Below the pieces are notes generated by a model, which ran no database searches, had not been told where the DNA came from, and saw only the letters and a list, made by a program, of their open reading frames with translations. Below are positions 1-64,000 of a stretch of DNA of 64,000 nt, in pieces. The DNA is from Ruditapes philippinarum (taxonomy: Eukaryota), in contig NW_026861034.1 in the NCBI RefSeq assembly GCF_026571515.1, positions 1 through 64,000 of the forward strand, read 5' to 3'. The position numbers were made by a program, and so were the translations under genes. How positions within the stretch are numbered: position 1 is the stretch's first letter; the number at the start of each line of letters is the position of its first letter.

Positions 1-76
1 CTTGAATATATCCTATAGAAATAGGCTTACATAATATAATACATGTACTTGCATATGTAAAAAAAACAATGATATC

Positions 77-205
77 TCATTCATTCATTCATTCATTCAT
101 TCATTCATTCATTCATTCATTCATTGAATCAATCAACCAATCATTCATTCATTTATTCATACATTCATTCATTCATTACTCTTTTATTCATATATTTCTT
201 ATTTT

Positions 206-241
<36 letters not shown>

Positions 242-305
242 TCAACCAATCATCCATTCATACATTCATTACTCATTTATTCATATATTTCTTATTTATT
301 TATTA
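77..305. repeat. (TCAT)n / (TTTA)n compound microsatellite
   Basis: Direct CATT and TTTA runs, which account for the low-complexity ORFs 69..311 and 124..306. Confidence 0.95.
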
Positions 306-2225
306 ATTTAATCTTTTTTTTTCCAGGAAACAAAGATTTGCATTTCTGCACACAAGTTTTGAATTATTATAGAAATCTTATGCTGCTGTATTCTTTCCAA
401 TTTTTATGCAGCGTCGTGTTGTTGTTATCCTTTAATTTGGCTGAATTCGTCATTTAAACAAGACACAATTAAGAATTATCTTAAAGTATAATGGAATGTT
501 TTAATGAATGCCCTTTCAAATATACGGCTTGATATTGGTTATGTACAATTCCATTCTGTACTGCCGTGTTGTTCGCTTATTAGCATAAATATGTTTTTAC
601 ATTTATTATCATAGGTCGATAATGTCGCCATAACAATATATTATTAATAAATTCGTCTATTTCCTATTTCTTGTAGGCTTATATTTTTAGGCATAAAACT
701 GTTTTTAATTAGTCTCATCCTATTTATATCTTTAATTTCACACTTATTGTAAGATTTAATGACATTATCTAAGTGATTCATATGTCTTATGCATAATAGT
801 AATTAGTTGAAGTGCATTTTCTAAGACATTCATTAAATAGAATGAGTTAATCGAATTAAATGATAGAGAACAATAAACTATTTGTCTGTATATTTCTTGA
901 TAGGACGTACTCCATTTAGATGTATACTTTTCATTAACGGAACATAAATTGTTTGTATAACTTGTGTTCTGTTTCCAACCAAAAGTCATGTTAAATATAG
1001 ATCAAAATAATGAGATCTATGATAAAAAACTAAAATGAAATAAATTAAAATAATATTTGATTTATATTAACAATAACTGAAAACAAAATAACTGATCAAC
1101 TATAAATATGCTATCTTGTCTTAACTATGAAACATCACAACATAAAATTAAAATGATAGTTAAATACACAATAATTGTATTGTTATATGTTTTCTTTTAA
1201 ATACAAATTACATTTTTACAATATAATTGTACCTCACAAGCTCAGCACTACTGTTTGAAAAAATATGCTAATAATTTAAAGTAAAAAAAAAACAAATAAA
1301 TAAAACACAACAACAAAGAATTGCTTTCTTTTATTTTATGTGTATATTGCAGTAAAATAGAACAGTGATATAGAACAGAACAGAGCATACGTTTTATTTA
1401 AGACTTGTGAATAGTAAATAATTGTAACAATTATAACGTCACGTGATTATCTTAACACAAAATACAATATTATACTGATCAGGTTATAGAAAATAAATTG
1501 TTTACCAAAAGCATGTTCAGATATATAATTGGTTAATATTTTCTCAAACATTACAGTACTATTAATCTTACTGGCAGCCATAGATGATATTGTATACCAT
1601 ATTACACCCAGTGAGTCTGACTATCTCACTGAAAGTACAACTTTAAGCCATAAATTAATGCTTTCTTTTGCGTTTCTCTTGCATGACAGTCAAATGCACA
1701 ACTAGAAGATCTACGAGTAAATTAGTTTCCAAAACTTCACATTATCAAATCACCAATCCTTCATTTACTGTCTGCTATTCTTGGATATCTTATAATGAAC
1801 AAACTTAATAAATTCAAGGATGCGATTTCAATTACTTATCTTTTGTTTTCATTGCTCTTCAGGAATCTCCACTTCCAAGAAATTGTATGTGTCTTGGTTT
1901 ACTAGTGAAATTTCGGAATTAAAACTTAAAGCAATTTATAATCAGTTATTTTGGTGAAAGAAAACTGATTGTAGACAAATTGATTTTTTTAATTGAGTAA
2001 ACGAAAAATTAATGCAATGCCCTGATGTCAACAAAGCGGCTTCTGTTGTCAGGAGCGAACAATGCATTTGACAGTAAATGTTTAAATAACCCAGATGTCA
2101 GGCTATAGTAAATCATAGAAAACCAGTTTCACAAGATGCATTTATTTGCACAAATAATAAAAACACAAAAACATTTATATATTCAATTTTGTAATATTAA
2201 CTTCAAGCTTTATATATACAAGAAA

Positions 2226-2920
2226 AATAGATAAATAAAGAATCCCTAAAGAAAGCCCAACACGACAAAATTGAAAATGTTGCAGGCTCGCTTTGATTGA
2301 GCCTGTTCATAGACGGTACTGGAAAGTGCAAGTTACCGTCCACGCCCCCTAGCACCGGCTTAAGCAGAATTCAACATTTAAACATGAAATAGTACAATTT
2401 TGAATTTAGAAATATCCGCAGATATGTTCATACGGCGGTTATCATGGAACCTTCAATGTTACACTTCCGTGCCATTCCATGAAAAGCGGCGTATGGTCCC
2501 CAAGTAATAAAAAGCGTGTGCCCTAAACGAGAAAACAATGGGCGGTACTAAATAACATGGAATTTTGAAAGGGGATCAGAGGTTATGAAGCCTGCATATG
2601 ACAGATAAGACGTCAAAAGACAAATTTAAAAAGCAGGCAACATATCCTAAGGGTGATTCAACATTATTCAAGAAGGAATATTGGAACCACCCAACTAGAA
2701 AATGCCGAAAAGTTGAAACTAAAAATACCACAAGCACAACAACAATGTCGTGCTAAACGATCTTCAAGGATCGAAAATATAACATCATTGATTAAATGTA
2801 CGGGGAGACGTTTTACAGCCACCACACGGCACAAATAACACGGACGTGACCATAAAATAGATAAATACAGAATCCCTAAAGAAAGCCCAACACGACAAAA
2901 TTGAAAATGTTGCAGGCTCG
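2226..2920 (+). mobile_element. Unclassified structured non-coding repeat, family A copy A1 (one 630-bp unit plus 65 bp of the next unit)
   Basis: 2226-2290 recurs at 2856-2920 (period 630). Close copies lie at 17970-18223, 38326-38903, 51384-54051 and 63950-64000. Strand given is the strand on which stems form G-T/U pairs. Confidence 0.85.
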
Positions 2921-3579
2921 TAAGTCGATTTTTTTTGTTTAATTTATTACTGTAACAGCCAAATCATAGTTGTATTTTATTTACATATTGCTTTGAACCA
3001 CTTTTTTCTATATAGTCACTTACATAAATGTTAAGCGTTCTTAACAATAATGCTGAGAGTACTTGATATTTATGTTGAGAGTACTTGACAATCTTCTAAT
3101 AAATGTAAAAAAAGGTCTTGACATTAATTCTAAGAATATCCAAAATGTAAAGTTTGAAACAATATATATATAGTATTTGGCATTAATGTTGAGAATATAT
3201 GAAAGTTTAGAAAAATTGACAATAATGTTGATAGAACGTTTTTGTCACTATTGTTTTAACGTTTTCATCTAAAATACAGAATTCCTCAGTTCCATAACAA
3301 AAAACTTCGTTAAATCTATGCGTCCAATATTGCCGGCTTTTCATTTAGACTTTAAACATTTATTGATATGTTTGAAATAGGGAAAGTGTGATGTACAATA
3401 CTATTTAAAAAGATTTAATGCGTTTTACTGTTTTGAGGTAACGTTTTTATTTCTACAATATATATTTATTCATTTCAAAATATTTATCATTGGTATCTAC
3501 TATTGCAATGATTAGTTATTGTATTTAAAGTTGTTTTTTCGCTGAATTCCTGACTGAACAGAACATGTTACTTCACAAT

Positions 3580-3790
3580 TCATTATGTGGCCCGACGTTA
3601 TAAAACATTAATAAACATTTTCTTCCCGTAACAAATTGCATAACGTAGCACACCAAATGCATTTTTCATCATATAAGAAAACAATAAATTTGCTGATGTT
3701 CGCAGACTGCATTAATGTAGATGTAGACGGTTAATGGCACACACGAAATTGTTCTCAGGAACATTCATAGTCAAGCATAACATGTAGAAC
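3580..3790 (-). pseudogene. Ancient LINE ORF2 C-terminal relic (RTEX-like), paralogous to 35332-35540
   Basis: Minus-strand remnants resemble FR..H.L / DE.H....C....LR. The DNA is similar to 35332-35540 (cattatgtggcccgac..., agacggtt...). Confidence 0.4.
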
Positions 3791-4462
3791 CTATCAAACG
3801 GTTTATGATAGTTCATTTGCAAGTAAAGAAAATCATTAACAATTTCATTTACATTATCTATTTCTATAGAAATAATTAAAAAAACATCAAAAATAAAATA
3901 ATTTTGGTAAAATATTCATGTTTCATTTTAATGTCTTGCTAATCTTTATACTGATTTTTTTTATTGAAAACAACTGTATCTATACTTAGTTTTAAATCAA
4001 AAAGATACAACATATATATAAATCTGAATCTGAGCCTGAAAATAGCAAAGTAATTAAAATCAGAACATAATTTCATGAAATTTTACTTTTATCAAAAGCG
4101 TATACGTAGGTGTTTGGTAAAGGTGTTTTTAACACATTCAAATCGCTCTAAAATGCCATAGGATCTTATCTGTATAAGTCACATTTTCTTTATTTATGCT
4201 TTATGTGTCGTTGTAAAATGTAATAAATCAAGAAAATGATTTAAAACGCTCTTACATTTTGTAAAATGAATGAAAGATATACTGTTCTACTCGATTTAAT
4301 TACCACTTTCTTAGGTTTGTTCATAAAATGATACTTATCAATTTCTTTGTTCGTTTTAAAGAAAGGAATATATACATTGTACAAATAATTTAATAGTAAG
4401 CTTTTAGTTAATTAATATCATCAGACTGATTTGATTTATGCGTGGACACAATTTGTCTTGCT

Positions 4463-4940
4463 GTAGTGTAAAGATCGATCATCGCGAAATTAGTAATGTG
4501 TTTGTGCTTTTTTAATTCACTCTAGTTTACCTTTCCTGGATGTGTGGTTCCAGTATCCCTACATTAATACCGTATAATTAGCTTATGGATATTTAACTGT
4601 TTTTTTTTATTAATTTGGTTTACGACGTCTTGTTTGTGATTTGCAAGCTTCTTAACCGCTGATTTCATTGAAGCAATTCTGTTTAATTTATTTTTTGCCA
4701 TTTTTTCTTGTTGAGGGCCAACGTATTATTTTACATTGGGACCAAACGCCATTGACGTGAAAAATTGACAGTTCTCTGATTACCGCCGTATAAATAACTC
4801 TGCGGTATAAATGGCTAATTATGAATTCTGCTCACTAATAAGTTGGTAGTGCCAGGAATTTGGACGGTCAGCTTGCAATTACCACTTCCGTCCATGAACA
4901 GGATCAATCAAACCAAGCCTGCAACATTTTCATTTTTGCC
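4463..4940 (-). mobile_element. Divergent relative of family A (subfamily C)
   Basis: Shares collinear blocks with family A over ~480 bp: gtggttcca, gacgtctt, gggacca.acgcc, accgccgtat, gaattctgct, ggacgg...ccgtccatgaacagg.tcaatcaaacc.agcctgcaacatttt. Confidence 0.75.
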
Positions 4941-6130
4941 TTTATACCAAATTGAGTAGGATAATATTACAATAAATTGCGTTCTTGGCAATATGAAATA
5001 TATTGTTTTAAAAATTACACTGACGAGACATAAGGATCAATAAATTTTGTCTTTGACGCATTCAATTTGACTACGCAAAACATTACATTAACTGTAGGCA
5101 AAATAAGTTATTATTTGTCTCATAATATAAGGCAACAAAAATAATGAGTATGCCCTGTGAACATGCTTGGTGCTTTTAAATATTTTTACAAAACGAAATA
5201 TCAAGCATTTGTTACAATTAATTTTGATACTACGAGATACAATCGTTCAAATACATTTTATTAGAAAAACATACGCGGTGAAAGAAGTTTAATTACTTCT
5301 GTTACGTTTAAGCGGATGATGAAAGAAATGTAAAGTAGAAACCTAAGAGGTCAACAAACTTTTACATAAAGTACAGCCGACATAAAATGCCACGGCATTG
5401 TCTGAAATATAAACTCTAACATGAATAACACAATCAACTTTTATTTTCGCTGACTTGGTTTGAATATGTGGACTTTTTCAATGGAATTTTGTTTCGTAGT
5501 GCCTGGTCAATAACCAATATCCAGACAAACAATTAACCAATATTCTGTACAATATACCGCTTTTTACGGTCTGTCTAACATCTTTAACTTTTTTCCTACC
5601 GGTGTATTGCGATCCTAATATATAAATATTTTTAACAAATTCTAAAATTATGTGTTTGCATGTGCTTGATTGCAAACAGGCAGTTAATAAACTTAACTGA
5701 TAATGTGACGAACACTTTAAAATCCCTCACTATAAGTAAAAATAAACGTTTAAGTTTCAGTACTCCATAATATTCAGGGCGTATATTTAAGTTACAGATA
5801 AACAAATAGTTATATAGAGACATACAGGCCGACAGCACAATTTTAAAATATTTTAATGGAAACATTTCAGACAAAATACAAATCATGTCTCTATTTCTCA
5901 GTTGAAGTAAAAAGACTGAAAATTCTTCATTTGTTTGAAATTTGGTGGTAATAATCATACTCGATAATCATGCAAAGTTGAAATGAATTCTATTATTACA
6001 TTAGTAATGACATCGTACAAAAATCAGTCATTCGCCGAAAATCGATTGAAACACCCTTCATATTTAGCTCATTACTGTAAAATCATTATTCTTCGTGTGG
6101 CACGAATTTTCGTGGTTTTATATATACATG

Positions 6131-7585
6131 TATGGTTAAAGCTCTATAATAATGGAATTCAGGGTAAATTGTTAAGAATAGTGAGGGACATGTATCAAAA
6201 GGTTAAGTCATGTGTTAGAAATTGTAATAACTATTCGGAATATTTTGAGTATGCTGTAGGATTGAAACAAGGGGAGATAATGTCACCGATTTTGTTCTCA
6301 CTTTTCGTAGAAGATTTAGAGCTTTTTTTGCAAGATGATGTAGATTCTGGTTTAGTCATTGATGATATTGTATTAATTTTGTTATTATTTGCAGATGATA
6401 TGGTAATTTTAGGAAAGTCAAAGGAGGAATTGCAGAAAAATTTAAACCTATTGTATGATTATTGTAGTAAATGGGGATTAGAAGTTAATACTGAAAAAAC
6501 TAAAATTATGGTATTTAGAAAAAGAGGGGGTTTATTGTTAAATGAACATTGGACATATAATGGGAAAGAACTAGAGGTAGTGAACGATTTTAACTATTTA
6601 GGAACTGTTTTTCATTATACTGGAAATTTTACGCTAAATCAGGAATATCTCACTGGAAAGGCTCTTAAGGCATTGAATTTATTAATGATTAATTGTAAAA
6701 AGATTAAGTTAAGGCCTAAAGTTTTATGTCAATTATTCGATGCATTTGTTGGTTCGATATTAAACTACGCAGCAGAAATTTGGGGTTATACAAAGTCAAA
6801 AGTTATTGAACGAATCCATCTGAAATTTTGCAAACATTTATTAAAGGTTAGAAATAGTACTTGTTCTGTTGGTGTGTACGGTGAATTGGGCAGATACCCA
6901 TTGTATATTAAGCGTTATGTAGCCATGATAAAATATTGGTTAAGATTAATAAATAGTGACAATATTATATTAAATCGTGTTTATGTAATGTCATTGGAAC
7001 ATTGTAACAAAGGTTTTAAAAACTGGGTGAGCAATGTTAAAGCTCTATTATGTGACTTCGGATTTACATATGTTTGGGACAATCCATGCGCTATTGATAA
7101 AAATTTTGTATATATATTTAAGGAGAGAGTGATAGATTGTTTTTTACAAGGATGGAATGTAAATAAGGAAAGTAGCGAAGTGTTAGATTTGTATAAAAAC
7201 TTTAAAAATATTTTTGGATACGAAGCATATTTAGATATTTTACCTAGTTCATTAAGATGTTACATCACTAGATTAAGAATTTCAGCACATGCTCTAAGAA
7301 TTCAAACTGGAAAGGTTTGCCAGAAATAGATTACCTAGAAACGAAAGATATTGTCAATGTTGCCATTCACTAGATTTAGAAGATGAATACCACTTTGTTA
7401 TTATATGCCCTATCTATTCAGATTTACGTAAAAAATTTATAGCAAAATATTATTATATCAAACCAAGTGTATATAAGTTTTTAGAATTGTTACAAACAGA
7501 AAATAAGACTGCTCTTTATAAATTAGGGTTATACTGTAAAAACGCAATGTCTATAAGAAATTCGATTATTAATATTACGAATTAG
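6131..7585 (+). pseudogene. LINE ORF2 fragment: reverse transcriptase plus C-terminal CCHC zinc knuckle, one +1 frameshift near 7312
   Basis: Motifs GLKQGEIMSPILF, LFADD, YLG, ERIHLKFCK and GELGRYPL. Removing one A restores IQTGRF..ERYCQCC..EDEYHFVIICP, with stop TAG at 7583-7585. Confidence 0.92.
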
Positions 7586-8455
7586 TGAAAAATTGTCTTG
7601 AAATATTGAACGTGCTATTTATTATATGCCGGTTAGTGTTTATATGGTTGCTTTTGTCAACCAGACTGTGTTAGTTTGTATATATGTATGTCTATAGTTT
7701 GATGTTGTAAATAAGATGTTATTTATTATAAGCTTAATAGTGTTTATATGGATGTTTCTGGTCAACCGTACAGTTCTAATTTAATAGATGATGAGTTATA
7801 TTTAGTTATGAAAATATATTATAAGTAAGCCAAACATTGTTGAAAAGATAGCAAACTTTATATGGATGTTTCTGGTAAACCGTATAGTTCTGATTAAATA
7901 GATTATTATAGTTATATGTCTTATGACTGTGCACAGTTAAGAAATGTATTAAGTAGATTATTTTGTCTTATGACCCAAGTTAGTCGTAAGGCTTTTTCTT
8001 AAATTACAACTTTGCAATCGAAATATTTTTGGAATAGCCAATTGTTAACCTTCCCTTTCGTTTCGTTTAAGGTTAACTGTAGTTTTGGAGTACTATTCCC
8101 TTTCAATATAGATATAGTGTGATACTATAGTTGGTAATTCACTTGTATCTGGTGTTGATTACGTATATATATAGATAACTTTATTGCAAGTGTCACAATA
8201 ATGTATGTGAAATTCACGCTATCTTTGTCAACATGTTCGTAACACAATATTAAAATATGTAATATATGTTAAACTGATTATGTCAAATCCTATACTGAAG
8301 GAAACAAAATAGATTAAACTGTTCACCTTCAAGAAATTTGCAGACTATCCATTGATTTTGTGATTGTATATATGTATGTATGAATGAATGTATTAATGTA
8401 ATTGAATATGTACTTTGTATACGTCAAAATAAACTTTCTGTTCTGTTCTGTTCTG
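6131..8455 (+). mobile_element. 5'-truncated non-LTR retrotransposon (RTEX-like LINE)
   Basis: Reverse-transcriptase (RT) ORF, ~870-bp 3' UTR, AATAAA then a (TTCTG)4 tail. A perfect 10-bp target-site duplication (TSD), TATATACATG, lies at 6121-6130 and 8456-8465. Confidence 0.93.
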
Positions 8456-10257
8456 TATATACATGACGGGGACTACTTGATCGTTTCTGTGAGTATAATC
8501 GAGTAAATACGAGAACCCAGTGCATAAATTAGCGCTAATAAAAATTTTCAGTTTGCACTCATTAACTTATTAATCTATTTATAAAAGTCTTTTACATTTA
8601 TATTTTATATTTATTATGTCGTAAGTAAAGTACACAAAACAATATAAAGGCCGATCGCTAAAACAGATTAATTGTACATTCTTTTGTTGTGTTTAAATGA
8701 TCCAGTTAAAATGAATTTTAATCTGTAATTTCGTAACTGCTATTCCTTAAACATCAAAGACGCGGGCGACTTTTTACTAGATCCACACATACACGTGTTA
8801 TTTACTAATATTAATTTACATGCTATTTACTAATATTAATTTATATGCATGTTAATTTACACAGTCGATGTGACGTGTGTAGTTACTGTCAAATACAGTT
8901 AGACCGATTAAGGGTGTAAACTTTATAACTCACTGGTTTAAATGTGCTAAGTGTCGTATAAATTATGCGATTTTTAAATTTGCGAATTACAGGGGATGTG
9001 TGTCCAATGGAGTTGCATATCATGTCACATAAAGGTATTAATTGCAGTCAATTATCGGCAGCAACTGTGCTATCTTTGGCTTATGCCCAGAGGCAAGACA
9101 AGCGCTGTGTTATCCGTAAAGATATGTACATACGGCAAGTAAAATGCGCAACGATTAAGTGTAAGATTACTATGCATTAGGTAATTATTAAAATCCACGA
9201 ATTTAAGAACCCACGAAAATGTAAGTTTTGATGAAACCACGAACTTTCATGCCCACGAATATAAGGGAATTCGCAGTATATACAAACTTTTTGGAAATTC
9301 TGATGTGTTCGTAAAGTACAATAACTTTAGTATTTATTTGATACTGAAATTAATCATTCATCTGAAAGATGAAAATCAATTCCCGTACACAAAATATACC
9401 ATAACATAATATTAAGATAAACGCTTGTACAATTACGCGGTACCATTATCATTATGCATTTCCGGGCAATGAAGTACTTGTATGCTTGATACGTTGCTAA
9501 TTTAAGCAATATATACACTTTAATCGAATATATTTCTCAATTATGATATTTAAATTAATTTCTCATCTTATCATCTGCTTATCAGTCCACATGTTGTACT
9601 ACTCTGTACGCTAATACTTGCCATTACTTGCCGAAGCAAAATCATTTACAAGAGCCAATTTCGACAAGATATAGATGTAATGATTTAAATGAAACCCTTG
9701 CTTACCTTCTGCCGGACATACATTACGCGAATACAGTTCTCACTTTGTCCATGTGTCTTTATCTAGCAGTTGCAATTTTAGAAATTTTATTCACTCATCC
9801 AATGGGACATATGATAATAATTACGTACAAGTGCGTTGCACATAAGTTAGAGCTTCCAAATTAAATGATAACATGTGTGACAAACAACATTAAGTCACAT
9901 TCAATACATAATATTAGAAGAACAAGATATTATGATATCTTTAATAGTTTCATTGGTTCTGTAGTCATATAACTAGATATAAATTCCGTCGGCATAATAT
10001 AAATCTTTAAGGAAAGCGTTCTTTCCAAAATATTAAATAATCATAAAACAAAAGTATAACAATCTCTCTGAAATGATTTTTTTAATAGAAGGTGGTAGTT
10101 CAAAACATATGTTTCCTGCACCGTGTATTTGTATGAAATACATGTTCGACATTAATGTCAGTATTTAATTAAAATATTTTTGCTACACTACTTTTCTTGA
10201 TAAGAATAGTTAATAATATGCATAACCAATAACTGAACTATAAAAAAACTTTAAATA

Positions 10258-10465
10258 CAGTTGACTCTCAATAAGTCAAAATCGCTTTACTCAAAATTCC
10301 GCGTTAGTCGAAGAATTTCTAAAGTCCCGTCCAATTTCCTTCTTTATCTTTGTATTTTAACTCCGCTTAGGTCAAATTTTGACTTACCGAGACTCCTGTT
10401 TAGTCGAAAAGAAAATTTGGTCCCGACAATTAAAGTCCAACATATTTTCATCTCAATTAGTCGAT
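10258..10465. mobile_element. Single arm of a Tc1/mariner-type MITE
   Basis: Starts TA|CAGTTGACTCTCAATAAGTC with repeated TTAGTCGA motifs. No partner arm was seen. Confidence 0.45.
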
Positions 10466-12287
10466 AGTTGATAATGTAAATTGTAACAAAATAGTATTCG
10501 ACACATGTAAACATTGTCTTTAGGCCTAAATTGTAAATCTGTATGCTAATAAAAAGACGATATTATCAAGATTGTTTTAGATTTTGTATATCAGAGTAGA
10601 TTTGAGTCTAATTATTGCTTTATTATAATGACATGAGGGCAAAATTTAGCAACAAGTTCTTTTTATGAAAGTGACAAGTACCATTCTTTTTAAACATTAT
10701 TAGTTTAATATATATGTTTATGTTATATAATACATTGTTTTTCAGTTCCCTTAATAATAACCAAATACTGTATGATAATAATTCGTGTATTATCAATCCT
10801 GTCATTTTTAGATTCCGATAGAAGACGATTTCCTGCCTCTTCCTGAGTTTCAATCAACATTCTTATCGAGCATTATCTTAAGATTGACTAAAATCAATAT
10901 GTATACGAAATCACTTTGCTTGCGGCTTATACCTTGAACTTTTGAAACCATTATTTTATCTCAATATTATATAAATAATTATTCTTTGTCTTTGCAATAT
11001 GTATGCCTCCAGCCTTTCTGTCCCAGAACTGGTTTACTTTTATGGAGACTTTCTACATCAGTTTAGCGGAAAAAAGTAGTGTAGATAATTTCTAGCATAA
11101 ACCTTTCGATTGGAAAAGGAAACGCTTCAAAAGCATTCTGATAAAAAATAAAAAGACATGATATTTGTAAATTCATGTAAGACGGTTTTTACACTGGTAT
11201 GAACTGAAAAAAATTATTTATAAAAAAAAAACAAAAAAAAAAACATATCGATTTTACGGATCAATCTTGAAAACAATACACTTTCATTCAAAATTATAAT
11301 AATTTGTATTATTGACAAATAAAGCATCTTTATGAAACAAATTATGTATCTTTTTATATAGTCAAAAATGATATTGATAATATTTCCAAATGTTTTAACT
11401 ATTGAATTTTGTGTAGAGATCAATGCCTTACAATGATGAATTTCGTCATTTTTTTTAGAATAATTGAAGTAATATCATCGTAAAATATATGTCAAATGCA
11501 AACAATGATCACATTATCTAACATTGCGATAAACAAACTTTCCAGCTATCTTACTGAACATCGTCGGCTACTCATTATAAAAATGAAGGCTCAAGTTAAT
11601 AGTTAAAAAAAATGAATTCATTTTAGCTGTCTTATGACGTTTTACCAATTAAATCATACTGAAATTTGGCAGCCATTTTGTTAGACATTCATTACTTTGA
11701 CAACATAAATAGTCAAATTAAAAATAACAGAAAGACTACGAACAGAATATAATAATAGATAAAAACTGATAAATACACAAATCCTTCATTGTAAGGTCAT
11801 TTAGAGAGAAATGCCAAAAGATATTATTGATGGGTCTGTTCGTTTCACATAGTCTCAAGATAGAAAGGTCTTTGAATTAAAAAAGTTCAGATTCCGCGAA
11901 ATATGCCAACACAATAGAATAGTGAAACAATTTGCAATTTTTCAAAATAAATATCACTTATTTATTTGGTTAACAAATGTATTGATCATTTTGTCAACTA
12001 TTCTTTTCGCCATTTCATCCCAGAATGAAAAAAGTAACCTTTAACTTCAGAACAAATCTTTATCAGAACAAAATATGATCATGTATGTGTGCTGCAGCTG
12101 TAAGTATGATTGGAATAACGGCTTCAAAAATCATTATCCATGTAATTTATTCGTTTAAAGTTACCAAGAAGGATGCAGAAGGATGCAGATAATTAAGATG
12201 AAGATTTTAAGTCTTACTTTAAATATGCACCCATACATTTCATTACAATAAGACTTACTATACAGGCTTTTGTAGTAATGAATATTG

Positions 12288-13196
12288 TTTTTATGCCCCC
12301 CCACTCGAAGAAGAGGGGGTATATTGTTTTGCTAAGGCCGGTCTGTCTGTCGGTCTGTCCGTCGGTAGACCACATGGTTTCCGCTGATTATCTTGAAAAC
12401 TATTTATCACAAAGTCTTCATATTTTACACAGTGATTGGTCATAATTAGTAGATGACCCCTATTGATTTTGGTGTCACTAGGTCAAAGGTCAAGGTCTCA
12501 GGGGCCTTAAATGTCAAAATGGTTTCCACTGATTACCTAAAAAAGTATTCATCACAAAGTTGTCATACTTCACATAGTGAATGGTCATAACTAGTAGATG
12601 ACCCCTATTGATTTTGGGGTCACTAGGTCAAAGGTCAAGGTCACAGGGGCCTTAAATGTCAAAATGGCTTCCGCTGATTTTCTTGAAAAGTATTGATCAC
12701 AAAATCGTCATATTTCACATATTGATTGGTCATAACTAGTAGATGACCCCTACTGATTTTGAGGTCACTATGTTAAAGGTCAAGGTCACAGGGGCCTAAA
12801 ATGTCAGAATGGTTTCTGCTGATAATCTTGAAAAGTATTCGTCACAAAGTTTCCATACTTCACATAGTGATTGATTATAAGTAGTAGATGGCCCCTATTG
12901 ATTTTTGGGTCACTAGGTCAAAGGTCAATGTCACAAGGGCCTTTAATGTCAAAATGGTTTCTGCTGATTATATTGAAAAGTTTTCATCACAAAGTCGTCA
13001 TACTTCACATAGTGATTGATCACAACTAGTAAATGACCCCTATTGATTTTAGGGTCACTAGGTCAAAGGTTAAGGTCACAGGGGCCTTAAATGTTAGAAT
13101 GATTTCTGCTGATTATCTTGAAAAGTATTTATCACAAAGTCTCCATACTTATGATAGTGATTGGTCATAACTAGTAGATGAACCCTATTGATTTTA
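12288..13196 (+). mobile_element. Helentron-associated/pearl-like non-autonomous element with a 145-bp tandem core (~5.5 units)
   Basis: Head TTTTTATGCCCCCC..GAGGGGGTATATTG and a GTCT/GTCC microsatellite. The GATGACCCCTATTGATTTT-type anchor recurs at 12452, 12597, 12742, 12887, 13032 and 13177. Confidence 0.8.
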
Positions 13197-14491
13197 GATG
13201 CATTTAGATGCGTTTATAAAGTCAGTCACGCATATAAGTTATCACTCTATGCCGAATGTGATAAGAAGAACCGCACAAGGCGATGTAGCGTAATACATTT
13301 AACAATAACGAATCAATGCTTTACAAGAAAGTAACAAGAAAAGCATTGATGCAAAGCATCAAAGGGCGTCCAAGCAAGAAATGCAGCAAGTGAAGATGAA
13401 CTAGTAGACATATGATGACAAGATATTCTTATAAACTTTTCAATGGTTTTTACCAGAATTGTATATCACTTATGAATGAGCGGACGAAAGACATTGTTCA
13501 TTATGAACTTTGATTGGCATGCTAGAGATTAGAATATTACTTGTTATTTCTTTATGACCGTGGTTCTTAATAGCAATGGATTTTGTGTGTTTGCGTTTGT
13601 TTACCCTCGCCACTGGAAAGAGACCATATGGGCGAGCAACGGATATACATGTATACAATCATTTATAATCCATATGTGTAACGCATGATCAACACCACAC
13701 TTGTGTAATTGTCCCTTATTTTGTTATCGCTATTAGCGAAGACTCCCTCTTAAGGTATCTATTCACACTTAGTAAAAATATGGCACTGGTTATATTACCA
13801 TGTTGATCTTGTTGAGCATAATTGTTTATTATACAATAATTGTAATATCTATTAATTTTGATAAAAACAATTACAGATTTTATGAAAATTGTTTTCTTTT
13901 CTTTTTTGTGTTTTATGTGCTATTTTATGTTTACATACTTTTTTTAATTTAAATTGTAAAATAAATTTTAAGAATTCAATTGTCATATTGACCGACGATT
14001 ATAAGTAAAAAATTAACTGGAAAAAGTCAGTAAATAATGGTTTATCTTTCAATATATAATATTGTTTATTCTTATATTCTTAAACCATGCACATTTTTAT
14101 TTTTCTTTATCATTTTTTTAAATTATCAATCAATTGAATAATTCATAAAATCTAATTTGTAACTTTGAATAATTCCTCGGCATCTTTACTAACCACAAAT
14201 AAAAAATTAAATAAAATGTTTCAAAGTTGATAGTGTCGTATTAATACCATAAAAATGTACCTTTTTTCTCAATTATTGTACATATTTATTGTTTTTATCT
14301 CATAAAGATAAAATGAAACATGCTATTGTTGTTGTTCTTGTTGTTTTTTTTTCGAATTGTATGTTTATGTATAAAAATAATCAATAAATTTGAGAGTTGA
14401 TCTGTGTTCATTAATTATTGTAACCAAATTAACTGACAAACATTCATTTTGGAAAAAAAGCTTATTTATCTGTAAATTATTTGTTCTGTTC

Positions 14492-14935
14492 TGTAACGAT
14501 ATCAAACATCTACTCCAAAACCGGGAGAGACCGCACAATAAACGTGTGGTCACTAGTAAATCCCGGTCAAAATAGACCGGGAGAGACCGGGAGTTACCGA
14601 TAGGAGCACATCCCTCTATAAATAGATTTTCGGAATAATTAGGTCATCAACTCATCATTCTATTTACAGCTTTCGGATAAATGTACAACAATAACATACC
14701 ATAATAACCCACTGTGTAAATAAAAAAAACGAAGAGCGCGATTTATTGACGGAAAAGGTTATCTCATTTGAAAATGTTTGCAAGTTCATTGTACCACGGA
14801 TTAATTAATAATCAAGAATCGGAATGATCGGCTTTTATTATAACCGACTTAAAGGCTCGAGAAGTTGCTGTCGCCCTTTCACAAAATCTGATTTCATTCC
14901 ATAAAGGGGCGCCGCGCTTCGGCGCGGCCGCCAAT
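14492..14935. mobile_element. Unclassified element ending in a GC-rich hairpin (Helitron-like terminus)
   Basis: GGCGCCGCGC-TTCG-GCGCGGCCGCC at ~14909-14933 and CCGGGAGAGACCG repeats. The segment is absent from duplication copy 2. Confidence 0.4.
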
Positions 14936-16289
14936 AAACCTAGTCCTGAAATAATTTCAGACTAATTCTATTTATCTTAATTGGCATCCGAGACACTCGA
15001 GCTCCATGTCTTTTTTTTGTATTAAATGCTTCATTAACCGTCTACCAATGTCATTCACTTGAACATCGGAGTATAATGCTCTGAAAAGAAACCAGCCTAA
15101 CTCAAATATATGAAAATTCTGTACAACTTAACACATACATATTTTTTAATCAAATGGGAAGTAACAGATACGCGTATAACATACTTTGTGTGAAAATTAT
15201 CATTATTTTAAGTTATAAAGAATTAAAGTGACATAAAACAACCATGTTAGTAATACGTCTTAGAACTTAAAATACTAGTTTTACTTTATCATTATTTATA
15301 AGCCCACTTCAGAAACTACATGGTAGACATTTTTGATCAATGAAGAACAGTTACTTAGTGTGTTTACTTTGTGATCAAAGTTTAAACATTTATCATTGAT
15401 AGTGCAGTGGGTTACACTTATTACGTTCTTTTCTTTCCTAACATGTTTTACATTTATCAGTCTTGCAATTATTTAAGACAAGAGCATAAACCTGAGTAGT
15501 ATTCCGTAAGCTTGCAGGCTAGCTCTTTAAATAATAAATTTAAATTCCCTGATTCATTTAAGTACATTTACAGCAGGTTAAAATAAAACAATATTACATT
15601 AATGCTTATAATATTACATCATATAATATGTCAGCATAATTTATAAACATTTTATTGTGTATTTTCCTATATACTTGTAACACTCTTTAGGAAAAAGCAA
15701 TTTCGAATTACATGTTTGTTGTAGCGTATAAACAATCAGACAATCAGTATGTTGGAGTTGATAAATGATGTAGTTGAACATTTAAAAAGCTAAAAGAAAA
15801 TATCAAAAATATCATATTGTTTGTTTTACGTTTTACAATATCAGACATAAATTAACTATTTTAAAGTTTCATTCTTGATTGCAAAGAAGTTGGTTGCAAT
15901 ATGCAACGTTATAATCAGAGAATTCGTAATTGACAACATAATACGTCGCATTGATTATCAATCTATTCAATAAGGTTTGAGTGTTTTTACAGCTCTCAGA
16001 CATTACAAAGTGCTCTTATAATGACCATACTATAGTGAAATGTCTTTCTCTGCTAGAGCCAATATGGTCAGAGTCGTTCACATTTGTTAACTGACAATTA
16101 GATTTTTATCTTCATGATGCTTACATTCAATTTTGGCAATAATTAAAAGTGCTTCAATTGTATTCAATATACGGGACTTTAATACGAGTAAGTATGAACT
16201 GGGAACAAAGTTTTTACGAAATTCAACGTAACTTTTGTGCGTAATGATTTTGCATAAATTGATCAGCTTACACACTACGAGTACATGGT

Positions 16290-16740
16290 CAAAAGACGAA
16301 GGTCATACAAAGATATTATTATCTTGGGTGTTAAAATGACCACTGAACTTTAACAAACACAGTTTACGTCAGCAGCAGGTCAAATTGTAATTTTATGAGC
16401 AGCGTTAACATGGCAAAAGTGTTTGACCACAAAACCCTAGCTATTAGTAATGTAGTTTGTGGTGTGCAAGTATTGAATTGACATTGTACAGCTTAGAAAT
16501 GGTCAACCGGTCGCTATTATTCGCGACACAACGTTCAACCTTTGATTCTAAATGACAGGCGCTAGGCTACTGATATTTAACAACTGGTTGCAGTACCAAC
16601 TCATTCTTACTTTATACCACCTACCAGGATTGGTAACGAAAAATTTCAGTTTCAGCTTCCAAACTCTCCAATTGAGACAAAAGTTACTAAATAATGCCAT
16701 AATGTTTGTGAAGATATGAAATGTTAACCTATTTACTATA
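16290..16740 (+). pseudogene. Ancient CR1-type LINE ORF2 C-terminal relic (paralog ~23880-24350)
   Basis: Remnants across the two paralogs read LGVKMTTEL, YKTL, IDIVQ, INRLVAV, in the order expected for CR1-like ORF2. Many stops and frameshifts. Confidence 0.45.
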
Positions 16741-17969
16741 TATTTCATCTAAGTTTGTATTAATACAATTTTGTACGGCATTTCTTTCTTATGACTTTAA
16801 TTCAGTGCGCCATGATATGAGCAAACATATTGCAGTAACAACTCATTATCATGTATATAAAATGTCATAATAATGCTTGTAACACATTCTCCTGTTTCCC
16901 GTGTTCTTGTAGATTTAATATTATTATTATTGAACGCAGTTTCATTTTACTATTGCACGTTATTAGATAATTAGAGAAATAATTATTTAATTGACAGACA
17001 TTTCAAGAATTTTAATTCTGCTAAGATGTTGTTTAATGAAAATCTACAGACAAACAAGATATATTAATCTGTTTTTAAGCAGTCTCATCCCAATTATTTC
17101 CTTTGTTTTGCACTAATGACCAGATATATGTAATTGAGGTGATTTATATGTCTGATGCAACATGATATTAAGTAGCAATGTATTCTATAAGATGTTAATT
17201 AAATAGAATAGGCAATTGTTTATTAGATAATTAAGAACAACAGGTGAAAACTATCAGCACAAAGAAATAAGTATTGCTAAACCTTAGTTTTCAAGATGCT
17301 CGCATTAAGGAAGCATACAAAACTGTCACCATTTATCATTCTGAGTGTTGAATGAGCTTTAAGTGCAATTATGTAGCCAGACATTGCTCTTTACACTCTC
17401 TTGATATTTCCGATGTGACCCCTGTTGACAGGTTCATTGACATTTAATATGCAATGCTAAATCCTATACTGAGGACGATAACGTCTTATTTAGACTCTTT
17501 AAAGTCTATCTTTACTGATTGGCTTTAAAAGAAATATCTTATAGAACTGCAATTGTTAACATTGGCAAAAATGTGTCGCAAACGGCAAGTATTAATTGCA
17601 CATCTAAATTAATACTCAAAATTAGTTTTTGTGTTCTTAATAAGGCTCAATGCATTCTGGCTATTTAGTGCTTAAAATGAAATAAGAAATAAGGGGTGTT
17701 TTTCAATTATTTTGTGAACATAAAATGTAATGAATATCTTACTCTGAAAGAGTGAAATTAATGGAAAAAGTAAGATTTGCTTAATTTATTTTGTTTTTAA
17801 TTAAGTTAACTTAACTAAAACAAAACACACGTACGGATGGCAGTCGGTAACTCCAAGCACCGTTTGGGAGGTATTATCACACAAGTTTCTTTTACATACA
17901 AGGTAAAGAAACTCGCGTAAGGTTTAAAACCTTAATGTTTTTTCCGGTATTGCATCTGTTGATACAGTC

Positions 17970-18223
17970 TTCATTGAAGATACGTGTCGCATTGAAGGTT
18001 CCATGATAACCGCCATATGAACACATCTGCGGATGTTTCAAAATTCTAAAATTTTACCATTTCATGTTAAATGTTGAATTCTGCTTAAGCCGGTGCTAGG
18101 GGTCGTGGACGGTAACTTGCACTTTCCAGTACCGTCCATGAACAGGCTCAATCAAACCGAGCCTGCAAATTTTTTCAATTTTGCCGTGTTGGGCTTTCTT
18201 TAGGGATTCTGTATTTATCTATT
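17970..18223 (-). mobile_element. Family A copy A2 (truncated), empty site in duplication copy 2
   Basis: The paralog reads cagtcTTCAaaggg (~25596-25609). Here TTCA flanks the insert at 17970-17973 and 18224-18227. Confidence 0.88.
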
Positions 18224-20850
18224 TTCAAAGGGACATATCATCAAAATGTTATGATTAAACATCATGTTCTTCCTGATGAATTAATTAAGTACAGGTTTAC
18301 AATCAAATTTGTCATAAATTATATGCTACATGTGCTTTCTGTCTGCTAAAATATTGTGTACAAGTTGTACAATCAAAAGTTACCTCGTCGAATGAATTTT
18401 AAACGTACTTTCTTTATAACGAATAAATTGCGTTCTAAGAATGACGTCATTTCACCGTTAGGAATGAATTTGTATATTTATATGCTTACATAAGATGGCA
18501 ACTGAGGAAATGATGTTATTCCATTACAAGTTAATTAAATGAGGTAACCAATTTATAGTATGAAAGAAGATACAATACAAATTATCTGAGGTATTATCGG
18601 TATGCATCAGAATATCCGTCTCTCGGGTACATGAGATAGGGCAGGAGTTAAACTACATACCCTGTCATGTCTCTCATTAAGTATTGTATCTCAGTGTGAC
18701 GTACATATACACAGTGAGAAATAACTAAAGATTGTACAGCGTAGAGCTGGCCGATGTATCGCCAAACCTCACACACTAATGCCCTCTTACGTTGTACCAC
18801 CTACAAGGCTAAATAAATGTATCGTCTTTCCTGTAAAAACATCACATATTCTACCAATAAATCTTTACACTTTGTTAATATTTGTTAGCTGACATTCCAT
18901 TGCCATTGTCTCTCATTAAGTAACTCAATCAAAACGAGTCTGTAATTTTCACTATTAAAGTGTTTTCCCCTACCTATATGTACATAAGTTCTTTATTTGA
19001 AATAGTGTTGCTGTTTTCACTGCTTCCGATGGATCATCACTTTTTCCAGATTGTTTTACTTCATAAAAACAAGTAAATACACTTTGTTGTTGCCTAAATT
19101 ATTAACTGAAGATACTTTTGTCATAATTATGAATATAAGCTGTAAACAATACGCCTATTTTCTTATTTCCTATTTTGCCTAAATAAAGAAGGGTATTAGA
19201 GAAATGTTTGTTGAATAAACTTGGATGAACATAAATTGTAATTTAGCTTTAGTTGATGATAATTTACACACAAATCAAATAAAACCTCTAAAAGAAATTT
19301 TATTCCATTTATATCTTTTACTTAAGACACCCAAATCAGATATAAATTCGTTTGTTTAAAAGAAGTCTCATTCCATTTATTTCTTTATTTAACACTTATA
19401 ATCAGATTTAACGACATTATTGATTCGATGTCTTGTCTGAGGCAACATGTTATTAAGTAACAGTGCATTTTGTAAGATTTTAATTGAATAGAAAGGACAC
19501 ATGTGAAGAGATCAAAATTAAGAACAATAAATTTGCTTAATAGTCTAGATAATACTCCCACGTTGTTCATTAAACAGAACATCGATGGGTTTTACTTATA
19601 TAGTCATTGTGCTGCCAATCTAGCCGGTGGTAAGCTACAATTCTATTTTAGAAATAATAAACAATGATTATAAAGAAAGACTTTTTCCGCCATAAATATT
19701 TTGTTAACTGTAACTGAATAATTGCTTGATAATTTAATTTTCTGCGAACAGAACAAGTAAACAGAATTTGTACTGTCTAGGAAACATTATAAACTGTCAA
19801 CATTTATCATTGAGACTGTTTAATGTGTTTGAAGTGCAATTATGTACCAAACAATATATGATAAACAAGATCAACAAGGAAAGGCGGTGTTCAAGACATT
19901 GCTCTTTAATCCCTCTTGATAAATTCAAAGTGACCTTCGATTCATTGAAATATGAAAATGCAATTTAATACCATTCAGACAGGGCGATCAACCTTTTCTT
20001 AGTTTTTTAATGTCAATTTTTGATGGTTTACTTTTACAAATATGTTCCCAATTGCCTTGTTTCATGAACACTATGATTATAACATACTTAATATTTATAA
20101 GTTTGAAAAATGGAGTAGAATTAAAGTTCTTTTGATATGTTCAAAGTGACATTCGTTGTATAAACATTTCTGTAATAAGTCGTGTTCCATGAATTTTATG
20201 TCCATAGCATACTAAAAGTTCATTAATATACAAAATTGGAAATTGAAACTAGAGAAAAAAGGGTACAATTAACATGATTAAATGTGATGAATACATTGTT
20301 TGTAAAATGAAAGTAAAATATATAAACTTGAAATGTGCTGAATATTTTTTTTAATTTGCGGTGATCTTAACCAAACTCCAATGTGGCATTCATGTTGCAG
20401 TCCGTTATTCAAAGGAACAAAACTTTACCACATTGTTTGGTCCCGCGAACCGAATGACGTTCAATTGGGAACTTTGAACTGATATCGTGAGGTGAAAATA
20501 TGTGCATGATCCTTGATAAAGTTCAGCAGCTTAGTGTTTTTCCAATTAAAACACATATTTAGAAACATTCTTTACAAATTGTAACAATTGAATTGGGATA
20601 ATAATTAGTGATATTAAAACGTTTGATATTCAGAAAATGCAATGAAATCAAACAATTTATTTATCTGTTTTGTAAGTGAAATGTCAAAATATTTAATATA
20701 TGACATTACGATAAACAAACTTTCCAGCTTTCTTACTGAACGTCGTCGGTTACTAATTATAAAAATGAAGGCTTTAGTTAATAGAATACTTTTAGTCGCA
20801 TATTGAATTTTTAATCTTACATTTTCGTCATGACAATTTTATGTATTATG

Positions 20851-22049
20851 TACGGTGGTCCGTTTGGGCAATCGTGATTTTTTATTCCGTCCCTACCCGC
20901 GATGAGTGATGATACGATTGTGAAAACGAGATGGTACGATGACACGGTGATGAAAACACGATAGGGCGATGGTGAAAACACGATGATACGATGGTTAAAT
21001 CGCGATGTCGCGATGGTACGATGTTTTAACGCGATGTTTTAACGCGTTTTCACCATCGTACACTCGCGTTTGCACCGTCGTACCATCGCGTTTCCACCAT
21101 CGTACCATCGCGCCATCGTGCTTTCACCATCGTGCCATCGCGCTTTCAACATCGTACCATCGCGTTTTTACCATCGCGCCATCGCGCTTTCCCCATCGTA
21201 CCACCGCGTTTTCACAATCGTACCATCGCGATTTCACCATCGTACCATAGTGTTTTCATCATTGTGCCATCGCGTTTTCACCATCGTACCATCACGATTT
21301 AACCATCGTGCCATCGCGCCATCGTACCATTGCCTTTCGGTCAGTATGACAAGTGCTCATACAGAAAGATGTCAGATTCTAATACGGCAGATAGTAAAAG
21401 GAAGTTTAGAATACTTACTTATTAATTCGAGTTATAAATAATAAAACCTGTTCTACTATACATTTCCACTTATGTCATTATACTATATATAGATCAAACA
21501 TTATTTAATATATGTTTATATACATATACGCTTAATATATAATTGAATTTTTTCTTTTGCTGTATTAAATATATCAACTTGAACCTTTTATGTACAGGGC
21601 ACAAGGATGACAACTTCAATGTTTTAAATTTTTGAGCGATGGTCTTTTGTTATTTTTCATGTTTTAAATACTAAGATCTCAAAGATACGCAAAAAATGGG
21701 TGCGGGGTTAAATAATCAGAAGGCATACATTGTTGATAAAAATGTACCATTGCGCATGACTACCGGAAGACGATGGCACGATGTTGAAACGCGATTGTAC
21801 GATGGAGAAAAGGCGATGGCACGATGGTGAAATCGCGATAGCACGATGGTGAAAACGCGATGTAACATCGTGTTTTCACCATTGTGCTATCGTGCCATCG
21901 CGATTTCACCATGGTACCATCGCGTTTTCATTATCATACCATCGTGTTTTTCACCATCGTACAATCGTGCCATCTTGATTTAACCATCGTACCATCGCTT
22001 ATCGCGGGTACTAAATAAAAAATCACGATTGTCCAAACGGAACACCATA
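20851..22049. mobile_element. Non-autonomous IS3EU-type DNA transposon with ~21-bp minisatellite arrays
   Basis: Terminal inverted repeats (TIRs) TACGGTGGTCCGTTTGGGCAATCGTGATTTTT / AAAAATCACGATTGTCCAAACGGAACACCATA, and a 6-bp TSD ATTATG (20845-20850, 22050-22055). TAY..RTA ends with a 6-bp TSD fit IS3EU. Confidence 0.8.
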
Positions 22050-22608
22050 ATTATGTGTATCAAAAACAAACCTTGAATTTTCACACAATTATGTTTTGTT
22101 AATGCAGTGACGCATCAGCATGTTATATAAAAAAATACATCATTAAAAATTTCTTATTTACGGAAACTGATTATGAATAACTTTGACTTGTGTTTCTATA
22201 AATGCAATTAGATGTGTTTATATAGTAAATCACGACTTAAAAGGTTTAAGTTTATTACTCTGTTTCGAATGTGCATAAGGCGATGTAGCGTAATGCGTTT
22301 AACAATAACGAATCAATGCTTTACTAGAAAACTTATAAACCTTTAGTCCTGAAATAATTTCAGACTAATTCTATTTATCTTAATTGACATCCGAGACACT
22401 CCATGGCTTTTTTGTATGAAACGCTTCATTTACCGTCTACCAATGTCATTCACTTGCACATCGGAATATAATGCTCTGAAAAGAAACCAGCCTAACTCAA
22501 ATATATGAGAATCCTGTACAACTTAACACATACATCTTTTTTATCAAATGGGAAGTAACAGATACGCAATTGCGTATAACATATGTTGTGTGAAAATTAC
22601 CATTAATT

Positions 22609-22730
22609 GAGCCGCGTCACGACAAAACCAACATAGTAATTTTGCGACCAGCATGGATCCAGACCAGCCTGCGCTTCCGCTCAGTCGCTAGTCGCAAACG
22701 CACTATGCTGGTTTTGTAGTGACGCGGCTC
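22609..22730. mobile_element. Sola-type MITE (internally deleted)
   Basis: TIR GAGCCGCGTCAC / GTGACGCGGCTC, 4-bp TSD AATT, and an empty site at ~15205 in copy 1. Confidence 0.85.
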
Positions 22731-25700
22731 AATTTAAGTTAAATAGAATTTAAGTCAAATAAAACAACCATGTTAGTAATACGTCTTAGAACTTAAAATA
22801 CTTGTTTTACTTGATCATTATTTATTAGCCCACTTTAGAAACTACATGGTAGAAATGTTTGATCAATGAAAGAACAGTTACTTAGTGTGTTTACTTTGTA
22901 ATCAACGTTTAAACATTTATCATTGATAGTGCAGTGCTTACACTTATTACGTTCTTATCTTTTCCTAACATGTTTTACATTTATCAGTCTTGCAATTATT
23001 TAAGACAAGAGCAGAAACCTGAGTAGTATTCCGTAAACTGTCAGGCTAGCTTTGTTTTAAAAATAAATTTAAAGTCCCTGATTCATTTAAGTACATTTAC
23101 ACCAAGTTAAAATAAAACAATGTTACATTAATGCTTATTATATAAAAACATCATATAATATGTCAGCATAATTGATAAACATTTTATTGTGTTTTTTTCT
23201 TCTCATGTACTAGTAACAATCTTTAGGAAAAAGCAATTTCGAATTACATGTTTGTTGTAGCGTATAAACAATCAGACACTCATTATGTTGGAGTTGATAA
23301 ATGCTGTAGTTGAACATTTAAAAAGCAAAAAGAAAATATCAAAAAATATCATATTGTTTGTTTTACGTTTTGCAATATCAGACATAAATTAACTATTTTA
23401 AAGTTTCATTCTTGATTGCAAAGAAGTTGGTTGCAATATGCAAGGCTCAAATAGAGAATTCGTAATTGACAACATAAAACGTCGTATTAGTTATCAGTCT
23501 ATTCAATAAGGTTTAAGAGGTTTTACCGTTCTCAGACATTACAAAGTGCTCTTATAATGACCATAATATAGTGAAATGTCTCCTTGCTAGAGCCAATATG
23601 GTCAGTGTCATTCACATTTGCTTATTGACAATTAGATTTTCATCTTAATGATGCTTACATTTACTTTTGACAATAATTATTAGTGCTACAAATTTGGAAA
23701 TTATTCATTAAGCAGGACTTTAATTAATTGGTATGGACAGTTGGGAACAAAGTTCATACGAAATTCAACCCAACTTTTGTGCGCTATGATTTTGCATAAA
23801 TTGATCAAAACACTACTTACAACTTACTAACGAAATAAAGCAACGTCCACACTACGAGCACATGGTTCAAGAGAAACGAATGCTCATACAAATTACTAAC
23901 TTGGGTGTTAACATTACCAAACACAGGATGCATCAGCACCAAGTCAACCTGTAAATTTATGAGCAGCGTACTTTCAACAACATGGCAAAAGAGTTTGACT
24001 ACAAAACTCTAGCTATAATTTCTGTTGTTCAGTGTAGCGTGCACATGCACAGTATGAAATTGACATAGTACAGCTAAGAACTGGCAAATTGGTCGCTAAT
24101 GAATATTTTCCAACATAACACTCATATTCATTTTTAGGGACTCATAAGGCAAAAACCTATGATACAGAAGGACAGACGCTAGGCCACTGATATTAATCGA
24201 CTGGTTGCAGTACTAATTCTTTCTTACGATTTACCCCCTTACAGGCTTGCTAACGATATATCACCATTTTTCAATTTCTAAAAACTCCATTTAAGACAAT
24301 AGTTACTAAATAATGTCATAATTTCTTAGAAGATATGAAATGTTAACCTATTTACTGTATATTTCATTTTATGTTTGTATTAATACAATTTTGTAGAGTA
24401 TTTCTTTCTTTATGATTTTATTTCAGTGTGCCATGATATGAGCAAACAATTCATTATCATGTATATATTAGTCATAATTATGCATATAAAACTTTCCCCT
24501 GTTTCCCGAGTTCTTGTGTAGAATCAATATCATTATTGAACGAAGTTTCATTTTACTATCACACGAGAATAAGAGAAATAATTATTTAATTGACAGACAC
24601 TTCAAGAATCTTTATTCTGCTAAGATGTTGTTTAATGAAAATCTCCAGACAAACAAGATATATAAATCTGCTTTAGAGTAGTCTCATCCCAATTATTTCC
24701 TTTGTTTTACACTAATGACCAGATATATGTAATTGAAGTGACTTATGTGTCTGATGCAACATTTAATATAGTAACAATGTATTTTTAATTATAAGATATT
24801 TATTAAATAGACCGAGTAACAATGTATTTTTAATTATAAGATATTTATTAGATAGAACGGGCACTTGTTTATTAGAAAATTTAGAACAACAGGTGAAAAC
24901 TATCATCATAAAGAAATCAGTATTGCTAAACCTCAGTTTACAAGATGCTCGCATTAAGGAAGCATACAAAACTGTCACCATTTATCATTAAGACTGTTGA
25001 TTGAGCTTAAAGTGCAATTATGTAGCCAGACATTGCTCTTTACACTCTCCTGATATTTCCGAAGTGACCCCTGTTGACAGGTCATTGACATTGAATAGGC
25101 AATGTGAAATTCTATACCGAGGACGATAACGTCTTATTTAGACTGTTTAAGTCTTTCTTTACTGACTGGCTTTTTAAATATATATCTTATAGAACTCCAA
25201 TTGTTAGCATTGGCAAAAATGTGTCGCAAACGGCAAGTATTAATTGCTCATCTATATTAATACTCAAAATTAGTTTTTGTGTTCTTAATAAGGTTCAATA
25301 CATACTGGCTATTTAGTGCTTATAATGAAATAAGAAATAAGGGGTGTTTTTCAATTATTTCGTGAACATAAATTGTAAAGAATATCTTACTCTGAAAGAG
25401 TGAAATTAATGGAATAATCAAAAAGTAAGATTTGCTTAATTTATTTTGTTTTTAATTAATGGCAGTCGTTAACTCCAAGCAGCGTTTGGGAGGTATTATC
25501 ACTTTTACACACAAGGTAAAAAAATTCCCTCTCGTATTGTGAACTCGCGTAATGTTTAAAACCTTAATGTTGTTCCGGTATTGCATCTGTTGTTACAGTC
25601 TTCAAAGGGACATATCATCACAATCTTATGACTGAACATCATGCTCTTCCTGATGATTAAGTTTAGTACAGGTTTACAATCGAATTTTTCATAAATTATA

Positions 25701-26103
25701 TGCTACATGTGCTTTCTGCATGCTAAAATATTGTGTACAACTAGTACAATCAAAAGTTACCTCGTTCGAATGAATTTTAAACGTACTTTCTTATAATCAA
25801 TAAATTGCGTTCTAAGAATGACGTCATTTCACCGTTGAGAATGAATTTGTATATTTATATGCTTACATAAGATGGCAACCGAGGAAATGATGTTATTTTC
25901 CATTACAAGTTAATTAAATGAGGTAAACAATTTATAGTGTTGTAGAAGAATATGCAATACAACGTAGCTGAGGTACATGTATTATCGGTACACATCAGAA
26001 TATCCGTCTCTCGGGTACATGGCCAGGGGCAGGAGTTTAACTATATACCCTGTCATGTCTCTACTCAATGTGACGTATATATACACAGTATGAATTAACT
26101 TAA

Positions 26104-27452
26104 AGCCACTGACCTCCAGATGGTAAAATGAAAAAAAAAATGAAATAAAATTTCAAGTAAACAGTAAATACTGATCTAGTTAGGTTTATTGTATAAATCC
26201 ATCATCACTGACACCTTAATTCAAGAAAGAATGTTGACAAAAGCGTTAATTTATCGGGTTTTTCTTTTCCATAATCTACTACGTTACTAACGCAGTAGCA
26301 ACTATAAATAGGAGAAGATAATTCATTTAACGCGGTCACGTGTCACACCAGTGGTCCGGAAAAATCCCGGTATCCGGTATGCCCGGGATCGTTTATCAAT
26401 TTTCGTCATTGGGTAGGCCCCTATAACATTTCAAGCTAAAGGTTAAATCGATAAATTGGTCGTCATATATATGAAATAATTAATCAATTATAATATTTAG
26501 GGCCATGGATTACTACAAATATTAAGAGGATATTTTTTCGTTTTTCGTGAAATATGGAATATATTTTCACGAAACATGATAAAATGCCACATATTTTCAC
26601 GAGCCGGGACGGAGAGTGAAAATATGTGGCATTTTATCATGTTTCGTGAAAATATATTCCATATTTCACGAAAAACGAAAAAATAACCTTTTCATTTAAT
26701 TTCATTATCAAAGAAAAATGGTTACGAACCCCCTTGCTTGCTACGCAACTACAATTGTACAGCGTGCAGTAATATAATTATTTTCTTGTTTTGCACGCGA
26801 TATTTAGCGCTACATTGTGACGTCACGTAAACAACTCTTTTAACGTCTGTACAGCGTTAATATATGAATTAAAGATATTGGTGTTCGGATTAATTTTCTT
26901 AGTTAGACCATTTTCTATCAGTCTAGATAGTTTTCAAAACAAAATTCAACAAAAAGATTTTTGTATTTATCAGATTTTTCAAACAAAATGGCGAAAGAAG
27001 TCCTTTAAAATAAATATGAGTTTTGACTCCGCCCACTTTCATATTTATATTTCATATTTATTTCTAAAAAATATGAAATATATTTGACTGATATATCACC
27101 ATATTTCATGAGTAAAATTAAATAAAAAAACAAATTAAAGCAATTATTGGTATCCCTATATGTTTGATAAAATCCCGGATTCCGTGCGTTCCGGAGCACA
27201 GGTCGCGATATTGTCCTGTACGATCACGTGATAATAGAAAAAAACCCGGATGAAAGAATTCCGTGGTATAATAAAAGAAGGTTATTCCCGTTGGTGGAAA
27301 CGCGAACCGTTTGTTTTTAGAGAAATAATGTTAAAATATGAACATTTTGAAGTGTCATTTCGTTTTCTTTCAACAATATAATGTTTTTGAGGGGGGATTT
27401 TGAAATATTAGCAAGACGCAGTTTTTCTGCTATCTTCTGGAGGTCAGCTGCT
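26104..27452. mobile_element. Kolobok-type non-autonomous DNA transposon
   Basis: TTAA|AGCCACTGACCTCCAGA ... TCTGGAGGTCAGCTGCT|TTAA. Absent from copy 1 (~18725). Confidence 0.8.
26520..27125 (+). mobile_element. Palindrome-bearing (Crypton-like) non-autonomous element nested in the Kolobok MITE
   Basis: Near-perfect ~70-bp inverted arms (~26528-26688) around CGAGCCGGGACGGAGAG. Boundaries are approximate. Confidence 0.55.
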
Positions 27453-30400
27453 TTAAGAAAGTACAAACATCACATATTCTACCAATAAATCATTACACTT
27501 TGTTAATATTTGTTAGTTAACCTTCCATTGTCTCTCATAAAGTAACTCAATCAAAACGAGTCTGTAATTGTCACTATTAAAGTGTTCTCCTTTACCTATA
27601 TGTCCATAAGTTTTAAATCGAGTGTGCAATTTTCAAATAATATTGCTGTTTTCACTGCTTCTGAGAGATCATCAGTTTTTCAAGATTTTTTTACTTCATA
27701 ACAACAGGTGAATACATTTTGTTGTTGCCTAAATAATCACATGAAAAGATTTTTGTCTTAATTGTGCATATAATCATAAGCTGTAAAAATGCACCTTTTT
27801 TCTGATTAAGCCTTAATATAGAAGAGTATTAGTAAAATGTTTGTTTAATTAACTGGGACGAACATAAATTGTAATTTTACTTTAGAAAAACACAAATCAG
27901 ATAAACACTTCTGTTTAAAAGAAGCCTCATTCCATTTATTTATTTTTCTTAATACTTATAATCAGATTTAACGACATTATTGATTTGATGCTTTGTCTGA
28001 GACAACATGTTAACAGTGCATTTTATAAGATTTTAATTGAATAGAAAGGACACATGTGAAGAGATCAAAATCAAGAACAGTAAATATGCTTAATAGTCTA
28101 ATCATTTCTTTTTTGTAAATACTCCTACGCTGTTCATTAAACAGAACATCGATTAGTCATTTTGCTGCCAATCTAGCCGGCGGTAAGCTACAATTATCCT
28201 TTAGAAATAATAAACAATGATTATAAAGAAGGACTTTTTTCGCCGTAAATATTTCGTTAACTGTAACTGAATGATTGCTTGACAATTTAATTTTCTGAAG
28301 ACAGAACAAGTAAACAGAACTTGAATTGTTAAAAGCTCGAATTCACGCGCATCCAGGAAACATAATAAACTGTCAACATTTATCATTGAGACTGTTGATT
28401 GTGTTTGAAGCGCAATTATGTACCAAGACGTTGCTTTTAAAAACCTCTTGATAAATTCAAAGTGACCTTCAATTCATTGACATTTGAAAATGGAATGTAA
28501 TACCTTTCAGAGAGGGCGATCAACCTTTACTTAGCCTTTAATGTCAATTTCTGATAGTTTACTGTTAAAGATCTGTCCTCAATTTGCCTTGTTTCGTGAA
28601 CACTATGCTTACAACATACTTAGTATGAGAAATGGAGTGGAATTAAAGTTATTTTGATATGTTCAACGTGACCTTCGTTGTAAAAGATATTTCTGCAATT
28701 AGTCGTGTTCCATGAATATTATGCCCATAACATACTTAATGTTTATAATTATACAAAAGGAATTGAAAAAAGAAAAAAAGGGGTACAACTGAATGGGATG
28801 AATACACTGTTTGTAAAATGAAAGGAAAATATATAAACTTGAAATAGACTGAATATTGTTTTGTTTGAAGTGAACGAAACCAAACTCCAATGTGGCATTC
28901 ATGTGGCAGTCCGTTATTCAAAAGAACAAAACTTTGCCGCATTGTTTGGTCCCGCGAACAAAATGACGTTCAGATAGTAATTGTTAATTGATATCGTTAA
29001 GTGTAAATATGTGCGTCAGCAGCTTAGTGTGTTGCCAATTAAAACACATATTTAGAAACATTTTTTACAAATAATAACAATTGAAATGGCATAATAATTA
29101 GTGATATTGAAACGTTTGTTATTCAGAAAATGCGTTGAAATCAAACAATCTATTTATCTTTTTTGTAAGTGAAATGTCAAAATAAAAAATGTTTGCAGCT
29201 TTTGAGGAAGCTAATACAATGTTAGTTGTAACAATATCTTAATAAGGCATTGAATTGTCTGTGAAAGGTGCAGAGAAAAGAAAAGAATGCAGTTTATATT
29301 AAATCAATTGCAACAAACACTCCCCCCACAAAGATATAAGAAATAATGTAGTTAATTTTAAGATTGTGTAATGTTTATTGCATGCAATTGCATCGCTTTC
29401 AAGCAGAGAAAAAATAGTTTCTTACGAAATATGATCAACAGAAATGCGGAATATGCATAATCAGGTCTCACGTTATCTAATGCAAAGTTTCAATCAATAT
29501 CCTAAGAGAACGATTCCGAAAAGTACAATCGGTCGTTCATTTACATTGAAATAAATTTATAAATTCACGGCCAGCATTTATAAAAAAAACGGAAGTTTGA
29601 GAAAGCTGCTTGATAGAGTGGAAATGCAGTCAAGAAGTTTCAGAACAAAATGTAAATCATGGTGTGTTAATGTCAATTATTAGAGATTAACTGTAGAAGA
29701 TGTACTTGTTCAGTTAAATACTTATTGTCCAAGCAGTTAATAGAGTTTGACAAGCTTTCCGATCAATTGAATGCACATCTTCTTACCAGTGATCAAGCAG
29801 AAAAAAGAGTAACAGTGGGATAGACCAGGTACAGAACACGCCTCTTCATGCTTTAAGGCAACATAAAATAGAGGAGTAGCAGTAATGCACACACATGGTA
29901 AATGACTGTACTCGTAAGTATTAACATTAAGTTACCTTAGGTTTTCAAATTAACTTGGCTTAGTATCACCATTACCTCTTTCTAGGAAAAGTTGTGGCAG
30001 GAACGTAATCTTGCCGGATATCAGCAAAATGTATATGTTTCAAATTAAAGCTGAATTGACTATCTAATACAGACGATTGACCGTTATAATGGTAATTAAT
30101 CAAAAGTATGTGTCATTGATAGACACGACAGTAGTAGTGTTTGTAATGACCAGACTTGCTTTTTAGTATCTAACAATTTCGAAGTCACTGTTGTAGTTGA
30201 ATTTAGATTCTTAAAAATTTTAAAGGACAAATAAAAAGTGCAAATTTAGAGAATATTTATGGATCAGTTCAAAATACCTGTCCAATACATGTCATACCTA
30301 CACACTAAAGAAACTCAAGCAGATGATATATCACGAGGCACAACATTTGAAGCATAACCAACTCTAGTCGGTGGTGGCACGACCCTAAGTGTCCTTTCAG

Positions 30401-31669
30401 CTTTACTTTTGCTTTGAAAAATCGAAGTTAAATAGTTAAAAATAAAGTCATTTAGAATGTTTAGAATTGCTATAAGCTTAGAATGTATTACCCCTTCTTG
30501 AACGGCATTTAAAAAATTGTATATATTATGTTCATGCATGAATGTCATGAGTGAAACAACAACAATTAGATTTGTTTAACCATACGCCACGAAGAAAGGA
30601 AATTTAATCTTGCGCAATTAATTATTTTCGCTTATTTTACAATACTGAAGGTAATCATACCAGTTATTAAAACAATTTAAAAAAAAAAAATAAATAAAAA
30701 AAATAATATACGGTGGTCAACATGTTTTTATGTATGGGCCCCTAAAAAGTAAGATTTGTACTCAATTAGATAATTTTGTGAAGCAGAAAACTCAAAAATC
30801 AAACATACCTATTCCTTATTGCATATATTCATTATATTCAATTATTTAAAGGGCGTTCGACCATGCTTTAATAAAGATACTGTTGATTTGCTTCAAAAAA
30901 TGGGCATAACAAAAATCACTCAATTACTCTGAATAGCCATTTGAGCTAAAACACGAAGCTCTATACTCACATCAAATAGTTCCGTTACAAAACTAACGTA
31001 ATCAAAAGTTATCTGCTCGAATTCTACTTTAGTGACTCCACTAAGATATTTTGACAGATGAATTGTAATTAAATAACCTAAAATACAGGATTTTACAAAA
31101 ATGAATTATCTTGTTTACGAATGCGGTTATTATACAGCTATTAATTCTAACAAAATAATTACTATCATATTTTCTTCCATGTTTACTTCAAATATCTGAC
31201 GATATGATAGACTTCCTTATTGAGAGAAACATCAGCTCAGCAGTTACAGAAAATTTAATAAAATATATTAATTTTTAGGGTTAATATTTGTATTCATTTT
31301 ATTTCATTCTTAGTTCATAGGAGAAAAGTACAATTTCTGTGTTCTGTTTTTAAGAAATAAATTTAATGAATGTACCAATAATTAACTAAAAAAGCTTTCA
31401 GTCAGATAATATCATCAGACTGATTTGATTTATGGGCCAAATTTGTCTTGCTCTTACAAAGGTTTCATTAGCGGTTTCATACTTTAACATTTACTTAAGA
31501 ATAACAGCATTACAACTCAGTGCATTCCGACCATTCATAACACAACTTGATAAATGAATATTTAAAACCTTTGTAATACTCATTTCTATTTATATTACAA
31601 TACATAAGCTGTCGGTAAAAGGGAAAATACGTCTAACTCAATGTACGTATGGAATTCTTCTTACATATT

Positions 31670-32435
31670 AACTAGAAATGTGTCGCCACGCCACGGATGC
31701 CCCTTCGTGCAGCCAAACTTTCAAATGTTATAATATTTAGTTCCAAATTTGTTTTCACAAACTTTTATTTTCATTCTAAGTCAAAAGCACTTAAAACTAT
31801 TCAATGTTAACACAAACTATATTCATACAAAGTTCAATGCACTGATACTTTTTAGTCATAACCTTTTGTAAATTGCATATTGCATATTTGTAGCCAAAAT
31901 AAGGACTACATAAATTTCCATAAAAGAATAAGTGCTGAAACTGAAAATTCCAAAATTTTTCGAACATTCAAGAGAGATAACTTTTGTTATTGAACTAGGA
32001 CCAATTCACCCTTGAACTGCTTTTTCCTAAGATGTATCTGCTTGTCAAATTTGGGTCCTATTCGAATCCTTAAAGTGGAGGTAATGCATTACGTGGCTCC
32101 GTGGTCGAGGGGTTAGAGTCGATGACTTCTAATCCAGTTACCTCTCTGGCATGGGTTCGATCCCCGGGAGATGCTTTGGTAGTTTAGCACGGAGGAAGGT
32201 AGTCTAGTACCGGTGTAGCTCTCCAGGAACGATGGTTAGGAAACTACCCGCCTATATGATTGAAATACTGTTGGGAAAGGCGTAAAATGCAACAAACAAA
32301 CAAACAAACAAGATGATCATTTCTGTATAGTTTTATTACTATTTGCCGAGTGGTTTGGCAAGAAATATCGTTTAGGTTAAAATGTTCACGACGGAGGACC
32401 AACAACGGACATTGTGGGTTCACAATAACCTTTCA
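31670..32435 (-). mobile_element. Helentron-associated/pearl-like element remnant containing a SINE
   Basis: The minus strand ends GGGGCATCCGTGGCGTGGCGACACATTTCTAGTT, with an ACGGA/ACAAC microsatellite-like block at the other end. Confidence 0.5.
32093..32311 (+). mobile_element. tRNA-derived SINE with (AAAC)n tail
   Basis: A-box GTGGTCGAGGGG (32101), B-box GGTTCGATCCC (32154), 3' end ..GAAATACTGTTGG..GGCGTAAAA.. followed by an AAAC tail. Confidence 0.85.
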
Positions 32436-32824
32436 CGAGGAAGTTTGTTATATTTTTCATGGAATATACAAACAATTTCTTTGACTCCAGAATATCGAAG
32501 AAAATTAAATTTGTCAGAAGCATTTAATGATACAAAGATACAATTTCACCCAACTATGTAATTTAGGATCTTTCCTGAAATGTCATCTCTTTTTGCTTTA
32601 ATGAATTGTCAAACTTTTGAAAAATATCACGAAAAGAATACTTTTAGTTCATTGTTTACAATAACTAATCAAGTTTTAATAACCATAAATAGGAAAATAA
32701 TATTTTATTACTATTGATAGGTATTACGCAATAATTGGATAAAAGTGTCCAGTACGCCTTCCGCGAATGTGTGGTTAATAATTCACTAAAACAGTGTAAC
32801 AATTTGGAAGTGTTTAAGTTGTAT

Positions 32825-32852
32825 AATAATAATGATAATAAAAATAATAAAA

Positions 32853-32892
<40 letters not shown>

Positions 32893-32905
32893 TGATAATA
32901 ATATT
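32825..32905. repeat. (AAT)n microsatellite
   Basis: Direct AAT run, the source of the poly-Y ORF 32665..32910. Confidence 0.95.
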
Positions 32906-33364
32906 ATCATATATTAATGAAAGTAGATCGCCTTGTGAATATATATTTAGTACTTGGGTTGATGTGAAAAATGTTTGAGCAAAAAATCACTCATAAGTTC
33001 AAAATCGCATCCATTTTTTAGAAAATAAGGATACGTTTTTAATATGCTCTTAATTAGAATGAATTGATGTTCTTATATTGTATTTGTCCTATCACAGACA
33101 GTTGTTTGTGGTACCAATGCACTTTTTGCAATCTTTTCAAGCTTTGGCGATTCAAAAAGTAATAAAGTTAACTTCAATTCATTCTGACTTTTTAAATTTT
33201 ATTGGTGCCAGTTTTATTGTCATGAGCAATCCTGTCGTTTTTAAAGAAACTGATTTAAATCTATTGTCCGAAATTGTAGGTAGGATAAGGTATCGCTTAA
33301 ATCAGAGAAAACTTGGAAGTTGATGAATGAATGTGATACAACCAACCAGTGATCGGGCTATTGA

Positions 33365-33760
33365 ATTACGTTTTATTGTATTATAGTTTGGAGACCTTTC
33401 TGTTGAAAATGTGTCAGGGTTAAATCGTATACATATACATGCACAGTGCGTTAACTGGAGTGCGGGTATTAGTTACCCGCACTCCAGAGCATGCCCATTG
33501 ATTGGCTCATTTTTGCTGGGGTTTACATATTGTGACGGCAGAGAAAGGGAAAGCGACAGAAATGTCATATTCAGATGTTCGTTCATTGGTTCATTTTTGC
33601 CGGGGTTTCATATTGTGACAACAGGGAACGTGCTTTTATGTTTGACTATGATACAAAAGAGAAAGAACACCAAAACACTCGGCAATCTGATTAATACTCG
33701 GAGGCTACGCCCCCTCGTACAAATCAGATAGCCTCGTGTTTCGGTGCTCTTTCTATTACT
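33365..33760 (-). mobile_element. Palindrome-bearing (Crypton-like) non-autonomous element
   Basis: Hairpin 33662-33752 centred on CTCGGAGGCTACGCCCCCTCG, a second perfect 14-bp hairpin at 33455-33487, and an internal ~40-bp duplication. Confidence 0.55.
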
Positions 33761-35749
33761 TGTAGTTCTATTCTCAGTATACTAATCTAAATATATTCAC
33801 AACTTCTATCCTCGTCAAAGGCAGTATTTCCTGTCCCTTTTTACTTATGAAACCGATATCCAACAGTATGGCTGTTGATAGTTCATCTTGACATTTATTG
33901 TATGCAAATACGAAGGCTTAATTGACTTTTATGGCAGCGGACAGCATCTAGCCAATGTAAACCTTTATCATTTGAGAACGATTAAATAAAGGAGTATCTG
34001 TAGCTGAACAAAAAGTACATTTTCCAATATGGACAGTATGGTTCAGTTACCATAACTCAATATTGCGATTTCGTTGCGATTTACATAACCGAGAAACAAA
34101 TAGTAATACAGCATAGGTTTAATTATGATTGTTTGGTTGAACATGAGCAAACTAGTAAAAGAATAATAATAGAAAAAGACATGGGTAATTTGGAAATTTG
34201 GAATGTTTCTGCAATATGTAAAATTCAATCTCAAAATGTATATGGCAAAGAAAGCGCATTTTATGACAAGAAGGCCAATGCTAGTAACAAAATCCCTGAC
34301 TATCCATCAAAAATATTAAGGTTACATATTTTATTAGTTGAAGATACTTTTGTCACAATGATGTATGTTATCTTGGTAAATTCACATATTTTCTGATTTT
34401 CCACAGGTTCTTCTTTTCACTGATGTTCTGAAATTATTTTTTTCAGGGAAATTCTAAGTTAATTAAGTGACATGAAAATAAACCAAAGCTCGTAGTAAAT
34501 ACCCAGACAACCAAGATCTATAAATCTGTTTGATTCCAATATGTTACTATATTTTACACTAATGATAAGATTTAATCTTATTGTTGAAGTGATTGGTATG
34601 TCTGGTGCAACATGTTAAGCTACTATGCCCTTTGTAAGATGCTTATTAAAGGTGACAAACAAAAGTAAAGTAGTAGACTATAAAGAGTAATTTCATGTTA
34701 TTTATTTGACCGCTTATTTCTTGTTCCTGATACGATTATTTCTAATTAAACGGAAGATCGTTTAAAAACATGCTAATATTTTCTTTTAAGAAATAATAAG
34801 CACATCTCCTTTTAGGAAAACAGCAAACTATATTAAAGAAGTTACTGATTTGCAATGAAATATATTTTCAGCAGGGGCATTATTAGTTGACTGTACCTGA
34901 ATGATAAGTTTTTATCTGCGACACAAAACATGTGAACGAAAAAGATATAAAAATATCCCTTAAATTAACGGATGGCAGTCATGTGGCCAAACATTGCTCT
35001 TAAACTTATTAATAAATTAGGAGGATGTTTACTTTTCTTATGCAATAACTAAGCACTTCTAAAATGAGCCATTATTCTTCATAATTTTTATGTTATTAAT
35101 CTCAATGATAGACTTAAGGGTGAAGGGTTCTTAAAATTAAGTAAACATGCTGTCATAAATGTGTTAATGTTTCCATGTAAGATAAGTATTAGGCAGTGTT
35201 ATGAACTAGACGTGTGTCATTGTTAAGAGATATTGTGTAGATATGTGTTAATCAGTTGTAACAGTTTGATATCAACTTGGTTAAATGATTGACAAAACAT
35301 CGACATGCACAGAAAATGTTATTTTTCATTCCATTATGTGGCCCGACATAACAACATTTTTAACCACTTTTTTCCGTGACTAAATGCGAGTTGTAACAAA
35401 CAAAATAATGTACATTTGTATCATACAAAACAATTATAAAGCTGGTGATACACACAGACTGTATTGTTTTATCATAACATAAAGACGGTTTATAAGGACA
35501 CATGCAGAAGTATTCTTAAGAATATTATAAGGCAAGCGTAAATTATGGTTCCCATCATTTCAGTTTTGTTGTTTATCCTGTCCCAGACTAAAGGTCCTAT
35601 AAATCTTATTAGTTGATAAATAATTTAGTTGAAGCGAATCGAGTTAGAAAATAAAATGTATATATAAAAGGTACAGTATCAATATAGTGGTTTGATGGAA
35701 AAATAAACCTGTTGCTTATTTTATGAACATGGTAAATTCATAAAATTAC

Positions 35750-36050
35750 ATTTGCATGTACAGACAATCAATCAATGTTAACAAATTCGAAAGCTGCCAG
35801 AATTCATAACCTAATACGGCTAATAAAATGCCAGACCATGAGACATGTACAAACAAAATACAGTCTTCATAAATGTCAATGAAATCAATTCTTGATTGTG
35901 GGTAAATGACTTGACATAACATTATTTCAGTTATTGATAAAAGTTCACTTCTTGATTGCGGGTAAACGAAATATTTTACAGTCTGCTGATGAGATATATC
36001 ATCGATTGATAAAGCTGAAAATGTGTATGTCTTTATAATGTTTAATTTAT
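35750..36050 (-). pseudogene. Ancient LINE ORF2 relic (RTEX-like)
   Basis: ORF 35746..36054 has VKY and GILLAVLGYEFW, resembling ILNYAAEIW of the LINE at 6.1 kb. Confidence 0.35.
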
Positions 36051-36540
36051 CCAATTATTATTATTCCCCTGTTATCATTCTTTAATAGTTGACGGATGTA
36101 AATCTGTAGTTTCTGATAAACATCGGTTAAAAAAAAATGAAAAAAATGAAAAGAAAATGTTTAGATCCTAGAACCAATTTTATAGCTGTTTGTTGATACT
36201 TAGTATGTTGTACACGCACTGATAATTGAGCAAAACTTTTTAATATTAGTAAGTTTGTCAGTGCTTCGCCAATTTAAAAATACGTTCTTTAATGGTATAA
36301 CTGATTTATTTGTTGTTTTGTTTCTGTTGTTTGTTTATAAGATAAGAAAAGAAATCAATCCATCAATAAAAGAATAAAAAGGCTTTTTGTTTGGTAATAT
36401 CATTATACTGACTCCATTTATTCTGAAAGACCTTGATGAAGACAATTTGTCTTGCTCTAACAAAAGTTTCATTAGCGGTCTCATACTTTACATTAACTTA
36501 AGTAGGATCACATTACGATGAAGAGCATTCCTGAAAATAT

Positions 36541-36749
36541 GAGCCGCGTCATGACAAAACCAACATAATGGGTTTGCGACCAGCATGGATCCAGACCAGC
36601 CTGCGCTTCCGCGCAGTCTGATCAGGTTTCAAACTGTTCGCTATCAGTTTCTCTACTTGTAATGGAGTTGGTAAGCGAACATCATGGATCCTGATCAGAC
36701 TGCGCGGATGCGAAGGCTGTCTTACGTTGGTTTTTTCGTGACGCGGCTC
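36541..36749. mobile_element. Sola-type MITE
   Basis: TIR GAGCCGCGTCA / TGACGCGGCTC with long internal inverted arms and TSD ATAT. Same family as 22609-22730. Confidence 0.88.
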
Positions 36750-37849
36750 ATATTAGTTATTTAAAGAGAATAACAATCACAAAACATACTGTTTGACTGA
36801 TGAATTACACTAAACTTGATACATGTTTATACAACGGCTTCTTTATTACTTAATTCATTTTGATGGTAACTGTAAATGTAATTATTTTCTTGTTTATATA
36901 AATACTGTATATACCTTGTGAGAATTTAAGACGCATGTTAATGACAATTATTTTTGTTTGGTATAAAAGGCATTTCAAACTTTCAAATTCATGAAAATCA
37001 CGTAAGTCAAAAGACCAGGAGGTAATGTTATCATTATGGTACTTTACATAGAGATTATTATATCGTAAAATCAGAAGTCGTAGCGCAAAGGTAAGAATAC
37101 ACTGAATAGACACAAAGAGTAATATTACTGTATCTCTCTACTACTTCTATGTTGTTAAATCACATTTTTCTCTTGTGATAAATATAGTAAACTAATGTAA
37201 CGTGGTGACCGTAAACCGTAAATGAAACTCAACTATTGCAAAGAATTTCAAATTATACATCTTGCAAATAATGTCATGGCAACGTAAATATTTCGTTTAA
37301 GTGCATCCAATCCCATTAACAGTAAACAGTTTATTCACCCCCCTGACCTGGATCTTATAAATATACAATTTCTTGACATTCAGTAATTGCCTGTTTGTCC
37401 TGTTGCTAAATGCATTGTCTATTTCCATAATATATAATGCCGAAAATGTTGGGAAGACTTTAATGACACAGACATGCAATTAAACCTAAAACTATCATAC
37501 TACTTGAAATATGTTGTCCTGTTACAGTGACTGTTTTCTTAAACTGTCATTTAAATTTTACATCTAAATATCTATAAAAATGAAAAAAAGATGAAATTGT
37601 TCATGAAATAACGTGCTTTAACACACTTAACAACCAATACGCTATTTAAATGAAATTGAAGCTGATAACAATATTAGCAAATCATATTTCCTTTTCAGAA
37701 GTCAAATGTACTTGTTTGCGACTAAATCTGATATTATGACGCCACTTAATTTGAGAAGTAATACGCTTATATGTTCATTCCTTGTTGAGTTTTATGTCAT
37801 ATGGTAAAAGGTCACAATTTATGCGATAAATTTTAGTAAATATTGGTAA

Positions 37850-38110
37850 GAGGTTGTATTAAGACAACCATAGGAAATCCTTTAACAAACTCTTACCCAT
37901 ATAACTTCAAATTGGCTCTTACAACTCGATATCAGATAAAATAGAGAAAGTGTCACTTCTTTAATATATCTGCATATCGGCTCTTACTCCGCAGTAATTA
38001 GTGTAACCGCTTTTTTCATGAAGAAACCAGTGCTGATAGTGAAAATTGTGATTGGCATATTTTAATTAGCCAGGTCAGGTGTTTCTAAAACGGCTGATAA
38101 CACTGTAGCA
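37850..38110 (-). pseudogene. Ancient CR1-type reverse transcriptase relic
   Basis: The minus strand reads QHWFLHEKSGYTN...DTFSILSD, resembling the RT motif QHGF...KS..TN...D.IY.D. Confidence 0.45.
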
Positions 38111-38325
38111 ATGTGAGGATACATTTAATTTATTACATAGATAATACACGTGGAGCTCAGCTTGCAGAGACAAATGAGTACACAGTAACCTTTTGATATC
38201 CTTTTAACTCTAAGAAAAATGTCAATTATTAATTGCTGACTGTTTATATTTTCTAGAAAAAGTAAGCAAAACATTATTTTGTTTCATATGACAGGAATGA
38301 ATTGCATTAATACATTAATACATGG

Positions 38326-38903
38326 CCGTACATTTAATCAATGATGTTATATTTTCGATCCTTGAAGATCGTTTAGCACGACATTATTGTTGTGCTTGTG
38401 GTATTTTTTGTTTCAACTTTCGGCATTTTCTAGTTGGGTGGTTCCAATATTCCTACTTGAATAATGTTGAATCACCCTTAGGATATGTTGCCTGCTTTTT
38501 AAATTTGTCTTTTGACGTCTTATCTGTGATATGCAGGCTTCATAACCTCAGATCCCCTTTCAAAATTCCATTTTATTTAGTTCCGCCCATTGTTTTCTCG
38601 TTTAGGGCACACGCATTCTTTTACTTGGGGACCATACGCCGCTTTTCATGGAATGACACTACTGTGTCACATTGAAGGTTCCATGATAACCGCCGTATGA
38701 ACACATCTGCGGATGTTTCTAAATTCAAAATTTCACCATTTTAGTGTTGAAATGTTGAATTCTGCTTAAGCCGGTGCTAGGGGGCGTGGACGGTAACTTG
38801 CACTTTCCAGTACCGTCCATGAACAGGCTCAATCAAACCGAGCCTGCAACATTTTCAATTTTGCCGTGTTGGGCTTTCTTTAGGGATTCTGTATTTATCT
38901 ATT
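38326..38903 (-). mobile_element. Family A copy A3 (nearly a full unit)
   Basis: Reverse complement of 2226-2803 at high identity, with the same fixed terminus. Confidence 0.9.
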
Positions 38904-39414
38904 ATCTGTATTTCATATCTTTAGTGCAAAGTTACAATGACACAAGAAACATTTTCAGAATTTCAGAGTAAAGAAATATGATAATATTAATTATTTATAT
39001 GATTACTTAGTACATACATGTATAAGAATTACACTTGAAGTGAATAAAATATCCTTATATGTAAATGTGTCACATTGACAGCAAATACAGTGGGGTTTTA
39101 AGTATTTTGGTTTTGGAAATAATATTTATTGGTATGATAGATAAGGGTATTGTAATCAAATTATAAAAGTTGCTCATGCTATATAAAACGTTTAACTACA
39201 CGTGTAATATTTCATGTGATCCATATTAATTCATAAAATAGATTTGTTTCATTTTTATTAGATAGAGCCGTTCATAACGTTACACCATATGCTTATATAT
39301 TTTTTATCTGTACTGTTAATTTTGTAGTGAAGAAAAATCCTATAAGCCCATTATAAACTTCCTGCTTAGGTGAGTTATACATGTAGGTACAATTGGTAAA
39401 TGTAAATTTGTAAG

Positions 39415-39670
39415 TGTCCCCTTCCACTGTGCCCTTTGACTTTGTGGGCCTATTATTCAATAATTTATTTGTTGTCTTTGAATTCCTTATCAGTTACAAA
39501 TTATTTATCATTTTAGTAATTAACCTGTCCGTGCTCTGTCGTGTGCTATGTCCTGTTTTTGTTTGGGGTCCGCCTGGGCTAATTGCCACTGGTTCTTGTT
39601 GCTGGGTCGTAAAGGGGTTGCGTTCATTGAACGCCGCCTTTCTTTGTTGATCTTGTTTATCATATTCTTC
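39415..39670. repeat. Unclassified interspersed repeat (related fragment at 62272-62377)
   Basis: Both loci share the block ttgaac.ccgcctttc.ttgt.gatcttgtt.atcatatt. Confidence 0.55.
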
Positions 39671-40399
39671 TTTATATATTTATATTATCTATACACCTGT
39701 AAACACATAACACTTTAATACTGGATTGCATTCGTACTTTCTTACAGAATTTAAATAAGTTAATTAGTTGACTCTTTATACCATCCCAAATTGAAATATC
39801 TGAGATGTTTATCACCCTATCTAGCTCTCAAAGCATGATTTATATTCACTCAAATCAGCATGTGTCAATTGTTCATTTATTTTAGAAATGGACGTGTTCT
39901 TTTTTCTGGCTACATTTAGAGGGCGGTAATTATCGTTTGTTTGAAACGTGAACTTTGTTTAACATGCAATGTTTCTGAATGCTAAGACAATGTATTAGGA
40001 TACAGTCCATTATGAATACTGCATAATATCTTCTATAGGGACTTGCTTCACGTTATGACGATTTTATTTGCATTATGACGCCTTTTGCGTTATTTCACCA
40101 TTTATTTCACGTTACTTCGCCTTTTTGCATTATCACACCTTCAAATATTTACCGTTATTTAACTTGGTTATATAAGACTTCGCAGTGTCATGTATACTTC
40201 TTAGATGTTACATTGTGAGAAGGTGTTCTCTTTTGATGATTTTCTGTTTATTCTTATTAATTCAGACGAATCTAATTTGCTACTTCCTAATATCAAAAAT
40301 CTTTAAAATGTTGTTAAAATTACAAAAAAAACTGTTAAGGTTTTAGAAAAAAACTACTTATGGTAATGTCATCAGAAAGAGATATTGCATACAGAAAAA

Positions 40400-40802
40400 A
40401 ATCATGTTTTCACCAACGTAGTATTGTGTTTTCCCCATGATAGCACTTTCGCGATTTTACTATCGTTGTGTCTTGTTGTCACCATCGTAGTATTGTGCTT
40501 TTAACTTTTTATCATGAAATATCGCATTATCGTTGTTCCGATGTACAAGTATGTGGTATGGCCGTAAAATGACGCCGTATGTTTCGGTGTCTGACGACAT
40601 GTGTAACCAATTCATTAACATTCAGTGCTCAAAGAACGAAGGTGAAAACACAATATCATTTCGAGTTATCAGCATCGTATTTTCTTTGTTTCGCGTTTTC
40701 ACCATCGTAGTTTCATATTCTCACAATTGTGGTACTGTATTTTCGCCTATTTCCTTGTTACATTTTGAGAAGATGCAGAGATGTCCCACACAGGACACCG
40801 TA
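40400..40802. mobile_element. Degraded IS3EU-like MITE fragments
   Basis: TTTCACCATCGTA-type units and ...CCGTA termini like those of 20851-22049. Confidence 0.45.
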
Positions 40803-43376
40803 ATTTAAAGTAACGATGATTTATTTGACAACAACTTTTTGTTGTATGAAATAGGAAACACTGACCCTCTAAGGAACCCAAAAAATGGGGAAAAATGAAA
40901 ATGGGAAAATCTTTATAATAAAATTCCAACAATCTAATGGTTTTTTGTACTCATTCTGAGACAATTATGTCATATTGTCACAATCATTTATCACGTATCA
41001 ATGTTTTGCTTCAGAAATTGATTGTCTTGGTTAAGATATAAATGATTTTTGTCGTTATCATTCTTTAGCCTGAACTTTATTTGACACCATATTCATAAAC
41101 AATGTAATCTTAAGATGAATGTTGTATGAAGTCAATTTCAGGATTATTCTATATCCCAAAGGCTGTTACATCCACGAAGATTAATTATGTAGCAGAGAGA
41201 AGAGGTACAGCATTTCATTCATTCCCCAAAATGTATCAGTCAGTTATTTATAAGTATCTTCTATAAAAGCTTGTATACATGCTATTATAGAATGAAGAAA
41301 TATATGATTGGGCAACTTTAAAGGGAATAAATTGATCTCTCTTGATTTGAAAAATTGTAATTTGACATTACAAATTTAAAACTGAGAATTGTTCAGTCAC
41401 TTGTGATTTACTATTATGAATTATGTTCATACACGGGTTTGATCAATATTACATGTTGCTGAACTGTTTTTATGTTCATTTTATTACCATTCTTGTAAGT
41501 TACGTGTTTTAAATTGGATTATAATCTCGCGGATGAGTTTGTGAAAAGTACTAAAAAAAGAAAGTACAATAAAATCCACAATCATGTTTAATAACCTTTA
41601 AGGATAAAATACATCCAAATTTGTTTCCAAAAATTAAAACCACATGCACACCGTTATCAAGCCCTTGGATTATATGCATGTATAATTTTATACATAAATC
41701 ATGGTTTGTTAACAGTTTTTATTGCTTTTCTTTTTCATGTATAATAAACATTTGTTTCTTTGGCATTGTAAACAATATACAATTTACAAAGACTACATTT
41801 GCGGGTTTATCGTCAAAGTCCAGGCACAATCAATCAATTTTGTCGGTTTCGGTGTTATTTAGTGGACAGGTGATTTTGTTTGTTTGTTGCTGTTTTTTTG
41901 GGTGATCCATCTTTCTTCTATTTCATTAACTGTACAGATTACTTTGATGTAAATTTTCTAGAAAAATAAAATTAACTATATCTTACATTACAATAAATGA
42001 TCTTTTGTGACTTTCGTGTAATCTAAGTATAATAAATGCATCAGTATGATTTGACTCATTGTAAAAAAGCATACGATGGTTAAGCGTTGTTACTTTTACT
42101 TTTTCGTAAAGAACACCAGAAAGAGAAGAAAAAAAGTACTTCAGAAATAGAAATATAAGTATTTCTGGGGCTTAAAACAACAAAATCAAATTAAACAACG
42201 CATTAAATTTTCCTTTAAACCGGATTAATCTTTCAGAATTGGATTTAGAAGGCAAGGAACAATGCAAAAGTTATAATGCAATTTTCATTTTATTTTTTTC
42301 ATTGAATGACAAGAGGATAATTCAATCCAACAAATCATTTAACGTACTATACTTTACTCTGAAAATTAATAAAGAGTTAATAATGGAGTGAAAAGTTTGT
42401 TCAAAGATACTTTGATTTCTTTAAAATAATTGGAATCGTTTGAGCGTTAAAACACAAAATGAAAGTACTTATTCCTCAAAAGTAAGGTCAATATTCTGCA
42501 GCACGAATACCAATTAGTTCCGGGTTTTTCACGTCTGATGTGAACTGACAACCATAAAATTCCACTGAAAAGGTAAGAGCGGTATGCCTTTGTGAATTAT
42601 TTTGATTGATGCCGAAAATAAATACATCTTTAATACAACCGAGTACGTCGAATAGAATTGTGAAATCATCTGACTTCTAATATTTTTGCATTTATGAGTT
42701 TAATTAAAGATAAAAATACATCCGCACCCACAAACACAATAAAAAAGTAAAATATATATTGAATCAGAATCCCTTTCAAAAAGAATAGAGAATAAAGAAT
42801 TACTGATGTTTGCTCATTTTAAATGAAATATTTGAATTATCGCAATGAAAAAAGACATTATGATATAGCTATAGTCTGGTACAATTATCAATATTTGTTT
42901 CCCGATAGTCATTGTAGATTATAACTAAAACATTATTTTCCTTTTTTGGGAGGTTATTTTATTTAAAACAAACACGAAGCTACATTTTTATGTTGTTTAC
43001 TCTTTAATTACAAAGTATTTATTCGCAATGACAAGTTAGACCATTTTGAAAATGTTTCTGATAATTTAACAGCATGGTATACTTGTGAGTTTTGTTACAT
43101 TTTGTTAACCTAATTTATTGATCAGTTGTAATTTTATGATATCCATGAATACATTTACATACAAATACCCTACTGGGAGCTTTGTAACAATTCCTTTCCG
43201 ACGTAATCACTTCTGAAGTGATACGAAAACTCTTCTTCCGCTTACAAATACATTCATTATCATAAAAAGAAGGAACAAATTTCGTTCAATGCTGTATACT
43301 ATTAGTAAAAAATAACAAACGAAAAAAACCAAAAAAAAAAAAAAAAAAAAACAACAACAACAGAAAGTCTTACGTT

Positions 43377-43741
43377 GTGGCGCGATAGCCCAGTTGGTTA
43401 GACCACTGACTGTCACTCCTGAGGTTCCGGGTTTGATCCTGGGTAACACCCTTGGGATATTTCAGAAACGCTTTCAGCGTTTCCCGCCTAACAAGAGGTT
43501 TACTGGTATGAAACCCAGGTAATCCTCGCATGTATCAGTGCTATACACTGGGCATGTAAAAGAACCAAGGAATATATTAAATAAGAGCTAGGGAATGGTT
43601 CCCGGATTTCCTTGTATCTCATAGCTGTCTCTAGAGTCTGCTGAGGTAAGGACCCTACTGGAAATAAGTGCTTGCACATTTGTTGTTTATTCTTGACCAC
43701 CCGGTCTAAAGAAAATCAATTAATCGATCAATCAATCAATC
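43377..43741 (+). mobile_element. tRNA-derived SINE with a Meta-like central domain and (CAAT)n tail
   Basis: A-box TAGCCCAGTTGG, CTGTCAC anticodon-like loop (Asp), B-box GGTTTGATCC, central AAACCCAGG...GGCATGTAAAAGAACC. TSD TACGTT at 43371-43376 and 43742-43747. Confidence 0.85.
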
Positions 43742-44505
43742 TACGTTAAGGTTGGCTAGAAGCACGGAATTGCAGGCTTGCCATCTGTGATATATAGATG
43801 TTGCAGTATATTATAATTTGTTTTCATATTAACTTAAATATAAGTACAGTTAAGAGCAAAATTATGCGAAGCCTTATTAAATACATCGTCCTCGTTTAAT
43901 AGCCAATATTTAATATTTAAACTACCGTTATTGTTAAATGAAACAGAGACAATATTATTTACGTCTAATTCATGTTACGTTTTTTTGCAGCTTTATCTTA
44001 TTTCCATGCATTAGTAATACACTAACATAATATTAACACCAGAAAAGATTTGCGATTTGTGATTTTTATAACTTTTAATTAACAAAACTTTATTTTGATT
44101 GCAGTGTAGCCTCATGAACAAGACACTTTCCAACCACACAACCTTTAAAGCGAGTCAAAAGTGTATTCTATCCAAATTCACACAGACATAATTCATACAC
44201 GTTTACAATTACGATATTAGCCGTGCATGAAATAAATATAAGTAACACTCGATGCAATATAATAGAAAACAATACTTTGACATAATATTTATAACAACCA
44301 AATGTCCATCTACGCATTTGGAAACGAATTTTGTCCATTTGCCCTTTTGTCTACAAGTGGAACATTTCAATTTTTAAATAGATGTCAAATACCGCAGAAG
44401 AGATGCAATTAAATTAGGCTGTTTTTTGCTACCGAGCGGCGAGTAACTTAATGTATTAATACTTGGAAAGATACTCTTATTTCGCAGATTTCTAGCACGT
44501 TCAAT

Positions 44506-44596
44506 GCAAGGGGGCGTGGGCGATAGTTTGACTTAGCACTACCATGAACAGGCTAAATCAAACCGAGCCTGCAATATTTTTGGATTTGCCGTGTTT
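44506..44596 (-). mobile_element. Divergent relative of family A (subfamily D), structured core only
   Basis: Minus strand reads GCAGGCTCGGTTTGATTTAGCCTGT-TCATG-[different stem]-CACG-CCCCCT. Confidence 0.7.
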
Positions 44597-45099
44597 TTTG
44601 TGTTCATTAGACAATACATGTCCTAAATTTGTTTAAAGTCTTATAAGTATTATGCAATATAAAGTAAATATAGGATCTCACATGTATTGTCATCGAATTA
44701 AAAGAGAAAAAAGTTGCTTTTTGTCCCCAAATATACCATTTTTAATTTCAAATTTATATCTTTATATGCTGCTGACATGGTTTTCATCTTGGCAAGTATC
44801 ATGTCTCTAGATTTAAGCTCAGAATATTCACGTTGGTAGACAATCAATTAACTATAGCCATTGAGGTGTCAGATATGAAATGGAAGGGAAATTAGTGTCA
44901 TGATCCTGTATTGAACATGGTGTTGTATGTACAGATTAAAGTCAGTAGTCCGCGTATTGATAGCGGTGAGAAAGATAGAAGATATAGGAAACAAATACAA
45001 AAGCTTTATAATACTTTATCAAATATATAAATATACATCATTTTACAGAAGGATATGACATCATATGGTTTTCTTGCACATCACACTAGTGTTTCCTTC

Positions 45100-45370
45100 G
45101 TTTCATCCATGCCGGAAAATTTATTTTGCATGCGGCTTTGCCAGATGAGTCGCGTGCTTTAAAATGCATAAAACTAATGAAAAGGCTGGTTTCATTCCGT
45201 CGTAATGATTGAAAATGTTAATTTATACGCTATTGTAATAAAAAAGTAACAAATGAAATGATAGTGATTTAAATAAAATAAATATTTATGAGGTAAAGCA
45301 TTTAGATTATTGTTGAATATGGTTGAATATGCAAAAACGTCATGTTTTGCAGTTCGAATCGGAACAGCAT
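45100..45370. mobile_element. Degraded relative of the 50030-50405 element
   Basis: Shares ccatgccggaaa, ccagatgagtcgcgtgct and gaatatgcaa...gttcg.atcggaa. Confidence 0.65.
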
Positions 45371-47559
45371 TATCAATCCTGAGAGAACATCATGAAAATA
45401 CAGATGAACCCCGATTATTTGAAGTACATGGGACTAAAAATTTACTTCGAATAATCGATGGGTTCGAAATCCGAACATGGCGAAATATGTCCACTAGTCA
45501 ACTTTGAGCCGTATGCTACCGTTTCCAGTAATTGATCGGGGAAAAATACATATTTTATCGGTGTTGGAGACGTTAATAAAAGTTTGCATTTTGTACCAAA
45601 TTGTGCTGCTAAAATTCAGTGACATACTCAGTGTATACATGACAATGATGATATCGCTATTATCTTCAAGCATTTACAGTAAAAGGATCAGCCACGGTGA
45701 TGCAGAATTTTAATACAAGCAATATATATACAAATACATGGTAGTGTTTCGTTTTCAATAATGTCGTTGTTTTAGTCGAAACGATAGAACACAATGTCAA
45801 CAATTAAACAAACTATTTGCTCGTCATATACTTTTCGTTTGCTCTAAGTTGCAAAATGCCTGGTCCAAGTATGTTGATGCAACGGTGCATTTTATTTTAA
45901 ATAACATCTCTTTTCTCACATTTTTGTGTGTGTTTTTTTAATTATCACACATTGCAAACGACACTTGAATCTCCGAAAATCACCAAATACGACAGAATTT
46001 GCGAAAATAATCCTTACTACATTAGACACGCATTAGAAATATGGTGATGAATGCTGCAAAACCAGTCATCAAGTAAATTATTTCTTGAATTGTAAAATTC
46101 TTTTAAAATTTCTAAATTTAAGTACATGTTTCTTAAGATTGTTTTTCTTGAAATATTTTCGCTAATCTAGAAGCATGCAACTGTAAGGGGTTTTGTTTTA
46201 TTAAAATTAACACACACAGACTCACAAAACGCCGAAGTGACAATGAAGTACTCCAAATAGTAACGTTAAAGTTCGCCATTTCGGCAACATGCAAATCGAC
46301 AAATGCTAAATTAGAATAAGTGAAAATAAAACCTAGTAAAAGAGTCAATGTTAAGACTTTGAAGTTGTCGCCTTATATAGCAAAAAATAGGTGTGCACAG
46401 ATTATTGACCATACAAACACTTCTAATTCCTTTAGCATGTTAGAATACGAAATATATTTACTTCTTAAAATGCATTACATTTAACTGAAAACATCATCTT
46501 TAGGTATACCATTCTTCAGAATAACACCATAAAATATATATTTAAAATGATTTATCAACAGGACAACTTTAGATTGTAAAGATTATGAACAACAAATGTT
46601 TGGTTAATCTTTAGAATAAGCTCTACTTACAAAATATAAATAACAGTGTTTCATTAGTAATGAAATACGAAAAAAGGGTAATTTCGTAATGAAAAGATAC
46701 CTCTACTAATTAACTGAAAAAGTTCCCTTAGATGTTCCTACGATAATCGAAGGAATTATTGATAATGTTTATGAATTAAAAATTAGAACATACCAGAGAA
46801 AATATTAAAAAAACAAAAAACAAAAAAACAAAACAAATTTGTCTAAATGCATCAAATAGTATACAAATAATCAGAATATCTTAGTGGTTAAAATAACCAC
46901 TGTCACTGTCAAAACACTTAAAGTAATTTCTTCTTACACGGATCAAATGAAAAAAATTAACGAAATTGATTTATTTTTAGGAGTCATGTCTAAGTGAGAC
47001 AATCTATTTCAGACTCAATCAACAATATAATATGTATAATATCAAGCAAACTAAAACAGTGATCACTATCAGATACAAGTAGCGAAATATTGAGAAAAAT
47101 ACAAAAACTGTGCCTTACTTTTCTTTAATCTCAGCTTTGATTACATCATTTAATATTATTTTATATGATTAGTGCTCACTCTTTCGTTCACAAAAATGGG
47201 AGGGACAGAATAGAATTTTGATTTCTAACAATAAAATTCTGTGTATAATATTGCTCGATAATTTTTATCTTTGTGTTCTCCATGTGTTGTGAAATATATG
47301 ATTGCCGATAATTGTTTCAAAACACTTTTCTTTTCATATCATATCATATAGTTACGTAAAATGACCAAAAAGACATATATCATATGAAAGTGTTCAGAGT
47401 TTAAAGAAGTTTGCTTATAGATAATTTTTTTTGGACAAAGATTTTATAAACCATTGTATATATATCGAAAGTATATGAGTTGTATTATTCTAAAAATTAC
47501 ATATTATACACTCATTTTTCTACCTATGCATATCCTGTTGTTGTTGTTGTTTTATATTT

Positions 47560-47666
47560 CAGAAGGCCACATTGGAAATAAGATATATATGATTGTTATT
47601 GTATGTTCTTAATGTGTAACCTTCTTTAAATAAAGATATTATTATTATTATTATTATTATTATTAT
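47560..47666 (+). mobile_element. 3' end of a LINE/SINE with (ATT)n tail
   Basis: GAAGG.CACATT..AATGTG..CCTTC stem and AATAAA, followed by (ATT)n. Confidence 0.55.
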
Positions 47667-48281
47667 CACGGTTTAAGACTTCAATAATTACAGTCATGGA
47701 TTTATCAGGTATGTTATTATGAGCATTAGGAGATTATTCGTAATTATAATAACATGTGTTTCAGACATGCCAGTTACGTAAAAGATCCTGTAACACATTT
47801 TTTTCATGGATTTATTTCATAAATATGATGCTCAAATTAAGATTTGTCAATATTGTAAGTTCCAATAAGCATTATTTATAAAGATATTTCCCAATTTAAT
47901 ATTTCATGTAAATAAAGGGAGGTAATTAGAAATCTATTTTCTGTAAATTCTAAGTCAAATTTTCCAATAAGAAATGAATGCATGTAATTTATTGATTAAA
48001 TATAATATGCACATATATTTGCAGTACACATTTTACATATTCTTTGATGTTTGAAAATTGTTTTATTTGCATAATTATATACATATATAACTTTTTGCGT
48101 GTGTGTTCAGCTTAAATTATTTAATGAACAGTATGTTAAGATTATTGCATACGCTCTCGAAAACATTCAAAAGGTGCCCGGACAGCATCATACCTCACGT
48201 AATTTAGTCTTTTCAAGAATGTTGTAGCCTATCTCGGTTACCGTGTCTGTTGACATCACCTGTTGCCGGTAAACAGTTCGT

Positions 48282-49200
48282 TTTATTACCCCTCACTTTT
48301 TTCGTAATGTTAATTTCCCATAGGCCTCTGGGAGTTATTCTTACTGTTAATGCAAGTGTACCACGTGACTACGAATTATGTACTGTTACATAGGTAACAG
48401 TATTTTTTAACAGTATAAAATCTGGTCACGTGGTCTATTTTCTAAATAAAATGAAATCAAATGGCCGCCATTTTTTTTCTCGATTCATTCTTATTTTCGA
48501 CGATAGGGCATCGCCGAAGTAACTATTACTCTGATAAAATTTAGTTCTTTGCACCCTAGAGTCCCTTTCGCGTATTAAATATCTTTTTGTTGAATAGTCA
48601 ACCGGAAACATCCGTTTTCAACGGAAGTAATTGTAATGTAAATAATTTTGTGTCAAACTGGAACATACAGACAATTAAATCATGCAACAAAGGATAATTC
48701 AACAATTTTAACCAGTGAAACGTTACAGATAGAGTTGGTGGACAGACATCTGTAGGATATCATCGTTATTTTCTAAATGCACTTTGTCAAAAACCATGCG
48801 ATGCAGAAGGATCAGATTTCACAGATCATAACCTTATAAATGGGTTAGTGTTTTGTTTTCTGAATAAAACACAGCTTATTTTATGTTTATGACTGGTAGA
48901 TATCATCACTTGCCTAAAGAATAAAAGAAAAACAGCTTCTCAAGTAGGCCTACAGTGCACTTAAACTTTCAAGGTAAGGACAGTTTAGTTATTGCTTCTC
49001 TTGGCTTTTTTTTGTTACAGTTAGATTTAGTTGACAAATGCAGATCATCACAGTATTTGTTCGGGGTAATAAAATAAATAACACATGGGTTTGTGGGTAA
49101 CAGTAAAAATATCATCCCTCGTATAAATACTGTTAGTATTTTCCTCGGGATGATATTTTTACTGTTACCCACAAACCCATGTGTTATTTATATACTATTA
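48282..49200 (-). mobile_element. Palindrome-bearing (Crypton-like) non-autonomous element
   Basis: Hairpin ~49079-49185 with its centre deleted. Both ends match 58910-59220 in reverse orientation. Confidence 0.65.
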
Positions 49201-50029
49201 CTATCAGTGGGATAATATATTTATACATTGTTGTGCCTTCCTTCAGATAACGATTCTTAAAGGGGATTATAGTTTCGTTGTTGTTCTGTTTCATTTACAC
49301 ATCAATGACACTAAGTCTGATATATTTTTTATTATTCAAATTCCTCTTTTCTATGTTATTATATTAATTTTATGTCTGTTCTAATGCGATTTAAATCCGT
49401 AACTTATATCCGTAACTCGTACTTAATATAACTGGTTTGAATACACATAAGGTAACTAGGCTAATTTACTAAGTCATAGAAAAATGACCTCAGATATACA
49501 AAAAAGAAACGTAGCAAAGCCGATCTCTGAGCCAAAAGGTATAGACTGGTGTATAAACTTATCTTATAATTTAGTTTTATAATAGGATTTCGAGCGATCA
49601 TAAAAAAGCCATACCAACAAACATGTATGACTTACGTTTACATTTCTTTCTTTTCAATATATCAAACTATCGTTTTAAGAAATACAATCGTGTATTCATT
49701 CATTAAGTGAAAAAGATTACAAGAGAGTTTGTCTGCCGGTAGAATTCTTCCTAAAATGGGGCAAAATGCGGTCTTTGCAACATTCTTGCCATATTGGCTA
49801 ACAATTTGAACTTAGTTTAAATTGCTTTCGTTTCAATGTGTCGGTATATCCTTTATGAAGTTAAATTATTTATAGAACAAAACAAAGCTTGTCCTTGGAT
49901 GAAGTTTGACCACCAAATCTCAAAATCGTTAAATTCTACCTAAGAGAGGGCATCGACGGCCTGTGCGACATTCTGACCATATAGATGATAAATATTTCTT
50001 GCATATCAGACTGGCGTTTCCGTTAGTTT

Positions 50030-50405
50030 TACCCATGCCGGAAATTTCATCTGGCATGGGGGGTTCCAGATGAGTCGCGTGCTGTACAATGGCACGATAA
50101 AGATGACGTCATTTTACCGTTATGAATGATTTTGTAATTCATACGCTGTTGAATGAAAGTAGTTACTGTTGTAATGATATAAATTTTCATTAAAAATAAA
50201 GATAAAGAATTTAAAATATAATGGAATATGGTAGAATATGCAAGAAAAAATATCTGACATATGTTTGCGGTTCGGATCGGAATATCCGTCCCTCGGTCAC
50301 CCGCCCATGGGCGGTAACTCGGCAAGCCTCGTTACCGCCCAATGGGCGGGTCACCTCGGGACGGATATTCCGATCCGAACAGCAAAATATGACAGATATT
50401 ATTAA
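50030..50405 (-). mobile_element. Palindrome-bearing (Crypton-like) non-autonomous element
   Basis: ~70-bp inverted arms (~50249-50400) centred on CTCGGCAAGCCTCG. Confidence 0.65.
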
Positions 50406-51416
50406 TATAGACCGCTGAAAAAGCATTTTGTTCCGACACGTAGGATATTTCATATTGTTTCATTATCTAAACTTGTACATTAAAGAAAAATATCTGCAAT
50501 AAATATTTCTTTTATCATAAATTATCTCATTTTATTTAAAGATCATGTTACACAAGTTTTTATGGTTTTAAATCATAAATATAATGCTCAAATGAAGATT
50601 TATCAATATTGCAAGTTCTAAAAAGCAGTATTTGTAAAGATATTCCCGAATTTACATTTCATGTTAATAAAGGGAGGTAATTAGCAATTAATTTTCTATA
50701 AAGGCTAAGTCAAATTTTTCAATAAGAAATGAATGCATATATTTTAATGACTACATATAATGTGGAAAAATATTTTCAGTACATATTTTACATATTCTTC
50801 GATGTTTGAAAATTGTTTTGGAAGTATAATTATATACATATATAAAATTTCACTAAAGTGTTGTAACAACCTTAATTACAACATACAGGAACTTTAAAAT
50901 ATTTTAACTGACGTTAAATCAGCTTACCTTTTTGTTGTTAAATCAGCTTACCTTAACAAAAAGATATGTAATGTTAACTGATGCAATCGACGATTCGAGG
51001 AGTTTTTTAAGGGGGAAGAGCGAAATGAGAACATATTAATATTATAACACTCAACACGGCATTATAACGGAGTAAGAAAATAATTTCCGTAAAAAGTGTA
51101 TGAACAAACGTATCCAACTGAATAATTTGTTCTTCCCGAATATCTGTTAAATAGTTATCGATTTTCACAATATTCTCCCTTGCCATTATCAATATTTGAT
51201 TGTTTTTGTAAATTGTCACATTTCAAAATATTATCATAGTATTAATATGTAAATGTTTTTGAAGATGGTAGAATTATGAATTTTTGTTATCTTATCTTAA
51301 GCATATTGAAAATAACCCTCAAAATGGCAGCCCAGTGGATGTAACAATTCTTATGATAAAAAGCATTTATGTTGGTACGTAGTAATAGAGAAAAGCAGAA
51401 TCCCTAAAGAAAGCCC

Positions 51417-53696
51417 TGAAGGAGCACATTTGTCTCGGAGCACATTTGTCTCACGAAGTGTGACCGATGTGTTCGTAAACATTCATATTTGCGACAAATT
51501 GGAAATGAGACAGATGTGTTCGACATACAATAGAAAGGGCATTCGAAGCACATTTGTCTCACATTTTTCCATAAAATTCTTAAAAGGTAATAATTATGCC
51601 CGTCCGTTTACCGGCAACCAGCCATTGTTCTGTGTTTTCTGTATTTATAAAACCGTTTTTAGGTCACTTCCGGTCAGTCAAAAACGTCCTGCCTCTGCAT
51701 AGGAGTCATATAATTAAATTAAAGAATATCCCTGTTCTGCATGTCACAATGAAAATTTCTACAAGTGCAGCATCCAGAACCTAAACACATATGCAGCAAG
51801 TCTATTGTTATCGTTATCAATTGTAATACGTTTATTTTCAATGCTTTAAGTTTTATAAATGATTTATGGCACTAGAAATATTCTTAGAAAAAAACAAGGT
51901 AGTATCTACGGTGGCATAAAGGGGACATACAATTTTCTTATTTATTACGTGCGCACACGATAGCTTTTACGTGGTCACGCGATACTATTACGTGCGCCCG
52001 CGATAGCTATGACGTGCGCTCGCGGATATGTATTCCGCATTTGGACACTGACCGGGATCCTCGCAAAGTTCGATGAATAGTTCGATGCCCCGTGTATATG
52101 TCGAACCTACAGCGGTTAGGGACAAGTGTTTTTTTTTTAAATCAATCGGCCACGGAGGCCCTTAAATGATCTATGGAAGAAAATAAGAAGACCATTACAC
52201 ACGTATTTTGTTTTCATCAGAAATATATGTATGTAAAAATCGTCATTTTCCAAGAATTGCGGCTTTCAGATCCGCCATTGAAAAAGCACTTACAACATGT
52301 ATATGAGTTCCTAAAATAATCCGGGTAATGCCATAATTATGGAATATCGGACCACTCAGAATCGTGCGAGACGCGACATTCCGATGAGACACGAAGCGAG
52401 GCACGATATTGTAACACGAGATCTCGCAATGTCGAAGTATCCGGTACCACGAAATTTCAGAAATGAATAAATTTTTACTTCTTTAGATAGAGCAAGTATG
52501 AATTTACTAATATTCAAATAATGATTTCTGAGGAAGTTAGATGCTTGTAATCTAAAGAAATTCGCGATATATATGAAATAATGCGTCATAAAAGTAGCAA
52601 AATGTAAACAATGTAGTATTTTGACTTTAATATAAAATTCTAAATCACTTCAACTGTACAAACTGCAAAAAAGCAGCAGATGAAAAATGCTTTAGGTAAT
52701 TAGCCAACGAGTAACTTTTTGGAGCTATAAAAGTATACCAAAAATTCAAAGCTTTTAAGGAATACAAATAAAAGCATTTCTCAGGCATAATGGGCCTTTA
52801 AGTGATTTTATGAAGACTATAAAGGGAATACTAATTAGCGGTATATGACCTGGAATCAATTTCTTGTCTTGCGTCGAGATGCGAAGCGAGATTTCGGCGA
52901 GATGCGAAACGAGTCGCGATATTGTATCATTCAATATCAACCGAGTACGGTGTTCCGTTTGGACATAAGTAACATTTTTGACTCCTTGAACAGCTATGCG
53001 CACTGGTACAAAGGTGAAATTGAGATGGTACGATGATTAAAACACGATGATGCGATGACACGATAGAGGAAATAATATCGCGTTTTCATCATCATGCCAT
53101 CGCAGTTTCATCATATCGTACCATCGCATTTTCGCAATCGTAACATCGTCTTTCACCATAGTATCATCAGGTTTTCATCATCGAACCTTCGTTGTTTCAC
53201 CATCGTACAATCGTTGTTTCACCATCGTACAGTTGTTGTTTCACGTTCGTACCATTATGTTTTCACCATCGCACCATCGCGTTTTCATCAACGTAACATC
53301 GTGCCACCGCGGTGTCACCATTGTACCATCGTGAACGGGATTTAGAGATATTATGATTATAGTTCACTTTAGGTTTTCATAAAGAAAGCATGAACAAACC
53401 TATTGATCATTACACTTGACATGAGGTAAAACGGTGAATCTCAATTCTTAAAAAAATTTCTGCCGACAAATAATTTCTAAAAAATGACATGAGACAAATG
53501 TGCTTTCTTGTCCCTTAAAGGAACATGAGACAAATGTGCTTTCTTGTCCCTTAAAAATATTGATCGGAGCACATTTGTCACACAAATGAGTTTTTTGGGG
53601 TAGACATTTGAGGTCCCATTTGTCTCGTGTGGGACAAATGCGACTGCATTGGTCTTACGTAAGACAAATGTGCTCCGAGACAAACGTGCTCCTACA
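51417..53696. mobile_element. Non-autonomous TIR element with TG..CA ends, 6-bp TSD and nested MITE fragments
   Basis: TIR TG(A/T)AGGAGCAC.TTTGTCTCGGAGCACATTTGTCT, TSD AAGCCC at 51411-51416 and 53697-53702, and subterminal CACATTTGTC repeats. Confidence 0.85.
52946..53335. mobile_element. IS3EU-like MITE fragment nested in 51417-53696
   Basis: TACGGTGTTCCGTTTGGACA terminus and TTTCACCATCGTAC units, as in 20851-22049. Confidence 0.65.
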
Positions 53697-56600
53697 AAGC
53701 CCAACATGGCATAATTGTTAAATGTTGCAGGCTCGGTTTGATTGAACCTGTTCATGGATGGTACTGAAAAGTGCAAGTTACCGTCCACGCCCCTAGCACC
53801 AGCTTAAGCAGAATACATCATTTAAACACAAAATGGTGGAATTTTGAATTTAGTTACATCCGCAGATGTGTTCATACGGCGGTTGTCATGGAACCTTCAA
53901 TGTGACACAGAAGTGTCATTCCATGAAAAGCGGCGTATGGTCCCCAAGTCAAAGAATGCGTGTGCCCTAAACGAGAAACAATGGGCGGAACTAAATAAAA
54001 TGGAATTTTGAAATGGGATCTGAAGTTATAAAGCCTGCATATCACAGACAACAGAACGTAACTGTTTATATCTTAAAGCTAGTAATACTTGAAGGCAAAA
54101 TTGCAAATAGTTAAATTTAAAGGATTTTTTTCTTAAAAGCGTAAAAATAAATTAGATTGTGAGTAAATGTAATTAAAAAGATAGATTTCATCAAGGAACA
54201 CGTCCATACGTGAGTTATTGCAATATTCAATTTACCCTTATCTAAGAACAATGAAAATTGAGTTTTAAGCAAAGCGGTAAAAGGCTAGATGAACAGATAA
54301 TTGATGAACATTAAATTGTATCAGTGTAGTGGAAACAATGACATCGGTATGTTTGTGTGAATTAAAGAATGATTAAAAAGTTCCTTTTTAAGGTAATTGG
54401 GACTATATACTGATTAAAAAGAACTATTCCGTAAAATGCTTGACGGTATTTAATGAGAATTTTATCCAATTAGATTTTAGTAAGATATACATGTATAATA
54501 CAATTAAATTGAACCTAAATTCATTTAAGAACTAACCTACATACTACAACACTGACACATGAAGTAAACAAAGTTAATTAAACTGTGACAGTGACATGAA
54601 TGTTTTTCAAGCCGTTTGATGTAATACCATACAATAATTTACCCAACCCTGTTTCAGATGTTCTCGCATCAACCACATTTTTTCCTATTTCATAAAAACA
54701 TAAAAATGAAAAAAATTCCAAGGAGTAACGGTTATCAGCCGTAACGTTGAATTAACCATTGACAAATTAATTAATAATTAATTCTAAAAACGCCCTCGTG
54801 ATATAATTCCTCGCATCCGAACTCCAAACAGTGATGTTATTGAGCGATAAAATCACTGTTTGGGATATATCTTTTCTTAAATGAATATATGAAAATAAAT
54901 TGAAATACATGTAATACAATGCTGCACCTGAATTTATTTACGGTATAATATAATTCCACAAAAAGGTCATATAATGCAAATCGGAACACCTACTATTACT
55001 CATGAAAATCTCTTAATATGGACTGAAATTGTTCAACGACGTTGTGTTTTAGATGTAAACAAAAACAGAAGATGACATCTCTGTATCATGTTTAACTAAT
55101 TTATGCATTTGACATCTAAAGGAAAATAAAGGAAACAGTCTTTTACGGCGAATTTATGATTAAAACAATATGTATGACAATCATAATCACTTGAGAAAAA
55201 GTTCAGTGATGTACAATTATGTCGACATATTTCTATTTTGTACTTTCGGTTTGTATAACCATACCATAATGATACTAAATATATGAAAAATGTAAGGTTT
55301 ACCTTTATATCTATAAATTTTTGAAATTTATGCGACATATTTGAATAAACTAAGTTAGCAACTCTCATCATTTAATTACCATTTCTTTACATGTAGTTTC
55401 TTAGCGTAGGTTACATCGAAATGTAGTACTCTTTCTTCTTTGTTCGCGGTTTTTACTCTAAGATAGACGGAAATGACGTAAAAGTTGCGATTGATATAAT
55501 GCCGGTCAAACTCAAATTGAAAACATCAAAAAATATATGTGATAATAATTCTGAAGTAGAAAGAAAGTTGTCAAGGGATATTGTAAAATGTAAAAAGAAA
55601 TCAACTTAACATAAAATTTATTATCTTGCATGAAGAATACTTTTAAAATATAATAATCGTTTGATTTAAGAAAGATATAAAGAGAACATTTTTATTGCGA
55701 ATCAATCAAAATAATTGATTGTTAAAGTAATAAAAATGAAATTGAATGCCGGACAAATTATCAAAATCCGTTGTATATATGTAGCAAAATGACACCGTGT
55801 TTCTCTTGTTAATGTTTTTCTTTGGATGAAACGTTTAGGTTAACGAACTCTCAGACAACTTGTAAACAACTTTATATGCCAGAGTACATAGTTTGTCTAT
55901 CCTGGTGTTATAAAGAAGTAAATTACATACATTTTACAATAAACAGTCATATATTACGCTATTTACTCTTGATACTACATACATTGACAGCTGTCGTTAT
56001 TATTTCGTAAATAAATTATGTAGAATATGAAATGATTTTTAACGAATATTTAGATAATCACTCAAGAGGACTAATAGAATGACCTTAACGAGAGATAGTT
56101 ATCTAAAGCAGTTCTCACTGGAATAAGATGACGTCTAGAGAAAATGCGTGTTTCATAAGCGTTAATACGAAATATTTGAAAGGGGTGTCCTTGTATGAAG
56201 TTTGACAAACATAGACAATACAACTGGTAAAGTTGTATAAATTAAAGACACGAGAATCATGTATTTGGGGTTTAACACTAATCTTAGTAGACTGGACATA
56301 TAGCTGCAAACATGGACTAAAATACGTACATAATCCTATTGATCAGCCAAATCGTCTGTAAACAAAGATAACAAATATTTGACAGCGCATGGACAGCTGT
56401 TTGTGAACACATTGACAACTCAAGGAAGTTACAAATCAATATTTCTAGCAGAATACCAAAATATTATTTCTCTGAAGTTATCACAGCCAATTCAACTTTT
56501 ACAGGGTTACGTAATTACTGTCAACAGAAGCAAATACTTCTGTTGCACGTAATGTACTCATATATTTTAAAATGTATCTATCTGCGTGTACAATTCATAT

Positions 56601-57190
56601 AACTCCTTTTTTCATGATGTATCTTTATAATTTATTGTTGATTAAAATATTCGGCTTATGATATGTACAACGACCAGTGAACTAGTTTGAATGATAAAGT
56701 TTGTCTTTTAAAAGCTATTTTTATCATGGAAAGCAGACATTGAAAGCGTTTGCAACATTTTTTATTAAAACATAATAATACAGTAAAATTCGATGGTGCT
56801 AATTCTCTGAATGAAGACAGGAAAATACATTCCTTCTTAATTTACTTCTTATATGGAATATACTTCTTATAAGGAACATTACTGTCGTCTGTTTATTAGA
56901 ATTTGTATATTAATCAACAATGCAATATTAAAGAAATACTCTGAAGACAATTGAATGAATGATGTTATAAGAAAAAATGACACATCATATCGAAATTACT
57001 TTTTGAATAGGTTATTTGTCAATTGTGATTATATTTTTACGCATCTAAAATCTGCAAGTTAAAGTTCTTGAAATTCATGAAAGATCAATATTAAAATCAT
57101 TTCCAATTAATAAGATAAATTAATCTAATCCAAAAGACAAACTAAGTTTTTAGAGTAGATATAAACATCGGCATAGACGTTTATGAAAAT

Positions 57191-57720
57191 CTGGAAGAAG
57201 GGTGTTCACTTGGAAGAATTTATCATTACTTGGAAATCGCAGACTTGGTTTGATTGACTCTGTTCATGGGGGTTAATGAGAAAGTGCAGCATCTCTCACG
57301 CTCTCTATCAACGGCTTGAGGGGTACTCCATCTTCAACAATTTAAGTGTTGGAGGACCAGAAAATACGAAAATACTGAAATAAAGTAGGGGGCAATATTT
57401 TACAGCTGCCACACGGCACTTGACACCTGCTGCTGTGAAGTTCTGGAAGAAGGGCGATACCACGGAAGCAGTAATCCAACAAAATTTCATGAAAATTGCA
57501 GACTTAGTCTGATTGAGTTTGTACATGAGGGACAATTAAAAAGTGAATCATACATCTCCCACGCCCCATAACACTAGGTCATCGATACACAATTTTCAAC
57601 ACTACAAAGTGCTGAAATTGATGATGCCGGAGGAACAGAAAAATATAACAACTCAGAAGTGAAGTACAGGACAACTTTTTACAGTTGCCATACGACACTT
57701 GACACCTACTGTTGTGAAGT
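57191..57720 (+). repeat. Head-to-tail dimer of divergent ~252 and ~279-bp monomers sharing the family A core (subfamily B)
   Basis: CTGGAAGAAGGG at 57191 and 57443. Each monomer has GCAGACTT.GT.TGATTGA...TGT.CATG...CACG and TTTTACAG.TGCCA.ACG.CACTTGACACCT.CTG.TGTGAAGT. Confidence 0.8.
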
Positions 57721-58909
57721 ATGAAGTAAGTAAAGATTAAAATCTAAACTAAGTATTGATTATGAATTTAGATACAAATAATATGACTGTGACGATTCCG
57801 GATTGGAATCATTGACTTTTTAGGTTTATAAAAATTTACAGGATATAAAGGTTGACTAGATTTACCTATATTAAAGGATGTTATGATCAGTGTTCTGCTG
57901 TAGTGTGTTTGAAATCATTCAGTTAAGTTGTTATTTTGGTAATTGTAATTGTATGGAATACTTGATATTTGGTGGGAATCAAACATTTCTTTTAAACTGG
58001 AAAGTTATTAATTATTGAGTTCTGTTAAATCCTCGCCCAGAGAACCATGCAGCGTTACAAAACTCATCAAAGAAGTTTGATATTGCCAAATTACTAGTGT
58101 AAATTATTTCATTAGTGTTTTTAATTCATAATATTCTTGATAAAATTGTCCTAACGGAACTAACGGACGCAAATCATAGAACACAGAAAGGTCTATTTCT
58201 AGGCCCCATGGCTAAAATGTGTGACATGTTTAATTATGTGACATCCAAAAACCTTAAATGTTTAGATGCTTTCTTATATTGATTTGAAATTGATATGATT
58301 AACTGAAATATTTTGCACCTTATGCATTGGCGGCGCTTATGTGAACTAATACACCGTTGATGATATATGGTAAACAAATTGACGTTCAATGAACGTTACA
58401 TTGCCTAAGTTATGTAACTATACTATCTATTGTCATCTCTAAAATTAATTTTTACAAAATGTACAAGATACGTCAAATTTTGCATTTCTAAATCTTACAG
58501 CTATTAGACTAGGCTTATAATGTATTTAATGTCAGCTTCCATCAAATTTATGAAATAGAAATAGAGATAAAATTACAAATAATTTATCCGTCTTTGTATG
58601 GCATCTTTCATATCACATTAACATTATCTAGTCTGTTCTCTCCTAATTATTACAATTATAAAATAGAACTAGGCTAATGACAGAAAACTTTTGAAGATCA
58701 TTGATGTAATATATAATATTAGTGCAGAACCAAAAATGTGATAAAGACATTGAAAACAATGATCGCACAATTTCAAAATACTGCCACAGTCTGGGGGATA
58801 TACATTTACATGTAGCACGGGTTCCCCGGCCCTTACTGTTCGTCTTTTCCTCTTTCCGACTGCCCTCTGAAAACAATAAAGACTTACTCTCAGTGCACAA
58901 GTTAATGTT

Positions 58910-59220
58910 ATGAGATGGGTTTGTGGGTAACGGTAAAAATATCACCCGAGGAAAATACTGTTACCCGAGGCCTTAGCCGAGGGTAACAGTATTAATTACG
59001 AGGGATGATGTTTTTACTGTTACTCACAAACCCATGTGTTATTTATTTTATTACCCCGAACAATAACTGTGATGATTTTTTATGACTTTATTTTATTATC
59101 TTTAGAAAATAGACAATGTGACCAAATTAGTCGCAAGGTGCACTTGCATTAACATTATAAATAACTCCCGGTAGCCTTTGGGAAATAAACAATACACAAA
59201 AAGTGAGGGCTAATAATAAA
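58910..59220 (+). mobile_element. Internally deleted palindrome-bearing (Crypton-like) element, same family as 48282-49200
   Basis: Hairpin 58915-59035 centred on CGAGGCCTTAGCCGAG. 59130-59220 is reverse-complementary to 48282-48372. Confidence 0.7.
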
Positions 59221-61074
59221 AGTTGTGTATGGTATATTTTGTAATTTATTTCTTCTTTTTGTTTGTTTGGATTTTACGGCACGTCAACACATAAATGGCC
59301 ATATCGTGCCGAATGCTTTTATTTCTTCTTATATATATTCCTATTTGCCTTTGAGTCAAATGAATACAATGCAAATGAGCAAATAAATATACCTTATAAG
59401 TAAATAGCTTTATTTGGGGGAAAATGTTTCGTATCAAACTGAGAATCGTTAGTGTCGATGTTTTGCTTTATTATTTCACATCATGTCCTTCTAATTAATG
59501 ATGTAATATTATGCCTGGTTAAAATCGAAATTTAATGGACTATCATACTGTTTGATTGAGAAACTAAAGAAGACTTATACGTATTTGATTGACATGAAAT
59601 GTCGTAAAATTAATTCAGCGGTAAAATGAGAAACGAAGCTCAAGTTTCAGTTAATTACATATTAGTGTTTAAATGTTTGATTATAAATGAAGGATTCATA
59701 AACATGTCACAAATGATGAGAACGAGTTTTATTATGTATAGGTAATTGTCAAAAAATAAAACACACTATAACCGCATATGTTACACTCATCTGCGTGCGA
59801 CATTTTAAACAGCTTATCTTATAGTTATCTCCTAATTACCACAGTGATAAAATAGAACTAGGCTAACGACTTTGACGGAAAACTATAAGGATCATGATGA
59901 TGTGGCTGCATGCATTAAAATAACATTAATGCAGAACTAATCATCAAACAGAAATGAAAAGCCACGTGACCAAAAGCCAAATTATGTTGATATTTTGTTT
60001 TTCTAGAGAGGGGTCCTTGGCCTAAATATTTCTACAAAATGCAACTTTATCAGAATTCAGAGGTGATACATTTATATTTCAATGAAAGTTTGCCTAGGAT
60101 AACTAAGTAGTTTTGAAAATCACTAATTGCAACGTTCGAAAATGGCCATAAATGGCATTTGACAATATATTTCATCTTTAATAGATATTTTTGTCCTGAA
60201 ATTCACTGCAATATTTAGACCAGCCTTCACATGGAATAAAAAAAAGTAAATGGCCAAATGCGAATACTGGTTATTGAGTTGTAATGAAAATAAACAAAGT
60301 GCAATATAATAAAATCGCTGTGAAAGAAGTTTTATGTTAAACTTGTTTTTTTTCCCGCAATTCATATAACAGAATAAAAAGCATTGACATATCTTTTATC
60401 ATTTGTGTCTGAAATAATGCACAGAGGGGCACCCGAGGTCTTCCTCCAAAGTTTAAACTGTGTTTGTGAGACGTTAAAGCCAACTAAAACAACACGATAG
60501 TTTGTAAAATGGTGAGGCATGGTTTCAGTGTGAAAGCGAACATTTTCGTGTGAATCAGTTTAATTATCTCACAAATCGTATAATTTAAATTAAGACCATG
60601 AGTATATAAAGAAAATTGTCATACAATTTTGTTTTTAATTTCTTTACAGATAAACCTATTATAAAATAGATGATTTATCTTTAAGCTATTATAACATTTT
60701 CAAGTGACAATTACTTGACTTCTGACTGTAATGTTCCGCCATAAACAAGTCATTAATAAAACAAAAAAGTGAAGGCTTTCACATGGTGCTAGATTTATAC
60801 GAACGTAATTTTACTAATATAATCGTCAAAGATTGTTAAAGGGTTAACGTTGCGTTGACGCTATTGTAGCAGAACAATTTTTACAAGATTTATGATGTAT
60901 ATTTAATACAAAAATATAATGAAATCCTTGTGCTTGGACGGTATTTATCAAATTTAACATGTTTAACGTATGCATTTTATTGTTCCGGGGTCAACAACTT
61001 GAAAAATACAAACGCCCAGAGCCGAACGAAATGCTTTAATTTAATAAAGCTTAACATTGGTGATTTAACACTTA

Positions 61075-61250
61075 AAGGGGCCAATTGAAATGACATGGGC
61101 AAATTCAAGTGTGACTGTCACAAGGATGCTACAGACCAAAGTAAATCTGCCCAGCAGCTCCAGAGAAGAAGACGATTGTTGACGCATGACAACAGACGCC
61201 GGAGCATTCCTCTTTGACCTGAACCTTTGGTTCTGGTGAGCTAAAAGATA
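61075..61250 (-). mobile_element. Remnant of a Helentron-associated/pearl-like element
   Basis: The minus strand begins TTTTAGCTCACCAGAACCAAAGGTTCAGG, followed by GGCGTCTGTTGTC. Confidence 0.45.
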
Positions 61251-62526
61251 AGGCACGTCATATTTATATAATCTGGGCATTTCCTGTAACATATTTAGTT
61301 CATTGAATTCTTAAATATTTGAAATTGTCACATAAACCAAGACGCAGGAGTGTAATAAACACATTTAATAAAACGATATTACACAAGTAACACTTTGACA
61401 CGTCATTTGCGTTATACAGAAACATAGCGTTAAATCTTAGCATTGCATTATTGGCGTGGCGACAAAAAGAATGACACTTTTTTTAAAAACTAAACACTTT
61501 TTTAATTTTAGATATTTGATAAATAGATTATAACATTCGTGTAGATACAATACTAAATGTATTCAACTCGTTAAATAAATTTAGTATTTTATCTACAATC
61601 ATTTAATATCCTTTTAATATATGGCATTGATAAACAAATAAAAAAAGTGAAACTGTTTCATTCGATGCTGCATGTAACCCGTGTGAAAGAAGTTAGCAAA
61701 TTCTTATTATTTTTATATTTATAGACCCGTTTGATATTAAACAGAAAATTTGAAACTTATGTTATATTTAATGTATTTATCTACTTTAAAAGAAACTAAT
61801 TAAAAGAAATATGCGAAACAATGACTCAGATATTAGTGTGAGAACTGCCACATTGCTTTATGTCTTTTCAGCAGTAATTGTCGTAAGGCAATAAATATTG
61901 TATTGGATTTAATATGGCTGTCAATGAACAATTCTAACACTCACGTGAATTTGTCACTATAGACAAAGAAGGAAAAAACGGGTGTTAAACTGACAATACA
62001 CACCGGTAACGGACTATATGTTATCGGCTGTTCTTTTTACTACTACACACACCGAGTCAAATTTTCTATGCGTTTTTACTATTATTTTTCGTACCTAAAG
62101 AGCTTTCGGTATATGATATTATTATACTCGTAAACAAACAATTTACTTCCTCTGATAAAAAAATATATACTTCTTTCTAAATCTCGTTCTATCGATAAAA
62201 TTTATCAATGAAAGTCACGTGACGTAAACAAATCGTAGTAAAAGCGTCTCTAACGTAGTAAAAAAATGAAAAATGTCCCACAGTTGCCGTATGTTCCGTT
62301 TGTTGGGTTGGTTGTGTTTGTACTGCTAGGAGGCTTTGAACACCGCCTTTCCTTGTCGATCTTGTTCATCATATTTGAAGGGAAATGGACAGTTGTTAAT
62401 CATATATACGATGGTCTTGTGATGAAATGTTTGATACAGTCTTTAGAAACTGGGGAAACTGCAACTCGTTTCAACTATGAAATAACAGAGCTAGGGACAA
62501 CCAGCTATGCTGATCTAAATACATAT

Positions 62527-63949
62527 ATGATGGAGGTTGCTGGGTTTAGTTGTGAAGACTTAGACTGTTTAGATGAATCTTTTTTAGATAAATGACTTTG
62601 AAACATTTGGTGATAATGTGGAAGAACAAGATGCTGTAAAGACACCTAGCAAGAGGTTTAAGTTAGCATCTGATGAAAACTTGAAAAAGTTGATTAACAC
62701 TGAAATTACTACAAACAGACAGACTAAGTGTAAAATTACTAAAAGGTAGACTAAATAATTCACTATCATCACCACATAAAGATAATTCTGATAATCTTTT
62801 TTTTTAAAATATCGACAGTATGAGATTATTGTATACAAATGTGGATTTTAAACCACCTACTGTATTTAACAGTAATGCTACAATTTGGTATTCACCTAAT
62901 GGATGTTATGCCAAATTTAAATTTGATATTTCTAAAATGAAAAAATGTAAATTCAAGTGAATCACATAGCAGTACAGTTGTTGGTGCAATTGAATTCTAA
63001 CTTTTTCTTTGAAAATGTAGATATTCATATTAAAAGGTAAACAATAAACAGCATTATAAACATTATAAAGTGAAGTATTAAATGTACCGTAAACTTCCTA
63101 TTAAAGGCCCCTCCCTTAATAAAGACCCCTTTCTCCTCCAGTCCTTTTGATATGGAAACAAAGTACTATCAGTAAATCCATTAATATTATCTAACTCATT
63201 CAGCATCTGTTTTATTTTATACTAAATACAAACATTTATCATATTATAAACTTTAAAACCTTTTTAATGTTACTACCAACACTTGTTTTCACTTATTTCT
63301 AAATGTTTTTACAATGATTTTTGGATTTAGGGAAAAAAAAATGTTATAATAGCCCCACCCCTTTAGAAAATGTTTAGCCACCTCTTGGTTTAATAGGAGT
63401 TTTACGGTATCACTTTTTAATTTTGGAACACTGACTCCAACTGTATATGAATTACACTTTCAAAACTTCATTTAAATTAAACTAATTCTTTCAGTAAATG
63501 TACATCTTATTCATAATGTATATGTAAATGCACTTCAGAATGGATGACAGCAGCTGGATACCAAAGTCTTTCGTTTGAATGGTTGCCAGTAGACGAGTTG
63601 GATGTATTGCTGCAAAGATTTTATGCAGCTGTCCGCACAAAAGATGGAAAAGAGTACTCCAAATCAGCATTGCTTGGTTTGCGTGCAGCTGTGAACAGGC
63701 ATCTGACATCACCTCCAGTGTCGAGAAATGTCAATATCATGAATGATCGTGACTTCTGTATTTATCTATTTTGTCAGGCTTGAACGAGAGGGGAAGTTAT
63801 GAGTAAACACAAGGAACCAAGTTGTGATGAAGATATTGAAAAACTTTACTATTCAGGTTTATTCTCTGATAGTTCTCCCAAAACATTGCAAAATAAAATT
63901 ATTTATGATGTAATTTGTCAGTTTGGCATGCGAGGCAATGAAGGTTTAA
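62527..63949 (+). pseudogene. Crypton-type tyrosine recombinase (DUF3504-like) pseudogene, two exons, truncated by a family A insertion
   Basis: Exon 1 ...SKRFKLASDENLKKLIN...VKLLK(g| at 62745); GT-AG intron 62746-63538; exon 2 |aa)EW...ELDVLLQRFYAAVRTKDGKEYSKSALLGLRAAVNRHL; then, frameshifted, KHKEP.CDEDIEKLY...SPKTLQNKIIYDVICQFGMRGNE, which carries the first catalytic Arg motif. Confidence 0.85.
63087..63407. mobile_element. TA-flanked MITE inside the Crypton intron
   Basis: TA|CCGTAAACTTCCTATTAAA ... TTTAATAGGAGTTTTACGG|TA. Confidence 0.8.
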
Positions 63950-64000
63950 GTTCCAACATTCCTACTTGAATAATGTTGAATCACCCTTAGGATATGTTGC
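63950..64000 (-). mobile_element. Family A copy A5 (runs off the window)
   Basis: gttccaacattcctacttgaataatgttgaatcacccttaggatatgttgc matches 38441-38491 with one mismatch. Confidence 0.85.

What the first reader, a model, noticed from the sequence alone, without database searches (positions are those of the whole stretch)
26528..59035. Five long palindromes share strand-specific CGAG/CGAG tandem G.A modules: attC-like folded single-strand sites for Crypton recombinase?
Seen: the hairpins at ~26528-26688, 33662-33752, 49079-49185, 50249-50400 and 58915-59035 belong to four families with unrelated arms. Each breaks symmetry the same way: CGAG faces CGAG (or CTCG faces CTCG), so the tetramer is directly repeated inside an inverted repeat. 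Centres are CGAG-CCG-GGA-CGG-AGAG (26600), CGAG-GGGGC-GTA-GCCTC-CGAG (minus, 33697-33717), CGAG-GC-TT-GC-CGAG (minus, 50318-50331) and CGAG-GC-CTTA-GC-CGAG (58966-58981). A second module of the same polarity lies in the arms (about 33678/33733, 49118/49144, 50292/50355, 58947/58999). Known: CGAG/CGAG forms stable sheared tandem G.A pairs, GC-GNA-GC is an unusually stable DNA mini-hairpin, and integron integrases and Xer/CTXphi recombine folded ssDNA. Inference: only one strand folds fully, suggesting these elements are recognised as single-strand hairpins, plausibly by Crypton tyrosine recombinases such as the one at 62.5-64 kb.
Basis: partly seen in the sequence, partly recalled or inferred. 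Interest (0 to 1): 0.72.

Follow-up and report, generated by a model that had tools for sequence, protein, structure and literature searches.

The report
Crypton transposons with integron-like folded ends
The five hairpins are the ends of small, abundant jumping genes of the recombinase-driven Crypton group, and their shared one-strand design suggests that the enzyme likely works on folded single-stranded DNA, as bacterial integrons do, which nobody has yet tested.

Summary
Each hairpin is the 5' end (on the strand reading GA/GA) of a high-copy non-autonomous element; there are four families, A to D. Family C has a tyrosine-recombinase-encoding parent elsewhere in the genome, and 13 of 17 multi-copy DUF3504 recombinase families examined have the same build. 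Joining the ends therefore completes one long duplex with a 2-nt longer junction strand. GA/GA loops, G..A apex loops and G.T wobbles all lie on that strand, whichever way the gene points. Insertions leave no target duplication. The best reading (about 0.6) is an attC-like folded single-strand site. Two corrections: both strands fold well (mean gap 2 kcal/mol), and the remnant at 61.9-63.95 kb belongs to another family. Nine literature searches found no description of this end structure. The scan noted the same design earlier on other DNA (52 notes, at least 16 genomes). No biochemical test exists.

The parts
26519..27125 (+). Family D non-autonomous element (about 604 bp), hairpin at its 5' end
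   Evidence: 96% to family consensus
26521..26695 (+). Family D terminal hairpin; inner module at 26600/26613 (one copy decayed to AGAG), GGA apex loop
26691..26702 (+). Family D internal complement of the far end (pairs with 27115-27125; one change in this copy)
33376..33759 (-). Family C non-autonomous element (384 bp), derived from the recombinase-encoding element in L205/L206; hairpin 33657-33759 with modules 33678/33733 and 33697/33714, GTA apex loop
33645..33656 (-). Family C internal complement of the far end (12 nt)
48283..49194 (-). Family A non-autonomous element (family length about 950 bp); hairpin 49074-49191 with its apex deleted, module 49118/49144
   Evidence: end at 48283 seen as loose read ends
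49063..49072 (-). Family A internal complement of the far end (10 nt)
49996..50404 (-). Family B non-autonomous element (409 bp); hairpin 50246-50403 with modules 50292/50355 and 50318/50328, C-TT-G apex
   Evidence: ends at 49995 and 50404 seen as loose read ends
50236..50247 (-). Family B internal complement of the far end (12 nt)
58915..59221 (+). Family A copy, 5'-clipped and internally deleted; modules 58947/58999 and 58966/58978; complement of far end at 59048-59057
61503..61597 (-). Fragment of a further hairpin family (79% to the hairpin of recombinase family Y2)
61930..63950 (+). Broken Crypton recombinase element (family Y12; stops and frame changes), cut off at about 63950; its hairpin end is missing here but present in a relative (L192). 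No match to A-D ends.

Best explanation
The hairpins are the 5' ends of non-autonomous Crypton (DUF3504 tyrosine-recombinase) DNA transposons, and each likely forms the recombination site by folding one DNA strand. Shown: on the GA strand each element reads L arm, stem with tandem GA/GA loops, apex loop, stem, complement of L arm, complement of the far end (splint), body, far end (R arm). Shown: it inserts without target duplication at sites that resemble the R arm 5' of the cut and, in three of four families, the L arm further on. Inferred: when the two ends are joined in a single-stranded circle, the junction pairs with the splint. This gives a duplex R box, an uneven spacer (junction strand 2 nt longer) and an L box. 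Inferred: the recombinase cuts only the junction strand beside the R box, exchanges it with one strand of a double-stranded target, and host replication completes the insertion, as for integron attC and CTX phage attP(+). Inferred: the sheared G.A pairs, G..A loops and G.T wobbles mark or stabilise the strand to be used. Open: how the single strand is released from the donor site.
For: Ends: 30 loci per family show the hairpin at one terminus, always 5' on the GA strand. Recombinase link: L205/L206 share 5' 180 nt (85% in L205) and 3' 58 nt (93%) with family C and encode a DUF3504 protein. All 10 aligned proteins match DUF3504 and 9 match Phage_integrase. A model (pLDDT 72) matches Cre, XerH, Tn1549 Int and IntI folds. 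Splint: exact 10-24 nt in 16 of 17 families, against 10 nt or more in 2 of 270 cross-family pairs and 13 of 1500 random windows; no ordinary terminal inverted repeat (4-9 nt). Structure rather than sequence is kept: GA/GA is flanked by five different Watson-Crick contexts. All 157 hairpins with two or more modules have them on one strand. G.T outnumbers A.C 22 to 6 on that strand (p 0.004). G(N)1-2A apex loops lie on that strand in 13 of 17 families and on the other strand in none (read). The gene lies on the GA strand in 4 families and opposite in 9, which argues against an RNA role. Spacing: the second target half-site is one base closer than in the joined ends and one base further than in the splint in A, B and D (T at +8 in 26 of 26 A flanks). 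Contigs of other base composition show the same build: L233 (16-nt splint) and L226 (10 nt). Precedent: attC and CTX attP(+).
Against: There is no biochemical or in vivo evidence, and no free circle was observed. Both strands fold almost equally well in ViennaRNA (GA strand ahead in 14 of 17, mean 2.0 kcal/mol; behind in Y7, Y8, Y15). Family C flanks show no half-site peak at the predicted offset (0.25 at +6; 0.34 at the junction offset +7, 0.36 at +9). Homology just 3' of the cut is uneven: clear in A and C, almost absent in D. At +1 the host base follows the splint in B and D but the element's own end in A. The B junction is inferred, not seen. Parents of A, B and D were not found among 61 recombinase loci. 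Four multi-copy recombinase families (Y6, Y10, Y14, Y17) and most single copies were not resolved, and L191 has hairpins at both ends. Families share ancestry, so the counts are not independent. Only 2 of 41 metagenome loci showed both a GA hairpin and a far-end match; most are too short to hold both ends.
Confidence: 0.6

Rival explanations
1. Classical Crypton model: the element leaves as a double-stranded circle. The palindrome and the internal copy of the far end are extra duplex binding sites that help assemble the complex, like arm sites of lambda or Tn916-type integrases, and folding is incidental.
For: This is the published working model (Goodwin model as cited in PMC3212892). Short terminal direct repeats or microhomology are seen in A and C. 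The fold search lists Tn1549 Int with circular intermediates; that such enzymes tolerate mismatched, variable crossover regions is recalled, not checked here, and would absorb the 1-bp spacing difference. Family C flanks give no support for the folded spacing.
Against: Duplex binding does not explain why unrelated arms keep GA opposite GA with co-varying flanks, or why G.T wobbles (22 vs 6) and G..A loops (13 vs 0) sit on the same strand. Nor does it explain why the internal copy is flush with the hairpin so that it completes the junction.
Confidence: 0.15
2. The fold is real but serves another step: a cruciform extruded from supercoiled duplex, a priming signal for second-strand synthesis, or protection of a single-stranded intermediate, with recombination taking place on duplex DNA.
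For: GNA mini-hairpins resist nucleases and occur at single-strand priming origins and the N4 promoter (PMC13037366 passages). The stem (100-200 nt) is much longer than a recombinase needs. Both strands can fold.
Against: The splint rebuilds exactly the crossover site, with a conserved uneven spacer, and target spacing falls between the two strands in A, B and D. A priming or shielding hairpin would not need this.
Confidence: 0.2
3. The hairpin acts in RNA (small-RNA precursor or transcript structure), or the pattern is a by-product of mutation in palindromes.
For: Tandem GA and GNRA loops are also stable in RNA (passage). The elements are abundant enough to be transcribed; expression was not examined.
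Against: No Rfam match in the window. Polarity ignores gene direction (4 sense, 9 antisense). Some copies have lost the mismatch by becoming perfect palindromes (L160, L165, L167), so mutation erodes the pattern rather than making it. No reverse transcriptase family was hit by the 10 aligned recombinase proteins.
Confidence: 0.05

Closest known systems
Animal Crypton DNA transposons (CryptonA, DUF3504 group) and their non-autonomous derivatives; Kojima and Jurka 2011, PMC3212892 (passages and Additional file 1 read)
   Same: Single DUF3504 tyrosine recombinase, 2-6 kb autonomous elements, far more abundant short derivatives sharing both ends, no ordinary terminal inverted repeats, no target duplication.
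   Different: That paper found no terminal repeats in animal Cryptons (listed as n.d. in its supplement), and 'hairpin' and 'palindrom' occur 0 times in its main text. A 2026 CryptonA paper (PMC13465315, passages) and a curation guide (PMC8969392, passages) give only short direct repeats. Here a 100-200 nt terminal hairpin, GA/GA loops and an internal complement of the far end are the rule.
Integron cassette attC site (IntI); PMC5027507 (abstract, introduction part 1), PMC2727003 and PMC4792948 (passages)
   Same: Sequence-variable, structure-conserved hairpin. Outer R box, uneven unpaired spacer, inner L box and terminal loop. One strand favoured. Crossover in the R box. Head-to-tail stacking of elements at R-like targets.
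   Different: Eukaryotic; the element encodes its own recombinase, which by fold is no closer to IntI than to Cre. No attI platform, no conserved AAC triplet, a longer stem, and tandem GA loops in place of single extrahelical bases. The whole R arm sits at the far end.
CTX phage attP(+) with XerC/D; PMC4246890 (passages)
   Same: Two inverted copies of the site on one strand fold into a working site whose strands have unequal central regions (12 and 5-7 nt around a 6-bp target).
   Different: CTX borrows host enzymes, has a rolling-circle source of single strands and one fixed target. These elements insert at many loosely matching sites, and their single-strand source is unknown.
DIRS retrotransposons with an internal complementary region (PMC13465315 passage)
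   Same: A tyrosine-recombinase element with an internal copy complementary to its ends.
   Different: DIRS elements have reverse transcriptase and inverted terminal repeats; these show neither.
Strand-biased circularising elements (SE) of Vibrio; PMC9345347 (passages)
   Same: Tyrosine-recombinase elements that circularise one strand only.
   Different: SEs have inverted motifs at the two ends and, by that paper, no attC-like fold.

Membership tests
Crypton (DUF3504 group) | Autonomous partner encodes a DUF3504 tyrosine recombinase | tested here: met
   Family C parent L205/L206; 10 of 10 aligned proteins match DUF3504. For A, B and D no parent was found; they are assigned by shared architecture only.
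Crypton (DUF3504 group) | Tyrosine-recombinase fold and R-H-R-Y type residues | tested here: met
   R invariant in the F-G-x-R motif, NHS invariant and followed by R or K, later H and Y in most rows; fold matches Cre, Xer and Int.
Crypton (DUF3504 group) | No terminal inverted repeats and no target-site duplication; at most short direct repeats | tested here: met
   End-to-end inverted match only 4-9 nt. Empty paralogous sites for D (L099, L102, L105, L119), A (L012) and C (L074) show insertion without duplication; B sites were too diverged to fix the cut.
Crypton (DUF3504 group) | Placement in CryptonA versus CryptonV or other Repbase groups | not testable with these tools
   No Repbase or Dfam reference sequences were available; three recombinase clades are seen.
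Crypton (DUF3504 group) | Extrachromosomal circular intermediate | not testable with these tools
   Head-to-tail junctions exist in the assembly (L004, L082, L087, L157) but can arise by insertion at another copy's end.
Integron attC system | Imperfect hairpin with R box, uneven spacer, L box and strand-asymmetric unpaired features | tested here: met
   Predicted folds of joined ends; junction strand 2 nt longer in A, C, D and Y2, inferred in B.
Integron attC system | Conserved AAC crossover triplet, attI site and IntI-type integrase | tested here: not met
   Crossover sequences differ by family; the protein is DUF3504, and the IntI structure ranks below Cre and XerH.
Integron attC system | Enzyme recombines the folded single strand with one exchange and replicative resolution | not testable with these tools
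   Needs biochemistry; indirect support only.
DIRS retrotransposon | Reverse transcriptase and inverted terminal repeats | tested here: not met
   No RT family hit by the 10 proteins scanned; long frames listed for ten families were recombinase pieces; no terminal inverted repeat.
Helitron/Helentron or TIR MITE | RepHel or DDE partner; short 3' hairpin or TIRs with target duplication | tested here: not met
   The partner found for C is a tyrosine recombinase; no TIR or duplication.
Known structured RNA | Rfam match | tested here: not met
   0 matches at gathering score in the whole window.

The most novel reading that the evidence does not exclude
Animal Cryptons are eukaryotic single-strand transposons: their recombinase reads a folded DNA strand whose site is completed only when the two ends meet an internal splint, exchanges one strand and lets replication copy the element in. 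This would be an independent eukaryotic invention of the integron mechanism, with sheared G.A pairs as the strand mark.
Probability: 0.55. Interest if true: 0.85.

Novelty: new variant of a known kind. Interest (0 to 1): 0.68.

Why it matters
The papers read here give only a proposed model for how Cryptons move and call their ends hard to define. The hairpin-plus-splint rule gives exact ends, predicts the crossover and the strand used, and allows gene-less copies to be assigned. It turns an open question into a short experiment with oligonucleotides and one protein. A 2016 paper (PMC5027507) names only IntI and XerC/D as tyrosine recombinases that recombine single-stranded substrates, so a eukaryotic case would be new. 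It could also bear on the DNA preferences of the domesticated DUF3504 proteins (ZMYM, QRICH1, KCTD1) and suggest a way to insert single-stranded DNA.

Tried and rejected
The window remnant as the partner enzyme: rejected; it is another family, broken and truncated. Fixed polarity relative to the recombinase gene: rejected; orientation follows the protein clade, one sense and two antisense. All-or-none folding: rejected. Known RNA family: no match. Viral contigs: no relative found. Parents of A, B and D: no shared ends with ten recombinase families or with the 61 loci scanned, where A and D matches were separate insertions. The first automated splint test misplaced the window in 5 of 17 families and was redone with a fixed window for tests and controls alike. 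In that test Y12 still scores 5 nt; another copy (L193) shows a match of about 10 nt by eye. Reads laid on 47900-50800 confirmed ends and abundance but showed no empty allele or end-to-end joint among the rows displayed; 439 joints were not shown. A read-level look at family C junctions was not obtained. Literature searches gave no paper describing hairpin ends or a single-strand mechanism for Cryptons; two searches were swamped by unrelated papers. Repbase Reports, subscription journals, figures (such as the Eulor alignment in PMC5753468) and bioRxiv supplements were not visible and may hold such a description.
Full report
Observation. Self-comparison of the window finds the five hairpins at the cited places. 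DNA folding shows the CGAG-facing-CGAG modules as 2x2 internal loops. Two other long hairpins in the window belong to a family without such loops, so the motif is not a property of any palindrome. In 949 kb of window and fetched loci I found 276 hairpins in 47 families; GA/GA (or TC/TC) was the recurring 2x2 loop in 20 families and the next class in 3. That sample is enriched for these elements by how it was fetched. In 17 reference elements 30 of 37 such loops were GA/GA, against 1.3% expected. The claim that only one strand folds is too strong: the GA strand leads by 0.2-7.7 kcal/mol in the five window copies and in 14 of 17 families, by 2.0 on average. The model may undervalue sheared stacking, which is reported as unusually strong (PMC8163305 passages).

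What the hairpins belong to. The window is part of a 1.41-Gb, AT-rich genome. Each hairpin has hundreds to about two thousand candidate matches. Read depth on A and B is several hundred times single-copy depth. Thirty best-matching loci per family define four elements of about 950 (A), 409 (B), 384 (C) and 604 bp (D). Each starts with the hairpin when read on the GA strand. For end analysis 26, 29, 29 and 29 copies had both anchors; the rest were truncated or dropped.

The missed part. In all four families the inner arm continues into the reverse complement of the element's last 10-13 bases. Folding the joined ends gives one duplex across the junction. The junction strand is 2 nt longer than this splint in A, C and Y2, where head-to-tail copies show the junction, and in D, where four empty sites fix it. 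In B this is inferred.

Link to the recombinase. A DUF3504 search gave 149 matches in the genome. I fetched 10-kb stretches around 60 recombinase loci plus the window's own and grouped them into 17 multi-copy families and several single copies. Thirteen families have a long hairpin at exactly one terminus with the GA strand pointing inward. Twelve of these also have an exact splint of 11-24 nt in the copy tested; Y12 scored 5 nt there and about 10 nt in another copy. Controls gave a mean of 6.3 nt, with 10 or more in 2 of 270 cross-family pairs and 13 of 1500 random windows. Y6, Y10, Y14 and Y17 stayed unresolved after extra fetches. L205 and L206 are the recombinase-bearing parent of family C. 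No parent was found for A, B or D. The proteins match DUF3504 (10 of 10) and Phage_integrase (9 of 10), keep the catalytic motifs and fold like Cre. The remnant at 61930-63950 is a broken Y12 copy, cut off before its own hairpin.

Signs of selection on one folded DNA strand. The bases around GA/GA change in pairs: CGAG/CGAG 23 times, TGAG/CGAA 3, CGAA/TGAG 2, GGAG/CGAC 1, AGAA/TGAT 1. All 157 hairpins with two or more modules, in 12 families, have them on one strand. G.T exceeds A.C 22 to 6 on that strand. Apex loops of the G(N)1-2A type lie on it in 13 of 17 families and on the other strand in none; B has C-TT-G, Y1 and Y2 TCT, Y5 ATA (read). GNA loops closed this way are very stable in DNA (PMC13037366 passages). 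The gene is on the GA strand in Y5, Y8, Y9 and Y16 and opposite in nine families, in line with the protein tree. So the fold tracks the ends, not the transcript. The families are related, so these counts overstate independence.

Insertion footprint. Empty paralogous sites show no duplication. Host bases 5' of the cut resemble the R arm, which explains why elements often sit at another element's 3' end (L002, L004, L092, L100, L111). Host bases 3' of the cut carry an L-arm-like motif at +8 in A and D and +7 in B. That is one base further than in the splint and one closer than in the joined ends (binomial p 1e-7 or less for the six bases tested, chosen after inspection). A duplex circle would therefore have a spacer one base longer than its targets, while the folded site brackets the target spacing, as CTX attP1 and attP2 bracket dif (PMC4246890 passages). 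Family C shows no such peak. Homology just after the cut is clear in A and C and nearly absent in D.

Beyond this genome. Of 41 metagenome loci with related recombinases, most are short. L233 has a GA hairpin downstream of the gene and a 16-nt splint; L226 has one upstream and a 10-nt splint; L228, L251-L253 and L261 have GA hairpins without a testable or convincing far end. No relative was found in viral contigs. After I had reached this reading, the scan's index showed 52 earlier AI notes in at least 16 genomes with the words Crypton and hairpin; the 8 displayed give the same reading. None fits from this genome. These notes are unchecked and are not counted as evidence.

Mechanism. Most likely (0.6): a single-stranded circle of the GA strand folds into R box, uneven spacer and L box; the recombinase exchanges the junction strand with a duplex target; replication finishes the event. 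This matches the order of parts in attC, where the crossover is in the R box and unpaired features select the strand. Rivals are a fold that serves priming, protection or cruciform formation (0.2), a duplex circle with extra binding sites (0.15), and an RNA or mutational origin (0.05). That the elements are Crypton-type transposon ends is far more certain (about 0.95; direct for C, by architecture for A, B and D).

Comparison and novelty. They are members of the DUF3504 Crypton group by the tests that could be run, and not integrons, DIRS or Helitrons. Kojima and Jurka reported no terminal repeats in animal Cryptons; a 2026 CryptonA paper, a Repbase review and a curation guide mention no such hairpin in the passages returned. 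Nine searches of the open library found no description, but Repbase Reports, closed journals and figures were out of reach. What I saw of each paper: passages of PMC5753468, PMC3212892 (plus Additional file 1), PMC13465315, PMC4246890, PMC8163305, PMC13037366, PMC4792948, PMC9345347, PMC2727003, PMC8969392 and bioRxiv 2024.06.04.597373; abstract and first part of the introduction of PMC5027507. Verdict: a real feature, a new variant of a known kind, interest 0.68.

Noticed in passing
window 5968-7326 (+): 453-codon open frame with a reverse transcriptase domain (RVT_1, E 2e-18), a LINE fragment.
   Followed up: no
window 20908-21950: Array of about 22-bp tandem units in both orientations, forming long inverted repeats; satellite-like repeat.
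   Followed up: no
window 22597-22742 and 36536-36754: Two copies of a very common small element with long terminal inverted repeats and no GA/GA loops; served as a negative control.
   Followed up: partly
window 18441-18626, 25818-26030, 45069-45364: Old, 68-69% identical relatives of family B.
   Followed up: no
window 63957 to contig position about 64590 (L121 2957-3590): An element with long inverted ends lies where the recombinase remnant breaks off.
   Followed up: no
L065-L067, L083, L085, L086, L088: A family C subgroup carries about 60-80 bp of its own 3' end in front of its 5' end, so a junction is embedded in the element.
   Followed up: partly
L191 (coding orientation 3322-3417 and 6969-7082): Recombinase gene flanked by two inverted copies of one hairpin, unlike the one-ended families.
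   Followed up: partly
L195-L200, L203 (family Y13): A 5-8 kb recombinase family that has collected other hairpin elements, including family D pieces, inside it.
   Followed up: no
L160, L165, L167: Copies in which a GA/GA loop has become perfectly paired, in either direction, as expected from template switching in palindromes.
   Followed up: partly

Follow-up and report, generated by a model that had tools for sequence, protein, structure and literature searches.

The locus at positions 57182-57719 of the window (the whole 64-kb stretch of DNA that was analysed) is an ordinary old, decayed dimer of a dispersed family, designated here as family B, and it no longer folds. Family B is a short non-coding tandem family that shares an end hairpin with the autonomous Penelope-like element Naiad. 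On balance, its copies were probably made by the Naiad enzyme, and its young units carry a fold that is predicted to be a twister-sister-like ribozyme dependent on a dimer.

Two adjoining monomers occupy 57191-57720, with start-to-start distances of 252 and 279 bp and 67% identity (E 1e-19). In the phase of family B, they are B1 at 57182-57440 (259 bp) and B2 at 57441-57719 (279 bp). An earlier note made from the sequence had described two adjacent and strongly different monomers, and this description is correct. Its motifs were also recovered at their plus-strand places, namely hairpin 1 (starting near 57239 in B1 and 57498 in B2), AAAGTG in the loop of stem 2 (57281 and 57540), TGCCACACGGCA at 57407-57418, and in B1 TCTTCAACA at 57331-57339, TGTTGGAGG at 57347-57355, and GAAAATA at 57360. 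The enclosing stem of TTTTACAG(C/T) with G(C/T)TGTGAAG pairs at 9/9 positions in both monomers when G-U is counted, but it is not the covarying stem. This plus-strand stem was rejected, as its GCTGTAAAA side is identical in 9/10 family rows while the partner side varies, and that variation is matched instead by a different, longer hairpin. The B1 hairpin TCTTCAACA/TGTTGGAGG is present too, but it flanks a private 16-nt deletion of B1 and is not a compensated equivalent of CGATCT/GGATCG in element A. The conserved fold and the RNA sense of family B are on the minus strand, not the plus strand. The features of the locus are as follows.

57182-57719, minus strand: whole insertion, an old head-to-tail dimer of the non-autonomous family B, RNA order B2 then B1
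57182-57440, minus strand: monomer B1, the 3' unit; its identity to a young B copy is 75%, and private deletions remove about 9 and 16 nt
57441-57719, minus strand: monomer B2, the 5' unit; its identity to a young B copy is 80%
57182-57194, minus strand: fixed 3' terminus of the family (U-run), putative start of reverse transcription according to 3'-end counts in B, A, and Naiad
57347-57467, minus strand: junction hairpin across B2/B1, common with the autonomous Naiad, decayed here (21/31 pairs, z -0.7)
57486-57601, minus strand: twister-sister-like module of B2 (P5 strand, P2, loop strands, P3, P4), decayed; 90 bits with model R1, in which this copy is included
57227-57339, minus strand: twister-sister-like module of B1, decayed; 99 bits with model R1, in which this copy is included
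57568-57578, minus strand: what is left of the B2 palindrome, with the 5' strand of the catalytic loop, in which two core letters are changed
57310-57321, minus strand: 3' strand of the catalytic loop in B1, which holds the predicted C^A step and a change at the G59 equivalent, together with what is left of the palindrome
57524-57563 (B2) and 57265-57300 (B1), minus strand: P3, which is stem 2 of the earlier note
57499-57521 (B2) and 57240-57262 (B1), minus strand: P4, which is hairpin 1 of the earlier note

No target-site duplication longer than 5 nt was seen at the insertion, and a search of the whole 64-kb window with Rfam at gathering scores gave no match.

The genome has 1.4 Gb and, judged by its clam-type Naiads, is probably that of a bivalve. 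When the dimer was used as a query of this genome, 4321 first-look candidates were obtained and 40 of them were scored; the best other matches are 76-80% identical. Family B has 283-bp units in short dispersed tandem arrays, with copies of the order of 10^4. Young copies form arrays of two to five units of 283-284 bp. Family A, the element A of that note, is a sister of B with 630-bp units. Arrays of A and B have 1-5 units and are non-coding, and no match to the Naiad protein is better than E 0.04. In 25 young B arrays, the units differ by 1.6% within and by 3.4% between arrays, and at three diagnostic sites 3-5/64 within-array pairs differ, in comparison with about half of the pairs between arrays. 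According to these values, arrays start nearly homogeneous and few are mixed (L017 and L019). Four loci from other organisms were found in a metagenome scan. Three of them (L193, L195, and L196) represent family D, with 281-bp tandem units about 72% like B and with the junction hairpin; the fourth (L194) is a second Naiad, with RT 64% identical and the same junction hairpin.

Rough copy numbers were taken from the depth of runs X19 and X24, which are labelled RNA-Seq, but their reads break and join at GATC and they were treated as proximity-ligation (probably Hi-C) DNA. With this bias near GATC, the runs give about 2x10^4 3' halves of B and about 1x10^4 3' ends of Naiad; the 5' ends of Naiad number only in the tens to hundreds. 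Four copies of family A in the window keep all or part of the core described below.

2224-2920, minus strand: young family-A copy, with intact twister-sister-like core at 2349-2365 and junction hairpin at 2761-2882
38326-38903, plus strand: family-A copy, 5'-truncated, core intact
17984-18225, plus strand: 3' fragment of family A, core intact
53696-54051, minus strand: internal fragment of family A, loop strands intact, palindrome with one change

Old A-like copies at 4471-4940 and 44480-44595 (about 67-80% identity) still score with the module model R1. Very old B-like fragments lie near 18905-18951 and 27527-27693, carried by an old local duplication of 15207-20691 and 22733-29184 with about 80% identity. 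Naiad 3' fragments are located at 39415-39666, 62336-62376, and 19856-19894. A 145-bp tandem array of 5.7 copies and inverted 22-bp minisatellite arrays (12374-13195, 20936-21998, and 53013-53333) are unrelated to B. A 453-codon open frame with LINE-type reverse transcriptase motifs is coded on the plus strand at 5968-7329.

The difference between B1 and B2 was compared with a young B copy. Corrected distances are 0.23 (B1 to young B), 0.20 (B2 to young B), and 0.34 (B1 to B2), and in 251 three-way columns 12 changes are shared, while 36 and 30 are private. These distances and counts fit descent of B1 and B2 from one ancestor that differed by about 5% from young B, followed by independent decay of 16-18% in each. 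When placed on the structure of young B, private changes of B1 hit 31/183 paired and 8/76 unpaired positions (Fisher p 0.25), and those of B2 hit 28/196 paired and 9/78 unpaired positions (Fisher p 0.70). This is the neutral decay without stem bias that the earlier note had itself set against its model. In B1, 26/31 hit pairs are broken and 5/31 are kept (6.5 expected); in B2, 14/28 are kept against 8.5 expected, a small excess. Unconstrained folding of the palindrome-to-palindrome stretch of the dimer gives z +1.0, compared with -7.8 in the young B copy. The composite catalytic loop of the dimer has 3/11 core letters changed and 3/6 P1 pairs. Among full-length matches no close relative of the dimer above 80% was found in the 40 of 4321 candidates that were scored, and the query with B1 alone also gave no full-length relative above 80% among 40 scored candidates. 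The distances and the loss of the fold support a dimer that landed long ago near-homogeneous and then decayed neutrally.

The model of the earlier note was that B1 and B2 form a functional heterodimer, or an old higher-order unit that arose by template switching, and that the pair represents the minimal active construct. Template switching is indeed real in these families, as at least 2/25 young arrays (L017 and L019) mix subfamily variants, chimeric joins of A, B, and Naiad are common, and B2 keeps slightly more pairs than the neutral expectation. Nevertheless, the three-way distances, the lack of stem bias, the lack of a near relative of B1 or of the dimer among the scored matches, the lost fold, and the altered catalytic letters make this model highly improbable. 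A selected or higher-order heterodimer is not supported, and neither is the decayed locus as a minimal functional unit or best construct. What remains of the interpretation is a structured, retrozyme-like tandem retroelement with the 283-bp B unit as its compact form, for which a two-unit construct is apt; the locus itself is not that construct. It is a fossil, chiefly useful as a (negative) control, and a young array is the better construct.

The third sequence often joined to A and B ends is the 3' end of a Penelope-like element. Its full copy L103 has a 1087-codon frame with six TGA codons, four of them at cysteines conserved in homologues. N-terminal GIY-YIG-type, CxC, DKA, and C-terminal RT motifs are present in the protein, and homologues are annotated with PF01541 and PF00078; a Pfam search and a solved-structure search with the L103 protein itself gave nothing significant. 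A SECIS-like element after the frame scores 32.7-33 bits with SECIS_1, just below the Rfam gathering score of 35. By its sequence, L103 matches the clam selenoprotein Naiads as they are described in PMC8557442. On the minus strand of the window, the start of A matches the initial 83 nt of the Naiad body with 93% identity, and B matches 60 nt of it with 85% identity. This A/B-like 5' end was present in 30/30 loci fetched with a Naiad 5' end. Naiad copies have a pseudo-LTR, 5' truncation seen as a depth gradient, and tandem and inverted copies. Ends at +30 to +45, as of a 30-40-bp tail class, were found in 0/130 Naiad, 1/109 A, and 0/81 B ends, and (TA)n target bias was not seen, the flanks having 65% A+T in comparison with 67% further out.

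End statistics were computed from 100 of 192 loci, with a bias toward long copies. The 3' ends lie no more than 8 nt from the unit boundary in 51/65 B, 67/89 A, and 64/77 Naiad cases, and the 5' ends are scattered. Of 218 5' ends, 55 abut another A, B, or Naiad piece, compared with 450/11437 control points, and nested insertion could account for part of them. In RNA reads of both B and Naiad, the alignment breaks off directly behind the U-run. Fixed 3' ends, scattered 5' ends, and this loss of reads together form the pattern of target-primed reverse transcription of minus-strand RNA.

Short dispersed arrays of similar size are common in bivalve genomes, and family B could on this ground be a DNA-level element, i.e., an internal repeat of a Helitron or Helentron or a dispersed satellite, with hairpins acting in single-stranded DNA. 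Tandem repeats associated with Helitrons or Helentrons have conserved sequence on both array flanks. Such conserved sequence was not found on the array flanks here, where one end is fixed, the other is scattered, and the flanks are unrelated. As the invariant G-U pairs of the conserved module pick one strand (minus) and the 5' module is common with an element that encodes an RT, a DNA-level element is extremely improbable.

The fixed 3' end is located inside a long imperfect hairpin, to which one unit contributes its end and the following unit its start. In the sense strand, the z values of this junction hairpin are -4.8 (B), -4.2 (A), and -3.3 and -3.7 (two Naiads); in antisense they are -1.8, -1.2, and -1.7 and -3.1, respectively. 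One old A copy has -0.9 and the flagged dimer -0.7. With helix registers set by hand, 31 of 31 pairs are formed in B, 30 in A, 28 in Naiad, and 21 in the flagged dimer, and two-sided changes occur in 9/31 pairs among B, A, and Naiad and in 12/31 when D is added. Retro-copying of a structured RNA by another reverse transcriptase (LINE), with the Naiad likeness reflecting ancestry only, would be in line with the terminal 30 nt of B, which differ from those of Naiad, and with other RT families present, including the RT-like frame at 5968-7329 of the window. It is nevertheless very unlikely, as neither a poly(A) or simple-repeat tail nor a target-site duplication was seen, the 3' end lies at the same hairpin position as in Naiad, and joins to Naiad pieces are frequent. 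With high confidence, family B is regarded as a Naiad-dependent tandem retroelement.

In the Poseidon element, as described in PMC11167929, reverse transcription begins within a stem-loop and requires downstream RNA, and hammerhead cleavage is unnecessary for insertion in vitro. By analogy, reverse transcription of Naiad, A, and B likely starts inside the junction hairpin at the U-run. If initiation takes place inside a hairpin that spans the unit boundary and needs RNA downstream, only tandem or circular RNAs can be templates. The 3' arm of the hairpin (2761-2775 in the window A copy) can also self-fold locally in A, B, D, and Naiad, UUCG-capped in B, and it could act as a switch once the 5' arm has been opened by cDNA synthesis. 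With a splice donor in the pseudo-LTR (L119, 1197-1721) and an acceptor in the 5' UTR (L103, 1861 and 5' UTR), the junction hairpin would be intronic, and an intronic location of such a hairpin has been described for Penelope and Chlamys-3. No intron-skipping joint was found among the 15 of 718 joints listed.

The module common to A, B, and D consists of three helices, P3, P4, and P5, with 24 pairs in total, of which 11 have two-sided changes, and 92.6% of cells are paired. This was reached in 0/500 shuffles, and 37-45% of cells are paired when the module is slid; these values come from nine rows, B1 and B2 among them, the shuffle test is inflated by relatedness between rows, and the independent families are three only. 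In six Naiad UTR sets searched with model R1, no four-way module match was significant, and the strong matches came from A or D copies nearby. Ahead of the helices, the sequence is GCUCAA-GCCGGU-GCUAG in B, GCUUAA-GCCGGU-GCUAG in A, and GCU(C/U)AU-GC-GCUAG in D. The twister-sister loop is described in PMC5660989 as G5 C6 A7 A8 G9 / G59 C60 U61 C62^A63 U64, with A7U and C62U tolerated and with P2-P3-P4-P5 meeting at a four-way junction. The loop strands of A, B, and D are the same as this loop except for A7U, C62U, and, in A and B, U64A. In the LINE-1 TS-like ribozyme the loop is active and activity needs no SL4, according to the description in PMC11620745, and the B loop is identical to that loop at all 11 positions. 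The catalytic loop L1 (G5 C6 x7 A8 G9 / G59 C60 U61 x62 A63 x64) is in young B, A, and D, and not in the flagged dimer. In each unit, both loop strands are joined by a palindrome in place of P1.

A descriptor with both loop strands, P2 of at least 3/4 pairs, and a self-complementary spacer matched 0 (B), 2 (A), and 4 (D) of 5000 shuffles each, rates that are flattering, since the descriptor was written post hoc and several ribozyme classes had been compared earlier. In the window it matched the four A copies only. The exact core is kept in 133/187 copies examined. When a B copy is folded from palindrome to palindrome without constraints, P1, the loop, P2, and the four-way junction are predicted (z -7.8, MFE the same as centroid), and the initiation hairpin extends P5 in this fold. 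For D, the MFE has the same topology with z -2.3, and the centroid lacks P1, P2, and P5. For A, P1, P3, and P4 are retained in the MFE, and P2 and P5 are absent from it. P2 is weak, with 3/4 pairs in B and largely G-U pairs in A and D.

An intramolecular P1 was not found in the units; there is only the self-complementary spacer, 6-nt in A and B or 2-nt in D, and P1 is predicted to form between adjacent units. The conserved SL4 described for twister-sister in PMC5660989 (G29 U30 G31 C32 A33 A34 G35 U36 C37) was not found either, and the P4 loop is AAU(C/A)AAACC. At E<=10, Rfam recognized no ribozyme family on the repeat units of nine loci, and a weak hairpin-ribozyme match (E 3.5) lies outside the array. 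Based on the odd P4 loop, the missing P1 within the unit, and the missing Rfam score, the module is called twister-sister-like and is not filed as a member of the class. No hammerhead core, exact or with one mismatch, was identified on either strand in A, B, Naiad UTRs, or the flagged locus, and Rfam gave no hammerhead in the window at gathering scores or in the nine loci at E<=10. Twister, pistol, and HDV readings of the B unit, which came from comparison by eye, were dropped, as their pairings are not kept in A and D. A U1A-type loop for stem 2 was also dropped, as family D changes that loop.

At the RNA level, none of the indexed data sets with the sequence was listed as RNA, which does not count as evidence, and two unstranded runs cover the family 100-550-fold, equally in both directions and mostly as pieces of longer transcripts. 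Discrete RNA ends were not found in these two runs, where 86-87% of aligned reads continue into unlike sequence, and such libraries lose small RNAs. Unit-to-unit joints are present in 45 and 66 reads, which tandem DNA explains too. No significant pile-up of genomic 5' ends was found at the predicted cut (B 0/25, A 5/45, p 0.10), and circles or uncut RNA could be the template.

The family could also be a non-autonomous Naiad derivative without a working ribozyme, its arrays arising only from the need of the enzyme for RNA downstream of an internal start. The four-way module would then be a protein-binding, stability, or promoter element, and a run within it is GC-box-like; the twister-sister likeness would be vestigial or due to chance. 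Internal initiation in Poseidon and its in vitro insertion without hammerhead cleavage (as described in PMC11167929) agree with this explanation, and so do the non-canonical SL4, the missing Rfam score, the lack of 5'-end pile-up, and the lack of discrete RNA ends. It does not account well for the retention of both loop strands in A, B, and D across a spacer change from 6 to 2 nt that leaves the spacer self-complementary, nor for an exact core in 133 of the 187 copies examined. Naiad itself also argues against it, as 6/6 copies examined with the twister consensus have, in the 3' UTR, a twister-like fold in which palindromes likewise stand in for P1. This segment lies at about 1950-2030 (minus strand) in L103 and is also in L119, L168, L169, L170, and L194; in L194 its letters are changed but paired. 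All in all, the absence of a working ribozyme is rather unlikely, and the preferred reading is that the family uses a working dimer-dependent ribozyme of twister-sister-like type, which is moderately probable.

The proposed life cycle would begin with read-through transcription of the minus strand, giving a multimer RNA. In the second step, palindromes of units n and n+1 are predicted by unconstrained folding to pair as P1, so that both the catalytic loop and the four-way junction become complete. Cleavage by the predicted ribozyme at the C^A step, or U^A in A, would release unit-length RNA, possibly circularised, and a circle of a single unit would be stable as it cannot form P1. In the third step, the Naiad protein would bind the boundary-spanning hairpin, for which Poseidon is a precedent, and target-primed reverse transcription would start from the U-run, where the 3' end is fixed. 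In the fourth, copying would span one to five units and stop randomly or switch to A, B, or Naiad RNA, in agreement with the pattern of ends and joins. In the last, the flagged copy would have been inserted long ago as a near-homogeneous dimer and decayed neutrally. The third to fifth steps are very probable. A wider proposal is more tentative: clam-type Naiads and their parasites may have swapped the hammerhead for the twister clan, with a palindrome-armed twister in the autonomous element. The 283-630-nt parasites would possess an active twister-sister ribozyme of permuted four-way form, whose assembly requires two adjoining units, and their units may circularise and be fed to the Naiad RT via the shared initiation hairpin.

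If this is true, these parasites would be retrozymes of a new type, and a natural twister-sister ribozyme would be known from a mobile element of an animal, which would give this ribozyme class a biological role there. The ribozyme class would be exchangeable, and the conserved design would be a palindromic arm completed in tandem transcripts. Independent of catalysis, the shared hairpin pins a candidate binding or initiation site of about 120 nt for the reverse transcriptase of Naiad, which is related to telomerase and for which the literature searched describes no in vitro system. That literature, passages of mainly open-access articles, contained neither a non-autonomous family of Naiad nor an initiation hairpin of Naiad nor a retrozyme of twister-sister-like type. 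It covers hammerhead retrozymes, dimer-cleaving Penelope-like hammerheads, non-autonomous Chlamys, and minimal human TS-like ribozymes (PMC7229834, PMC6765202, PMC7761336, PMC10085705, PMC8782182, and bioRxiv 10.64898/2026.07.22.740005).

Metazoan non-LTR retrozymes, as presented in PMC7229834 and bioRxiv 10.64898/2026.07.22.740005, are similar to family B in having non-coding units of the 150-450-bp class in short tandem arrays; Penelope-like mobilisation is proposed for them, and some cleave only as dimers. A Penelope-like partner with related terminal sequence, as belongs to a retrozyme, is present in this genome. Retrozymes are defined by hammerheads, whereas B and A have none, and their candidate ribozyme is twister-sister-like, known here from sequence and predicted folds. 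The partner is a Naiad, which shares a defined covarying hairpin with them. L103 resembles the clam Naiads of PMC8557442 in GIY-YIG, CxC, DKA, and RT, in TGA codons at the described cysteines, and in SECIS. Pseudo-LTR, 5' truncation, tandem and inverted copies, and the lack of hammerhead, canonical ones being absent from Naiads according to that description, are also alike. In contrast to those Naiads, B is non-coding and 283 bp long, and neither the 30-40-bp tail nor the (TA)n bias described there is seen here. Non-autonomous head-to-tail forms with 3'-end similarity are described for Chlamys (MRC1), and not for Naiads, in the passages of PMC8557442 consulted.

With the four-way twister-sister (PMC5660989; RF02681), the module shares the L1 strands, P2 on the far side, the order P2-P3-P4-P5, and the predicted cut at the same step. 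It differs in being permuted within a unit (open at P5), in having, instead of P1, a palindrome of 6 or 2 nt that depends on a second copy, and in SL4. The class is placed in bacteria and phages in PMC5660989, whereas the module belongs to an animal retroelement. B and the LINE-1 TS-like ribozyme (as characterized in PMC11620745) have the same 11 loop letters and strand order, but LINE-1 TS-like ribozymes are single motifs of 31-35 nt with an intramolecular stem and little conservation, in contrast to the conserved four-way junction in a high-copy tandem element found here. Minimal hammerheads of Penelope-like elements that cleave as dimers, as described in PMC6765202 and PMC7761336, also have a palindromic stem that is replaced by pairing between tandem copies, and the ribozyme class is different. 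Poseidon, according to the account in PMC11167929, is similar in the RT start inside a stem-loop and in the need for downstream RNA; it has two sites bounding a tail, whereas Naiad, A, and B have one start site.
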